Assembly: GCA_951406725.2 (NCBI GenBank)
Contig: OX597826.1
Coordinates: forward strand, 1,550,001-1,614,000
Reading direction: 5' to 3'
Length of the DNA: 64,000 bases
From: Octopus vulgaris
Lineage: Eukaryota
A model generated the notes under the pieces. It was given only the letters and a program-made list of their open reading frames with translations, made no database searches and was not told the DNA's origin. The position numbers were made by a program, and so were the translations under genes. This document shows, piece after piece, positions 1 through 64,000 of the stretch. Positions within the stretch are counted from its first letter, which is position 1; the number at the start of each line of letters is the position of its first letter.

Positions 1-430
1 TGATAGGAAGAGCATCCATCTGCTTCCAAACACTGTCCGACCAACTCAAGCATGGAAAAATATATGTTAAAACAACCATGATGATCTTTTTTTCTATTTT
101 ATGTTAGTAAACAAAAAAGACATGGTGTAGGGTCAAGAGGACCCTTTTATCTTGCTGAGGACATGACAACCTCTTTGGTGCCAGTGCCATCATAGAGATG
201 CTTCCAGTATATTCTTTGCAGTGGTTGGTGATAGGAAGAGTGCCTAATGGTATAAGTCCAATCAAACATGTCATGCTTGAGCAATATTCAGTCCTCTGAT
301 TGGTTAAAGAGAGCAGGAACTCTGAATCCGAATTGACACACAGTATAACGATCAGGATAACCCATGCCAGTCCAAAAAGCAGACACATGAGGATTATGAT
401 GATATATGTGCGTGCACACATACACACACA

Positions 431-487
<57 letters not shown>

Positions 488-632
488 AGTCTTATAAAAA
501 TAATGATAAATATATTATATAAATATATATTAATCAATCCAAACATGAACAAGCAAGAAAAACCAACAACGCGAGGACGTGGAATAAGTACAGTGTTATT
601 GGACGCTCAGGAAAGGAAAGAAAAGTAAGAGG

Positions 633-667
633 GTTTCCCGTTTCGAGCGGAGCTCTTCATCAGAAAT
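633..667 (-). ncRNA. Degenerate minimal hammerhead ribozyme motif (Penelope-type tail fragment, ~530-667)
   Basis: Minus strand reads TTT-CTGATGA-A-GAGC-tcc-GCTC-GAAAC-GGG-AAA. Both core boxes and a 4-bp stem II are present, but the cleavage triplet is GGG rather than NUH. Confidence 0.6.
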
Positions 668-730
<63 letters not shown>

Positions 731-812
731 GAGAGAGAGCAATATATATGGGCTTATAAAAATAATATTATATATACACACACACACACGCCTACATGCA
801 CATGCATTATGA

Positions 813-874
<62 letters not shown>

Positions 875-1619
875 TTATATAAAAATGGTGTGTGTGAATA
901 AGTACATACATACTTTACAATGTTCACACATATCTAAATATATATATAAAACTAAATACATACACACACATATATATATATAACTAAATATACACTCACA
1001 CACACATATATACAAATATATATGAATGTGAGTGTGTGTACACACACACATATATATATATATACATAATACATATACACATACGTACGTACACATATGT
1101 ATATGTATTATATATATATATATATATTTGTACATAAAGTATATATGTATTCACACAGAAACATGAACTCTCTTATTCAAACAATTATACATATATACAC
1201 ATACACACATGCTCTCTCTCTCTCTCTCTCTTTCTCTCACACACACACATGTACATGTATGTTTGCATGTACAAATATTTCTTTTTCAAACTAGTTAAAA
1301 AAGAAGCTCAGACAATTTGTATATTTTCTCCTCCCCCTCCTTTGCATTATGATTCTCTATTGATGCAAATTAAATCAAGTCTCCAGCGAGAACTCTGTAG
1401 TGTACGAGAAACCGGTTGGACAGGTTTAAGACAAAAGGAACCCAGAACTTTAGAATTATAGGCTGAGAAACGCAGCAGTAGTCAGTTTTCTTTATGGATC
1501 ATTTAAAGATTTTATACCTGTTTTTTTTGAATCATGAAAATGAGTACAAACAACTGAACGGTCTTCAAGTATATTTATTTCTCTATTTAGTTATTTAGTT
1601 ATTGTTATTATTATTATTA

Positions 1620-1654
<35 letters not shown>

Positions 1655-1794
1655 TTGTAATGCCGTTTAGGCAATGATTTGGCAGGAATGACATAATGTC
1701 ATATAACCTTGTATATGTCGTTTAGTATTCAAATTCTCTCGAGGTTGATTAATTTGGTTTTTGTTCTTTGGTGTTGTTTTGTTATTGTTTTATC

Positions 1795-2177
1795 TTTTGC
1801 TTGTTGCAGTCATTGGACTGTGGTCATGCTGGAGCTCTGCCTTGAAGGGTTTTAGTCAACCAGCTCGACCAGGTACCTACTTTTTCAACTTTGTACTTAT
1901 TCTGTCACTCTCTTTTACAGAACTGCGAATTATAGGGACACAAATGAACCAACATTGGTTGACATGGTGAGGGTGGAGACAAACAAAATCACAAACACAC
2001 ACACATATATATTCACACATAAAGGGCTTCCACAGAGTTTCCATCTACCAAATTCATTCATTAAGGGTTTGGTTGGCCAGGGGCTATAAGAGTTGACACT
2101 TGCCCAAGGTGCTGTGCTATAAGACTGAACCCAGAACCTTGTGGTTGCAAAATACACTTCTTAACCACACAGCCACG
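1795..2177 (-). mobile_element. Octopus tRNA-derived SINE, family A (OR/CORE-type)
   Basis: Reverse complement of the element at 3564-3980. Confidence 0.85.
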
Positions 2178-2458
2178 TTTATATTGTTGTTGTTCTATTT
2201 CTAGCTTCTTGGTGAAAGATGTTCCAGCCAGGAAAATACCATGTTTATGCAGTAATGATGTAACAATGCCTACACACACACACACACACATCTATCCACC
2301 CATAAGACAGGCTTCTTTCAGCTTCTCCCTGCCAAATTCACTTGCTAGGCTTTGGTCAGCCTAGTGCTGTAATAGAAGACACTTGTCCATGGTGTCACAC
2401 TGTGGGACTGAACCTGAAACCATGTGGTTGAGAAGCAAACTTTTTAATCACAGTCATT

Positions 2459-2517
2459 TTTATTGATGTACCTGAAGAGAACCAGAAACGGTTGAAACGT
2501 GTGTTGCACCCAATAAA
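2459..2517 (+). ncRNA. Hammerhead ribozyme-like motif (type I, partly decayed)
   Basis: GTAC-CTGAAGA-G-AACC-agaaac-GGTT-GAAAC-gtgt-GTT-GCAC, with an extended stem I TTTATTG/CAATAAA; the 3' strand contains AATAAA. Confidence 0.6.
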
Positions 2518-2689
2518 GTCTATTCCACATCCCATCTCCTCTTTTATTAATACTGTTACCCCAACCGCCACTACGAGGTCCCTGCAAGAAATCTTCGGAT
2601 AACAACAGGTAACCGAAACTGTGCTTTACTCATCATCCATTTATACATTTTAGTCAAGTACATCAACATCAAAATAAAAATCAAATGGA

Positions 2690-3172
2690 AATTGTAGCTG
2701 TGATACCCATGTCGGTGGAACATAAAAAGCACCATCCAAATGTGGCCGATGCCAGTGCTGCCTTGACTGGCTTCCGTGCCGGTGGCATGTAAAAAGCACC
2801 AACCGATCGTGGCCGTTGCCAGCCTTCTCTGGCCCCTGTGCCGCTGGCACATAAAAAGCACCCACTACACTTATGCAGTGGTTGGTGTTAGGAAGGACAT
2901 CGAGCTGTAGAAACACTGGCTCCCGTGATGGTGGTACGTAAAAAGCACCAACCAAACGTGGCCGTTTCCCACCTGACTGGCTCCTGTGCCGGTGGCACAT
3001 AAAAAGCACCCCCTACACCCTCGGAATGGTTGGCATCAGGAAGGGCATCCAGCTGTAGAAACATTGCCAGATCAGACTGGAGCCTGGTGCAGCTTCCTGG
3101 CTTCCCAGACCCTGGTCAAACCGTCCAAACCATGCCAGCATGGAAAATGGATGTTAAATTATGATGATGATG
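2690..3172 (+). mobile_element. RTE-related 3' UTR / SINE-like repeat with internal tandem units
   Basis: Repeated GTGCCGGTGGCAYRTAAAAAGCACC units, then TGGTTGGCRTYAGGAAGGGCATCCAGCTGTAGAAAC and a (GAT)n tail. The same tail is joined to RTE coding sequence at 4962-5760. Confidence 0.75.
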
Positions 3173-3183
3173 TACAATTTCTC

Positions 3184-3220
<37 letters not shown>

Positions 3221-3221
3221 A

Positions 3222-3546
3222 TGAAGGCATGTGGTCCAGTGGTCAGAGCACTGGGCTCACAAAGATGAGATAGTGAGTTTGATTCCCAGACTGCGTTATG
3301 TGTTGTACTCTTGAGCAAGATACTTTATTTCATGTTACTCCAGTTCGCTAAGCTCTAGAAATGCGTTACAATGTCACTGGTGCCAAACTGCTTGTCTTCC
3401 TCTTGGAATAACATCAGTAACACAGAGAGGGGAGGCTTATTTGAATGGGAAACTCCTGGTCATCCATAAAAAACCTTGCTCGGATATGTGTCTTGGAAGG
3501 CAACTTTCTAAGTGCAACCCATGACCGAAGAGGGCCTTTACCTTTT
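3222..3546 (+). mobile_element. tRNA-derived SINE, family D (CORE/MESC-like central domain)
   Basis: A box TGGTCCAGTGG, B box GAGTTTGATTCC, then CTTGAGCAAGATACTTTATTTCATGTTACTCCAGTTC. Confidence 0.7.
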
Positions 3547-3563
3547 ATATATATATATACCAT

Positions 3564-3980
3564 AGGCGCAGGCGTGGCTCTGTGGTAAGTAGCTTGCTTA
3601 CAAACCACATCGTTCAAGGTTCAGTCTCACTGCATGACACCTTGAGCAAGTGTCTTCTGCTATAGTCTCGGGCCAACCAAAGTCTTGTGAGTGGATTTGG
3701 TAAACAGAAACTGTTTTTATATATATATATATGTGTGTGTGTGTATGTGGGTATACGTAAATTTGTGTGTGTTTCTGTGTTTGTCCCCACCACCATCGCT
3801 TGACAACCAATGTTGGTGTGTTTACATCCCTGTAACTTAGCAGTTTTGCAAAAAGAGACCGATAGAATAAGTACTTGGCTTGCAAAGAATAAGTCCTGCG
3901 GGGTTGATTTGTTCAACTAGAGACAGTGCTCCAGCATGGCTGCAGTTAAATGACTGAAACAAATAAAAGAATAAAAGAAT
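3564..3980 (+). mobile_element. Octopus tRNA-derived SINE, family A, full length
   Basis: Head GGCGCAGGCGTGGCT...TGGTAAG and GGTTCAGTC, core CACCTTGRGCAAGTGTCTTCT...GTGAGTGGATTTGGTARA, internal (TA)n(TG)n, AAAAGAAT tail. More than 25 full or partial copies in the window. Confidence 0.9.
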
Positions 3981-4562
3981 ATATTTAGAGGTTCGGTGAG
4001 TGTTTGATAAGGGTTAATGCACAAAACTCCCACCTCTTGAGTCACTCTATTGCTTCAGCTAAATATTAATATATATATATATATATATATAAATATGGAA
4101 AAACACACCCACACCTGTGTATGTGTGTGAGTGTGAGGGTAACTTGACTCATTGCTATTGTGTAAGGCAGACATAATTGAACGTAACACTTACTTGTAAG
4201 AAATCGATATTATTAACACAATCATGTTGCCAGACACTAAATCTTCAGATTCTCTTGTATTTACTGTCTTTTCAATAGAATTTCTTAATTTCTTCCAGAC
4301 ATTACTTGAAATGCAGTGAATCTTCGTAAAGTGAGAATACATTTTTTTTTTTTTTTCTATTTCTTTTCCTTTTTTTATCGGAAGATGACTTGAATATTAT
4401 GAATGAGACACATTAACTAGTTCAATCAAATTACTAATTTATTGCAAAATATATTAAATAATTTTATTTTTTAAATTGTACTCGTTTGTGACAGCCATTT
4501 CCCAGTTGGATGCTAAATTATGAGTAAAAATTAACATAAACGAAGTTGATTGCCCATACAAT

Positions 4563-4780
4563 GGTTTCAAATTTTGCCACAAGGGCAGCAATATTGGGGG
4601 AGGGGGATGAGTTGATTAGACCGACACCAGTGCACAACTGGTACTCATTTTATTGACCCCAACAGGATGAAAAACAAAGTCGACCTCGGTGAAATTTAAA
4701 CTCAGAATGTAGCAACACGTGAAATACTGCCAAGCATTTCGCCCAGCAAACCAACGACTCCGCCAGATCACCACCTTGAT
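4563..4780 (-). mobile_element. SINE family B (MetaSINE-like domain)
   Basis: Reverse complement matches the family motif TTTCATCCTTTCGGGGTCGATAAA-TRAGTACCAG and head GAGCTGGCAGAA...CTGAGTTCAAATTC seen at 40925-41160. Confidence 0.8.
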
Positions 4781-4873
4781 AATAATTTCAGATTTTTGCC
4801 ACAAGGGCAGCTTAGGGGAAGGGGAGATGAGTCAATTGCATCAACACCAGTGTTGATATATATATGCACACAA

Positions 4874-4910
<37 letters not shown>

Positions 4911-4961
4911 TGCACACACATGCACACATACATACATACCTACTACTCTTCTAATTTACTA

Positions 4962-5760
4962 ATCATTTAACGTCTGTTTTTCCATGCTGGCATGGGTTGG
5001 ACAGTCAGACAGGAGATGATCAGCTGAAGAGCTGCTGCCTGGGCTTCATTTGTCTGTCTTGGCATGGTTTCTACAGCTGGATGTCCTTCCCAATGCTATC
5101 CACTTTACAAAGTGTAGTGGGTGCTTCTATGCAGCACTGGCACAGGGCCCTTTTTATGTGGTACTAGCATCGTTGAGCCTGCAAGATTGGGGAATATTCA
5201 GCTGGAGAGGGATGCAGGGGAGAGGGATGCAGGGGAGAGGGATGCAGGGGAGAGGGATGCAGGGGAGAGGGATGCAGGGGAGAGGGATGCAGGGGAGAGG
5301 GATGCAGGGGAGAGGGATGCAGGGGAGAGGGATGCAAGGGAGAGGGATGCAGGGGAGAGGGATGCAGGGGAGAGGGATGCAGGGGAGAGGGATGCAGGGG
5401 AGAGGGATGCAGGGGAGAGGGATGCAGGGGGGAGGGATGCAGGGGGGAGGGATGCAGGGGAGAGGGATGCAGGGGAGAGGGATGCAGGGGAGAGGGATGC
5501 AGGAGAGAGGGATGCAGGGGAGAGGGATGCAGGGGAGAGGCCTTTTATGCAAAGACAACCACATATTTACTTAACTTGATGTGTCTTCTGCAGCACCCCA
5601 CAAACTGCCAGGAGTCTTGGTCCCTTGTCATTCCCTCTGTGAGGTCCAACATCTGTAGATCCTTTCTCACCACTTCGTCTCACATCTTCCTGGGTCTACC
5701 CCTTCCACATGTTCCCTCCACAATCAGTGATTGGCACCTCTTGATGTAGCTGTCTTCATT
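4962..5760 (-). mobile_element. RTE-clade LINE 3' end (pseudogenised RT C-terminus plus 3' UTR)
   Basis: Minus strand translates NEDSYIKRCQSLIVEGTCGRGRPRKM*DEVVRKDLQMLDLTEGMTRDQDSW, which fits the RTE C-terminal 'G.R.RGRPR..W.D.V..D' motif. Confidence 0.85.
5204..5540. repeat. 15-bp minisatellite (GGAGAGGGATGCAGG)n, about 22 copies
   Basis: Direct reading; few substitutions between units. Confidence 0.97.
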
Positions 5761-6890
5761 CACGCACACGCATGCGCATGCACGCACGCACACACAGGGC
5801 TTCTTTCAGTTTCTGTCTATCATATCCACTCACAAAACTTTGGTGAGTTTCGGGTTATAGTAGAAGACATTTGTCCAAGGTGCCACGCAGTGGATTGAAC
5901 CTGTGACCATGTGGTTAAGAGACAAACCTTTTACTGCACAGTCATACAAACATCATTGCAAAATATTTACATCAATAGGTGAGTGGCTGTGGCATTCAAT
6001 TCTTAACCAATGCATCATTGAATGAGGTAAATCATTAATTAAACTCTTATATTTTCTGGGCTCTGAGGCTAAGAAGCTCACTTCGTAACCATTTGGTTTT
6101 GAGTTCAGTTCCACTGCACAGCACTGTGTGCAAGTATCTTCTCCTATAGCCTTGAGCTGACCAATGCTTTGAGAGTGGATGTGGTAGGTGGATACTCTGG
6201 AGAGGCATGTGCCAGTGTAGGTAGTAAGCTCTTTTAACACCTGTTGCAAGAGGTGTCCATCACTGCTACATCTATGCAAAAGAATGTTGTTCTCTAGCTA
6301 GCATGAGTTGTATTGTTTGAAAGGATCTGATGAGCCCCAGGGATGCATCATGCTCCATTTTAGCTTCAGTATGGTCTCTATGGCTTGATGCCCTTCCTAA
6401 CACTAACCACTTTACTATATGCATAAAACAAGTAATTATGACTGGTGTTATTCAAACACACAACCTTCCAATCTGGAACGTATGCACAAAAAGTTTTTTA
6501 TTTGTCAAATTTCTCCAATACAAATTAGAAATGAACTAATTTAAAGAACAAAGCTGCTTCAATAAAATTTGGGCAGCAACAAATATAGATTTTTTTGTTT
6601 TTGCTACTGTTTGCAAACTATATTTAGAGAGCATGTACAAAGTAATTTCTTTCTTTCTTGTGTGAGGGCATGGATGGCTGAGCTGACAGAATACCAAGCA
6701 ACAAGTGAACAGATCAATGATCTTGTCAATAGCATTGATGTGTGTTTATGGTGTAGTGTATTTATTCTTACTGGGCCAAGAGGGAGTGGCACTGGCTACA
6801 GCCTTGTTGATAGGATAAGGTCATTGACCAGTGAAGAGGTCAATGGTCTATGTCTTGTCAATGACATTGATGTGCATTTATGGTCTTGTG

Positions 6891-7146
6891 CAGTGGTTTT
6901 CAACTGGGGTCCACGTGACCCCTGGAGCACCATATAAGATTTTTGGGGTTCATGCAAGCACTATAGTAAATTGAGGATCTACAGTAGTATATTAAAGGTC
7001 CATGAAAATTTTTTACTTTAGATATATCTATTGCAAGTAACACAGTTAGGTTTCTTTCTCTGACATTTTACATAGTTCAGTTGACACAAGTTAATAAACG
7101 ATAGATAAAATAGGAATTTTGAAAGAAGAATCTATAAAACTAGTCT
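6891..7146 (+). mobile_element. hAT-like non-autonomous DNA element fragment
   Basis: Starts CAGTGGTTTTCAACTGGGGTCC, an hAT-type terminus. A related sequence lies at ~59617-59760. Confidence 0.5.
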
Positions 7147-7150
7147 TTAA

Positions 7151-7372
7151 CCCTTTTGTTGCCATATTTCTGTTGAGGTTCTCCGTGTTTCTTTCAATTA
7201 CTTTAAATCTAACAAAGAATTTAGTAAAATAACTTAGTTATCATTCAGCTAGTTGTTAGGAACATAAGTTGTGACTAAGGTTTGGTGGAAGATTTTAATT
7301 CAAAACTTATGGAAACAAGACATTTGTACAACAGAGCCAGAACCGGTTTCAGCCGGGTTGGTAACGAAAGGG
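7151..7372 (+). mobile_element. piggyBac-like MITE, family 1
   Basis: TTAA target duplication at 7147-7150 and 7373-7376; TIRs CCCTTTTGTTGCCA / TGGTAACGAAAGGG. A second copy lies at 23467-23672. Confidence 0.85.
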
Positions 7373-8128
7373 TTAAACATCAAATGGCTATAGGGGTCTA
7401 CCAGAATAAAATTGTAAACTGGCCATTTATGGCTCAAATATTCTACCTGATTCATGTTCAAACTAGCAAGATCCAGCCTCTCACACCTATCCTACAATGT
7501 CATTCTAAAAATAAGCAATCACCTTATCGAAATCTCAAAGCCGTGAGCTAATACAGGATTAATTCAGAACACTGTGAATAAATAAGCATAACATTTGACA
7601 GGGTAATCGGATACGTTAATGAGTTAAAGGAAATTTTGAAAGACAATTTAAATTTAGATCACTTAATAACAACAAGTTTGTATCATAGAACCAGTGGTAG
7701 TCTTGGACAGATGAATACCAAAAGGTTTAATCACACAATATCAAATCTTATAGGTGTGAATGTGTGTTATAAGATTTCATGGTGGTGCTTGCAACCAGCT
7801 GCATCTTTGCTGTGCGGGAGAGGGAGAGGCATCTAAATTTATAAGTATAGATTTAACTATCTGCTTTTTTTTATATATATATATTTACAGTGGGTGTGGT
7901 CTTAGAATATGTATGAATGAGAAAGCAACAGAAAAAGGAGTGAGAAGGCTAGAAGAGAAAGGACATATGAAGAGATAATGAGAGAAAGAAGGAGAGCGAA
8001 GGAGAGAGAATGAGTAAGAGGTCTATGACCTTCACAACTGTTTATTTTGTTGCATTTGTGTTTGTATGAGTCTCTGAAAGGTAAACAGCAGACACGGCAC
8101 CAACTTTAAGACTTATGATGATCCTTAC

Positions 8129-8137
8129 TTGAAGCAG
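8129..8137 (-). CDS. Candidate 9-nt microexon (CTGCTTCAA)
   Basis: Minus strand ttttctttttcttttattttggttgcag|CTGCTTCAA|gtaagg: long pyrimidine tract, strong donor, length divisible by 3. Confidence 0.4.
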
Positions 8138-8354
8138 CTGCAACCAAAATAAAAGAAAAAGAAAATGATTTTTCCAAAAAGATCTTGGATTGTTATTTTT
8201 TAAAATTTTGAAATTGTGTATTGAATCTGTTTAAATATATGTGTGTGTATGTGTTTATACATATCTATTAGTGTGTGTATATGTTGTGTTTATATATATA
8301 TCTATAATTGCGCATATGTATTTTATATATATATATATCATTGCACATGTGTTT

Positions 8355-8402
<48 letters not shown>

Positions 8403-9902
8403 GTACAGATAATTCGCTTACCACTTGCGATGGTATTTTAATAATACCATCCCTATATTTATATATATATACTCATACACACACACACACATTTGTGTGT
8501 GTATGTATGTGCACACACACACATTTGTGTGTGTATGTATGTGCACACACACACACACACACACACATTTAAAACTGAAAGGCTTGACACCAGTATATTC
8601 CTGGTACATATTGTGTTGATGGAAAAGGACTTCAAAAAAGAAATGTAGAGTGAAGCTTATCACAAGTTGACTGTGGAATTATGTGGAAAGAAGAAGAAAT
8701 GGATAAAAGCATTCTAATTTTCTTGGCCATCATCAACAGCATCAATGCCCCCCCCCGCCGCTGCCACCCACTAAAAAAAACAAAAACTAACTTCTTACTC
8801 ATCTCTTCTACACAAACCAGATGCTGTCCTCTTAGCCATCTACTACATTACTACAGCATTAACCCTAACCCTAGACATCACATGCAAATGCCTGGCTTTT
8901 GAAAGGCCTGTCAGCTCATAGTTACCTTGCACCCTAGAACTACCTTTGAAGCTACCCCATTTCCACAGTTCCCAGGTTGGGAGTTTCTCTGCTAAGATGC
9001 GGCTTAAGGCAGATTTGGCTGCTATTTTCTCACAGGTCAATCAACCACATAAAAGCTACTTCACTGGTTCACAATAGAATGAAGAACAGAACAGAATTAG
9101 TCTAATATTAAGACAACGTAATTGATATTTAATCATCATCACCATTTAACATCTGTTTTTCCATGCTGGTATGGGTTGGGCTGTTTGATAGGAGCTGACA
9201 AGCCAGAGACCTGTGTCAAACTCCTACTGCCAGCTTTGGCATGGTTTTTATGGCTGGATGCTCTTTCTAATGCCAACCACTTCAGAGAGGGTACTGGGTG
9301 CTTTTTACATAGCATCAGCACCTGATAATTTCATCTCTCTCTCTTAATTTGTTTAATAATTTGGTAGCAAAATTAAGTCAACTTCCATTATTTTGTACAT
9401 TTATATATATTTATTTGTTTGTTTATCTTAAATATCAATGTGAATATCAAGGAATAAATTATAATATGCAAAAAAGGAAAACAAATTAAAATAAGCAAAA
9501 ATTATAATTAAATGAATTATAGAATAAAACTATAGGAATTTTTGTTAAAAGAAATAAAAACAAAATTTAAAAATTCCATCTCATTTCACAAAATAATTTT
9601 TAGATTATCAAAAAAAAACAAAAAAACTATGTAAACAATATTATTGTTTTTGATGGCTTTTGTGTAATGGAAACTGAATCAAAATGCCAAACGTTTAACA
9701 TTTTAGTTGATGATGATGGGACAGATGAGGATAATGAAGAGAGGGGTGGTCATGACGAGAGAATGATGACGACGATTTTGCTGTTGGATAGTGAAGAGAA
9801 TGATGAGAGAATGATGACAATGTTGGTTTTGTTGCTGATGACAACAATGATGATGGTGAGAGAACAATGATGATGTTGGTTTTGATACTGATGACAACAA
9901 TG

Positions 9903-10316
9903 ACAGGTGTGGCTGTGTGGTAAGTAGCTTTACCAATCACATGGTTCTGGGTTCAGTCCCACTGTGTGACACCTTGGGCAAGTGTCTTCTACTATAGCCT
10001 CGGGCCAACCAAAGCCTTGAGTGGATTTGGTAAACAGAAACTGAAAGAAGCCCGTCGTATATATGTATATATATATATATGTATATATGTGTGTGTATAT
10101 GTTTGTGCGTCTGTGTTTGTCCCTCCCTCCCCCAACATCGCTTGACAACCGATGCAGGTGTGTTTATGTCCCCGTAACTTAGCAGTTCAGCAAAAGAGAC
10201 CGATAGAATAAGTACTAGGCTTACAAAGAATAAGTCCTGGGGTTGACTTGCTTGACTAAAGGCGATGCTCCAACATGGCCACAGTCAAATGACTGAAACA
10301 AGTAAAAGAATAAAAA
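9903..10316 (+). mobile_element. SINE family A, full length
   Basis: Near-consensus copy of the 3564-3980 element. Confidence 0.9.
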
Positions 10317-10744
10317 GGACGAAGAGGATGATGATGATGTGTTGTCAGTAATATCATCATTGTTGTTCAGCTCAAGGTCAGCAATGATCATGGAAAGTTG
10401 GTCAGATCCATGGCCAATGGTGTTCCGACCATGGATATTTCTCAGCTCCACACAAATAGATATACATACTTAAATGCACTACGGCCGTGACCATCCCATC
10501 TAATTTTTAGACAAATTACGTCAAGGACAACATATTTTCAAAACACTAGACTGTGATTTCAGGGAGATTTGGCTACCATTTCTATGAAGTCAAAGACTCC
10601 ATCACACTTCCATGCATTTAGTTTGAAGATGATGATGATGACAATGATGACAATGATGGTAAGTAGAATGATGAAGAGGAAGAGAAGGAAGAAATAAAGG
10701 ATAAGGGAAAGTTTGTATCAATGTCAACGATGATGATTACAAGA

Positions 10745-11091
10745 GTAATGATAATAATAATATATAATATATAATGAAATTATTGTATCCAGTGCTCAGA
10801 TGCACCACAACTTATCAAAAGTGTGTATAAAGCATATGCAGTAATTTACAAATGTCTGGAAAGTGAATAGTGTATGAGTCAGATACATGCTTGCGTGTGT
10901 ATGGAGGGGAGAAAATCAGGTGTAGTGTTGGCGAATCTCAGGAAGCATGGAAGTTTTTAAGGATGCAGTGCTCCGACAAATAACAACTGATGCCAGCAGT
11001 TTGTTCCATACTTCAGCAACTCTTAGCATGAACAAATGTTTTCGAAAGTCATGGGAGCTGTGCTGTTTTCTGACTTTGTAAATATGTCCAC
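10745..11091 (-). mobile_element. CR1-clade LINE 3' end
   Basis: Minus strand translates GHIYKVRKQHSSHDFRKHLFMLRVAEVWNKLLASVV...STASLK, fitting the CR1 'GH..K...R..FF..RV...WN.LP..VV' motif. A 3' UTR and an ATT-rich tail follow. Confidence 0.8.
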
Positions 11092-11096
11092 AAGTA

Positions 11097-11575
11097 TTGT
11101 TGTTAACACGTTTTGGCTGATATACCCTCCAACCTTCTTCAGGTGCCTTGGGGGAAATTTCAAACCTGGGTTCTCTTTCCTAAGGTATATTTTTCAATGT
11201 TATTATTATTATTAATATTATTGTTCAGGTCACTGCTTGGAATCAAACTCAGAATCTTGGGTTTAGTATCCTTCGCTCTTAACCACCATGCCATAACGCC
11301 TTATGCCCATTACGCCATATGCCCATGGGTATATGGTGTAATGGCATAGTGGTTAAGAGTGCAGGCTACTAATCCCAAGATTCTGAGTTTGATTCCAAGC
11401 AGTGACCTGAACAATAATATTAATAATAATAATAACATCGAAAAATATACCATAGGAATGAGAACCCAGGTTTGAAATTTTCCCAAGACACCTGATGAAG
11501 GCTGGAGAGTATATCAGCTGAAACATGTTAACAACAAACAAGATGAGGACAAATATCTGTTGAATGTAAATAATG
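11097..11575. mobile_element. Fold-back palindrome: two head-to-head units of tRNA-like head + (AAT)n + Penelope-type hammerhead tail
   Basis: Arms 11097-11325 and 11326-11537 are reverse complements around the spacerless centre GCCCA|TGGGT. The tRNA-like head is at 11335-11407; CTGATGA-A-GGCTG...CAGCT-GAAAC is at ~11492-11524. Confidence 0.85.
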
Positions 11576-13599
11576 AACACGATATCATTTCTGCACCCAC
11601 CCTATTCACCAAATTTAGAACTTGCAGACTACCATCTCTTCCCCAAGATAAAAATGTAGCTCAAAGGTTGCTGTTTTAACACCATTATCAAAATCCAGAG
11701 TAAATCGCAGAAGGTCCGCAACTTGCTTACTGAAAACAACTTCCGGGCTGGATCCAAAAAATGGCAGGAATGCTGGGACTGGTATTGCTACACAAGGTGA
11801 TAATTTAGAAGGAGATGATGCTAAAACTTAAGGAAATAAGTTATTTTTTTATCAAACATAACTAGTCGTGGAATGTTCTGAAACCACCTTGTACGACCAT
11901 AAAATAGTTATCTATTTCTGAAAAATTCGATAGATCCTCAGAAATATGATAAGGAATTAAAGCAAAAGGAGAACAAAGATAAAATATTAGATTGTCTGGG
12001 ATTCTGGTCCATACATTATTCAGTGAGGATTAATACTCAGTCAAATTTCTAAAGTACTTAAGCTATGTCTAAATTAATTTTGAAAATGGCAAAGAATTTG
12101 GGAGGATTTAATGAAATCTTATAATTCTATCATTACTTAAGCACAATGTTTTCATGACCATATTTCTAAAGCATACTTATTCATGTATCTAAATTAATTT
12201 TGAAAATAACCAAAACCTTGGAACGATTTAATGAAAGAACCTTTTCATTATTGTAGCTGGTGATTTGGGAGTATAACTCAACAAAAGACTCTTACATAAA
12301 ATTCTGATGGATGGTTTTAATCTAAAAATGACTCTAGGGTTATCTGGCCTTTTTAACTATTTAACAAAACGTTAAAATAATAGAATAAAAAAATGATGCA
12401 ATTACACAGGGCAATTAACAAAGCTAGTTAAAATTAAACAAGTTATGCTAATTAAATTGTCTGTATAGTAATGAGCAATCTAGATTAATGATAAAGTTTT
12501 GACATGAATCCCTGAAGGCATTTTGCTTTTGTCAGTATTATCACTGCTGCCATTTTCTTCATTTCTTTCGACAGAATATAATAAAAGAAAGTTAACTTTA
12601 CATCACTACTGCTGTTCCCAGCATTATCAGTAACCTGATTGCTATTAGTGTTACCATTCTTGTCACTCGTCCTCCTATAAAATTATTAGAAATTACTAAA
12701 AAAAAAAAAAAATGCCAAAAACTGGTAGGAAACTTCTGAAAACTACACCTGTTAACTGTATGATGTAATCTGCAACATGATTGGTTTCTGATGAAGTTGC
12801 TAACCAATCAAGAAGAGGGTTACATTTGTAGGCTGATATATTAGTGATTGTAGTTGTTTTTTTGCTACATCATCGAATTTAATATCTTACTATAAGGCAT
12901 TACTTTCAGGGCTAAACCAAGGGTTTTGTGTTAAAGACTAGAAACAGTTGCAGATGGGTTGATAAAGAAATGGTTAAAGAACATCAAAATACAAATCAGA
13001 ATCAGAATCTTGAAATACCTGGCTGTGATCTCTAATAAGCAAAGAACATATTCAATGATATAATTTGGTACACCGGAAAACTACCCATTGAAATGTAGAC
13101 TATGGGGTACATTTCAATTTGAAGGCTAATGAGTGAGGAAGACTGGCTACTGAACAGACAGAGTAAAACGAGCCATTATAGGATTAGAAAGAGAAGTTTG
13201 GAAAAGGGAAGTCTAGGTGGGGGTGGGGAAACATAATCTAATTTCACAAAATAATTTTTAGATTACTAGTTTTGAAACCTTTTCACTAAATAACAATACA
13301 CTTCTACTAATATAGCTTTAGTATAATGAAAATGGTAAAACAAAATGTCAAATTTTTAACATTTTAGTTTATCGAAATTCAGATGGTAATGAGAATTGGG
13401 AAGAAGCGGTAGTGGAGAAGAAAATGCCAAATTTTTAATACTTTCATTTCTAAAAACAACAACAACACCACCAGACTACAACAATAGGAAAAACAGGATG
13501 ATCAAAGAAGATAAAAGCATAAACAGAAGAGGAATCCAAGGAAATGAAGACAATGGTGAGAATGAGGAAGAGGAGAAGGAATTGGTATTGCATGAATAA

Positions 13600-14000
13600 T
13601 TAATTGATCAGAAGAACTGAAGGTGAAGACATAACACAAGAGCTGTGAATTTGAAGACAACTTTAAATCATAAGACATAACATTAAACAGAAGAGAGCAG
13701 GAATTGGTTAAAAGATGGACAAGTTTATAAAAGACAAACAGAATCTTTGATCATGGATGAGAAAGCAGCTGGAAATAAATATTGTATTGCCACAGCAAAA
13801 GTAAAAATTGCCAAAAGTTAACAAAATAGCCAAATTCTAGCAGAGTAAATAAATGAAAGCGTTATACATTTAGAACTAATAAACTCACTCACTATATTGA
13901 GGAAATTTTTGTACAAATGATATGCTTCTGGTTGATCTGAATATGGAAAATGTAGAAACACCCACAAGAATTGGCAACATATAGATCTAAGGATGTGGAG
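13600..14000 (+). mobile_element. Highly decayed R4/Dong-like LINE remnant
   Basis: Short peptide traces EESRNWLKDGQ...KRQTESLIM resemble HQWLMASGLKSETEGFII of the element at 56640-57596. Confidence 0.3.
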
Positions 14001-14124
14001 TATTAGCAAAGAGTGAAATGTTGTACCTCACTGAGTCACTTCACATTCCAGAGCTGTTGTACGTGTTGCGTAGTTTCTGTGTTTCATAAATTTCACAGTC
14101 CAAAGCATAGAAATAAATAAGCTT

Positions 14125-14310
14125 TTATCTTTTACTTGTTTCAGTTATTAGACTGTGGCCATGCTGGGGCACTGCCATGAAGAATTTTTAGTCGCAGCTA
14201 TCAACCCCCATACTTACTCTGTCAGTCTCTTTTGCCGAACCGCTAAGTTACAGGGATGTAAACACACCAATACCAGTTGCCAAGCAGTGGTGGGGGACAA
14301 ACACAAAGAT

Positions 14311-14355
<45 letters not shown>

Positions 14356-14512
14356 TATGGTGTGATTCTTTCAGTTTCCATCTACTAAACTTACTCCCAA
14401 GGCTTTGGTTGGCCTGAGGTCATAGTAGAAGACACTAGCCTCAAGGTTCCACAAAGTGGGACTGAACCCTGAACCATGTGGTTGGGAAGCAAGTTTCTTA
14501 CCACACAACCAT
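14125..14512 (-). mobile_element. SINE family A
   Basis: Reverse-complement match to the family, with internal (CA)n. Confidence 0.85.
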
Positions 14513-15288
14513 AAATAGATAAATAACCTGAAGGCTATTGTAACAGAAGCAATGTAACCCAGAACAGACAGACATCATCATCATCATTTAACGTATATGT
14601 TCCATGCTGGCATGGAACAGCACAACATCTGGTTTCAAATGAAATAAGGATCTTGTATATGCTGTATAGGGAGTTGGAAATCTTCAATGAAAAGAGACAA
14701 TTTTCATGCAATTTACAAGATTCTTTTTGATTCCCCTAAAAACTGTCTTTGGCATGGATTTATCAGGTTTCATTTGCAAAGGATCAAATAAATAAATTTT
14801 CAGAAAAAAACATTCCCCTTCTTTCCTTTGCCCCCACCTACAAAAAAAGGGGGCAATTTTTCCACTGACATATTGTATATATTGCAAACTTGTAATGAGT
14901 TGTGGTTGTTTATTTTCTTTTGTTTTGTTTTTTTATAGAAAAATGTTAGCTTTTAGTATCAAGATTTATTCTAAATATTCCTGTTTTTTTTTTTCTTTTT
15001 GATAAAGGAATTTTATAAACATTTGAATCAAAATAAAATGAAAGTGAAAAAAAGTTGAAATTCAGATTGTTTTGATTTTTATCTTTTTTTTTATAAATTT
15101 TAATCTTATTTCAGTGAATTATTATTGTTGGTTTGTTTAATTCTGTTTTTCAACTTTGTGTCTTTCAGTAACCAAGAGTTACAACTAGTACTGTTGACAG
15201 TGTTTGGGACCTCTTAACAAAACCTCTGTAACTCTGACCCACTTACTGGAATCTTAGTTAATTTTGGATAAAATTATGTACATTAAAA

Positions 15289-15450
15289 TTTACATTATTT
15301 ACATTTGATGGATATTTGTCCTCATCTTGTTCGTTGATAACACAACCTTTTTGGCTGATATAAGAAAGCTGGAGGGTATATCAACCGAAACATTGTATTA
15401 ACAACAAACAAGATGAGGACAAATATCCGTCGAATGTAAATAATGTAAAT
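15289..15450. mobile_element. Short fold-back palindrome of the same hammerhead tail family as 11097-11575
   Basis: TTTACATTATTTACATT...TTGGCTGATATA is mirrored by TATATCAACCGAAACATTGTATT...AATGTAAATAATGTAAA. The junction falls inside the ribozyme, so the CTGA box is lost. Confidence 0.85.
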
Positions 15451-16473
15451 AACTACTGAATTATTCCTCCAATTGTGTTCACTTGTTGTGGAACTTTATA
15501 GCCCAGGTCCAACCTCAATATTATGCGTGAGACAGAATAAAATCTACTGTAAAATGTTTGCTTGATATGTTGTTATATCACTCATACGCAACGTCACATG
15601 ACATACCCACCTAAATAACAGCACAACTGAAGGAAGTGCCTCATTATGGCACAATTCAAAGGCTGAAACTAATGAAAGAAATAAAAACTGGAATGGAACT
15701 CTTCCCTTATCTGTGGTTGCTCTCTTTGAATGACACTAAAATGTTGCCAAACTTTAAAAATAAAATAATTTACAGAAAATCCATAATAAACAGTCACATA
15801 CTTTAAATAAAAGTAAACGAAATAACAAATGAAGTAAAAGTTAGATTTAATTGCTGCCAAATGGTTGCAGTTATTTGCGTTTAGGTTTGGGCTACAATAA
15901 AATAAAATGCAATGCTAAAGGTAATAATAACAACGATGATGACTTTGATGATAATAATAATGAATGTTAAATAATGATGATGGTTATATACTGATGATGG
16001 TTATATACACCCAAAAATGCTTTCGATTCTTTTTTTTTTCCTGTTTATGTATGATTTCGTATATTGGCAGAAATCTACCATTTTTGACAGAGAACGGTGC
16101 AGTCGATTGCATCAAATCAAGCAAATGACAAGAAATCCATATTTCCTTTTCATCAGGGAAGAATAAACAGATAAAAGAGACAGCCCCATCACTACCATCT
16201 GTATGTCATGCTAGGGAGTGGGGGAATCTTCCATAGTCCTGGGCAGACCAAAGCCCTGTGAGTGAACTTGATAGATGGGAACTGAAAGAAGCTTATCATA
16301 AAAGTACCTGTGTGGTATCATGTAAAATCACCCAGCACACACTCTTGGAATGGTTGGCATTAGGAAGGGCATCCAGCCACAGAAACCATGCAAAATCAGA
16401 CTGGAGTCTGGTGCGGCTCCTCAACTCTTGTTAAACCATCCAACCCATTCCAGAACAGACAATAGTTGTTAGA

Positions 16474-16860
16474 TCTCTTTTACTTGTTTCAGTCATTTGA
16501 CTGCGGCTATGCTGGAGCACCGTCTTTAGTCAAGCAAGTCGCCCCCAGGACTTATTCTTTGTAAGCCTAGTACTTATTCTATCCGTCTCTTTTGCCAAAC
16601 TGCTAAGTTACAGGGACGCAAACACACCAGCATCGGTTGTCAAGCGATGTTGGGGGGGGATAAACACAGACACACAAACACACACACATGTACATATATA
16701 CGATGGGCTTCCTTCAGTTTCTGTCTACCAAATCCATTTATAAGGATTTGGTCGGTCCGAGGCTATACTAGGAGACACTTGCCCAAGGTGCCACGCAGTG
16801 GGACTGAACCCGGAACCCTGTGGTTGGTAAGCAAGCTACTTACCGCACAGTCAGTCCTGT
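16474..16860 (-). mobile_element. SINE family A, full length
   Basis: Reverse-complement match to the family. Confidence 0.9.
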
Positions 16861-17346
16861 GTCTATGATCACAGATGATGATGATTTTTATATATATATA
16901 TATATAAGTACTGTTGTTGCTGTGAAAAATCATGACCAACCATTATGCAGTGCAGTTTGTGTCTGAAGAATAATGGTAAATCTAACTTAGTTTGGAAACA
17001 AGTGTTGGCAACATGAAGAGCATCTGGCCATAGAAAATCTACTTCAATAAAGTTCACGTGACCAAGCATGGAAAAATGGAGGTTAAGATCGTGATGATGA
17101 TGATATACATGTATATATATGTATGTTTACAGTGTGTCTGTAAAGTTTTCTTCACTCGTCTCTGACTGGAGTATTGATTAGATGTGTGCAGGGCAACAAA
17201 TGGAAGCTACGTTGAACTGTGCTAATCTGTACATAAACTTTATTAGTTGGTCTCTTTGCTCATCATGGATGTCAAATGTGTAATGTTGCAAGTTGAATCA
17301 ATAAAGTTCTGAAATTCCACCGTGACTTTACAAACACACTGTATGT

Positions 17347-17396
<50 letters not shown>

Positions 17397-17562
17397 GTGT
17401 GTGTGTGGGCACGGCTGTGTGGTTTGGGAGCTTGCTCCTTAATTATGGCTGAGGGTCTAATCCCATTGTGTGACACCAAACGTGTCATACATGCTGATTA
17501 AAGCCTTGCAAGTGAATTTGGTAGATGGAAAGCATAAGAAGTCCATTGTATGTATGTATGTA

Positions 17563-17637
<75 letters not shown>

Positions 17638-17692
17638 GATGGGGGTGGGGTATATTGCTTTGGCTTGGCATCAGGTGCTGGTTGTATCTGAG

Positions 17693-17860
17693 TCATCATC
17701 ACCATCATCATTTAACGTCCGCTTTCCATGCTAGCATGGGTTGGACGATTTGACTGAGGACTGGTGAACCAGATGGATGCACCAGGCTCCAATCTTGATC
17801 TGGAAGAGTTTCTACAGCTGGATGCCCTTCCTAACGCCAACCACTCCGAGAGTGTAGTGT
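17693..17860 (-). mobile_element. RTE-related 3' tail fragment
   Basis: (CAT)n followed by TTTAACGTCCGCTTTCCATGCTAGCATGGG...GGATGCCCTTCCTAACGCCAACCA. Confidence 0.8.
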
Positions 17861-18832
17861 TGCCAACATACAAATAATATTGCTCATTTCCAATATTCCA
17901 TGAAAAAAAAAAAACTATCTAACCATGGGGAAATATTACCTTGATTAGAAGCAAGCAAGGGTTGACAACAGGTAAAACATCCAGCCCTAGAAAATCTGTT
18001 TCAACAAATTCCATCTGATCCATGTAAGCATGGAAAAATGGACATCACACCAGTTACGACAACGATGACGACATATATGAGAATACAGGTCTATTGTGAA
18101 TGGAATATTTTTATAGGCATCACTCGTTCTCTCTCTCTCATATACGTGTGTGTGTGCATGCGTGTGTGCACATGTGTCTGTGTAAATACATAACTCGAGA
18201 ACTTATTAACCAGAACTTCGATACATTAATGTCTCGCAGTATCAATACACTAATACATTAAACTGGTCAACAGACTCTCACACTATGTATTTAACTAATT
18301 CTATTTGTTATATTATATTAATATATTAATATCTCTAATGGCTTGTGAGGGCAGCATTGTGAGGAAACAGTAGTTTGGTCCAATGCTTCTGTATGGTAAG
18401 AAGAGATTGGCTGGGTGTTTTGCTTCATAATAGCCATCGTCCAAGTAAGGAGAGGGTGTGTCTACTCTGTTGGATAATTAATAGCAGGAGAATGAGTATC
18501 AGAAGAATCAACTGTGCTAACCAATGCTTCAAGTTGTTATCAGTGTCAGCTTTTTGAAAGAATACCGAAGAGTTTGCAACATCAGCAAAAGGCAGTGGTG
18601 AGAGTTGGATTATGTGAGTTTCATTGTCAATGGAGACTGTTCCTCAGACATGGCTATAGGAAAATGGCGATGCCAGTGTATATATTGGTGCATATTTTTA
18701 TTTTGGAATAAAAACAATTTTACATTAAATTGAGGAATTACTCAATACATTTGGTAGAGTATAAATTTATTATTCTTCAACAAGAATAGTAAAGCTAGTG
18801 ATTTCGGAGTTTTAGTCAGCTAAGCCATTATC

Positions 18833-18897
<65 letters not shown>

Positions 18898-19430
18898 ACA
18901 CACATGTATATATTTTCCACAATTAATAATGAAGAATAAAATCTCAAATAAACCAAAATACACACACAAACCCACCCAAATATACACACCCCAACACAAA
19001 CTGTAACATACACTCATACACAAGCACACATTTTGTATTTTCTTCTTTGAAAGTGGTTCAACCAAAACAAACTGCTTTCAAATTTAGTTCTCAATGTAAG
19101 ATGTGAGAGTTTTATATTCTTTTATTATTTAGAACTTAGCACAACGTTTGTTTCAATAAATGTCTGACCAACATAAGACTTGTTGTTTGAAATGAACTTT
19201 GAGCCAATCTACAGCTGCTAAATGCTAAGGTTAAAAATGCATTAAAAGTTGTTTTTTTTACATTCATATATTTTTTTTCTGTGATTAAAACAAATTCAAC
19301 TTTTTAACATAAGAGGAAATATTTTCTGTTCTATGTTTTCTTGTGTGTGAAAAGAAAAATACAGCAATGTTTTCACAGAATAAATGCTTTTGTATTACAG
19401 TTTAATTGAAAATATATTGTTGTACATAAA

Positions 19431-19733
19431 GTGGAGACACATGGCCTAGTGGTTAGAGCAGCGGACTCGCAATCGAGGGATCGAGGGTTCGAATCTCAGA
19501 CCGGGCGATGTGTGTGTTTATGAGCGAAACACCTAAGCTCCACGCAGCTCCAGCAGAAGGTAATGGTGAAACTTCTGCTGACTCTTTCACTACAACTTTC
19601 TCTCACTCTTTCCTCCTGCATCTTGCAGCTCACCTGCGACGGACCGGCGTCCCGTCTAGGTGGGGAACCTATACGCCAAGGAAACCGGGAAACCAGCCCT
19701 TATGAGCCAGGTGTGGCCCGAGAAGGAACAAAC
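19431..19733 (+). mobile_element. tRNA-derived SINE, family C (V-domain-like)
   Basis: A box TGGCCTAGTGG, B box GGTTCGAATC, CCTGCGACGGACCGGCGTCCCGTCTAGG domain and ACAA tail. A close copy lies inverted at 49822-50130. Confidence 0.85.
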
Positions 19734-20163
19734 ATATTCATAAAGTAAGTTTGACATATATAAAAGAATTGAGAAGGAAAGAAGGAAGAAAAATATGGAT
19801 CATATTTTACTTCAAGTCTTTTGAATAGAAAAGGGTTTTTAGAGCATTTTTGTAAGAGTTGCAGCTAAAAGAAGATCTCTAGTAGAAGAAACGGGTGGGC
19901 CATATTTAACCAACCAGCATCCAGTTTATGCTGATCTTCAGCTTTTCAGTTTTGGCTAATTTTTTCCATATTTAAAACCACATGCAGATAAAGAATATGT
20001 AGGGATGTCACTATAAAGGATTGGATTGTCAGATAAATTTGTTTCATTCAAATGTTATTTGAATTAATATGAAAAATATTTTTATCTTAGTGCTTTTTGG
20101 TTTTTGTGGCTCTATTCTTCTGAAACTTCTGCATATCATTTTTGAAATTTGAATAAATCTTAC

Positions 20164-20191
20164 CTCATCCTAGATGTATAATAATGGAATG
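20164..20191 (-). CDS. Candidate 28-nt exon ending ATG AG|
   Basis: Minus strand ctgtttttttgtcttttaag|CATTCCATTATTATACATCTAGGATGAG|gtaaga, in non-repetitive sequence. Confidence 0.4.
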
Positions 20192-20589
20192 CTTAAAAGA
20201 CAAAAAAACAGGCATTTTTTGACACTTGCTCCTCTTTGCTTTCAATTAAGGTTCCAGGGTGACTTCATTCTAATACATTAAATTAAGCAATTTATTGAGT
20301 GTGTGTCTTTCCTGAAGCTTAAATCATTCAGCACCTGTTAAACTTATTTGAACACTGTTTGAACTGTTCAAATGAGATCAAACTACCAGCCTGATCAACT
20401 GACTGACATGGGTTATTTGATAACAGTAAACGTAATATATTATATTGTTTGTAACACCACTTTTACGTAACATTCGTATGTTTTTCAGTTATATGAAATC
20501 TACTTTTAAAACCTTTGTTAAACAAAATCCAGGATTGTTATCCCATATATTGATATCTAGGTTCCGTAGTTCCTTGAGAAATGGGTGCT

Positions 20590-21050
20590 GGGTGTAGAGA
20601 AGGATATCTCTTCTGAAAGAACTTAGCAGAAACAGCATTCAAACTTCAGGAGGAGAAAATTCAGCCTCACAAACTCTTTTCACTCAGGTCGGCCTGTTCA
20701 GTTTAATGAAGATCAATTGAACTAGTTCGTCCATGAGGATCCTCACCACTCCACTCTGTTAGGAAATTGGCCCTGGCAATGGGATGCTCTCAAGATGCTG
20801 TTGCCTGTCACTTTTACTCAATGAGTTCAGTCTGGAAACTCAGTGCATGGGCGCCACATGTTCTGCTCCTCTATCACCATTAGTTTGCTTACACAACATA
20901 AAGCTACTCGTGGGCATAAACTGAGATTTCTTTACCACACCATCACCAATGATGAAAATGGTGCTTTTACATCAATATGAAGCAGAGGAAAGAATGGCTA
21001 AGTGCCAAAAAGCAACCAACACCTTGAGCCAAGCCAGAGCTGCATCCATA
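20590..21050 (+). pseudogene. Decayed mariner transposase fragment
   Basis: Traces HSGRPVQFNED, VHEDPH, LALAMGCSQDAV, KLSAWAPHVL, RFLYHTITNDE...FYINMKQRKEWLS and AKPELHP across frameshifts. These match mariner SGRP, WVPHEL and TGDEKW motifs. Confidence 0.8.
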
Positions 21051-21723
21051 CCACAAGAAAACGACCTCATGAAACTGAGAAGGGCTGATTCAATACAAAA
21101 TGCAGATTTACATTCAGGAAATGCATCTTTGTAAGACAGAGGAAGATTTGGCTATTATTTCTAGTAAATTGAATGACCATATGAATGGCTTACTTTTTTT
21201 ATATTCTTTTTTTCTTACCTTTTTTTTTTTTTATTCTTTTGCAATTTTAATTCTGATCAGCTTTTTAATGACGCAACCATCTGCTACCACCTTACCAATT
21301 CTACTGACTCTTTCTTCCAAGTTTTGATATGTTTTCTTTTTAAAAAACATGAATAGCTAAATAGTGCAAACAGCAATGACCTTAACTTTATAGAATTATC
21401 AGAAAATTAAAAAAAAGAGAAACATATACAAAAATATAAAATGCTAATTACCTTTTGTTTTTCTGTTTATGTTTTGTTTTTGAGCTTTTTGTTTGATTTT
21501 TTTATAACAAAAACAAAAAAGTATTTCTTACCTGCAAAAAGAAAGAAAAACAATTTCATTAGGGAAAATATATAAATTTAAGAATGATTTTTATCAACAA
21601 TTATTCTGTAGAAAAGAATTACTAACAGTCATTTCTACTTTCCTACAACAACCAATTTTCATTCTTTTATGTTTACTTTGGGTTATCTTGCATCTCTATT
21701 TCAATGAGTATGAAAAAATCTGT

Positions 21724-21764
21724 TTCCCTGATGAGGTCATCACAAGACTGAAACATGTCTGGAG
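21724..21764 (+). ncRNA. Minimal type-I hammerhead ribozyme with intact core
   Basis: TTCC-CTGATGA-GGTC-atcacaa-GACT-GAAAC-AT-GTC|T-GGAG. Stem III is the palindrome ACATGT, the cleavage triplet is GUC, and AATAAA plus an A-run follows at ~21784. Confidence 0.75.
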
Positions 21765-22837
21765 TTATCTCCCATATTTACAGAATAAAAAAAAAAACAG
21801 GCATTAGTCAATTACTAATTCTGTTTTGTTTTTTTGTCCCATCAATTATTATTATTTATGTATTTTAAAAAACTTTAATGCTCCAGACATTATGTTAACA
21901 TTAACTCAACTATATTTCATTCTACACCAAAGATAGTTTAGATAGATGTATCACTCACGAGAGCATTGGATTACAAGAAAATAGTCCGTAGTTCACATCC
22001 TGTTACTGATAATACATTAGGTCAATTAAATATGTAAATACTAAGGAAGCTATTGCTACTAAGATGACAATTTCCTACTAACCTCATTTCAGAGAGCCGT
22101 GTTACTATTACCTTGCTCTGATATTATGTGAGTCATAAATGAGTGTCCTTTCCGTTTTCAATGTTTTTTTGAAAAACCTGTCTACTATAGGCTTGAGCTG
22201 ACCAAAGCCTTATGAATGGATTTGGTAGATGGAGACTGAAAGAAGCTTGTCATATATATATATATATATTTATGTGTCTGTGTTTGTCTCCACCACAATC
22301 GCTTGACAACCAATGTTGGTGTGTTTACATCCCTGTAACTTGGCAGTTCGGCAAAAGAGACTGATAAAATAAGTACTAGGCTTACAAGGAATAAGTCCTG
22401 GGGTTGATCTGTTTTACTAAAGGCAGTGTTCCAGCATGGCCGCAGTCAAATGACATACCCAGGCCTATTTCCCACAAGAACCACACCAGGCATTCCGTTC
22501 GTTTCCCAGCTCAAGGGTGGGGGGTGGGGGCGTTCTATGCTCAGGTCAACACATAGAAAACCTACCTGAACAAATTCCCTCTAACTCATGCAAGCATGGA
22601 AAAATAGACGTTAAAAGGATGATGGTGATGAAAACTGGTTCTGAAAGAACTAAAATTGCTACCAAACTATTGCCCCCTCCTCCCTGGCCCTCTCTGTATG
22701 AAGCAACCTGCATTGAATGACAACAACACCAATAACAACTACATTAAAAGATATATTTGAAAACAAGTAGAAGCAGTTGAAACAAACAGTGTTGGATGAA
22801 ATGCTATTCCAATGTGACTGTTAGGCAAAACATACTT

Positions 22838-23126
22838 GTAGTGGTGGTGGTGGTGGTGGTGGTGGTGAAGGTGAAAGTAGTAGTGGTTGTGGTGGTAGTA
22901 GTAGTAGTAGGTGGCAGTAGTAGTGGTGGTAGTAGAGGTTGTGGTGGTAGTAGTAGTAATAGTGGTGGTGGTAGTGGTAGTAGTAGTAGCATAGGTGGTG
23001 GTGTTGGTAGTGCTGGTGGCAGTAACAGTAGTGGTTGTTGTAGTAGTGGTGGTGAAGTTGGAAGTAGCAGTGGTGGTGGTGGTAGTAGTAGGAGGTGGCA
23101 GAAGCTGTAGTGGTGGTGGTGGTAGT
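22838..23126. repeat. Compound (GTG/GTA)n trinucleotide low-complexity tract
   Basis: Direct reading. Confidence 0.95.
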
Positions 23127-23466
23127 AATCCTGTATTGGAATGTTTTGGTCTCCATGATTTAAAAAGAATTCTAAGAAACAAGTCTAATGCTTCCGGTTG
23201 TCTTGTCCTGTGATCTTAGGTCAGCCCTGGTCAAGGATTCCCATGTCAGGCTGAGAGTTGTTTCAATGACTTGGTATGTGTGAGACAGAGATCTATTGTT
23301 CCTCTGACACCATAAACACTGTGACAAGCTGAGAAGAGTCACATGGGGTGTAATGTGAGTGTTTGGACGTGTAGTAGTCTCTTGTTTTTGGTCTTCTGTC
23401 ATGGGGTTGTTTTGCTCCTTTTCAGCCCCGGCCTAGCAGACCTCCTCCACAACATCATTGTTTTAA

Positions 23467-23672
23467 CCCTTTCGATACCAACTTGGCTGAAACTGCCTCT
23501 GTAGTACAAATGTCTTATTTTCATAAGTTTTGAATTAAAATCTCCCACCAAACCTTAGTCACAATTTATGTTCCTGAATGATAACTAAGTTATTTTACTA
23601 AATTCTTTGTTATATTTAAAATTAATTGAAAGAAACTCAGAGCATCTCAAAATAAATACAGTAATGAAAGGG
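23467..23672 (-). mobile_element. piggyBac-like MITE, family 1
   Basis: TTAA|CCCTTTCGATAC...GTAATGAAAGGG|TTAA; the interior is the reverse complement of 7151-7372. Confidence 0.85.
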
Positions 23673-24330
23673 TTAACATCCACTTTCCCATGCTTGCATG
23701 GGTCAGATGGAGTTTGGGGCAGATTTTCAATGTTGGATGCCCTTCCTTTCACCAACCCTCACCTGTCTCCAAGGAAAGTATTTCTCTGTGACCAGACATG
23801 GTTTTGCAGAATAACACTACTTGTGAGACACACATACACACACAAGCGATTGCCTTTCAGTTTCCTTCTACCAAATCCACTCGCAAGGCTTTAGTAGAAG
23901 AGACTTGCTCAAGGTGCCACGCAGTGAGACAGAACCTGAAACTATGAAGTTGGGAAGCAAACTTCTCCATCACCCAACCATTGTCTGTGTGTCCATGATA
24001 AAAATAAAGTTCCAGCTGAAGGAGGGGGACAGGATGAAACCTGTTGGAGGGGTGATGATCCTGAAATGGAGATGAGGTCAAATACAGGTCAGTCAGAACA
24101 GTAGGTGGGGCCTCACATTAGTGAAGCGGGGGTCAATGCACTGAAAGCTGTCAAGAGGAGGTCTCCAAAAGGGTGCAGATTCTCTCCTGATGACCCTGAA
24201 ACCAACTGACATCCAGTGTGTGGAGTCTTTGACTGATTGCATTTGCACTAGCAAAGCTGATACCAAGTTGCTCTAAACTGGATGAACTAAGAAACCCCTA
24301 GTAGTAGTAGTAGTAGTAGCAGCAGCAGCA

Positions 24331-24661
24331 GTGGAGATGCAATGGCCCAGTGGTTAGGGCAGCGGGCTTGCGGTCGGAGGATCGCGATTTCAATCCCCAG
24401 ACCAGGCGTTGTGTGTGTTTATTGAGCGAAAACACCTAAAAGTCCATGAGGCTCTGGCAGGGGCTGGTGGCGACCCCTGTTGTACTCTTTCCCTCCAACT
24501 TTCTCTCACTCTTTCTTCCTGTTTCTTGTTCCCGACTTCCTACGCAACTGCTGAGCCTGGATGTGCATTCATCCATCCGTCGATGCTCTCGGTGTCGGGG
24601 GTTGACCTGCTTTCTCTTCTGCGGGTCTTACGAATAGCAAAGGACCACGTTTCGGACTTCT
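24331..24661 (+). mobile_element. SINE family C variant (shared head, different 3' half)
   Basis: The first ~190 nt align with the start of 19431-19733; the sequence after CTCTTTCTTCCTG is unrelated. Confidence 0.75.
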
Positions 24662-26111
24662 CCCACTACAGAGGTGCGATCTTGTGAGCTCTGGGATGAA
24701 GATAAAATCAGAGTAAAAGACCCACTGACCATCCCTGGATCAGTTGCTCTTTTCTGTCTCAAATCGATGGTTGTTATGGCTAATATTAATTCTTTTAATG
24801 TTCAAAGCCTGCATTCACATGAACAGAGAAAACTGTTACGACTGGAGACATAAATAAGAATAAGTTTAGTCGGCTGATCTTTATCACCATCTTAAGTATG
24901 GAGTTTATGCAAAGACACTGCTTTGACTAAAGATACAAGTGAGCGTGAGGTTATTTGGGTGATCTTAAGTTAACTTCAGAGTTGATGCCAGTACGTATAA
25001 TATCACCGAGCAATCAGCTTCGTTTCTTTCCTTTTATTATTGTCGTTTGCTTTTATTAACTGAAAGCTTTTAACAGTGAATTAACAAACTCGCAGTATAA
25101 AAATGAATGAGAGAGGAAATTTAAGATTTCAGAAGTTAATAAAAATGCCAATGGCACAAGAATTAATCCAACCCAAGTAACAAAATTAATAAACAGGTTG
25201 CTTAAAATAAGCTTAAAATAAATCTTTTCTTCTTTTACATTTTATGAGATGGAACAAACTTTCCCAATGTTATTGGTTTAACCTAGTTTGTTAAATAACA
25301 GGTTCGAAGCAGTGACTAAAAAAAGTGGTTGAGCAGTTTTTCATAGATCAGACTCTGCTTTCAATTTAACCAATATTTCATGATCTCTATTTTACAGAAT
25401 CATAATGGGCAACACAATAAAGTAACACATAGGATTAGCCAGGATTTGAACCAAGGATTAGGGGTCCTGGTTATTTAAGTTATTTAACTATATCCACCAT
25501 TAGTCATCTAATTTACCTTTTATTTTTCACTCGTTACAGTCATTGGACTGAGGCCATGCTGGAGTATTGCCTTGAAGAGTTCAGTTGAACAAACCTAGCT
25601 CAGAATATTTTTTTTGTTTTTACCTCTGGATCTTATTCTATTGGTCTTTTTTTTTCTAATTATAAAGTTACGAGGATATAAATAAAGGAACACAAGGTGT
25701 CAAACAAGCAGCGGGGACAAATACACACACATTTACATATATATATATACACACCACACACGTGTGCATGCACACACACATGATGGATTTCAATGCAGTT
25801 TATATCCATATAATTCCTTATCAATTGTTGAGCAGGTTTAAACCCATTTGTCCATCTCTGTTCAATCCTCTCATGCCCACCTCATGAGAAACACTGACTA
25901 AGACTCATACATGAGTTCATTCATGAATTTGTTCATTCTGTGTTTGAGCCTTGTGAGTGGATTTGGTTGACAGAAACTAAAGGAAGCCTGGCATATATGC
26001 TAACATGTATTAAATGAATCTTCCCTTTCATGTTTCACCACTTATAACCCTCATCTTTTCCTTTGTGAGGTCCAGCATTCTCAGGTCAGCCTTCACTACT
26101 TTTTCTCATGC

Positions 26112-26530
26112 TTAGTTCTGTCTTAAGCCATGGGCACAATGGGCAGTTACCTAGGGGCCCAAGTATGATCTATGTATGCCATGGCTTGCTGTCAATACAT
26201 ACTACGGGGCCTTGTGCAATAATTTTCTGAGGGGCTGCAAGGGTCTGGGACCCAATTCTGATCTATGCATGCTATGACTTTCTGTCAATAAATAAATATT
26301 ATAGGGAGCAGCTCAACGATTTTCCTGGGGGCCTCATGAGTCTAGGGTCCAATTCTGATCTATGTATGCTATGTCTTGCTGTCAATAAATAATTACAACA
26401 GGGCCCAGTACATTGAGCTATGGCCAAATTCTGATCTCTATATGCTGTAGCTTGCTATCAATAAATAAATGCCATAGGGCCCAGTGCATCGATTTGCCTG
26501 GGGGTTTCTAATGCTCCTAAGATAGTTCTC
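26112..26530. mobile_element. Non-autonomous hAT-like element with internal ~75-95 bp tandem repeats, inserted in an RTE remnant
   Basis: Four units of CCAATTCTGATCTATGTATGCTATG..TTGCTGTCAATAAAT. Termini CTGTCTTA / TAAGATAG are inverted, CTCATG is present on both flanks, and the flanks join into RTE sequence like 5630-5725. Confidence 0.55.
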
Positions 26531-28912
26531 CTCATGTCTTCCTTGCACATATTCTTCCACAATCCATTGTCACCTAATTATCATTGTTCATATGCATCAC
26601 ATGACAATACAGATGAAGTCTTCTCTCTTGCAAATTTGTAGCTGATTTTTCTGCTGCCCATTTTTTTTTCTCTCGGCTCATCTGTTTTATCATTTATTCT
26701 TATTGAAATTACACATCCAGTGAAGCACGTCCACCTCATTTCTTTCCAGTCTTTGCACATTCTCTGCATTTCGTGCTCTTAGATACCACTGAACACACAC
26801 TGTAAAGTGGTTGCTATCAGCAAAAGTATCCAGTTGTAGACAACATGAAACCATGCTAAAGTGATTTAGGGGTGGGGTCATCAAAGCCCTATTGGCTCAC
26901 TGACCCTGTCAAACTGTCCCGACCTTTGCCAGCATGGAAAACAAATGCGAAATAATGATGATACATATGAATGTGTATGTCTGAGAAAATGCACAAACTT
27001 GTGAGATAGTACTGACAAAAAATAGCTACAAAACAACGCCCACACACAAACATATTCCAAAACATGTTTAAAATGCTTATATATGCATTTATAACACACA
27101 CACATCGTATATATGTATATATATATAGATTTACAGTAATATATATTCATATAATGAATCAACCCTCACATCTGTTCTTAGGCTATTTTCCAAATTTGTA
27201 ACTCTTTAAGGCACGTATTAACAGCAATTTTAATTACCTCCCTTAGTTAAATGTTTTCCCAGGAAAACATTAGCAAACAATAATTTGTAATTGACTTGTA
27301 TTCACTTGTATGTATGTGTGCATATATATACACACACGCACTCACACACACACTATTTCTTTATTAAACACGCACTCACACACACACACACACAACCGTG
27401 CTTGCCCACACACAACCACATGTAAACATCACACAGATGCATACGAAACGCCCTCATTTATCACATCACTGGTGCATCCTCCGCTCTTCCAAGCATCATT
27501 ACAGATGGACATTTCAAAACATTTTACTCAGTTGGTGCCATAGATATAACATCGACTACACCAGCACCACCATCACCCACCTCCACTCACACAACTACAA
27601 AAAAAACCCCCAACAAAACAAAACAAACACACACCAAATATATACCTGCCCTTCCTCACCAAATTACTCTGCTCCACCCCCAAAATTTCAAGAAAACGAA
27701 ACAAGGTACAAAATCTAAAGAATTAACTTAAGGATATTTTTTTTCTTCTTTTTTTCCTGAAGTTTTGGTAAATAATCATCCGAGTAATTCAAGTGAAACG
27801 GAGCTTTTTATGTTTAAGTGTGTCTGAAATCTGGGATTACCATTAACGTCCCTCAATAGCTATTTACAACAACATCTTGGCATCAATGCAGTTTTCTACA
27901 TCTGCTACCTCATTTCATAACATTCCGTCATCACCATCATCAGCATCATGATTGTGATCACCATCATCATAATCCCATCACTATCATCATCATCACACTG
28001 CTACCACCACCATCGTCATCGTCATTGTTCCAACCCTTGGCCTTACCATCGCATGATTCTTACTCTCCCTCATTCTCATCGTCTAGTTTTATCCTTTTCC
28101 TCATCACCACCATAAAGCTTTAAGCTTCATCTTTCCTTTACTCTGCCTCTTCGTTCTCCTCTTTATACTCATTTAATTCCATCCTTACCTCCTTCACTAC
28201 CACTTGCAGCAACAGTCCCACCGCCACCATGACCACCACTACCACCATCATCATCATCATCATCAACAGTTTTTATTGCTATACAAACTCACCAAGATTA
28301 TTACGATATGCACAATCACTTTTGTCCCCCACAAACTGTCAACCACCACCACCGCAATACCTATCAATATTCCTGCCAACCACCACCACCTCCACCACCT
28401 CCACCATCATTCTGGTTAGCACTCTCACCATTACCATAATTATTCCAACTTGTCATGAATAGCAAGTGTAACAGCAACAACAACAACAGCAACAAGAGAC
28501 ACCGTGGCAGGACATCATCATTTCTAGAAGCTCCATCACTGCTACCATCACCACTGCTTTAGTCGTTTCCCCACTAGTGTCACTGGTATCAACACCAGCT
28601 GTCAGATGCAACACTAGAAACAGCAATGTAGTCATTCTTTTATTTGTTTCAGTCATTAGACTGTGGCCATGCTGGGGCACCACCTCGAAGAATTTTTAGT
28701 TGAATGAGTCAACTCCAGAACCAGTTCTTCTTTTAAGCTTGGTGCTTATTCTTTTGGTCTCTTTTGCCAAACCACTAAGTAAAGGGGATGTAAACACACC
28801 AACATTGGTTGTGAAACAGTGTTGGGACAGACAGATAGAGATACACAGATACACACAAACACATGCAAACACAAACACACAGACAGACACACAGACAGAC
28901 AAGCAGACGTGC

Positions 28913-28966
<54 letters not shown>

Positions 28967-29354
28967 ATGTATGTATAAGTGCCAATGCATGAAACTCATG
29001 AACCTCAAGTGACTCTGTAGCTTCAGCTAAACAGTAATGGTTTCAAATTCCGGCACAAGGCCAGCAATTTCAAAGGAGTGAGTAAGTCAATTACATCAAC
29101 CCCATTATTTAACTGGTACTTCTTTTATTGACCTCATAAGGATGAAAGGCAGAGTCAACCATGACAAAATTTCAACTAAGATCATAAGGACAGTCAAAAG
29201 CCTGCTATCAATTCTGCCAGCTCAATATCAATTGAAATATACATAAACTCATATTTTGAGATCTATTTTCTCTGTTTAATCAACATATATGACAGGCTTC
29301 TTTCAGTTTCCATCTACCAAATCCACACAAGAGTTTGCTTGGCTTGAGGCTATA

Positions 29355-29582
29355 TTCTTTTATTTGTTTCAGTCATTTGACTACAGCCATGCTGGAGCAC
29401 CGCCTTTAGTTGAACAAACTGATCCCAGGATTTATTCTTTGTAAGCCTAGTACTGATTCTATTGGTCTCTGTTGTCGAACCGCTAAGTTATGGGGACGTA
29501 AATACACCAGCATTGATTGTCAAGCGATGGTGGGGGGACAAACACATACACACAAGCATAAACATATACATATAATAATATA

Positions 29583-29619
<37 letters not shown>

Positions 29620-29844
29620 CATACATATATGTACATACCTGCATATGTATATATACCTGCATATATGGGTACAGGACATCAAAAAAATGTGAACAAAATA
29701 AAAAACGAAAACATAACAAAAACATGGGAAACAAACTTTTTTTTCAAACAACGAAAGAAACAAATAGAGAAACAAGACAGGTAAGTAAGTACGTACGTAC
29801 GTACATACATACATATATACATACATACATATACATATGTATAT

Positions 29845-29897
<53 letters not shown>

Positions 29898-29990
29898 CAA
29901 CAGGCTTCTTTCAGTTTCCGTCTATCAAATCCACTTACAAGGCTTTGGTTGACCGAAGGCTATAGAAGAAGACACTTGCCCAAGGTGCAA
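29355..29990 (-). mobile_element. SINE family A with an A-rich insertion in its microsatellite
   Basis: Tail at 29355-29560 and body at 29900-29990, separated by (TA)n tracts and a non-family A-rich segment at ~29665-29785. Confidence 0.8.
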
Positions 29991-30607
29991 CACATTGGGG
30001 GTGAGAAGGTCATCTGCTGGCTTGTTGCCTTCAGAGATGTGAAATAAAGGATCTCTTATTTGGACAACAGATAAGGCTTCATTAGCAGAAAGGCATCCGG
30101 CTTGGGCAAGTGTCTCCTACTGTAACACTGATCCAACAAAAGCCTTGCGAGTAGATTTGGTAGACAGAAACTGAAAGAAGCATATCATGTGTGAGTGTGT
30201 GTCCTTGTCTTCACATCATATGATGGTTCTAAATAAGCATCAACAGCAGACAAGCAAAGTTGATCATTTTCAGTCTTCTGTGAAGAAAATGTCTAACTGT
30301 GGGGAAAATATTATTTTACTTGGAAACAGGTGGCACAAAGGGCATCCAGCCATAGAAAATCTGCCTCAACAAATTCCATCTGACCCATTCAAATATGGAA
30401 AAGGGAACATTAAATGATGATGATACAGATGTGTGTGTACTTTTTTTCTAGTTATTGCTAGTTTGTCTTTACAGATAACAATTTAATTTACGGAGATGTA
30501 CTTGCATAGCAAGTGACTTGATCTGAGATCATGTGCTGGAACGAAATTTAATTTAATTCAATAGTCATCTTTTCTTTTATCAGTTGTTTATTTATTTGAT
30601 GACGATG

Positions 30608-30642
<35 letters not shown>

Positions 30643-30986
30643 CATAGCTGTAGGGATGACTGTGTAGTAAGAAGCTTACTTTCCAACCACATGGTTCCGG
30701 GTTCAGTCCCACTGCATGGTACCATGGGCAAGTGTCTTCTACTATAGCCTTGAGCCAACCAAAACCTTGTGAGTGGATTTGGTAGATGGAAATTGAAAGA
30801 AGCCCATTGTATATATACATAATAGGCACAGCAGTGGTTGTGGGGTAAGAAGCTTGCTTCCCAACCACATGGTTCTGGGTTCAGTCCCACTGCATGGCAC
30901 CTTGGGCAAGTGTCTTCTACTAGAGCCTCAGGCTGACCAAAGCCTTGAGAGTGGATTTGGTAGACAGAAACAGAAAGAAGCCCATC

Positions 30987-31011
<25 letters not shown>

Positions 31012-31022
<11 letters not shown>

Positions 31023-31363
31023 ATTCGAGACAAAACCACTATTTTAAAATCAAACAAGGAAATACTTAATCAATACATAAAATTTTAATATAAATTAAAT
31101 AAACCGCCACTACTTCATAATTTGATACTGATTAGAAGATCGAAAATCCACCTGAAGAATGTCAGTAGAGGACAGGAAACAATTGTAGTGGCAGTTTATT
31201 TAATTTATATTAAAATTTTATGTATTGATTAAGTATTTCCTTGTTTGATTTTAAAATAGTGGTTTTGTCTCGAATTATATTATATAATATTTTACTATAA
31301 AATTGGATTTAACCCTAAATCTGATTTTTCCCTGTAATTTTGGATTCATTCCCTAATATTTAT

Positions 31364-31365
<2 letters not shown>
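31012..31365 (+). mobile_element. Fold-back Penelope-like mini-element with a hammerhead in the loop
   Basis: About 102-bp arms (31012-31113 and 31185-31286) with one visible mismatch; (TA)n on both sides. Confidence 0.9.
31148..31191 (+). ncRNA. Minimal type-I hammerhead ribozyme
   Basis: CCAC-CTGAAGA-a-TGTC-agtagag-GACA-g-GAAAC-AATT-GTA|GTGG. Stem I is CCAC/GTGG, stem III is the palindrome ACAATTGT, and the cleavage triplet is GUA. Confidence 0.8.
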
Positions 31366-31410
<45 letters not shown>

Positions 31411-32094
31411 ATATGTTTGTGTGTCTGTCCCACCACCATTGCTTGACAATCGATGTTGGTGTGTTTACACCCCTGTAACTTAGTGGTTCATCAAAAGAGA
31501 CTGATAGAATAAGTACTCGGTTTACAAAGAACAAGTCCTGGAGTCGGTTTGCTCAACTAAAGGTGATGCTCTAGCATGGCCGCAGCCAAATGACTGAAAC
31601 AAAATCATATACATATATATATGTGTGCCCTTTCAGAGAAACTCAGTCTTTTCTGAGTGGCATATGACCCTGACACAGGAACTGTTGCCAGAGCAATCCA
31701 TGTCATATTCAACACTCAACAAGCGACGTTGTGCAAGTGTCAAAGATTACTATGCAAATAATTCATCAGATCAATACAGAATCATATGATATTTAATGCT
31801 CTCAACTAATGACTCATGTCTTCACAGCATTGTCTCTGCTGATTTTTTTCTTCATATTCTTTATATTAATAAAGTCTGGTCTACACCAGCTCTTGACAAG
31901 GAGATTTTTGACAGACTTATGAATGATTAAGCCTACTTATTTATGGCTTTCTCTTGAATATATACAACAGAGTATATATTATTATGATAATTTGTTGGGT
32001 ATTTTTTTAATTTTTCACTTGGTAGAGGCATAATTAATTGAATCATTTCTTGTATGAGTTCCTGCTTTGTGTTTTGAGTATCATTTATCTAGAG

Positions 32095-32553
32095 CAGGTC
32101 TGACCAATTCGAATTACATTGTGGGCCACTTTAATCACAGGAAGTTTATTGAGGGCCGCTTGTATACTGACAGAATTGAAAGCATTTTGCTTTCTCGTGC
32201 TATTATTACAATAATGAGTGAATGATCGTTGAGTCAACATGAAATATTATCGTTGCAAAAACAGGAGTATCTTTCTTTTTTACTTTTCATTACAATCTTT
32301 AATCATTGATAAAATTTTTTTAATGTTTGTTTAAATAAACCCATTTCAAGAAAGTATCAAGTGGGCCACAATATAAAAGTCTGTGGACTGCAAGATAAAA
32401 GTCTGCAGGTCACAAAATAAAAGTCTATGGGCCACAAGAGTTTGAGGGTTGCAAGATGAAAGTTTGCTGGCCGCAAGTGTCTGAGGGTTGCAAGTGTCTG
32501 AGGGTTGCAAGTGTCTGAGGGTCGCAAGATAAAAGTCTGCAGATCAACCTGTG
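32095..32553 (+). mobile_element. hAT-like element remnant with subterminal tandem repeats
   Basis: Starts CAGGTCTGACCAA...GTGGGCCAC; ends in AAAGTCTGYGGGYCRCAA-type units and three GCAAGTGTCTGAGGGT copies. Confidence 0.45.
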
Positions 32554-32564
32554 GCCTATGCCAG

Positions 32565-33150
32565 TGATGTAACCAGCCCACTTATGCATACCTTTCTTTC
32601 ATTGGACACTAAACTCTGCTTGCGAAGACCTGTTGAGGCAAGTGAAATTGAAATCAAATTTGCTGACATGGCCGATGACAACACCACCTGACTGGCATCT
32701 GTGCTGGTGGAACGTTAAGAGCACCATCCGAGGATGATTGTTGCCAGGGCCACCGACTGGCTCTTGTGCCGGTGGCATAAAAAAAGCACCATTTGAACAT
32801 GATCGTTACCAGTGTCGCCTTACTGGCACTTGTGCTGGTGGCATGCGAAAAACAACATTCTAGCGAGGTCGTTGCCAGTGCTGCTGGACTGGCTCCTGTG
32901 CAGGTGACACATAAAAAACACCACTTGAGCATGGCCGTTGCCAGTACCGCCTGACTAGCCCTCATACCAGTAGCATGTAAAAGCACCCACTACACTCTCA
33001 GAGTGGTTGGCATTAGGAAGGACATCCAGCTGTAGAAACTCTACCAGATCAGATTGGAGCCTGGTGCAGCCATCTGGCTCGCCAGTCCTCAGTCAAATCG
33101 TCCAATCCATGCCAGCATGGAAAGCGGACGTTAAACAATGATGATGATGA
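32565..33150 (+). mobile_element. RTE-related 3' UTR / SINE-like repeat with five tandem units
   Basis: Same structure as 2690-3172, ending in (GAT)n. Confidence 0.75.
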
Positions 33151-34213
33151 TTTTAGTGTCCATTTTCCAGAGGGATAGAAATGTGTTTTGCTGTAGAGGA
33201 GATACATAGGTAACCAGTCTGCTGGAGAGGGAGAGAGAAAAAGAGAGAGAGAGAGGGAGAAGTGGAAGAGAGCAAGAGGGTGAGAGTGCAAGAGAGAGTA
33301 GAAGAGAGATGGTGAAGTGTCAGGGCATACCCTCAAGGTACAGGGCATCAGAATATAAATGGGACGATAGAGTATTGCCAAGGGTGCTGCACTTCACACA
33401 CACACACACACACACATATGCATTCTCAAATCTCTTGCACCTGTTCACAAGATATTTGATCTGTGGTCGTGGGTTCAGATTAAATTGCATTGCGTAAAAA
33501 TTGTTGTGATCATAGTTACCTGTGTACACTAGTGGGTATACTTTTACTAATCTTTTTTTGTGAATCAATGTCATTCATTGTATATCTACGATTTTTAAAC
33601 TGATAGTCTCCTTCTCTGAATCTCAAAGATACTTTGTAAAATATTTTATTACAATGCAACAAAAGCAAAGGAAAGTGAATATATGCTTTTAATACCTGCA
33701 ATAACTACCATGAAATTCAAGATGTCCAACCATAACCATCCACTCATTTTACCTTCTTATATGCCCTTCTTTATTTTATGATAACAAAGCATCATTTAAA
33801 GAACATTTAGCTACTCTTTCTGGCTGACAGAGCAATCACCTATTCGTTTCTTACTGTCCCGTTCAGTGACTGGTATTTTGTACAAGGACCAACATCAACC
33901 TCGTCGACAAAGAAGACATCAAAACTGTTTCAGCTAAAATTTGTTACCTGTAAAATACTGAAAATAGGAAAAGCATTTCTACTTCTCTCTGTTCAGTTTT
34001 ATTCTTTTTACTAGTATCAATCATTTGACTGTGGCCATGCTGGAGCACCGCCTTTAGTTGAACAAATCGACCTTAGGACTTATTCTTTGTAAGCCTAGTA
34101 TTTATTCTATCGGTTTCTTTTGCCAAACCACTAAATTACAGGGATGAAAACACACCAACATTGGTTGTCAAGCAATGGTGGTGGTGGGGGACAAACACAG
34201 ACACAGATACACA

Positions 34214-34249
<36 letters not shown>

Positions 34250-34254
<5 letters not shown>

Positions 34255-34590
34255 GTAATATGTGACAATTATTCGGTAGCCATGATAAAACTCCGAGTTT
34301 CGGATGTTGGGGCGGAAATCTACGCCATCATCTCTTCAGTTATCTGGCCACTGGAAAAAATGCTATGAAAATGACTGTTAAATGGTCAATTTCATAGCAT
34401 TTTTTCCGATTTTTTTTTCCGAATAACAGAAGAGATGGCGGTGTGGATTTCCACCCCGACATCCGAAACTTGGAGTTTTATCATGTTTATCATGGCTACT
34501 GAATAATTGTCACATATTACATTTACAGATAAATTCCTTTATTTACATAACATCGAGGTCTCTTTCCTTCTTTTGTTGTCTTACCATTTC
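34250..34590. mobile_element. Fold-back Penelope-like mini-element with a hammerhead in each arm
   Basis: Arms ~34250-34378 and ~34382-34525 fold around TGACTGT-taa-ATGGTCA. The element begins at the (TA)n of a truncated family A SINE (34000-34250). Confidence 0.9.
34284..34344 (-). ncRNA. Type-I hammerhead ribozyme with long stem II
   Basis: Minus strand GATAA-CTGAAGA-GATG-at-GGCG-tagatttc-CGCC-ccaa-CATC-c-GAAACT-cgg-AGTT|TTATC: 5-bp stem I, 3-bp stem III, GUU triplet. The mirror copy has CAGAAGA, a core mutation. Confidence 0.75.
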
Positions 34591-35329
34591 TCATCATCAT
34601 CATCATCGTTTAACGTCTGCTTTCCATGCTAGCATGGGTTGGACGATTTGACTGAGGTCTGGTGGACCAGATGGCTACACCAGACTCCAATCTGATCTGG
34701 CAGAGTTTCTACAGATGGATGCCTTTCCTAACGCCAACCACTCCAAGAGTATCAATCTATATATATTGACAGAAATGGCGATTTTTAGCATGTGTGTATA
34801 TGGGTGGAAATGAGCTGCTTGGTTGGGGGTCTGCACTCTCTGGGTGCTTTTCTAGTTTATTCACACAATTATAACGAATAATTCTGATAAACAGAACACA
34901 AGCAATATTAGCAACCTGAAATGTGCAGAATATATGGCCAGTAAATGGTGGATGTGTCAAAAAATGTAATCATCTATGCATCTACTGTCACATTTAACAT
35001 TAAACATCATGAAGTAAATTACATTGAAATGACAGCAAATCAATTTTTGATGAGTTGTATCATGTGTTTAGTGACACACTTATGCAGCTTTTGTAAAATG
35101 ACAGTCAACTAAAGTTTATCTGCTGGTATGTCTTGGACACACAGTCCAGTATTTACTGTAGCTTACAGACATGAGAAAAAAAATTCTTTTTGCAAAACAC
35201 AAAGCATACATTAACCCTTTAGCATTCAAATCAGCCATATCTGGTCTAAATATTCAACCAGTTTTATGTTAAAACTGATCAGGTCTGGCTTCTCATACCT
35301 ACCTTATAATATCTTTCTAAGCAATCATA

Positions 35330-36325
35330 TCATATACTACAATGCTCTTCCATCTATCTGGTAGACTTGCAACGCCCCTCTTCCAAAATTCACTTGTTCA
35401 AAATGAAAAATACTTGTCCAGTACTGTTCTGGTCTCCTCTACAGAATTCATTTTTTTCCGTTCAAATGTTTTTGAAGACTGCGGAATAAATGATAATTAG
35501 ATGGGGCAATATCTGTCGAATATGGTAGGTGGGGTATCGTTTCCCATTCAAACTGCTCCAGCCTTTGGAATGTCATCCTTGCTGTATGTGGGTGAGCATT
35601 ATCCTGATGGTAAAACACCTTTCATCTTGAACCCAAGCAGCTCATTTCCACCCAAATACACACATGCTTCCTCAATCTGCTTGCAGGAGGTCTCCTTTGT
35701 CATCATTTGGTTTGGGTTTACAAGTTCAAAGTGGACTAAGCCTTTCATATCCCACCAAACAGATAACAACACCTTACGTGGGTTAAGACCTTCTCTAGCC
35801 TGGGATGCCAGTGTTTCTCCTTTCCCTACCCACTGTCTCCAGCACTTGACATATTTATAGAGAACCCATTTCTCATTACCAGTCAAAAAAGAAAAGGTTC
35901 ATTCATGAGACGAGATAGCAAAAAAGAGCACACATTCACTCTCTGCACACGATTAGACTCAGAAAGTTTGTGAGGAACCCATGGACCTAATTTGCTGACT
36001 TTTCAGATGGCACCAGGTGTCAATGAATGGTTGAATGACCAAATCCAAGTTTCTCTACTAGTTCCTTAACAGTTATGATGGAATTTTTTTCCACCAGGGT
36101 TTGCAGGGCACCCTTGTCGAGCTCTACAGATCTTCCAGAATGAGGCTCATCTTCTAGGCTGTAGTTTCCCGCTCAGAATTTCTGGAACCACCATTGACAC
36201 TGGCTTTTGCTTATTGTCCAGTCCCCATATACTGCATTAATACTCCTCACAGTTTCCGTTGTGCTGTTACCTTTATTGAACTCATAAAGCAAAATATGCC
36301 GAATATGCTCCTTTGTAACTTCCAT
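35330..36325 (-). pseudogene. Mariner (DD34D) transposase pseudogene, nearly full length
   Basis: MEVTKEHIRHILLYEFNKG...INAVYGD, TGNEKWVLY, KVLLSVWWDMKGLVHFEL, YSTDIAPSNYHLFRSLQKHLNG and SLPDRWKSIV, with frameshifts and D-to-N changes at catalytic positions. Confidence 0.92.
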
Positions 36326-36513
36326 TATAGCTTTGAAAAAAAAAAAACTTAAAATCGAACTGCACTTTTCAAAATTTACACTAAGAATAAGGACAAAGTA
36401 AAATTATAACCAGCTTATATAGCAAGTTGATGCAGGTAGTATATCCCAGCCTCCTACACCCCAAAAATATGAAAGACAAAGTTCACCTTGGCAGAATTTG
36501 AACTGAGAATGTA

Positions 36514-36545
<32 letters not shown>

Positions 36546-36546
<1 letters not shown>

Positions 36547-37128
36547 CGCCCAGATACAGTATTTGGCAGTGGCCCTTATGGCTTCTGATCTTAACTAATT
36601 GAAAGTGTTATCATGTACATTGTTTTGTCTTGGTTTAAAAAGATGGGCTACAGCAAATATTCTGCTCAATACCACAGATTTGCTTGTCAGTTGTTTGACC
36701 ATAACCAGTTGACCATGTCTCTTAGTGGCTGACGATATACACATCTCTGATCACGAGCAGAAATAGTGGGGGTGGGGGCGTCATAGCCATGTCTTGACAG
36801 GAATTATTTGGGGTTTGGATAATTCCCCTTTTGAAACATGGGTATTTTGTTCAACATCCACAAACAACCCTTATTCAAGGACCTTTTGAGTGGGGTAAGC
36901 TATTCAACCTGAAGAAAATTCTAACTGGGCCCCACCTGCAAAGTCATGCACTGTTTATCTTGATATGAGATCACCATGTCGCACACATATGGTTGTGATG
37001 CATGTGCCTGGTATACCCTTCTCAGACGGGTAGTCATGATGGGTATACTGGGCTTTGTATATTTTACCCCAGTGTCACTGTGATGGCATGCACTGCTCTC
37101 TCACTCAATAATGATAATAATAATAATC
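36546..37128 (+). mobile_element. About 560-bp non-coding retroposon with (AAT)n tail, flanked by (AAT)n
   Basis: An inverted copy lies at 53690-54238. Both end GGCATGCACTGCTCTCTCACTC-(AAT)n. Confidence 0.75.
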
Positions 37129-37647
37129 CTTTCTACTGTAAGCTGAAGGCCTGAAATTGCAAGGGAGGACACGAGTCGATTGCATTGGTGCCAGGGCTCG
37201 ACTGGTGCCTCATTTCATTGACCCCAAAAAAGGATGAAAGACAAAGTTAACTTCAGCAGAATTTGAACTGAGAATGTAAATAATAATAATAATAATGATA
37301 ATCCTTTCTATTGTAGGTACAAGGCCTGAAATTATTGGGGAGAAGGGGACAGTCAATTACATCAACCCTGAAAAGATGAAAGGCAAAGTTGACCTTGGTG
37401 GAATTTGAACTTAGAACAAAGATGGGCAAAATACTGTTAAGCACTTTCTTCAGCATGCTAATGATTCTACCAGTTCACTGCCTTTTTGATACTCACATGG
37501 CTTTGGTTGGCCTAGGGCTATATTTGAAGACACTTTGCCTAAGGTTTCAGGAGATATTAAAAAGAAGAGGAAAAGAACTTGATATTTATGAAAGTCAAGA
37601 TGTTCTGATCTGAATAGATGTGGTTGGCATATCTACAATGATTTATA

Positions 37648-37785
37648 GAGGGAGAGAGAGAGAGAGGGAGAGAGAGAGGGAGAGAGTGAGAGAGGTGGAG
37701 AGAGAGAGAGAGGGAGAGAGTGAGAGAGGTGGAGAGAGAGAGAGTGACTGCTGCTGTATTTAAAGAGCAGATTTTCCTCAGTCCA
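37648..37785 (+). promoter_or_regulatory. Possible core promoter: (GA)n tract, TATTTAAA, Inr-like TCAGT
   Basis: TATTTAAA at 37757-37764 and TCAGT at 37778-37782, upstream of a unique region with a candidate first coding exon. The spacing is shorter than canonical. Confidence 0.25.
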
Positions 37786-38410
37786 TTGCTGATGTAGTAG
37801 AGGAATGCATTCTGCGTTTAATACTGAGGGTAGAAGGGAACATTATGAGTAATGCTTTCTTGATGAAGGTGGTGGTGGTGGTGGTGGTGGTTGGGGGGGA
37901 CTCTTGAATGAAAATATAATAAATAAAATTTTGGAAAGAAAACAATCTTTTTTTATCTTGATGTCTTAATAATAAAAATCTAGTTACATGAAAGAAAAAT
38001 TTTTTTTTATTTTTTTAAAAACCGGTAAAAACTTAAGAAATGAAGTGAAATGAAATTGAAGAATATCAGAAAGTGAAAGAGAAGAATTAAAGAGGAAATT
38101 TCATGAAAAGTTCTCTCTTCTGAAGCAGATCCGATCACGTCCATTATGAATTTTATACAATATTCTTTATAGCAACAAGCGGCATCTCAGCTTCTGGTCT
38201 GCGATGCTAAGATTACATCGATGGAGAATTCAGGAATTTTTATTATTACTATCAAGTCAGGCACCGATCTTTCCCCCATTCCTGCTTCCTCACTATATCC
38301 TCCTATCTCTCACTGCTACTTTTATTTTCCTCTCTCTTCCCCCCACTGCTCTCTCCTCCCCCTATTACTCTCTCTCTCTCTCAAAATACATCAACGCCAT
38401 TCACCAACAA

Positions 38411-38560
38411 ATGGCTAACAACATCAATGCACGGGGAAAGCTGGATTTTTGTGTGAGTCTGAAAAGGGAAAGAGCTGCAGCTATTGAATATTGCACAAGA
38501 ATCAATACATATAGATCACAGCGTATCACATCAGACGGCAACTGTCAAAAATGGTGCTCG
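38411..38560 (+). CDS. Candidate first coding exon of an unidentified gene (MANNINARGKLDFCVSLKRERAAAIEYC...QKWCS)
   Basis: caacaaATGG start context, 50 open codons of normal complexity, phase-0 donor TCG|gtacgg compatible with the exon at 60441. Confidence 0.4.
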
Positions 38561-38779
38561 GTACGGGGGAGTGGGGCTTGCTGGCAAAACAAGGAGGAAA
38601 AAAAAAGAAAAAACTCATTTTGTTATCGTATTGTTTCTGTCCTCAGTTTAGCTACAATTCCTATAAATTTGTCAATGTGTCTGTAAATATATGTGCATGT
38701 GTGTGTGTATGTATGTATATATATATATATATATATATATACATTTGTATGTGTGTGTATATATAGATATATTTGTGTG

Positions 38780-38829
<50 letters not shown>

Positions 38830-38996
38830 TATATATATATGTGAATCTGGAGATACAAATAGGAAAACAGAAGGCAAAACAAATATAAATTTTTTTATTA
38901 TTAATCAGAAGTTTAGAGTGACTCAAGAGCTTAGAGTTTCATATATTTACCAATGAGTCATGCTGTAACTTCTAATTATGTGTGTGTGTGTGTGTG

Positions 38997-39033
<37 letters not shown>

Positions 39034-39462
39034 GTGTGTATTCCCATGTATGTACATATACACACACAATCATATATATATATATATGTGTGTGTGGGTG
39101 GGAGAGCATGTGCATAAATGGTGAGGAGTACCCTATACATATCTTTTGTCTTGATCAAAATCTTAAGTTCCCATCATGCTTTCTGTTCATATCAAATATA
39201 CGTGTGTGTGTGTGTGTGGTGTGTGGTGTGTGTGTGGTGTGTGTGTGTGTGCATTTATTATTTCTGCTGTCTTTGTTATTCCCATCATTCATTTTGAATA
39301 CACACACACACACCTCATAATGTAATAATTTTAAAGCATAAACTAGTATATGTTATATAAAGAGCAAACGTTATTTTATCCACAACTCAGTACTAGAGGA
39401 AAATTGGTTGTGTGTGTGCGTGTGTATGTGTGTTTGTCTATGTATATGTATGTGTGTGTGTG

Positions 39463-39494
<32 letters not shown>

Positions 39495-39499
39495 ACATC

Positions 39500-39928
39500 A
39501 AATTCGAATCAAACCACAATTAAATGGAAATTGTAGTGGTGGCTGATGCCAGTGCTGCCTGAATGGCTCCCCGTGCCAGTGGCATGTATAAAGCACCATT
39601 CGAATGTGGTCGATGCCAGCCACCTCACACCGACTGGCTACTGTGCCAGTGGCATGCAAAAAGCACTATCCAAACGTGGCCAATGCCAGCACTGCTTTGA
39701 CTGGCTTCCATGCCAGTGGCATGTAAAAGCACCATCCAAATGTGGTTAATGCCAGTCCCCTCTGGCCCCCTGTGCCAGTCGCACATAAAAAGCACCCACT
39801 ACACTCCTGGAGTGGTTGGTGCTAGGAAGAGCATCGAGCAGTAGAAACACTGCCAGATCAGACTGGAGCCTGGTGCAGCCTCCTGGCTTCCCAGACCCCA
39901 GTCAAATCATCCAACCCATGCCAGCATA
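39500..39928 (+). mobile_element. RTE-related 3' UTR / SINE-like repeat with tandem units
   Basis: Same as 2690-3172. Confidence 0.75.
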
Positions 39929-40091
39929 CAATGGGCTTCTTTCAGTTTCTACCAAATCTACTTGCAAGGCTTTGGTCAGCCTGAGGCTATGGTAGAAGAC
40001 ATTTGCCAAAGGTTCTATGCAGTGGGACTGAACCCCAGAACCATGTGACCAAGAAGCAACAAGCCTCCTACCACACAACCTCTCCTGTGAC

Positions 40092-40136
<45 letters not shown>

Positions 40137-40924
40137 CAATTATTAAGGTGACTATTCGCAATTTACAACCAAAAGGCAACAAATAGGGTCATCACTAAAG
40201 TGACGGAGAGTTCTAGTGGGCACCGGCATTGCTTGCTTCCCAACCACATGGTTCTGGGTTGGGTCAATGAATCCCACTGCATTGTAACTTAGCAGTTCAG
40301 CAAAGAGGTCAATAGAATAAATACAAGGCTTAAAAATATAAAGTACTGGGGCTGATTTGTTCAACTGAGACCCTTCAAGACGGTGCCCCAGCATGGCCAC
40401 AGTCAAATGACTGAAACAAGTATAAGACACATATTTATCTGTGTGTGTGTGTGCACATACATGCATATGCATACATACATACATACAGACTGATACTTGT
40501 ACACAAACATGAATTCAAGGAACACATTCTGCAATTGCACAAATCTATGACCAAACAGAAAGCATGATGGTGCAATGGAAAGAATTCTCATTATTTTGAT
40601 CTAGATGAGTGATTATCACAAGCCACATGACAGTATTCACTTTCTGCATACGTGTATACACACACACACATTGGTATACAGTCTTCGTTATAAGAAGATA
40701 AAGAAGCTGCGATGGGAAACAAATTTGTAGGAATTAGATCCAGATGAAAGGGCTTTTTTTTCTATCAAAATGATCATCTAAGATACGTCCATGTTCACAC
40801 ACACACATGCAAAGATAGGTACACATATATTAGGCAGAGTAACCACGTGGTTCTGTGTTCAGACCCACTAAGTAGCATCGGGTTGACCAAATCCTCATGA
40901 GTTGATTTGGTAGGCAGAAACTGA

Positions 40925-41160
40925 AAGGCGGCAAATTGGCAGAAACGTTAGCACGCCGGGCGAAATGCTTAGCGGTATTTCATCTGCCACTACATTCTGA
41001 GTTCAAATTCCGCCGAGGTCGACTTTGTTTTTCATCCTTTCAGGGTCGATTAAATAAGTACCAGTTACACACTGGGGTCGATACAATTGACCATCCATTT
41101 GTCTGTCCTTGTTTGTCCCTTCTGTGTGTAACCCCTTGTGGGCAGTTAAAAAAATAAACC
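40925..41160 (+). mobile_element. SINE family B (MetaSINE-like), nested in a family A SINE
   Basis: Near-consensus copy; host sequence AAACTGAAAG / AAACCGAAAG is duplicated on both sides. Confidence 0.85.
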
Positions 41161-41219
41161 GAAAGAAGCCTGTTGAGTGTGTGTGTGTGTGCGTATATAT
41201 ACATATATGTATATGTGTA

Positions 41220-41262
<43 letters not shown>

Positions 41263-42142
41263 ATATATATATGTATAGATATGTGTGCATGTGTATGTAC
41301 CTTTGTGTTTGTCCCCCACCACTGATTGATGAATGGTTTGTTTACATCCCTGTAACTTAGCAGTTCAGCAAAGGAGACTGATAGGATAAATACCATGCTT
41401 TGAAAAGAAAAAGGACCGGGGGTTGATTCATAATTAAATTTCTTCAGGGTGGTGCCCCAGCATGGTCGCAATCTAATGACTGAAACAAGTAAAAGATAAA
41501 AGATTTTTGCATAAATGCCATGGCTGTGTGATTAAGAATCTCACTTTGCAATGGTGTTGTTTCAAGTTCAGTCCCACTGCATGGCACCTTGGGCAAGTTA
41601 TCTTTTACCATATCCTACAACACACACAGAGCTTATATCTTATCTGTTAAATGTTGCAGCCATTAGGCTATGGCCATGCTAGAGCACCGCCTTGAAGAGT
41701 TTTAGTCGAACAAATTGACTTCAGTATCTATTTCTTTAAGTTTAGTACTCACTGTATCAATCTCTTGCCAGACTGCTAACTTAGGGGATGTAAACAAACC
41801 AACACTGGTTGTCAAGTGGTGGTGGTGGTGGAACAAAACACAACACACAAACACACACATGCATATATGTATTTATACACAGTCAAGTATATGTCTGATA
41901 ATAGTGTGACCAATGGTTTTTGCATCCATAAAGTGCTTAGCTTTATGGACGATTCATCAGATTCTAATGGCGAAGGGCATATACCTCTTCAAACTGTGGA
42001 GGTAGAATTCTGTTATGGTCAGTTAGTAAACAAAGAATAAACCCCAAAATCAACCTTGTGGGTCAGCAAGGACAGGTTATCTCCATGAGTTGAGTTCAGT
42101 TGGCAGACTATACAGGCTAAAATGGCAGACAGGGAACTCTGC

Positions 42143-42186
<44 letters not shown>

Positions 42187-43629
42187 CATGCTTCTACAGT
42201 TTACATCTGTCAAATTTACTCATAAGGTACTGGCTGACCTAGGGCTATAGCAGAAGATAATCACCCAAGGGTCCATGCAGTGAGACTGAACTTGAAATGC
42301 CACAGTTGTAAAGTGAGCTATGAAGTGTGTGTGTGAATATGGATGCAATTTAGAAGCTGGTCATTTGGATAATAAAATTTTTCATCTGGATTTAATTTGT
42401 GTGAATCTGTTTCTCATCACAATTTCTGTTCCTTCTGATAATGAAGACTGTATATATGTAACTATACACTCTGTGTATGTGTGTGTGTGTGTGTGTGTGC
42501 ATGCTCACATAAAAAGGGAGTGCTGGCATTTATGGATTATAATAATCACTCATCTAGATCAAAATTACGAGAATTCTTGCCATCATGCCATCATGCTTTC
42601 TCTATGATCATAGATTTGTGCCTTCGTGTGCATGTGTACATGTATAGAATCTGTATATCTTTATATGTATATATATATAAATAAATGTATGGATGTTATG
42701 AGTAATCATGCTCCATATGCAAGTGTACATGCACATGCAAGTGTATGCATATATTTATATGTATTTTAGCATATAAATATGCAATGCTTTTGAGTGTATG
42801 TATGCATATATGTAAGAATTGTCCCATGTGGTTTTCATTTTAGGAGGAGGAGAACTAGAGAGCTATTAAAGGGAGGTTATACCTGCAGCATTCAACATGC
42901 TGATCAATTAATCATATCCCAGCATGTTTTACCTAAATATTTTCGGCAGAGTTATTACTTGCTTTGAAATATGAAATAAATCAGACTAACGTCCGTTTGA
43001 TGGTTTAGTCTTTGTTCATTATCAGAGCTAGGCTTGCCAGATTAAGCTACAAGTCTTGAATTATTGTAGCTTTCAGGACTGCACACTGCAGCAGCAGCAG
43101 CAATAATAATAATAATAATAATAATAATAATTATTATTATTATTATTAATTTGGACTACTGGTTACCTTAAAATTTTAACTGTAAGTATTCTATTGAATA
43201 CCATATGAAAATACTGACTTTGTAAATTTGAACAGACCAACAGGTAAAGTTTCGTGTGTTTGTGTGATCACCTTTTTTTTTTAACAACCTCCTTTCCATC
43301 CTTGCATGGATCAAATGGAGTTTATTGAGGTTAGATTTTCTACAGCCCGATGGCCTTTCTAGTTACCGGCCCTCACTTGTTTTGAAACAAAGTAGTATTT
43401 CCCCATGGCCAGATATTTTATATATAGATTTGTGACTATTCAGTGGTACAGAAGTATTTTTTGACTTCTATTTTTAGCAATATAGGAACACATGTAGTAC
43501 CCTTGTGTATATATGGACATATCTAATATTGTATGTATTTTATTAACTTGCCTGTATGGCTGATAATACGCTTACCACTCGTGATGGTATTTTAATAATA
43601 TCATCCCTATATAATTATCTATACATATG

Positions 43630-43672
<43 letters not shown>

Positions 43673-44351
43673 CAGGCACGGATGTATGGTAAGAAGCTTT
43701 TTTCCCAACCACATGGTTCAGGTTTCAGTCCCACTGCGTGGCACCTTGGGCAAGTGTCTTCTACTATAGCCTCAGACTGACCAAAGCCTTGTGAGTGGAT
43801 TTGGTAGATGGAAACTGAATGAAGTCCATTGTGTGTGTGTATACATATGGATGTGCTAGATTTACGAAGAATAAGTCTTGGGGTCGATTTGACTACAACC
43901 CTTTAAGGCAATGCTCCAGCATGGCCACAGTCAAATGACTGAAACAAGTAAAAGAATAAACGAATATATCATCATCATCATTCCAATGTTCACTTTGCTA
44001 TTCTTGCAGGGGATTTCACTGAGCCAGATTTTCTACAGCCAAAGACACCGTTCGTGTCACCAACTCTCATCAGCTTCCAAGCACATCAGTAATTTGCCCA
44101 TGGTCAGACATGTTATTTGCAGGGTACTAGAAGTGAATAACACTGCTTGTATGACAGTCATAGTTTAGAATTGTTTTGGAATGTCATATCAAGGAGATAC
44201 AACCACACACTTGATTATTTCAACCCCTGTACTTGACTGATACTTCTGTTTTGTAGATCCTGGAAGAATGAAAGACAAAATTGTCTTTTTTTTAGGAATT
44301 GAGCTCAAGGACAAAGCAAAGTATTTCTTTCTGACAAACAGCTTTCCTTAA

Positions 44352-44762
44352 TCTTTTAGCATTGAGAATATTCTTTTCTACTCTAGACACAAGTCCCGAA
44401 ATTTTGGGGAAGGGGGCAGTCGATTAGATCAACCCCCGTACCCAACTGTTGCTTAATTTATCGACTCCGAAAGGATGAAAGGCAAAGTTGACCTCAGCGG
44501 AATTTGAACTCAGAATGTAAAGACAGATGAAATACTGCTGAGTGTTTCGCCCACCAAGCTAACGTTTCTGCCTCAGCATTCAGAATATTCTATTAAACTT
44601 ACATTATTTTATATTTATCATTATTTTGTAGCTCTGAGATTTCAATGATGTCGTTTATTTTTAGAGTATGGTTTTTAGGCATGAGAGGCTGGATTTGACC
44701 AGTTTGAATATAAAATTGGCAGAATATTTTGACTGGATATGGCCAGTTTAAGTGCTAAGGGG
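44352..44762. mobile_element. piggyBac-like MITE, family 2, with a nested family B SINE (44374-44574, minus strand)
   Basis: TTAA|TCTTTTAGCA...TGCTAAGGGG|TTAA. The SINE is flanked by the 16-bp duplication AGCATT(G/C)AGAATATTC. Other family 2 pieces lie at ~7415-7626, ~35211-35335 and ~59778-59980. Confidence 0.8.
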
Positions 44763-45024
44763 TTAAAGAACTATAATAATAATGGTTTCTAATTTCATAA
44801 TATCACAACAACAATGATTACTAATAACAGCGCAAGGGTATGAGTTTTTGTGAGAGGGTGTAACCCCTTGAAATCAATCCGGGTAGCTGACTGTCATTTA
44901 TGATAATTGGTTTTAAACCTAAGACAAGGCCACCCCTAATGAGACTTGAATTTAGAAAGGGGAAAAGAAGGTTCTAGCTTGTAGGAAAGCCTTCTTGCCT
45001 TCTTATGCAACTATGGGTGTGTAT

Positions 45025-45224
45025 GGATGGATAGATAGATGGATAGATAGATAGATAGATTCATAGAAAGATGGATAGACAGATAGATAGATGGATAGAT
45101 AGATAGATGGATAGATTCATAGACAGATGGATAGATAGATGGATAGATTCATAGAAAGATGGATGGATAGATAGATGGATGGATAGATAGATGGATAGAT
45201 TCATAGACAGATGGATAGATAGAT
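45025..45224. repeat. (GATA/GATG)n tetranucleotide tract with higher-order GATTCATAGA unit
   Basis: Direct reading; four GATTCATAGA interruptions. Confidence 0.9.
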
Positions 45225-45691
45225 GCAGGTGTTGCTGTATGGTAAGAAGCTTCATTTCCAACCACATAGTTATGGTTTCAGTCCTATTGCATGGCACCCT
45301 GGGCCTTCTATTATGGCCTCAGGCTGACCAAAGCCTTATGAGTGGATTTTGTAAACGGAAACTGAAACAACCTCATCGTGTGTGTGTGTGTGTCTGTGTG
45401 TGTGTGTGTCTGTGCGTGCGTGTTTTTCCCTCTGCCATTGCTTGACAGCTGATGCTGGTGTGTTTATGTTCCTGTAACTTAGTGGTTCAGCAAAAAAGAA
45501 CAATAGAGTAAAAGAGAACGATATATTTATATATAGGTGTAGGTTGCTCTCCAGCCTTGTGGTCCGTGGTTCAGTCCCACTGCATGGCACCATGGGCAAG
45601 TGTCTTCTACTTTAGCCCTGGATTAACCAAAGCCTTGTAAGTAGATTTGGTAGATGGAAATTGAAAGAATACCTGGTCACACACACACACA

Positions 45692-45722
<31 letters not shown>

Positions 45723-45894
45723 ACTGTTGTCTTGACATGGTGTGATGATTTTAAATGAGCATCAATGTATGTAGGCGTGTTTATGTGTGTGTGTACATGA
45801 AGAACAGGCATTTATATCACTCTCCCAGTAATCATTCAAGTGGATCACATATTCTTAGAAATTATTCCTTTTCTGCTTCAATAAATACAAGCAA

Positions 45895-46200
45895 AGAGAA
45901 GGAGGAGAAACAAAGGAGGAGGTGGTGAAGAAAATAGAGGAAGAGGAGGAGGAAGAGAAGGAGAAGAAAAGGAAGACAAGGAGAGGAAAAGAAAAGGAAG
46001 AGGAGAGGAAGAAAAAGAGGAAGATAAGGAGAGCAAGAGAAAGAGGAGGAAGAATAGGAGGAGGAAAAGAAGAAAGCAGAAAAGGAAAAGGAGGAAGAGG
46101 CAGAAGCTGAAGAAGAAGTAGGGGGAGGAAGAAGAGGGAGGGATAAGAATGAGGAAGAAGACAGAGGGAGAAGAAGAAGAAGAAGAAGATGGAGGAGAAG
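45895..46200. repeat. Polypurine (GAA/GAG) low-complexity tract
   Basis: Direct reading. Confidence 0.9.
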
Positions 46201-48527
46201 AAATGGTTGGTATGGACAGCATCCATTAGAGTCGGAGCCTTCAAACTCTGATAACTGAGCTCAGCTTTACTTGCTAACTAACCAACCAAAGCGCCACCAT
46301 TTCCTTTGTTCTTGTTGACCATCTCTAATTTTGGAAGTTGATTTTCATATTTCATAGTTTCTCTTTAATCCAACCACGACGACAACTAAAACGAACTGCG
46401 ACAGTAATTACAGAAAATAAAATTAAAAGATACAAAAACTAACGAAAATAAACAACAAAGAAAATCTCGCCAAAACACTGTTGCTCTCGTTTCATTATTA
46501 TTATTATTATTATTATTATTGTTATTATTGTTATTATTATCATTATTATAATCATTATTGTATTTCATGTGTGCAGACGTCATATTTCATTGGGTTGGGT
46601 GATAAAATTTCTGTTCAAGGTCGATCGATAATTTTGTGTGTCCAAAAAAAAAAGATCTACTTCAGTGGAAACATTTATGGCCGTTTGCAGGAAACCTCCC
46701 AGAATTCCCCTTCACCATTCTTTGCTAGTGAATTTAACAATATGGGTTTTATGTTCATCATACTCTTCCTCCTCCTCTTCTTTTTATTCCTATTGTTCAT
46801 TTCGTTGCTGTTCCTTTTGTTATCATCATCATCATTATTATCAATTTTATTATTACCATTATTATTATTATCATCATAATTGATTGCCTGTTTCTCTTAC
46901 CCAGACCAAGACTGTTGAGTGTTTGGCATCAGGATTATATATACACATATATATATATATACACATATATATATATATAGTTTGTGTTGTTGCTGGTGGT
47001 GGTGTTGTTGTACTGCTTGTTGTTGTTGTTGTTATGGATGTGGTTTGTTTGCAGTCTTTTCATATGCTTCTTGTAGTTGTAGTGGTGGTGGTGATGGTGT
47101 TTCTTGTTCTTGTTGATGTCTTACTTGTTGTTTAGCAACCTGGGGTCACCCTGACTGAACTAACCAATAACTAAAGGCTTTCCAACAATGACCATCCCAT
47201 CATGTTTTCTAGAGTGGTAGTATTTCTTGTCCTTGTTGTTGCAATTCTTATATTGCTGTTTAACCCTGGGACTATCCTGAGTGAGCTGACCAATGGTCAA
47301 AGACATATCAAAAGGATTCCAACAATGACCAACCTATCTTTTTTTTCCCCCACATTATTAAATTCATCCTAATTTTTCTAAAAACAGTAAGGTGTGATTT
47401 GAGGGAAATTTGGCTACTATTTCTAGCTGATCGAACAACTATGTAGAGGCTCCCTCATACCGCTACTGTAGTAGTTGTTGCATTACACAGTTGTTATTGT
47501 TGCTGTTGTCGTTCATGGTGATAGAGGTTTTAGTTGCTGCAGTTGTTTAACCATGCTATCATTGTTTAGCCCTAGGCCACCCTCCATCAGGCTGACCTAT
47601 GATCAAAGACACTTCTACCTCGACCACTGCAACTCTACACCTGATGTATTAAGAACTTACATTATCCCGACACATCTCTCCATTTCTTTTAATTTATTTC
47701 AAGATCATGAGGTATGATGCGAGAGAGATTTGGCTCCTATTTCTAGCAAGCCCATTGACCACTTATAGCCACCCTCATTAAGTTGGTAGTAGTTGTAGTA
47801 GGATATTTCTATGCTTGTTGTTGTTGTTCTAATTACATTTTTGTTGTTGTAGTAATAGTTGTTTGTTTGTTTCGAGTTTATAATTTTATCTCGTTGTTGT
47901 TGTTGTTGTCGTTATTGTAGACGATGTTGATGCTGTTGTGGTTGTTGCCGTGTTCATTGGTGTGTTTATTGCTGTGATATTGTTGTGGCGTTTGGTTTGG
48001 TTCATTTCCCAGTCTACTGAAACACGTGACTTTGAAATGGTTATATGGGAGAGAAAGATGAAAGGAGGAGGAGGAGAAAAGGAAAATGAGGTAAAGAGAA
48101 AGAGAGAGAGAGAGAAGGGGAGCGAGGAGGAATATAAGGGAATGTGTGTGTGTGTAATGGTATGACATTGTATGCAGATAAAGCTCTTTAGAGGAGAGGG
48201 ACTGCTCGTTTGATTTTGAATATGAATTAGTAATTGAGAAAAAAGAAAATATTAGGGTCACAAAAAATAGGCAGAGTTATGGTCACGTGTGTGTGTATAA
48301 ATGTATATGTGTGTGTGTGTATATATATATTTATATATGTAGTCGATGAGAAGTACATTTAAGCCTCGTTCCCGATAAGCAGATTTAGCCGCTCTCTCTC
48401 AGTCTGTCTAAATGTGTGTGTGTGTGTATGTGTGTGTACACAAGAAGAGGAAAAGAGAAGTAAAATCAGAAAAATTGATGACAAAAGAAACAAGAAAAAT
48501 ATTAGTGGTGAATGTTTGACAAAAGAT

Positions 48528-48812
48528 GGAGAGAGAGAGAGTGCGAGAGAGAGTATGAGCAAGAGAGAGCAAGAGAGAGAGAGTATGAGGAAGAAAGAGC
48601 AAGAGAGAGAGCGTATGAGGAAGAAAGAGCAAGAGAGAGAGAGTGAGAGAGAGAGAGAAAGAGAGATAGAGAGAGAGAGAGAGAGAGCATGAGAGAGCGA
48701 GAGAGATAGAGTGAGAGAGAGAGAGAGCAAGAGAGAGAGATTGAAAGAGAGAAAGAGAGTAAGAGGGAGAAAGAGAGCAAGAGAGAGAGCAGGTGAGAGA
48801 GAGAGAGAAAGG
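48528..48812. repeat. (GA)n-derived tract with ~30-bp higher-order repeats
   Basis: GAGAGAGAGYRTATGAGGAAGAAAGAGCAA-like units. Confidence 0.9.
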
Positions 48813-49821
48813 GTAGAATATGCATAAGTGAAAGTAAGTCGCTATAATTTTGTTTGGATTTTAATGTGAAAATATCAAAGAGCAACCTATGCAACCACCA
48901 TAACAGAAGAAACCATTTTTATTGGAACTGTTACCGATATTATTGGCAAAACTGTCAGCGTAGTATTTGTTCCAGCTCTTTGTGATCTGGTTTCAAATCC
49001 TACTAACAGTAAACTTCAATTTATCAACTCTGAGACGATGTAAAAGAAAGATACCAGTTAAATACTTGGGGTCTGTAGCATTGATCAGAACCCCCACCAC
49101 ATCCAAATTTGTTGCCTTATGTTAGAAACAATTATCTTATAATAACTCTGCTGGTTCCTCCGTTACGTAGCCTTTCCGTAACACTTCCATGGGATTCGTT
49201 GAAGGAGAGAGGAAGTGGTGGTGGTGATGAGTAAATGTGTAATTTTTGTCCTCCTCCATAACTTAGCCTGTCTGTAATGCTTTCACATGATTACTTGAAG
49301 GAAAAGGTGAAGAGGGTAAAGCGAAGGGTGTGTATTATGTCTATAAGATTGTGCATGGAGTATATAAAGTGTGTATGTATAAAGTTCATTTAGTAATCAT
49401 TGTATTCCAATTTCCTTCACTCTTCAATGGTTAGCAGACAATCATTTGGGACAGACACAACACAGGTTATGCCTTCAGGTCTTTTGGATAAAGTTTTCAG
49501 AAATAACCCAATAAGTTTACCATTAATTCCATTAAATATTCACAAGTCCCGCTCGTTATTATTAAGCCCTGATTGCATTTTTGCAATGCAAAACCTGCTC
49601 CAACTTGTTTGGACGTGAAATCGCTGGGAAGAATACTGACCAAGCATAGGAAAAGTTCAGTTGGGAGTCGACATCCGTAGCTAACAGCTGCATACTGTTC
49701 TTCTCTTTCAGATTGTGAAAGCTTACCATAATGTTTAATCTAAATACAGGGAAATTCTAAGACTTCATTTTTAAGGGTGAAATCTATAAAGTTGTGCATA
49801 AATATATAAAGTGTACAAAAT

Positions 49822-50130
49822 GTTTGTTGTTTGTTCCTTTTTGAGCCATATCTGGCTCATAAGGGCCAGTTTCCTGGTTTCCTTGGCGTATAGGTTCCCC
49901 ACCTGGACGGGACGCTGGTCTGTCACAGGTGAGATGCAAGATGCAGGAGGAAAGAGTGAGAGAAAGTTGTGGCAAAAGAGTCAGCAGAACTTCACCATTA
50001 CCTTCTGCCGGAGCTGCGTGGAGCTTAGATGTTTCGCTCATAAACACACACATCTCCCAGTCTGAGATTCGAACCCATGATCCCTCGACCGCGAGTCCGC
50101 TGCTCTAACCACTAGGCCATGTGCCTCCAC
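49822..50130 (-). mobile_element. SINE family C, full length
   Basis: Reverse complement of 19431-19733; AAAGTGTA is present on both flanks. Confidence 0.88.
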
Positions 50131-50331
50131 AAAGTGTATATATAAAGTGCATTTAATAATCACCGTATTCCAATTTCCTTCACTTTTCAATGATTAGCAG
50201 ATGAGCGACTGTCTTTTGGTACAGACACAACACAGGCTATGCCTTCGGGTCTTTTGGATAAGGTTTCCAGAAATAACTCAATAAGTTTACCATTAACACC
50301 GTGAAATATTCATGGGTCCCACTAATTATTA

Positions 50332-50707
50332 AGGTGCAGGAGTGGCTGTGTGGTAAGTAGCTTGCTTACCAACCACATGGTTCTGGGTTCAGCCCCACAG
50401 CATGGCACCTTGGGCAAGTGTCTTCTACTATAGCCTTGGGCCGACCAAAGCTTTATAAGTGGATTTGGTAGATGGAAACTGAAAGAAGCCTGTCGTATAT
50501 ATGTATGTGTGTGTGTGTTTGTCCCCCAACATTGCTTGACAACTGATGCTGGTGTGTTTACGTCCCTGTAACTTAGTGGTTCAGCAAAAGAGACTGATAG
50601 AATAAGTACTAGGCTTACAAAGAATAAGTCCTGGGGTCGATTTCTTCGACTAAAGGCAGTGCTCCAGCATGGCCACAGTCAAATGACTGAAAAAAGTAAA
50701 AGAGTAA
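50332..50707 (+). mobile_element. SINE family A, full length
   Basis: Near-consensus copy. Confidence 0.9.
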
Positions 50708-51600
50708 GGCAACAAACTGTGAAATCATGGCCATGGCTGAATGGTTAAGAAGTTCACTTGCCAACGATGTGGCTTTGGGTTCAGTTCCAATGCAGGACAC
50801 CTTAGGAAAATATATTCTGTTATATTTCCAAGCTGACCAATTCTTTGTGAATGAATTTGATGGGTAGGAACTGTGTCATTTATAATCATTTGTGAGTGAT
50901 TTGTGTGTCCTTGTATCTGTGTTTGTTCTCACAACGACCACTAGACAATAGGTGTTGCTTTGTTTACTTCCCCATAACTTAGTGGTTTGGCAAAGGAGAC
51001 CAAAAAAAAAAAAGTCTCAGACTGTAAAAAAAATGTAAGTACTGGGGTTGACTCAATTGACTGAAACCCTTCAGAGCAGTGCTCCAGCATGACCGTAGCC
51101 CAACGACTGTAACAAGTAACAGAAAGCTCAGTGTTTTAGCTTTTGCTCAGAATAATTAACTTCCAGAATCCATCAACGTTTCAAGACCTTTCCTGTCATC
51201 CAAAAGATTTATACTATGCAGATGTTGTTACCATTTCTATTGCAGTCAAGAATTAGAGGAAAGGTGCTTCATCCATTTCTCATTTATCTTTGCAAAATTT
51301 TGGATTTTTGGCCTCTTGATATTTGGTATCTTTCAGGAATACGGAAATAGCTGAGCTGTGGTGTCTGCTGTTTCCTTTGTTTGTTTCTATGTTTATTTGC
51401 TTGTTTTGGTTCCAAGTACGAACTGTCTGTGTTTTCAGTTTTGAATTATATATTTCTATAAATAAAGTTTCCATGTTCAACATTTTAATGTGTTCTATGG
51501 ATATCCATTATTATTTCAGAAAAATATACAATTTAGAAATCCAAATATATTCAACAAAATAAATATCTAAGTTAAAAACAAACTGCACATTAAGCTTTTT

Positions 51601-51647
<47 letters not shown>

Positions 51648-51759
51648 CTGTGTGTACATATATGTTTGTATATGTACATGGATATATGTGAGTGAATATA
51701 TATACATATTTATATATATATGTATGTATGTATGTATATATCATCACCGTTAACGTCAG

Positions 51760-51793
<34 letters not shown>

Positions 51794-52066
51794 GTCTCTC
51801 TCATTCTTCCTATTTATCTATATGCACGTGATTGTGTAAACATACATATATGTATGTGTGTGTATATATATATATATATATATACCTGTATCTCTCTCAA
51901 TCTCTCTATATATTTATCTGTGTGTGTGTGTGCATACATATGCATACACACACACACACCTAAATCTCTCTATACATTTATCTGAGTGTGTGTGTGTGTG
52001 TGATGTGTGTACAAGCCTTGAGAGTGGATTTGGTAAACAGAAACTGAAAGAAGGCTGTCATGTATA

Positions 52067-52097
<31 letters not shown>

Positions 52098-52364
52098 CTT
52101 TATATCTGCGTTTGCCCCCCCCCACACACACACACTGCTTGACAACCAGTCTCTCCCCCCCCCCCCACACACACTGCTTGACAACCAGTGCTGGTGTGTT
52201 TTATTTCCCCGTAACTTAGCAGTTTCATAGAATAAATACAAGGTTTAAAAGAAAGATAAATACCAAGGCCGATTCATTCGACTAAAATCCTTCAAGGTGG
52301 TGTGCCCCAGTATGGCCACAGTCTAATGACTGAAACAAATAACAGAGTAAAAGAGTAATGTACC

Positions 52365-52414
<50 letters not shown>

Positions 52415-52554
52415 GGATGTTTAATATTTTAATGTTTGTTTTTCTGTGTTTGCAGAGGTCAGACAAAAGTTTGTTGGGGAAGACTTTTCTATGGCCAGAT
52501 GTCCTTCCTGATGACCACCTCGACCAGTTTCCATGTGAAGTAATAATCTCCAGT

Positions 52555-52925
52555 TGTGTGGTAAGTAGCTTGCTTACCAACCACATGGTTCTGGGTTCAT
52601 TCCCACTGCGCAGCACCTTGGGCAAGTGTCTTCTACTATAGCCTCAGGCCAACCAAAGCCTTGTGAGCAAATTTGGTAGATGGAAACTGAAAGAAGCCCA
52701 TCGTATATATGTATATATATATGTTTGTGTGTGTGTGTTTATCCCCCCAACATTGCTTGACAACCAATGCTGGTGTGTTTACGTCCATGTAACTTAGTGG
52801 TTCGGCAAAAGAGACTGATAGAATAAGTACTAGGCTTCCAAAGAATAAGTCCTGGGGTCGATTTGCTCAACTAAAGGTGGTGCCCCAGCATGGCCGCAGT
52901 CCAATGACTGAAACGAGTAAAAGAG
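52555..52925 (+). mobile_element. SINE family A
   Basis: Near-consensus copy. Confidence 0.9.
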
Positions 52926-53160
52926 GGTCTTGCAGCCTTAATAACAATAACAATTTTATTTCTTATTTTCAGTTTTTTAATTTTTTTCTTCATTCCTTTT
53001 TCTTTCATTCCCTTTTTTTCTCTATCACATGGCTTCGTAAATGAACAATCTGGTGTTTATTTTAATGGCCTACCAATGTATACAGTTAGTTTCTTTGCCC
53101 TAGGTGTCGGGAAGACACTCAGCAAGAAACAAACAAAATGATGATGATTATAATAATAAC

Positions 53161-53197
<37 letters not shown>

Positions 53198-53689
53198 TGT
53201 CAGGATTGACGCATGAAGACGCATGCCAAAACTAACAATATAGATTTTTCATAAAATCTATCTTGTCAGTCTTGAAACACTGAAATGTTTCTAATTCGAT
53301 GGTAAAACATTTTTTTTATGGATTTAGAAATTTTTTTCAAAGAGAGTCACATGAAGAGATTAATCTTCATTTTTTTGTTTTTTTTTATGTTAAGAATCAA
53401 CAAATTAACTTATTTATTAATTAATCATTATTTCTGACGTTGGCATGAGGCCATGTTTTGTGGGTTGTGAGAGAAACCACCACCACCACAGTTACTGTTA
53501 CAAACACCACTACTACTACCACCACCACCACTCCTATTACTGTTAACCCTACCACCACCACTCCTCCATCATCATCATCATCATAGTCAACTCCACCAAT
53601 TGATGATCATCATTATCATTTTCATTACCACATGCGTTATTTTATTATCATTATTATTATTATTATCATCATCATCATATTATTATTAT

Positions 53690-54238
53690 TGAGTGAGAGA
53701 GCAGTGCATGCCATCAAAGTGACACTGGGTACAAATAAACGAAGCCCAGTAAACCCATCATGACTACCTGTCTGATAAGGGTACGTTAGGCACATGCATC
53801 ACAATCATATGTTCCCAATATGGTGATCTCATATCATGATAAACAGTGCAAGATCTTGCAGGTGGGGCTCATTTAGTATTTTCTTCAAGCTCTGTAGCCC
53901 ATCCCACTCAAAAGGTCCCTGAATAAAGGTTAAGGATGTTGAACAAAACTCCCAGGTTTCCAAAGATGGATTATTGAAATCCCAAAGAATTCCTCTCAAT
54001 ACATGGCTATGATGCTCCCCACCACTTCTGCTCATGATCAGAGATGCACATATCGTCAGCCACTAAGGGACATGCTAAACTGGTTAAGGTCAAACAACTG
54101 ACAAGCAAATCTGTGGTATTGAGTAGAATATTTGCTGTAGCCCATCTTTTATACCAAGACAAAACAATGTACATGATAACACTTCCAATCAGTTAAGATC
54201 AGAAGCCACAAGAGCCACTGCCTGGTACTGCATCAGGA
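53690..54238 (-). mobile_element. Second copy of the ~560-bp (AAT)n-tailed retroposon
   Basis: Reverse complement of 36546-37128. Confidence 0.75.
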
Positions 54239-54661
54239 TATTTCACCGAGCAGATTGCTTAGCAGTATTCTGCCAGTTGCTATGCTCTGAGCTCAAATTC
54301 TGCTGAGGTTGATTTTGCAAATCAGCCTTTTGGGGTTGATAAATTAAGTACCAGTGACACACTAGGGTCGATGTAATTGACACCCACCCCATCCAAAATT
54401 TCAGGCCGTGTGCCTTCAATAGAAAGAATTACTATTACTACTACTACTACTAAGGCAGTGAGCTGGCAGAATCATTAGCACAATGGACAAAATGCTGAGT
54501 GGCATTTCATCTTTGTTTTGAGTTCAAATTCTGCGCAGGTCAACTTTGCCTTTCTTTCATCCTTTCAGGGACAATGAATTAAATAACAGTTGAGGCCTGG
54601 GGGTTGATGCAATCAACTTGTCAACCCCTCTAAAATTCCAAGCCTTATGCCTATTGTAGAA

Positions 54662-55266
54662 ATTATTATTATTATTATTATTATAGACATCGTACAGTAT
54701 ATAATACCGTGAGGTTGTTGATTGAAGATATTGTGTCTACCGGGGGTTTGGACTGTTCCTCAAGTCATAACAAAGACCTCAGACAATACTTTATGCAATA
54801 TGCATGCAGTTCCAAGTAATGCCATCTTTTGCAATACATCTAGATTGTAGTTTTCAGATGTATTTTTCAAATTGGATGGTATTGAACCCAATGCTCCGAT
54901 GACAATACGGATGACCTTTATGCTTGACTCTCTTAGCAATTCTCTCTTAGCGATCTCACTTGTCAGGTCTCCATATTTATCAACCTTTTCTCTTTCTTTC
55001 GTGATGTAATGTTGATCTCCTGGCACTGCCACGTCACTTTGTCCCTCCTAATGCTTACTATGTCCAGCCTTCAGTGCTCTAATACCATGTGTCTGGAAGT
55101 CAAAATCCCAGAGGATTTTTGCCTTTCCATTTTCGTCCATTACCTTTTCTGGTGTATGTTGGTACCAAGAATCCGTAACTGCATGTCCATACTTACAGCA
55201 TAGTAGCCAGTGGAGGTCTGGGGTTACCTTGTTGTGTCTATGCTTGTACTCTTTCTGCACAAGCAC
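54662..55266 (-). mobile_element. R4/Dong-type LINE 3' remnant (restriction-like endonuclease domain)
   Basis: EYKHRHNKV...HWLLC, KILWDFDFQT, AVPGD...EKVDKYGDL, IVIGALGSIP and LQKMALLGTACIL. The (AAT)n tail coincides with 54662-54683. Confidence 0.85.
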
Positions 55267-56197
55267 TAACTATTACTATTAGCATTAGTATTACTATTAG
55301 CATTAGTATTCTGGCCAAAATGCTGATCAGCACTTCTCTGTCTTTTCTTTCTGAGTTCAACTTCTGCTAAGGTTAAACTTTGCCTTCCATAGGTACCAGA
55401 TGAGAAGTGAGCTGGCAGAATCGTTAGCGTGCTGGGCATAATGCTTAGCAGTGTTTTGTCCGTCTCTATGTTCTGAGTGGTTGATAGATTAAGTACCAGT
55501 GAAACACTGGGGTCGATGTAATTGACTAGTCCCCTTCCCCAAAATTTCAGGCCTTGTGCCTTTAGTAGAAAGGATCATTATTATTATTATCATCATTATT
55601 ATTATTGTCACTATTAAGGCAGCAAGCTGGCAGAATTGTTAGCAAGCTGAGCGAAATGCTTAGAGGTATTTCATTTGTCTTAACATTCTGAGTTCAAACT
55701 CAGCCGAGGCCAACTTTACCTTTCATCCTTTTGGGTTCGCTAAAATACTAGTTGAATACTGGAGTTGATGTAATTGATTTGCCTTCTCCCCCAAAATTGC
55801 TGGTGTTGTGCCAAAATTTGAAATCATCATTATTATTATTAGTAGTAGCAGCAGCAGCAGCAGCAGTTGTAGGGAAGTGGGTTGGCAGGACCGTTCGAGT
55901 GGCCAGTAATATTTCTTGGAGTATTTGTTCTGGTTCTTTACTTTCCAAAGTTACCTTTCATCCTTCCAGGGTCAGTAACAATGCCCTCCCTCAGTCAAGT
56001 GCTGGGATGGGTTGATTGTGTCTGCTGCCTGCAAAATTCTGGCTTCGTGCCGATGTTAGGTATTTATTTATGATCAAAGTAACATCCTGGACAAATTGAG
56101 TTGTGATGTTCATAGTTATACTACTTTATATTCTGACGTTAAATATCACAGCCACAAACTTTGGATTTTAGCTTGCCAGGACAAAGAAAATAATAAT

Positions 56198-57789
56198 GGC
56201 CTCGATAAATGTGCAAAAGCTACCTTTATCAAAGGAAAAATGACAGAAACATAAAAGAATTAGACCCAGCGGAGAGCTACAAGTACCTAGGGGTAATTGA
56301 AGGGGACGGAATACGGCATTCAGTGATGAAGGAAAGGATCAGGAGAGAATGTTATCGCAAGTTAAGCGCAATACTCAAGACAGAGCTGAATGCGAGAAAC
56401 AGGATCGAAGTAATCAATGCTTTAGCCATACCAGTCGTGACTTACAGTTTCAATATCGTTAACTGGTCAATTACTGAAATATGTAATCTCGACAGAAAAA
56501 TACGAAAACTGTTGACAATGCATAGAATGCACCACCCTAAGGCAGATACAGAACGACTTTATCTGCCAAGAAAAGAGGGAGGCCGTGGACTTTTACAACT
56601 GGCAATAACAATGAAGAATGCAAAAACTCTGAGGATTGGATGTTAAAACTTGTCTCAAAACATGAAAACAAGAAAGCATCATACTCAGTAACAAAACAGG
56701 CAAAGGAATATCTAAGTGAATTCCGAATACAACAAATTTTGGAATTAGACATACAAGAAACAAGCACAGAAAAAGTTAAGCGCATGAAAACCCGTGCTAA
56801 AGCTGCGGCCTTAGATATTCTGAATGATAAATGGCAAGAAAAACCTCTCTATGGCAAATACCCAAAGAGAGCGAATAATGCAGATGTTGACAAAGCCCTG
56901 ATCCATCAATGGCTAATGGCCTCTGGCTTAAAATCTGAAACAGAAGGGTTTATCATAGCAGCTCAAGATCAATGCCTACCAACAAGAAACTACCAGGCCA
57001 ACATATTAAAGAATAGCAGTAGCCCAACATGTCGTGTATGTCAACAACAAAATGAAACCATTGATCGTGTTGTCTCCAAGTGCAGTCTTCTAGCGCCTAC
57101 AGAGTATCTCAACAGGCATGATAGAGCTGCACAATATATTCACTGGGTAATTTGCAAAAACATGGATTTGCCCCATGAAAAAAACTGGTGGGAACACAAT
57201 CCACCTCCAGTGCTTGAAAATGATCACATCTCACTCCTCTGGAACTTCACCATTCAAGCTGACAGAAAGATAGATGCAAATAGGCCAGACATCATATTGA
57301 AAGACTTCAGACAAAGAACATGCCTCCTCATTGATATGACTGTCCCAATCAATATAAACGTATCTGTCAAGACCTACCAAAAACTGAGCAAATATAAAGA
57401 TCTTGAAATAGAAATCAGCAAAATGTGGAACCTGAAGACTAAAACAATACCTGTTGTCATAGGTGCCCTGGGAATGATAGCAAAAGGGGCTGATTGCTAC
57501 CTAACTCAGATACCAGGAAACCCCAAAATGGCAGAAATTCAAAAGATAGTGCTCATGGGAACTGCTCATATCCTACGCAAAATACTCTCTATGTAATCTC
57601 AAGGTTTAAAACAAATTTAAAAAAAAAAATTTATTTATTAGACATTCACTAGTACAACACCAAAAATAACCCCAAATATATGGCACACTAGGCATAACAA
57701 CAACATGAACTTCCAACCTGTTGTCTCTTGAGGTCTCTGGGTGAGACTTGGAGCCAACTTATACAAATATAAAGCAAAAGTCAAACATA

Positions 57790-57820
<31 letters not shown>
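56198..57820 (+). mobile_element. 5'-truncated R4/Dong-clade non-LTR retrotransposon (RT C-terminus, zinc knuckle, restriction-like endonuclease)
   Basis: GLDKCAK, YKYLG, RLYLPRKEGGRGL, CRVC...ETIDRVVSKC (the CCHC His is Arg here), RHD, RPDII...IDMTVP...K..KY and IGALG. Two frameshifts near 56245 and 56625; (AAT)n tail. Confidence 0.93.
56640..57596 (+). pseudogene. Open 318-aa stretch of the R4/Dong ORF (zinc knuckle + PD-(D/E)XK nuclease)
   Basis: ORF track and the motifs above; the RT catalytic core is absent. Confidence 0.9.
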
Positions 57821-57821
<1 letters not shown>

Positions 57822-57831
57822 TAAAATGTAT

Positions 57832-58190
57832 ACTCTTTTATTCTTTTATTTGTTTCAGTCATTTGACTGTAGCCATGCTGGAGCACTGCTTTTATTCAAA
57901 CGAATCGACCCCAGGACTTATTGTTTGTAAATCTAGGACTTATTCTATCGGTCCCTTGTGCCAAACAGCTAAGTTACGGGGACAAACACACCAACCTTGG
58001 TTGTCAAGCAATGGTGGGGGGACAAACACACAAACATATACACATATATACTACAGGCTTCTTTCAGTTTCCGTCTACCAAATCCACTCACAAGGCTTTG
58101 GTTGGCCTGAGGCTATAGTAGAGGGCACTTGCTCAAGGTGCCACGCAGTGGTATTGAACCCAGAATCATGTGTTTGGGAAGCAAATTGAG
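57832..58190 (-). mobile_element. SINE family A
   Basis: Reverse-complement match. Confidence 0.85.
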
Positions 58191-58562
58191 CCCGGAACAT
58201 TCTTGGGGAGGGGACTAGTTGATTACATCAAACCCCATTATTTGACTGGTGCTTAATTTATTGACCCTGAAAGGATGAAAAGCAAAGTTGACCTCAGCAG
58301 AATTTGAAATCGGAATGTAAAGGTGGATGAAATACCTATTTCTTTACTGCCAACAAGGGGCTAAATATAGAGGGGACAAACAAGGACAGACAAACGGATT
58401 AAGTCGATTATATCGACCCCAGCACATAACTGATACTTAATTTATCGACCCCGAAAGGATGAAAGGCAAAGTCGACTTCAGCGGAATTTGAACTCAGAAC
58501 GTAACGGCAGACGAAATACCGCTAAGCATTTCGCCCAGCGTTCTAACGCTTCTGCCAGCTCA
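58190..58562 (-). mobile_element. Two nested or adjacent family B SINEs
   Basis: Two GAAAGGATGAAARGCAAAGTYGACYTCAGC domains; GAAATACC recurs at the junctions. Confidence 0.8.
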
Positions 58563-60399
58563 CAAAACAGGCTTCTTACCACTCGGCTACACCTGCACCT
58601 TTATCTAATTGTAAACAATAAAAATTTTAACCAATTCTGTGATCTTGTTTTCTCATAGACGTGGATAAACGTAAACAAATGTCTTAAATTTCTTTGAGCA
58701 ATTTCTTTTTCTATTCACAGAAAGCTAGGAAAACATTTATTTATATTTGTCTATATGTACCAGATTACACATTGTAGTGATGGTTAAAGTTCTGTATTGT
58801 TTACAGTAATGTATTGAGTGTGAATTTCACTGAAGTCAATTTGGTGCTTTATCATTCCATCAAATATTAAAAAGGGTCGAGTGCAGAGACCTTAGATCTT
58901 AGGATCACTTTAGAATGCTTAGTAATTGTATCTCTATGCTCTAGGTTTGGTTCCTGTCATAATAAATATTCCTCTGTTTGATATCAATAAAATAAGTTAC
59001 CAGCAACATAGTTACAGGTGAAGGGCATGGCAAGAAGCTCACTTCCCAACCACATGTTTCGTCTACTGTAGCCTCAGGCCAACCAAAGCCTTCTGAGTGG
59101 ATTTGGTAGATGGAAACTGAAAGAAGCCCATCGTATGTATATATAGATGTGTGTGTGAGTGTGTGTGTCCCCCAACACCACTTGACAACCAGTGTTGGTG
59201 TGTTCCAGTAACTTAACGGTTTGGCAGAAGAGGCTGATAGAATAAGTGTCAGGCTTAGAAAAAGAATTAAGTACTGGCTTAGATTCATTTGACCAAAATT
59301 TCTCCAAGGTGGTGCCCCAGCATGGCCACAATCTAATGACTAAAACAAGTAAAAGAATAAAAGATTATTATAGCCAAGAGAGAAAACATTGTTAAGTTCT
59401 TTTATTTGTTTCAGTAATTTGACTGTGGCCATGCTGGGGCACCGTCTTTAGTCAAGCAAATTAACCCCGGGACTTATTCTTTGTAAGCCTAGTACTTATT
59501 CTATCAGTATCTTTTGCTGAACAGCTAAGTTATGGGGGATGTAAACACACCAGCATCAGTTGTCAAGCAATGTGTGTGTGTGTGTGGGGGGGGCAAACAC
59601 AGAGACACACATATAGCAATGGTTCTCAACGAAGGTTCATATGGCCGTTGGGGGTCCATATAAGATTTTATTAAAATTTATGTGCAATAAATTGGTTCTA
59701 ATTCTAAATACACAAATTATTAAAATTTTTTTAATAAAATTCCTAATAATATTTTATTATAAAAATATAAAATTTCTAACTCTTTAGTATTTAAACAGGC
59801 TGTATCCAGCTCAAATACTCAAGATTTGGCCTCTCACACCTATCCTACCAAGCCATTCTAATAATAATCAATCATATCATTGAAATCTCAAAGCTATGAG
59901 ACACTGCATGATTAATTTAAGACAATGTGAATCAATAAACATTATATTTGACAAAATAATGCAATTGACTAAAGAGGTAAGCATCAAATGACTATGGTAA
60001 GGAAGCAGGTGCACAGTGGAATAAAACAGGAATCAAAGGAGTCCATAAGTTAAAAAAGGGGTTAAGGAACACTCGCCCATACCCATAAAAGTGCCTTGTT
60101 CTCTCTCTGCCATTTCTACCACTATAATAGTAACCTCTTTCTCAATGCTGTGGGTTTTTTTACCCCCAGTGGTCTTACACCTAAATTTTGGCCTTATACC
60201 TAAATTTGAAACCAATATGTGTGTGTGAGTGTGAGTGTGTGAGTGTGAGTGTGTGAGTGTATGAGTGTGAGTGTATGAGTGTGAGTGTGTGAGTGTGAGT
60301 GTGTGAGTGAGTGTGAGTGAGTGTGAGTGAGTGAGTGATTTAAAAAAAAATTACTCATTAGTTTGTTTTGCTGCATGTCATCAATATCGCACACAACTG

Positions 60400-60432
<33 letters not shown>

Positions 60433-60440
60433 TTCTCAAG

Positions 60441-60504
60441 GTTACATCCAGAAGTAGGTCAAAAACCTCAATTTATCATTATGATCAGCGTTCCATGTCA
60501 ACTG
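60441..60504 (+). CDS. Probable internal coding exon (VTSRSRSKTSIYHYDQRSMST), unidentified gene
   Basis: (CT)n-ctttctcaag|GTTACA...ACTG|gtaagt: strong acceptor, perfect donor, 64 nt of unique sequence, open in phase 0. Confidence 0.6.
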
Positions 60505-61394
60505 GTAAGTTATTTCAAATACACATCATTGTAGTAGTAGTGGTGGTGGTGGTGGTAGTAGTAGTAGTAGTAATTGAACCGTGAATAGCAAAATAAGCTG
60601 TTGAGAGTTGGACAACTGACATCCTTCTAGAGTAGATAAAGTATCAGTCAAGTACCAAGATCATTATAATCAACTGGTGTTTCTCTAATCCTACCACAAG
60701 ATAAAAGAAAAAAGAAAAAACCAGGTCATGGTGCTGATGTTATGTTAAAAGCACCTAGTACACTCTATGGAGTGGTTGGCATTAGGAAGGGCATCCAGCT
60801 GTAGAAACCAAGCCAAAACAGACAATGGAACCTGATGTGAACCCTGGCCTTACCAACTCCACTCAAACTGTCCAACCCATGCCAGCATGGAAAATGGACA
60901 TCAAATGATGATGATGATGATGATGTTCCTATGATGACTGTAAAGACCCAGATAAAATACTGCTAAGCATTTATCTGACATATTGAGTTTCTCAGCTTGC
61001 TGCCCTAATAATAATAATAATAATAATCCTTTCCATTATAGGCACAAGGCCTCGATTTTGTAGGGAGCAGGATAGTTGATCACATCACTCCCAGTTCTCA
61101 ACTGGTACCTAATTTATCAACCCCTGAAAGGATGAAAGGTAAAGTCAGCCTCAGCAGAATTTGAACTCATTACATAAGGACAGGCAAAATACCACTAAAC
61201 ATGTTGCCCAGAATGTTGGTTTACATTTGAGTTCAAACCTAGCAATGTCTGACTTTACGTTTCATCTCCATGGGGTCAATAGAATAAGCATCGTTTGTGA
61301 TCTGAATTTCATTTAATCAACTCCTTAACTAATGCTCAAAAATAGACTTTTATAGTGGAATTCATTATTATTATTATTATTATGATTTTTAATA

Positions 61395-62117
61395 AGGTAA
61401 TGAGCTGGCAGAACTGTTAGCATGCCAGTCAAAATGCTGAGTGGCATTTCATCCATCTCTATGTCCTGAGTTCAAATTCTGCTGAGGTCAACTTAACCTT
61501 TTCTCCTTTCAGGGTTGATAATATAAGTATCAATTGAACAGATTAATCAACCATCCCTGCACTCCTCTAATTTCTGGCCTTGTACCTATAGCAGAAACGA
61601 TTATTATTATTATTATTATTATTGTGACGTAAGGTAGCAAGCTTGCAGAACTGTTAGCATGCCAGTCAAAATGCTGAGTGGCATTTCATCTGTCTTTACA
61701 ATCTGAGTTCAAGTCCTGCTGAGGTGGCATTTGCTTTTCGTCCTCCTGGGGTCGATAAAATGAGTCCCAGCTGAGCACTGGAGTTAATGGAATCAACTTA
61801 ACCCCTCCCCCAAACTTGCTGGCCTTGTGTCAAAGTCTAAAACCATTATCATCATCATCATCATTATTATTATTATTCAGGTGGCAAGCTGGCAGAATCA
61901 TTAGCACACTGGACAAAATGATTGCAATATTTCACCCATTTTAACATTCTGAGTTCAAGTTCCACCAAGGTTGACTTTGCCTTTCATCCTTTCAGAGTCG
62001 ATAAATTAAAGTACCAGTGAAACACTGGGGTCGATGTAATCGACTAGGCCCCCACCTCCAAAATTCAGGCCTTGTGCCTATAATAGAAAGGATTATCATC
62101 ATCATCATCATCATCAT
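61395..62117 (+). mobile_element. Head-to-tail chain of three family B SINEs, each with an (ATT/ATC)n tail
   Basis: Units start at ~61395, ~61631 and ~61880. Similar chains lie at ~54260-54680 and ~55410-55840. Confidence 0.85.
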
Positions 62118-62455
62118 CTTTTACATTTGCAGGGACAGTAAAGAACTATAAAATCAATATTCAATAATTTTCTGCTAAATTTTGAGTTGGATTCCAATGA
62201 ATATTTATAGAGTCTTTTACTCTTTTACTTGTTTCAGTCATTTGACTGTGGCCATGCTGGAGCACTACCTTTAGTCAAACTAATTGACCCCCAGGGCTTA
62301 TTCTTTGTAAGCCTAGTACTTATTCTATTGGTCTCTTTTGCCGAACTGCTAAGTTACGGGGATGTAAACACACCAACATCGGTTGTCAAGCAATGGTATA
62401 AGGGACAAACACAGACACACACACATACATACACACACACATACACACATATATA

Positions 62456-62640
62456 TCTCTTATATAAAATCCGTTGTCTGTCTGTCTGTGCGTGTGTCTT
62501 CTAGGATCTCGGGCATCCTCCATCTGATTGCACTCAAATTTGATATGTAGATACTGACAGTATCAGGGCATGTAGAAGTCTTGAAAACATTATAAAAATC
62601 GATTCCAGGTGAGAATGTGATCGATTAAGTGAATAAAATC
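62456..62640 (+). mobile_element. Helitron-like 5' fragment
   Basis: TC start then TCTTATATAAAA-TCCGTT-(GTCT)n...CTGATTGCACTCAAATTTG, resembling non-autonomous animal Helitron 5' ends. No 3' CTRR end was identified. Confidence 0.5.
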
Positions 62641-62834
62641 GTTTTTCTTTGGAATAGAAAAAAAGTCTATCTCTATTTCTTCTTTTGCTGGTACCTCAAA
62701 TTTAGTTTAAACCAGTGTTTCTCAAAGGGGAGGCCTATGGGACGGTCAGACCAGTAGTTTGGAGAAAATTTGATTTAAATGTTTGACAACTCAACACCGT
62801 CCATTGGACAGGTGGCATTTTGCTTGTGTGTATG

Positions 62835-62878
<44 letters not shown>

Positions 62879-62882
62879 TATG

Positions 62883-62936
<54 letters not shown>

Positions 62937-63485
62937 CAATGGGTTTCTTTCAGTTTCTGTTTACTAAATCCACTCAGAAGACTTTAGTTGGCCTGAGGAT
63001 AGAGTAGAAGACACTTACCCAAGGTGCCATGCAGTGGGACTGAACCCAGAACCATGTGGTTGGGAAGCAAGCTTCTTACCACACAGTCACTCCTCTGCTT
63101 ATATACTTTACTAAAATACAGAGATAATCAAGTAAGTCTGTCTCAAACCCCTCCTCACACTCACTTCTATAAACATAGTTTATCATAAAAATAATGTTCA
63201 CAAAGGTATTTTCACAACCATTAATAATACGTAACCCCACACACACACACACGCACACACACGCACACACGCACACACATCCATACTGTATGCATATGTA
63301 TGTAAGTGTGTTTGTGTGGGTGCGATATATCTGTTGGTTCTGCTACTTAAAAAACAGGTCTATAAAAACCACTTAACTGATAAACTCTGCAACCGTTGTG
63401 TGAGAAAATCTCTCTTAATTTTGTTTTGTAATTCAGTTTATAATTACCTCAGGTATTTCCTTGGGATCATCTTTAGCAGGAACCT

Positions 63486-63544
<59 letters not shown>

Positions 63545-63764
63545 TCATCATTGTTGTTCTCATGTTTGCTTTTCAATAGTTGCATAGGGCATACACACAT
63601 ACATGTAGGCGCAAGCATGGCCATGAAGTTAAGTATGCTTCCTAACCGCATGAATAAGAGTTCAATCTCATTGCACAGCACCTTGGGCAAGTGTCTTCAA
63701 ATGTAGCACCTGTCCAACCAAAGCCTTGTGAGTGGATTTGGTTGATGGAAACTGAGAGAAGCCC

Positions 63765-63804
<40 letters not shown>

Positions 63805-64000
63805 CAGGGTGGTCCAAAAGTAGGTTTGCAGTTATTCAACTCTCTCCCACATTCAGATATTAATAGTTTAGATCTTAATCATCATTTAACGTCTGCTTTC
63901 CATGCTGGCATGGGTTGGATGGTTGGACTGAGGACTGGTGAGCCAGAGGTTGCACCAAGCTTAATATTATGATCTGGCAAACTTTCTACAGCTGGATGCC

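Follow-up and report, generated by a model that had tools for sequence, protein, structure and literature searches.

The 64,000-nucleotide stretch of Octopus vulgaris DNA analysed here (the window) holds seven short loci with hammerhead motifs, referred to below by their approximate start positions. An earlier note had sorted them into six families, and this division is borne out: the loci at 11097 and 15289 belong to one family and the other five are mutually unrelated, a weak 26-bp match between 2459 and 34250 being the sole similarity among them. The features are as follows.

536..668, minus strand: 5'-truncated copy of the 633 family (a family of about 205 bp); core 663-657, cut-site region mutated; lies between dinucleotide repeats and is not palindromic
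2458..2650, plus strand: 2459-family copy, truncated at its 5' end; hammerhead core at 2472, mismatches in stem I and in stem II
11097..11295, minus strand: left (inverted) arm of a Poseidon-like Penelope-like element (PLE) end, with tRNA-like head, (AAT)n tract and hammerhead; lacks 3 nt at the cut site and is truncated at the outer end
11296..11326, no strand: stretch where the two arms meet head to head, at the predicted start of Pol III transcription; varies between copies
11327..11410, plus strand: right arm's tRNA-like head, with an A box near 11342-11352 and a B box near 11387-11395; both boxes were placed by eye and are decayed in this copy
11458..11576, plus strand: beginning of the PLE reading frame, which overlaps the hammerhead; core at 11492, frame broken (by eye), no tail, 3 nt missing at the cut site
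15288..15452, no strand: second, shorter two-armed stump of the 11097 PLE; minus arm 15362-15288, plus arm 15365-15452, both beginning inside hammerhead stem II
21720..21775, plus strand: member of an old hammerhead family of low copy number; core at 21728, stem I mismatch, ends approximate
31007..31113, minus strand: 31012 family (young), short arm in inverted orientation, beginning about 2 nt before the predicted cut site; no tail, outer end merging into (TA)n
31112..31363, plus strand: full 31012 arm with fixed 5' end, hammerhead core at 31152 and 71-nt tail, then (TA)n
34250..34382, minus strand: inverted, tail-less arm of the 34250 PLE end; core at 34339, the best-preserved hammerhead of the window; adjoins (TA)n
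34376..34590, plus strand: arm of the 34250 PLE end that carries the tail; mutated core; elsewhere in the genome, longer copies reach an RT and GIY-YIG frame

The minimal hammerhead core boxes described before were recovered at motif positions 663 (minus), 2472, 11492, 21728, 31152 and 34339 (minus), and the 15289 copy indeed starts within stem II, with the first core box absent. Four local fold-backs (11097-11537, 15288-15450, 31007-31290 and 34241-34534) have their hammerheads directed outward and one arm longer than the other. All loci are dispersed repeats in the genome; first-look searches gave 1637 candidates for 633, 564 for 2459, 8558 for 11097, 50 for 21724, 1562 for 31012 and 4152 for 34250, figures that are not copy numbers.

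Hammerhead motifs are abundant above chance, as had been proposed. A strict descriptor found 12 matches in a 560-kb blind sample of 56 10-kb stretches (6 with the standard core, 3 U3-A8 and 3 A6 variants), against 1 match in 30 runs on shuffled sequence (0-1 per shuffle). None of the window copies passed this descriptor; they are mutated, and no bulge was permitted within stem II. In single-strand folding, no window copy beat its shuffles (z from -1.6 to +0.6), and Rfam gave no hammerhead among the window matches listed (150 of 154) or in 13 loci; both negatives are expected of minimal motifs and carry no weight. In all six families the majority letters give the core boxes and paired stems of Penelope-type minimal type-I hammerheads. 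The core is conserved slightly above the flanks (0.96-0.995 versus 0.85-0.95 within families), a weak contrast since the copies decay neutrally and CpG sites fall outside the core. The hammerheads are predicted to act as dimers or with the help of protein; most genomic copies are dead.

The loci had been taken for a separate class of non-autonomous hairpin elements. This is not supported; three of the four fold-back loci are ends of ORF-bearing PLEs: longer copies show that 11097, 15289 and 34250 are truncated ends of such elements. For the 11097 family, locus L229 carries a GIY-YIG C-terminus immediately upstream of the arm, and in 27 of 30 loci retrieved with this segment the arm directly follows the stop codon. 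In locus L344 the element is full: it has a target duplication, carries the inverted arm on its 5' side and matches RVT_1 above cut-off. The Pfam GIY-YIG model did not score on the C-terminal piece, and the assignment rests on its motif and homologs; homologs of the protein are of the RT/GIY-YIG type, the best 55% identical. The hammerhead overlaps the first codons, a hammerhead-spanning peptide matching the N-terminus of protein P0001 (50%, E = 3.7e-7), itself without relatives in metagenome or viral collections. For the 34250 family, the long copies L422, L433, L413, L439, L430 and L423 align contiguously into a frame whose RT region matches another PLE (E = 7.5e-12), with a weak GIY-YIG match under cut-off (E = 0.0029). 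The description of the loci as non-coding does not hold for 11097 and 15289, which overlap coding sequence. The window has no PLE frame besides these pieces.

For 633, 2459, 21724 and 31012, no coding partner appeared in the loci examined, the genome searches having scored the best 40 candidates; these four are likely PLE terminal pieces as well. Longer copies of the 2459 family reach more than 400 nt further upstream, again with no coding partner found. In the 31012 family the 5' end lies at a constant point, near 76 nt ahead of the cut site, and none of 60 loci has an ORF; this family and most 633 copies could be non-autonomous PLE derivatives. A genome-wide Pfam GIY-YIG search showed PLEs to be abundant, including a young 781-aa family. 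As partners of the window families these were rejected, their ends bearing other hammerheads with no match; apparent links of 633 to L187, 2459 to L334 and 34250 to L351 turned out to be adjacent elements, each with ends of its own.

The two-armed insertions share a footprint. In three families the tail is on exactly one arm in 40 of 46, 43 of 44 and 50 of 53 pairs (133/143 together), and in the 11097 family target duplications of at least 10 bp (range 10-18 bp) flank 34 of 41 rows, compared with 1.5% for mismatched flanks. Duplications were not seen at the window's own 11097 and 15289 copies and are unreadable inside (TA)n. Two-armed copies consist of head-to-head inverted arms with a centre that differs from copy to copy. 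Palindromy is family-specific: it was found for 21 of 37 arms in the 11097 family and is rare in the 633 family, of which a head-to-head inverted copy is not typical. In the 31012 family either arm may be the 5'-complete one. This fold-back architecture matches the PLE insertion footprint described in PMC3846280 and PMC8557442; PMC4209133 reports opposite-strand pairs of minimal hammerheads 100-700 bp apart. Long inverted arms and target duplications would also suit MITEs with incidental hammerhead-like motifs. We consider this very improbable, given outer ends made unequal by a fixed tail, a centre that varies per copy, a duplication of variable length (10-18 bp) and long copies that join RT frames in two families. 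Animal non-LTR retrozymes, tandem hammerhead repeats spread via circular RNAs, likewise place short hammerhead-bearing repeats in invertebrates (PMC7229834), and one pair of 31012 copies (L293/L294) is head to tail. That pair, however, includes duplicated flank. Retrozymes form tandem arrays of 150-450 bp units whose hammerheads are canonical, whereas the octopus loci are dispersed, single or head to head and not in tandem arrays, with hammerheads of the minimal PLE type, and this origin too is very improbable.

The mirror half had been attributed to fold-back or template-switch copying. That it is made during copying we retain; simple fold-back is argued against by the 11097 family, where the arms often differ at inherited sites. 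At non-CpG subfamily sites, its arms were discordant at 14/54 (background 6.0%, P = 2.6e-6), and those of the 34250 family at 26/231 (background 5.6%, P = 5e-4). Some 34250 diagnostic sites may be decayed CpGs that passed the filter, inflating discordance. In the young 31012 family the arms matched at 117 of the 120 diagnostic sites (excess discordance, P = 0.086), a result equally compatible with fold-back on a single template and with sister RNAs. A second marker is a 3-nt loss at the predicted cut site, present in 28 of 105 arms of the 11097 family (next local indel, 4); it shows no linkage to the subfamily sites, and its presence in one arm is independent of the other (15 pairs long-long, 16 mixed and 2 short-short). 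Being in frame, the loss may be inherited from source repeats. As a general feature it was rejected, being absent at the equivalent site in 31012 (0/70) and 34250. Together, the discordance and the independent 3-nt loss favour two separate reverse-transcription passes over cDNA fold-back. Arm-to-arm homogenisation in L049, a segmental duplicate, indicates that later conversion blurs this test.

We consider it likely that the loci are stump-sized terminal pieces of PLEs, the two-armed ones formed by nicking of both strands with each nick priming its own reverse transcription. A Poseidon protein studied in vitro nicks both strands and extends them from two start sites, which define the tail (PMC11167929). 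In octopus, the RT-endonuclease would nick both DNA strands and each nick would prime separate copying of element RNA, one pass from an outer start site that includes the tail and the other from an inner site that leaves it out. Both passes would run toward the RNA 5' end, stopping there or earlier, and the two cDNA arms would be joined head to head through microhomology. The templates would usually be sister RNAs or two repeats within one tandem RNA. Alternatively, a separate class of non-autonomous hammerhead hairpins might gain its second arm from the first cDNA by fold-back or self-priming. The 31012 family, with its fixed 5' end, lack of ORFs and near-identical arms, would suit this, as would the 633 family, whose copies mostly measure about 205 bp and share a 5' end; PMC3846280 proposed self-priming at head-to-head PLE junctions. 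We nevertheless regard it as unlikely. Two of the three fold-back families have ORF-linked long copies, the arms are discordant and the 3-nt loss assorts independently, and the tail-less arm is often the more 5'-complete. Some 633 copies reach upstream (L392 and L401 share about 320 nt), and a fixed 5' end is equally expected where internal priming leads to copying of the 5' part of a full-length RNA.

The terminal repeat of the 11097 family holds a putative tRNA-derived A/B-box promoter, from which Pol III would likely make the element RNA: 48 of 74 heads are A-box-like and 62 of 74 B-box-like, with a spacing of 45 nt (by eye). The tRNA model scored only 12.5 bits on the head (E = 3.3, gathering 29) and missed a second copy, and ARAGORN found no tRNA. 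Of the 21 arms extending as far as the head, 15 end no more than 12 nt from where it begins. The head start is a short natural palindrome, which alone could draw junctions. A full-length copy has 0 T4 runs in 2625 nt; synonymous shuffling of 2160 coding nt predicts 3.2 (P = 0.017), the first 600 nt of the frame being known from one copy. L343 carries 2 T4 runs, and L345 alone gives P = 0.10.

The boxes, the arm stops and the T4-free copy suggest, at the level of sequence, Pol III transcription of the 11097 element, which would explain both why arms stop at the head and why the sense strand is T4-free. An autonomous Poseidon-like element with a captured tRNA-derived promoter, a full-length Pol III transcript (about 2.8 kb), a frame purged of stop signals, two-pass insertions and a 3-nt loss due to a germ-line RT jump over hammerhead-cleaved RNA is, taken as a whole, a tentative proposal with a chance just short of even. 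A non-autonomous, PLE-dependent SINE was ruled out for the family by the reading frame in L229; tRNA-derived SINEs are non-coding and non-autonomous, whereas this head belongs to an RT/GIY-YIG element whose downstream part is coding. The head might instead be a captured SINE fragment in the 3' UTR of an element transcribed by Pol II, with junctions piled up by the palindrome and T4 absence by chance. We hold this to be a serious possibility, if below even, in view of the weak tRNA score, the single-copy coverage of part of the frame and the modest P value; the sole tested Penelope promoter is internal, LINE-like and TATA-less (PMC2377424). Against chance, T runs alone are depleted in the frame, and A, C and G runs are not. 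With coverage as high as 34, no T4 site recurs in three or more copies. In six other PLE frames of this genome T4 runs number 1-9, five of these frames lying close to or above expectation, and 14 related frames matched in T content have 2-16; among related frames, 0 of 36 of at least 1500 nt are T4-free and 0 of 30 have A and B boxes behind the frame.

A Pol III-driven coding retrotransposon, if true, would be out of the ordinary, since transcripts of Pol III lack a cap and tend to be short. It would raise the question of how the protein is made and blur the divide between SINEs and autonomous elements. We found no such element in the literature covered, most subscription papers and the curated repeat databases lying outside that scope. 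The Schistosoma Sm-alpha-type repeats have a promoter that is tRNA-derived and serves Pol III. These SINE-like repeats resemble the 11097 element in the order of promoter and hammerhead (PMC6765202), but they are non-coding, whereas the octopus head sits in a protein-coding retrotransposon. The Anolis Poseidon element PAc (PMC11167929) likewise has its hammerhead over the start of the reading frame, its tail within the first codons, and an RT with C-terminal GIY-YIG. An 836-aa Anolis protein (P0014), which we infer to be PAc, is 35% identical to the RT region of the 11097 element.

As first framed, the hammerhead loci are of a known kind, PLE ends with minimal hammerheads. PMC4209133 and PMC6765202 describe, for the minimal type-I hammerheads of metazoan PLEs, the same short stem I, tiny palindromic stem III and U3-A8 variant, a stem II that in some families is preceded by one additional nucleotide, a multitude of unrelated families within a genome and opposite-strand pairs 100-700 bp apart; the parts consulted hold no mention of a recurrent in-frame 3-nt loss at the predicted cut site, seen in about a quarter of 11097 arms. 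With the footprint of EN+ PLEs (PMC3846280, PMC8557442 and PMC2377424), the octopus insertions share the head-to-head inverted 5'-truncated copy, the junction palindrome, the single tail, the short target duplication and AT-rich or microsatellite targets. They differ in that most are reduced to the terminal repeat alone and in their tails, about 30 nt in 11097 and 34250 and 71 nt in 31012. Arm haplotypes provide a cheap genomic test of how PLEs build head-to-head ends; whereas self-priming was proposed in PMC3846280, they point here to two passes, favouring two priming events.

The earlier note's observation of seven hammerhead-bearing repeat loci was confirmed, all seven being present in the window (starts at 633, 2459, 11097, 15289, 21724, 31012 and 34250). 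As claimed, they fall into six families, 11097 and 15289 sharing one and the rest being unrelated, and searches of the 2.8-Gb host genome found every one of the families dispersed across it. When 14 to 152 distinct arms of each family were aligned, the column majorities contained the core boxes and stems I–III in six of six families, in agreement with the described core with stem II and a tiny palindromic stem III. About half of the arms in the 633 set have G at the cut position, a nucleotide disfavoured there by the usual cleavage rule. A strict hammerhead descriptor gave 12 matches in 56 blind 10-kb stretches vs. 1 in 30 shuffle runs; it gave no match inside the window, where the copies are mutated. 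Rfam scans gave no hammerhead signal, and single-strand folding gave none either.

The fold-back architecture, with the ribozyme pointing outward and one arm longer than the other, was likewise seen at four loci as local fold-backs. Microsatellites and SINEs are plentiful in the window, and the following other features were recorded there:

Repeats and frames in the window other than the hammerhead loci
5204-5540, 22.5 copies of a 15-bp purine-rich unit, 98% matched
29904-30181, local inverted pair of common SINE pieces, arms 67-80% alike, no hammerhead seen
41247-41892, a further such SINE pair, same arm similarity, no hammerhead seen
56541-57593 (+), 351-codon stop-free frame, retroelement-like by eye
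59181-59567, a further such SINE pair, same arm similarity, no hammerhead seen
61006-61621, a further such SINE pair, same arm similarity, no hammerhead seen

The same 560 kb of blind sequence contained 5 insertions of the 11097 family, 16 matches to the 633 superfamily, 2 insertions of the 34250 family, 1 relative of the 31012 family and no copy of the 2459 family. Genome-wide, this corresponds to roughly 25,000 copies of the 11097 family and 80,000 of the 633 superfamily, with a wide error.

Longer copies reveal what the 11097 and 34250 families belong to. At one locus (L229), the end of a GIY-YIG frame lies directly upstream of an 11097 arm, and a search with this segment returned 30 loci, 27 of which have the arm right behind the stop codon. 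A complete 2.6-kb element of the family (L344) is flanked by a 13-bp duplication, has an inverted arm at its 5' end and matches RVT_1 above the cut-off; the proteins related to it are of the RT/GIY-YIG type, with 55% identity for the best and 35% for one from Anolis. The first ~50 codons of the element are the hammerhead and tail themselves, and the hammerhead-spanning peptide, which runs on into the conserved frame, matches the N terminus of a related protein (P0001; 50%, E 3.7e-7). In the 34250 family, six long copies were followed upstream and found to contain an RT region and a GIY-YIG-like C terminus. As the longer copies of both families run into the frames of Penelope-like elements (PLEs), the fold-back loci at 11097, 15289 and 34250, three of the four, represent truncated ends of protein-coding PLEs. 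The overall interpretation is partly supported: the repeats are hammerhead-bearing, abundant and dispersed, but the proposed separate class of non-autonomous hammerhead hairpins fails for these three loci.

Other PLE arrangements were also recorded. Other repeats often insert into the (AAT)n tract of the 11097 terminal repeat (L226, L442, L446, L462 and L476). In L351:1473-4400 (G000:C16:56883470-56886400), a truncated 34250 arm stands head to head with a different PLE family, which has a hammerhead of its own and an RT frame containing an asparagine-rich insert, the two being joined at a small palindrome; (TA)n at both ends hides any duplication, and the composite, if one insertion, drew on RNAs of two families. 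A young PLE family (L201-L206, L213 and L214) has an intact RT/GIY-YIG frame of 781 codons, preceded by another frame of about 380-400 codons that matches nothing in Pfam. Behind the stop it carries repeated promoter-like motifs, and a U3-A8 hammerhead lies close to the end of the element.

Approximately 30 nt behind its stop codon, the 11097 element carries a tRNA-like head. The A-box pattern matched 48 and the B-box pattern 62 of 74 heads, at tRNA spacing as counted by eye; the Rfam tRNA model aligned one head weakly (12.5 bits, E 3.3) and missed another copy. Among 37 arms picked by hammerhead similarity alone, 21 with an inverted partner, 15 end no more than 12 nt from the head start, 5 run on further upstream and 1 ends inside the head; the remaining 16 end downstream of the head or were interrupted by later insertions. 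A small palindrome at the head start could attract junctions by itself. From the boxes we predicted a lack of Pol III stop signals, runs of four or more T (T4) in the sense strand, and then checked for them. L344, part of whose frame rests on one copy, has no T4 run in 2625 nt and 25 runs of three T (shuffle P 0.002-0.003, synonymous-codon P 0.017), and other bases are unaffected. Aligned copies of the element totaling 35.7 kb contain 10 T4 runs, none common to more than two copies, and six other PLE frames of the same genome have 1-9. The comparison with other organisms covered 75 of 79 related loci, four being left out: every one of the 36 frames of at least 1500 nt had a T4 run, and the 14 of matched T content had 2-16 runs. 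A and B boxes behind the frame were found in 0 of 30 related loci with downstream DNA, the same pattern finding 11 of 30 decayed copies here. At the sequence level, these patterns are suggestive of Pol III transcription of the whole element.

The palindrome centre is unlike in every copy, with filler in some, and the palindrome was therefore built at insertion. The filler at the L020 centre (G000:C6, near 70148600) consists of a few telomere-type repeats. The tail is confined to one arm in 133 of 143 pairs, and a duplication of 10-18 bp lies beside 34 of 41 rows of the 11097 family (two rows from one locus; control 1.5%). The earlier note proposed fold-back or template-switch copying; if the second arm were copied from the first cDNA, the arms would be identical at birth. 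In the young 31012 family, the arms are indeed alike at 117 of 120 sites. In the 11097 family, the two arms carry the same state at linked non-CpG subfamily sites more often than chance predicts (23/32, 20/25 and 17/20), but they disagree at 14 of 54, far above the 6.0% background (p 2.6e-6), and both linked sites are switched in three insertions. Arms of 34250 disagree at 26 of 231 sites vs. 5.6%, CpG contamination being possible. A 3-nt loss at the predicted cut site, found in 28 of 105 arms of the 11097 family, shows no linkage to subfamily, and its presence in one arm is independent of the other (15 pairs with both arms long, 16 mixed and 2 with both short), against fold-back; few rare mutations are common to both arms (21 vs. 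461). On the other side, the loss was not seen in 31012 or 34250. Copying from a fixed first strand does not predict that the tail-less 31012 arm is often more complete than the tailed one. The origin of the palindrome at insertion thus stands, and the arm differences in 11097 favour two priming events: one on each nicked strand would give the two arms, from two start sites and usually on sister RNAs, which is the best fit. Three origins of the 3-nt loss are conceivable: a jump of the RT across RNA predicted to be cleaved, using microhomology of 2 nt; a DNA hot spot; or inheritance as an in-frame variant.

An RT/GIY-YIG partner was sought for the 633, 2459, 21724 and 31012 families and not found in the loci examined. 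Copies of 2459 are variably truncated and, followed for >400 nt upstream, reached no frame; those of 31012, at 60 loci that include some duplicates, share a fixed 5' end ~76 nt upstream of the cut site; most 633 copies are ~205 bp and seldom inverted, two reaching further; and the 21724 family is old and sparse. By hammerhead type and target choice the four families are PLE-like, and some may be non-autonomous. Hammerhead relatives of 633 with altered core positions are abundant (L366, L395, L097, L099 and L119; superfamily members L368, L377 and L379), the changes including A6 variants and a U4-to-C subfamily. Among three segmental duplicates of one 31012 insertion (L044, L046 and L049), L049 alone carries a 2-nt insertion, found in both of its arms, a sign of conversion between the arms once the element had inserted.

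As a set, the loci are of a known kind, PLE ends with minimal hammerheads. The portions of the literature drawn on here describe such hammerheads in the repeats of PLEs, some of them as pairs on opposite strands 100-700 bp apart (PMC4209133), and inverted PLE copies joined head to head, with a palindrome at the junction and a tail on one side, as well as algal PLEs that are non-autonomous (both PMC3846280, PMC8557442); they also treat hammerhead dimer cleavage, Schistosoma repeats and retrozymes (PMC6765202, PMC7229834) and note 235 hammerheads in a squid (PMC6962438). An octopus repeat annotation reports 31 recently active PLE families, and the parts of its main text used here make no mention of hammerheads, ribozymes or palindromes; its supplements or library may already hold the window families (PMC13282606). 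The Drosophila Penelope promoter is described as internal and LINE-like (PMC2377424), and among the papers listed by a literature search none dealt with a PLE, or another autonomous retrotransposon, that has a tRNA or Pol III promoter. What is new here is the evidence from arm haplotypes and a coding element that has a tRNA-like head and lacks T4 runs. The two-priming reading fits what the Anolis Poseidon protein does in vitro, where it nicks both strands and extends them from two start sites, the hammerhead there depending on the protein (PMC11167929).

Follow-up and report, generated by a model that had tools for sequence, protein, structure and literature searches.

Two head-to-head pLTRs of a Penelope/Poseidon-type retroelement, each with a tRNA-Arg-like head, form an inverted pair in Octopus vulgaris DNA

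We analysed a window of 64,000 nucleotides of Octopus vulgaris DNA (contig OX597826.1, positions 1,550,001 to 1,614,000), in which two arms at 11097-11309 (minus strand) and 11326-11545 (plus strand) form an inverted pair with 90% identity across 213 nt (E 9e-80). An earlier note on this DNA had described a spacerless palindrome centred at 11325/11326, and the centre was indeed found there; the palindrome is imperfect, however, with a 16-nt tandem duplication in the left arm, within 11291-11326, a repetition in both arms of the 8 nt preceding box A, and a left arm that ends about 40 nt sooner than the right one. Read outwards, each arm has boxes A and B, followed by an AAT tract and, some 50 nt further on, by a hammerhead core and an A-rich end. 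The parts that had been named earlier, a tRNA-like head followed by (AAT)n and a hammerhead, were all present in both arms, whereas the 50 nt that separate the AAT tract from the hammerhead had been left out of that description and contain the start codon of a reading frame (11458). Three nucleotides are absent after GAAAC or AAAAC in both arms, and the hammerhead core of the left arm has changed from GAAA to AAAA. The same AAT tract, a 2-nt insertion, the triplet deletion and the 8-nt duplication are private to the two arms of the window, and the flanks of the pair are not duplicated. ARAGORN found no tRNA in either arm, and Rfam gave no tRNA or hammerhead match in them, only spurious microRNA hairpins. 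The inverted pair is real, yet not an independent SINE, and we consider it almost certain that each arm is the pLTR of a Penelope/Poseidon-type retroelement (Table 1).

The 3 nt missing from both arms are retained in the head-less copies near 15.3 kb (15288-15464), as had been said before, and this triplet proved to be the hammerhead cleavage site itself. Elsewhere, the window contains one or more further SINE families that are abundant and tRNA-headed, with a different head (3550-3744, 30632-31004, 43654-43848, 50318-50512, 52526-52720 and others, D10-D20), a 15-bp minisatellite of 22.5 copies with 98% identity (5204-5540) and a 148-bp tandem pair (2766-3063).

Table 1. Features of the inverted pair and of the second insertion of the family in the window.
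Feature	Position	Strand	Remarks
Right arm: Penelope-like copy truncated at its 5' end to the pLTR (head, AAT tract, hammerhead-bearing ORF start, short tail)	11326..11575	+	Profile columns 541-826
Left arm: inverted partner, same pLTR, tail ends earlier	11097..11325	-	Profile columns 542-787
Junction: remnant of the native GCCC-AC-GGGC hairpin, loop decayed to AT	11291..11341		16-nt and 8-nt duplications
Right tRNA-Arg-like head	11342..11409	+	Box A 11342-11352, box B 11385-11396; cloverleaf stems lost
Left tRNA-Arg-like head	11226..11293	-	Box A 11283-11293, box B 11239-11250
(AAT)n tract, right arm	11410..11437	+	Predicted 5' UTR
(AAT)n tract, left arm	11198-11225	-	Equal in length and pattern to that of the right arm
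Penelope ORF codons 1-39	11458..11574	+	ATG 11458; one stop, codon 6; homologous to the N-terminus of an 847-aa relative
Minimal type I hammerhead within the ORF start, right arm	11487..11529	+	Cleavage triplet deleted, predicted inactive; min-HHR definition of PMC4209133
Minimal hammerhead, left arm	11105..11147	-	Triplet deleted, GAAA to AAAA
3' end of right arm	11530..11575	+	Falls in the short (proximal) class of Penelope tail ends
Second insertion of the family, lacking the head, with its truncation within the hammerhead	15363..15464	+	Triplet kept
Inverted partner of the 15.4-kb copy	15288..15362	-	

Searching the genome with two 21-nt motifs gave 10,234 and 1,660 exact matches, compared to 1 and 0 for the reversed controls, which shows that the family is spread genome-wide and not a matter of chance. 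The right arm used as query likewise yielded thousands of candidates, and among 30 loci obtained in this way, two of which were the window itself, six had the end of a common reading frame upstream of the head. When 30 loci were collected using endonuclease DNA only, a query having neither head nor hammerhead and with one locus being its own, the head was found directly downstream in 23, at a spacing of 21-22 nt in 22 of these 23; head and hammerhead were both present at 21 of the 30 loci, the hammerhead only at three more, and neither at four. At one locus (L111) the frame was open over 569 codons with an RVT_1 match (E 2.7e-6) and a stop just before the head, a second (L114) gave RVT_1 at E 2.4e-10, and RVT_1 was found in 4 of the 5 frames examined. 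The L111 frame had 2,989 relatives among 7,999 scored candidates, carrying PF00078 and in some cases PF01541 (GIY-YIG), and both its PADKGNA (the DKG motif) and its VDD motif align with those relatives. Pfam gave no direct GIY-YIG match on the decayed copies of the family; their C-terminus aligns end to end with a relative (P0070), residues 505-562 of which match PF01541 above cut-off. In the alignment the endonuclease is C-terminal, unlike the N-terminal endonuclease of Naiad, and the RT-EN linker is without the cysteine cluster or zinc finger of Neptune and Nematis.

The order of the element is head, (AAT)n, ATG, hammerhead, tail, RT, GIY-YIG, stop, 21 nt and again head. Compared with the published definition of Penelope-like elements with its pLTR tandem, inverted partner and tail, and with the features given there for Penelope/Poseidon (PMC8557442), the octopus family has the RT with DKG, the C-terminal GIY-YIG with CCHH residues, the partial-tandem pLTR, the inverted 5'-truncated partner and a 30-40-nt tail that together mark the EN+ class. 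By every structural feature examined the element is of Penelope/Poseidon type. The suggestion that the tail was Penelope-type was borne out, and a Penelope-like element with that same tail exists. Its head and tail also co-occur genome-wide and not merely at this locus, an AAT tract following 218 of 233 complete heads. No named Penelope-clade reference was present among the 120 matches, IMG/VR contained no relative, solved structures gave only weak RT matches, and no intact full-length ORF of the headed family was found, the longest open frames being 569-573 codons. The family may already exist in Repbase, Dfam or SINEBase under a SINE or Penelope label, and it may likewise be identical with one of the octopus SINE families OK, OR1 and OR2, which are of tRNA-Arg origin.

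Two further observations were made during these searches. On one small contig (C31; L088, L091, L094, L096-L098, L102, L105, L108), the family is present in many copies that share their stops and their inverted layout, suggestive of an amplified segment. The genome also holds a second, very young Penelope-like family of near-identical copies (e.g. L444-L450, with about 100 places listed) and open frames of about 500-1,200 codons, having a cysteine-rich, Neptune-like RT-EN linker, a T-rich 3' UTR, no tRNA head and, as judged by eye, a hammerhead variant beginning with TTGAAGA.

That the hammerhead lies within the coding frame of the element became clear from the 5' part of the ORF. Among 30 loci found using an N-terminal ORF query, the tail adjoins the ORF in 16, with the hammerhead in line in 12 and the head in five. 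In each of the nine copies having both anchors, out of 11 tried, the distance from the hammerhead to the conserved N-terminal domain was a multiple of three, and the peptide of the hammerhead region aligns with the N-terminus of an 847-aa relative (P0004) at 42% identity and E 8e-59. At P0004 residues 18-60, a 55%-identical relative has retained the hammerhead-encoded peptide at its N-terminus, which suggests that ribozyme and coding constraints overlap over long distances. In most copies of the family, stem I, of 5 bp, leads into CUGAUGA plus a single additional base, after which come stem II, GAAA-CG-U-U and the other side of stem I; this matches the minimal PLE hammerhead (PMC4209133). Using a min-HHR descriptor of our own, run without a shuffle control, we found 20 hammerhead motifs of the same layout and with varied stems among 79 related loci, 14 of them with U at the cleavage position.

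The 3 bases missing in the window comprise the cleavage triplet and at the same time one codon, so that the reading frame is kept while both hammerheads of the window are predicted to be dead. This triplet-deleted variant accounts for about 14% of the motif matches (the 1,660 exact ones) and occurs in short copies and also in ORF-linked ones (three of 24 classified), a spread that is consistent with cleavage being dispensable, or with spread in trans. The variant is also unevenly placed, with 38 of the first 100 listed matches (0-135 Mb) lying in the 8.5 Mb of C1:107.0-115.6 Mb, and may have hopped locally from a source copy. Self-cleavage is predicted to be possible only as a dimer or with the help of protein. 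When head and hammerhead were folded as a single strand, the result did not exceed that of shuffles (z -0.97 to +0.88), which is what a minimal hammerhead and a head reduced to its boxes would be expected to give.

The head itself is most similar to tRNA-Arg. Comparing 90 heads with 30 tRNA genes of the genome, limited to six isotypes, we obtained scores of 55 for tRNA-Arg(TCG) and tRNA-Arg(TCT), 35-49 for the other isotypes and 27 for shuffles, and the head profile matches an Arg(TCG) gene of the genome at E 2e-5. Boxes A and B have been kept in the heads and the cloverleaf stems have not; a tRNA gene was ruled out, as the stems are unpaired. The earlier notion of a tRNA-like, Pol III-driven head agreed with these results in that both boxes were found in each arm. 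The pLTR head is matched equally well by a SINE head from this genome (17 bits compared to 16), and the donor of the head may therefore have been a SINE. SINEs with a pLTR-like head (14-17 bits) lie at L027, L125 and L425 and are candidate donors; the segment following their head is one that we take to be CORE-like. No such head was found in 79 related loci from other animals (best E 0.22) or in seven copies of the second, young Penelope-like family (best E 0.64), and relaxed ARAGORN calls in the related loci were scattered, with no fixed position. As a separate observation, L166 has seven tRNA-Cys-like genes clustered within 3 kb.

We then considered where copies of the family begin. The motif at the centre of the window palindrome is native to the element, GCCC-AC-GGGC preceding the head in ORF-linked copies (268 exact sites), and the exact fold-back version of the junction was found at 227 sites in the genome and, for each of three public runs, in 333-404 raw reads. 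Among 45 fold-back junctions examined, the loop was AC in 32, AT in 12 and GC in one, with AT explained by CpG decay. It had been asked earlier whether the centre is fixed; the native hairpin with its AC loop is but one of several junction types. Using a query for hammerhead and tail only, drawn with the triplet-deleted variant of the window, we obtained 29 non-self loci, in which 16 primary copies reach the start of the head and, read by hand, 13 of these 16 stop there. Copies most often have their 5' boundary 13-15 nt upstream of box A, and the same holds for 10 rows having no fold-back. Truncations beyond this hotspot are spread over more than 500 nt (40 copies). The pile-up of 5' ends suggests an RNA start at the hotspot, to which the hairpin itself could contribute. 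At the other end, two classes of 3' end about 30 nt apart were seen, with 85 short and 73 long out of 186.

The triplet deletion served as a marker for how dimers arise. Among 14 full head-to-head dimers, the triplet was deleted in both arms in three, including the window, intact in both in six and discordant in five, which indicates that most informative dimers used two templates and rules out pure intramolecular fold-back as a general dimer mechanism. The arms of a dimer were also no closer to each other (divergence 0.081) than arms of different dimers (0.091). It had been proposed that both arms derive from one template; for this locus a single source is plausible, whereas the proposal does not hold as a rule. 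The features private to the two window arms are equally compatible with one template and with two RNAs of one source. Many fold-back arms were only 20-30 nt long and then joined to an inverted tail at an overlap of GTTAA or similar, as seen at several loci. The head-to-head layout follows from the integration mode of the Penelope-like class, and nothing suggests that the divergent promoters which this layout would create, and which the earlier note had mentioned, are of importance.

A mechanism can be proposed from these features and from the Poseidon protein of the green anole, for which a hammerhead spanning the ORF start, two internal RT start sites that define the tail, nicking and extension of both strands, a predicted dimer, and insertion in vitro without hammerhead cleavage are described (PMC11167929; PMC8557442 likewise describes an internal start of reverse transcription, the tail, a hammerhead that overlaps the ORF, and partners in inverted orientation). 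The RNA of the octopus element would begin at the head, 13-15 nt upstream of box A, and reverse transcription would, by analogy with the anole protein, start internally at two sites in the 5' part of the ORF. A head-initiated RNA would thus give a cDNA of about 270 nt that runs off the 5' end of the RNA, similar to a strong-stop DNA, the end of which may fold back on the self-complementary 10-mer. An overlap or microhomology would then link the folded cDNA to a second one, which would have been primed by the other target strand after nicking and often made from another RNA. Longer copies would derive from RNA that is either tandem or read-through. Insertion is predicted not to need hammerhead cleavage. 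The short central duplications have the look of re-priming that occurred repeatedly.

In our interpretation, which we would give a probability of about 0.7, the palindrome is a Penelope/Poseidon-type insertion of two head-to-head pLTR copies, in which the tRNA-like head likely serves as a Pol III-type promoter. The identity of the arms as Penelope pLTRs is hardly in doubt, and the tRNA-Arg-like head would probably be an internal promoter of Pol III type and determine the 5' end of the RNA. Transcription by Pol III is suggested by sequence. No run of TTTT was found in the 2,237 ORF columns of a column yardstick made from 160 alignments, nor in a 1,049-column profile that includes the pLTR. Copies of the family had 0.33 TTTT per kb; in the same genome the value was 3.3 for a LINE family taken as control and 2.1 for the second family of Penelope-like elements. 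Furthermore, 40 of 41 related ORFs of at least 450 codons contained TTTT (414 observed against 377 expected). A headless relative (L309) had no TTTT in 473 codons and an ordinary T-rich 3' UTR. The deficit, in a test that concerns one ancestral sequence, gave P=0.016 against a base shuffle and P=0.10 against a synonymous-codon shuffle, and GGGG runs were low as well. Three RNA runs mapped on L272 showed thousands of reads over the tail, equal on both strands and with no start or end peak, these being unstranded fragmented libraries of a species that is possibly not that of the window. A bolder proposal, which we put forward tentatively and think possible but doubtful, is that Pol III transcribes the whole 2.6-kb RT frame after capture of a tRNA-derived promoter with TTTT terminators having been purged, and that strong-stop cDNAs insert in a SINE-like manner, such that element and SINE are one unit.

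The most serious alternative is that this same Penelope-like element carries the tRNA-like piece as a passenger, an old SINE head fixed in its 3' UTR, with transcription by Pol II from an internal promoter that is LINE-like, as it is in Drosophila Penelope, and with the hotspot being due to cDNA fold-back at the hairpin. An uncapped Pol III RNA of 2.6 kb would be an odd messenger, which speaks for this explanation, as do the similarity of the pLTR head to a SINE head of the same genome, the P=0.10 obtained with codon shuffles, the TATA-less internal promoter located in the pLTR of Penelope (PMC2377424) and the Pol II assumed for autonomous partners in PMC10886601. Nonetheless, both boxes are intact although the cloverleaf has been lost, copies without fold-back, too, have their 5' ends 13-15 nt upstream of box A, having passed the hairpin instead of stopping ahead of it, the hairpin of 5 bp is weak, and control families of the same genome have retained their TTTT runs. 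We find a passenger head improbable, though worth weighing.

Much less probable is the model first proposed for this locus, in which an independent lineage of tRNA-headed SINEs, its hammerhead tail taken from Penelope, inserts in the form of an inverted dimer. Many copies do consist solely of head, AAT tract, hammerhead and tail, beginning at the head, a SINE-like mode of transcription and mobilisation would be expected of such short copies, and the triplet-deleted variant has reached 1,660 motif matches. Against this, the head is fixed in the autonomous, ORF-bearing element (23 of 30 loci), the hammerhead is part of its coding frame, the deleted variant occurs also in ORF-linked copies, and in many insertions the inverted partner is incomplete or, the insertion being a monomer, missing. 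Furthermore, none of 235 columns separates 45 fold-back copies from 39 ORF-linked ones except for the hairpin loop, an orientation effect, and both groups sit 7-8% from the column majority; lacking any diagnostic difference, the short copies must be taken to derive from the same source pool as the ORF-linked copies, and a separate SINE is not upheld. The short copies behave SINE-like but fail this separate-lineage test. That the window dimer would be a palindromic duplication at the DNA level or an artefact of assembly, to which the private features shared by its arms could point, is scarcely credible considering the 10% difference between the arms, not expected of an assembly error, the same junction at 227 sites and in raw reads of three runs, and the unduplicated flanks.

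The inverted dimer as such is ordinary for Penelope-like elements, of which an inverted partner with 5' truncation and a pair of 3' end points are textbook features; the tRNA-Arg-like A and B boxes in the pLTR are what is unusual. Like the Poseidon elements of the green anole (PMC11167929), the octopus family has one ORF with RT and C-terminal GIY-YIG, partial-tandem pLTRs, inverted 5'-truncated partners, a tail of about 30 nt and a minimal hammerhead overlapping the ORF start, but it differs from Penelope/Poseidon in its tRNA-like A and B boxes, in the sharp 5' hotspot at a palindromic 10-mer and in an ORF without TTTT. A literature search made mostly at the level of listings, and including the portions consulted of PMC13282606 and PMC3531059, gave no Penelope-like element with a tRNA-derived pLTR. 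The nearest parallel is found in the TRIMp3 elements Helenus, Ajax and Cassandra, LTR elements that are non-autonomous and whose repeats contain a tRNA or 5S promoter (PMC10886601), where a Pol III promoter that stems from a gene for a small RNA sits in the terminal repeat with its boxes kept and its fold lost, possibly born by insertion of a SINE into the repeat. Those elements are shorter than 1.3 kb and have a PBS, a PPT and target duplications, whereas the octopus repeat flanks an RT-endonuclease ORF, overlaps its start and belongs to a protein-coding element.

With tRNA-derived SINEs the family shares the tRNA-like head, copies of about 270 nt that start at the head, and a high copy number; unlike SINEs it gave no separate non-autonomous lineage, its 3' part is the ORF start of its partner and not a LINE 3' end, and it has no simple-repeat 3' tail. 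OR1 and OR2 are described as CORE-SINEs (PMC4758252, PMC4824008), whereas the octopus pLTR head is followed by the AAT tract only. The non-LTR retrozymes and Sm-alpha-like repeats (PMC7229834; bioRxiv 10.64898/2026.07.22.740005) are similar in being short repeats with a type I hammerhead and kinship to PLE pLTRs, and the consulted portions of these two sources mention no tRNA head. Retrozymes are head-to-tail tandems with two hammerheads flanking the unit, and such a tandem was ruled out for the octopus copies, which are dispersed monomers or, mostly, inverted pairs, with 14% of motif matches being without the triplet.

If the tRNA boxes indeed lie at the start of the RNA of an element having a TTTT-free ORF, this would challenge the assumption that protein-coding partners need Pol II (PMC10886601), and it would provide one route by which a SINE-like repeat can arise from an autonomous element. 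Repeat annotation would likely mislabel the copies of this family as SINEs. With thousands of natural junctions, a sharp 5' mark and a subfamily marker, questions on Penelope integration become directly countable in this genome, including the origin of inverted partners, the use of two RNAs and the need for cleavage by the hammerhead.
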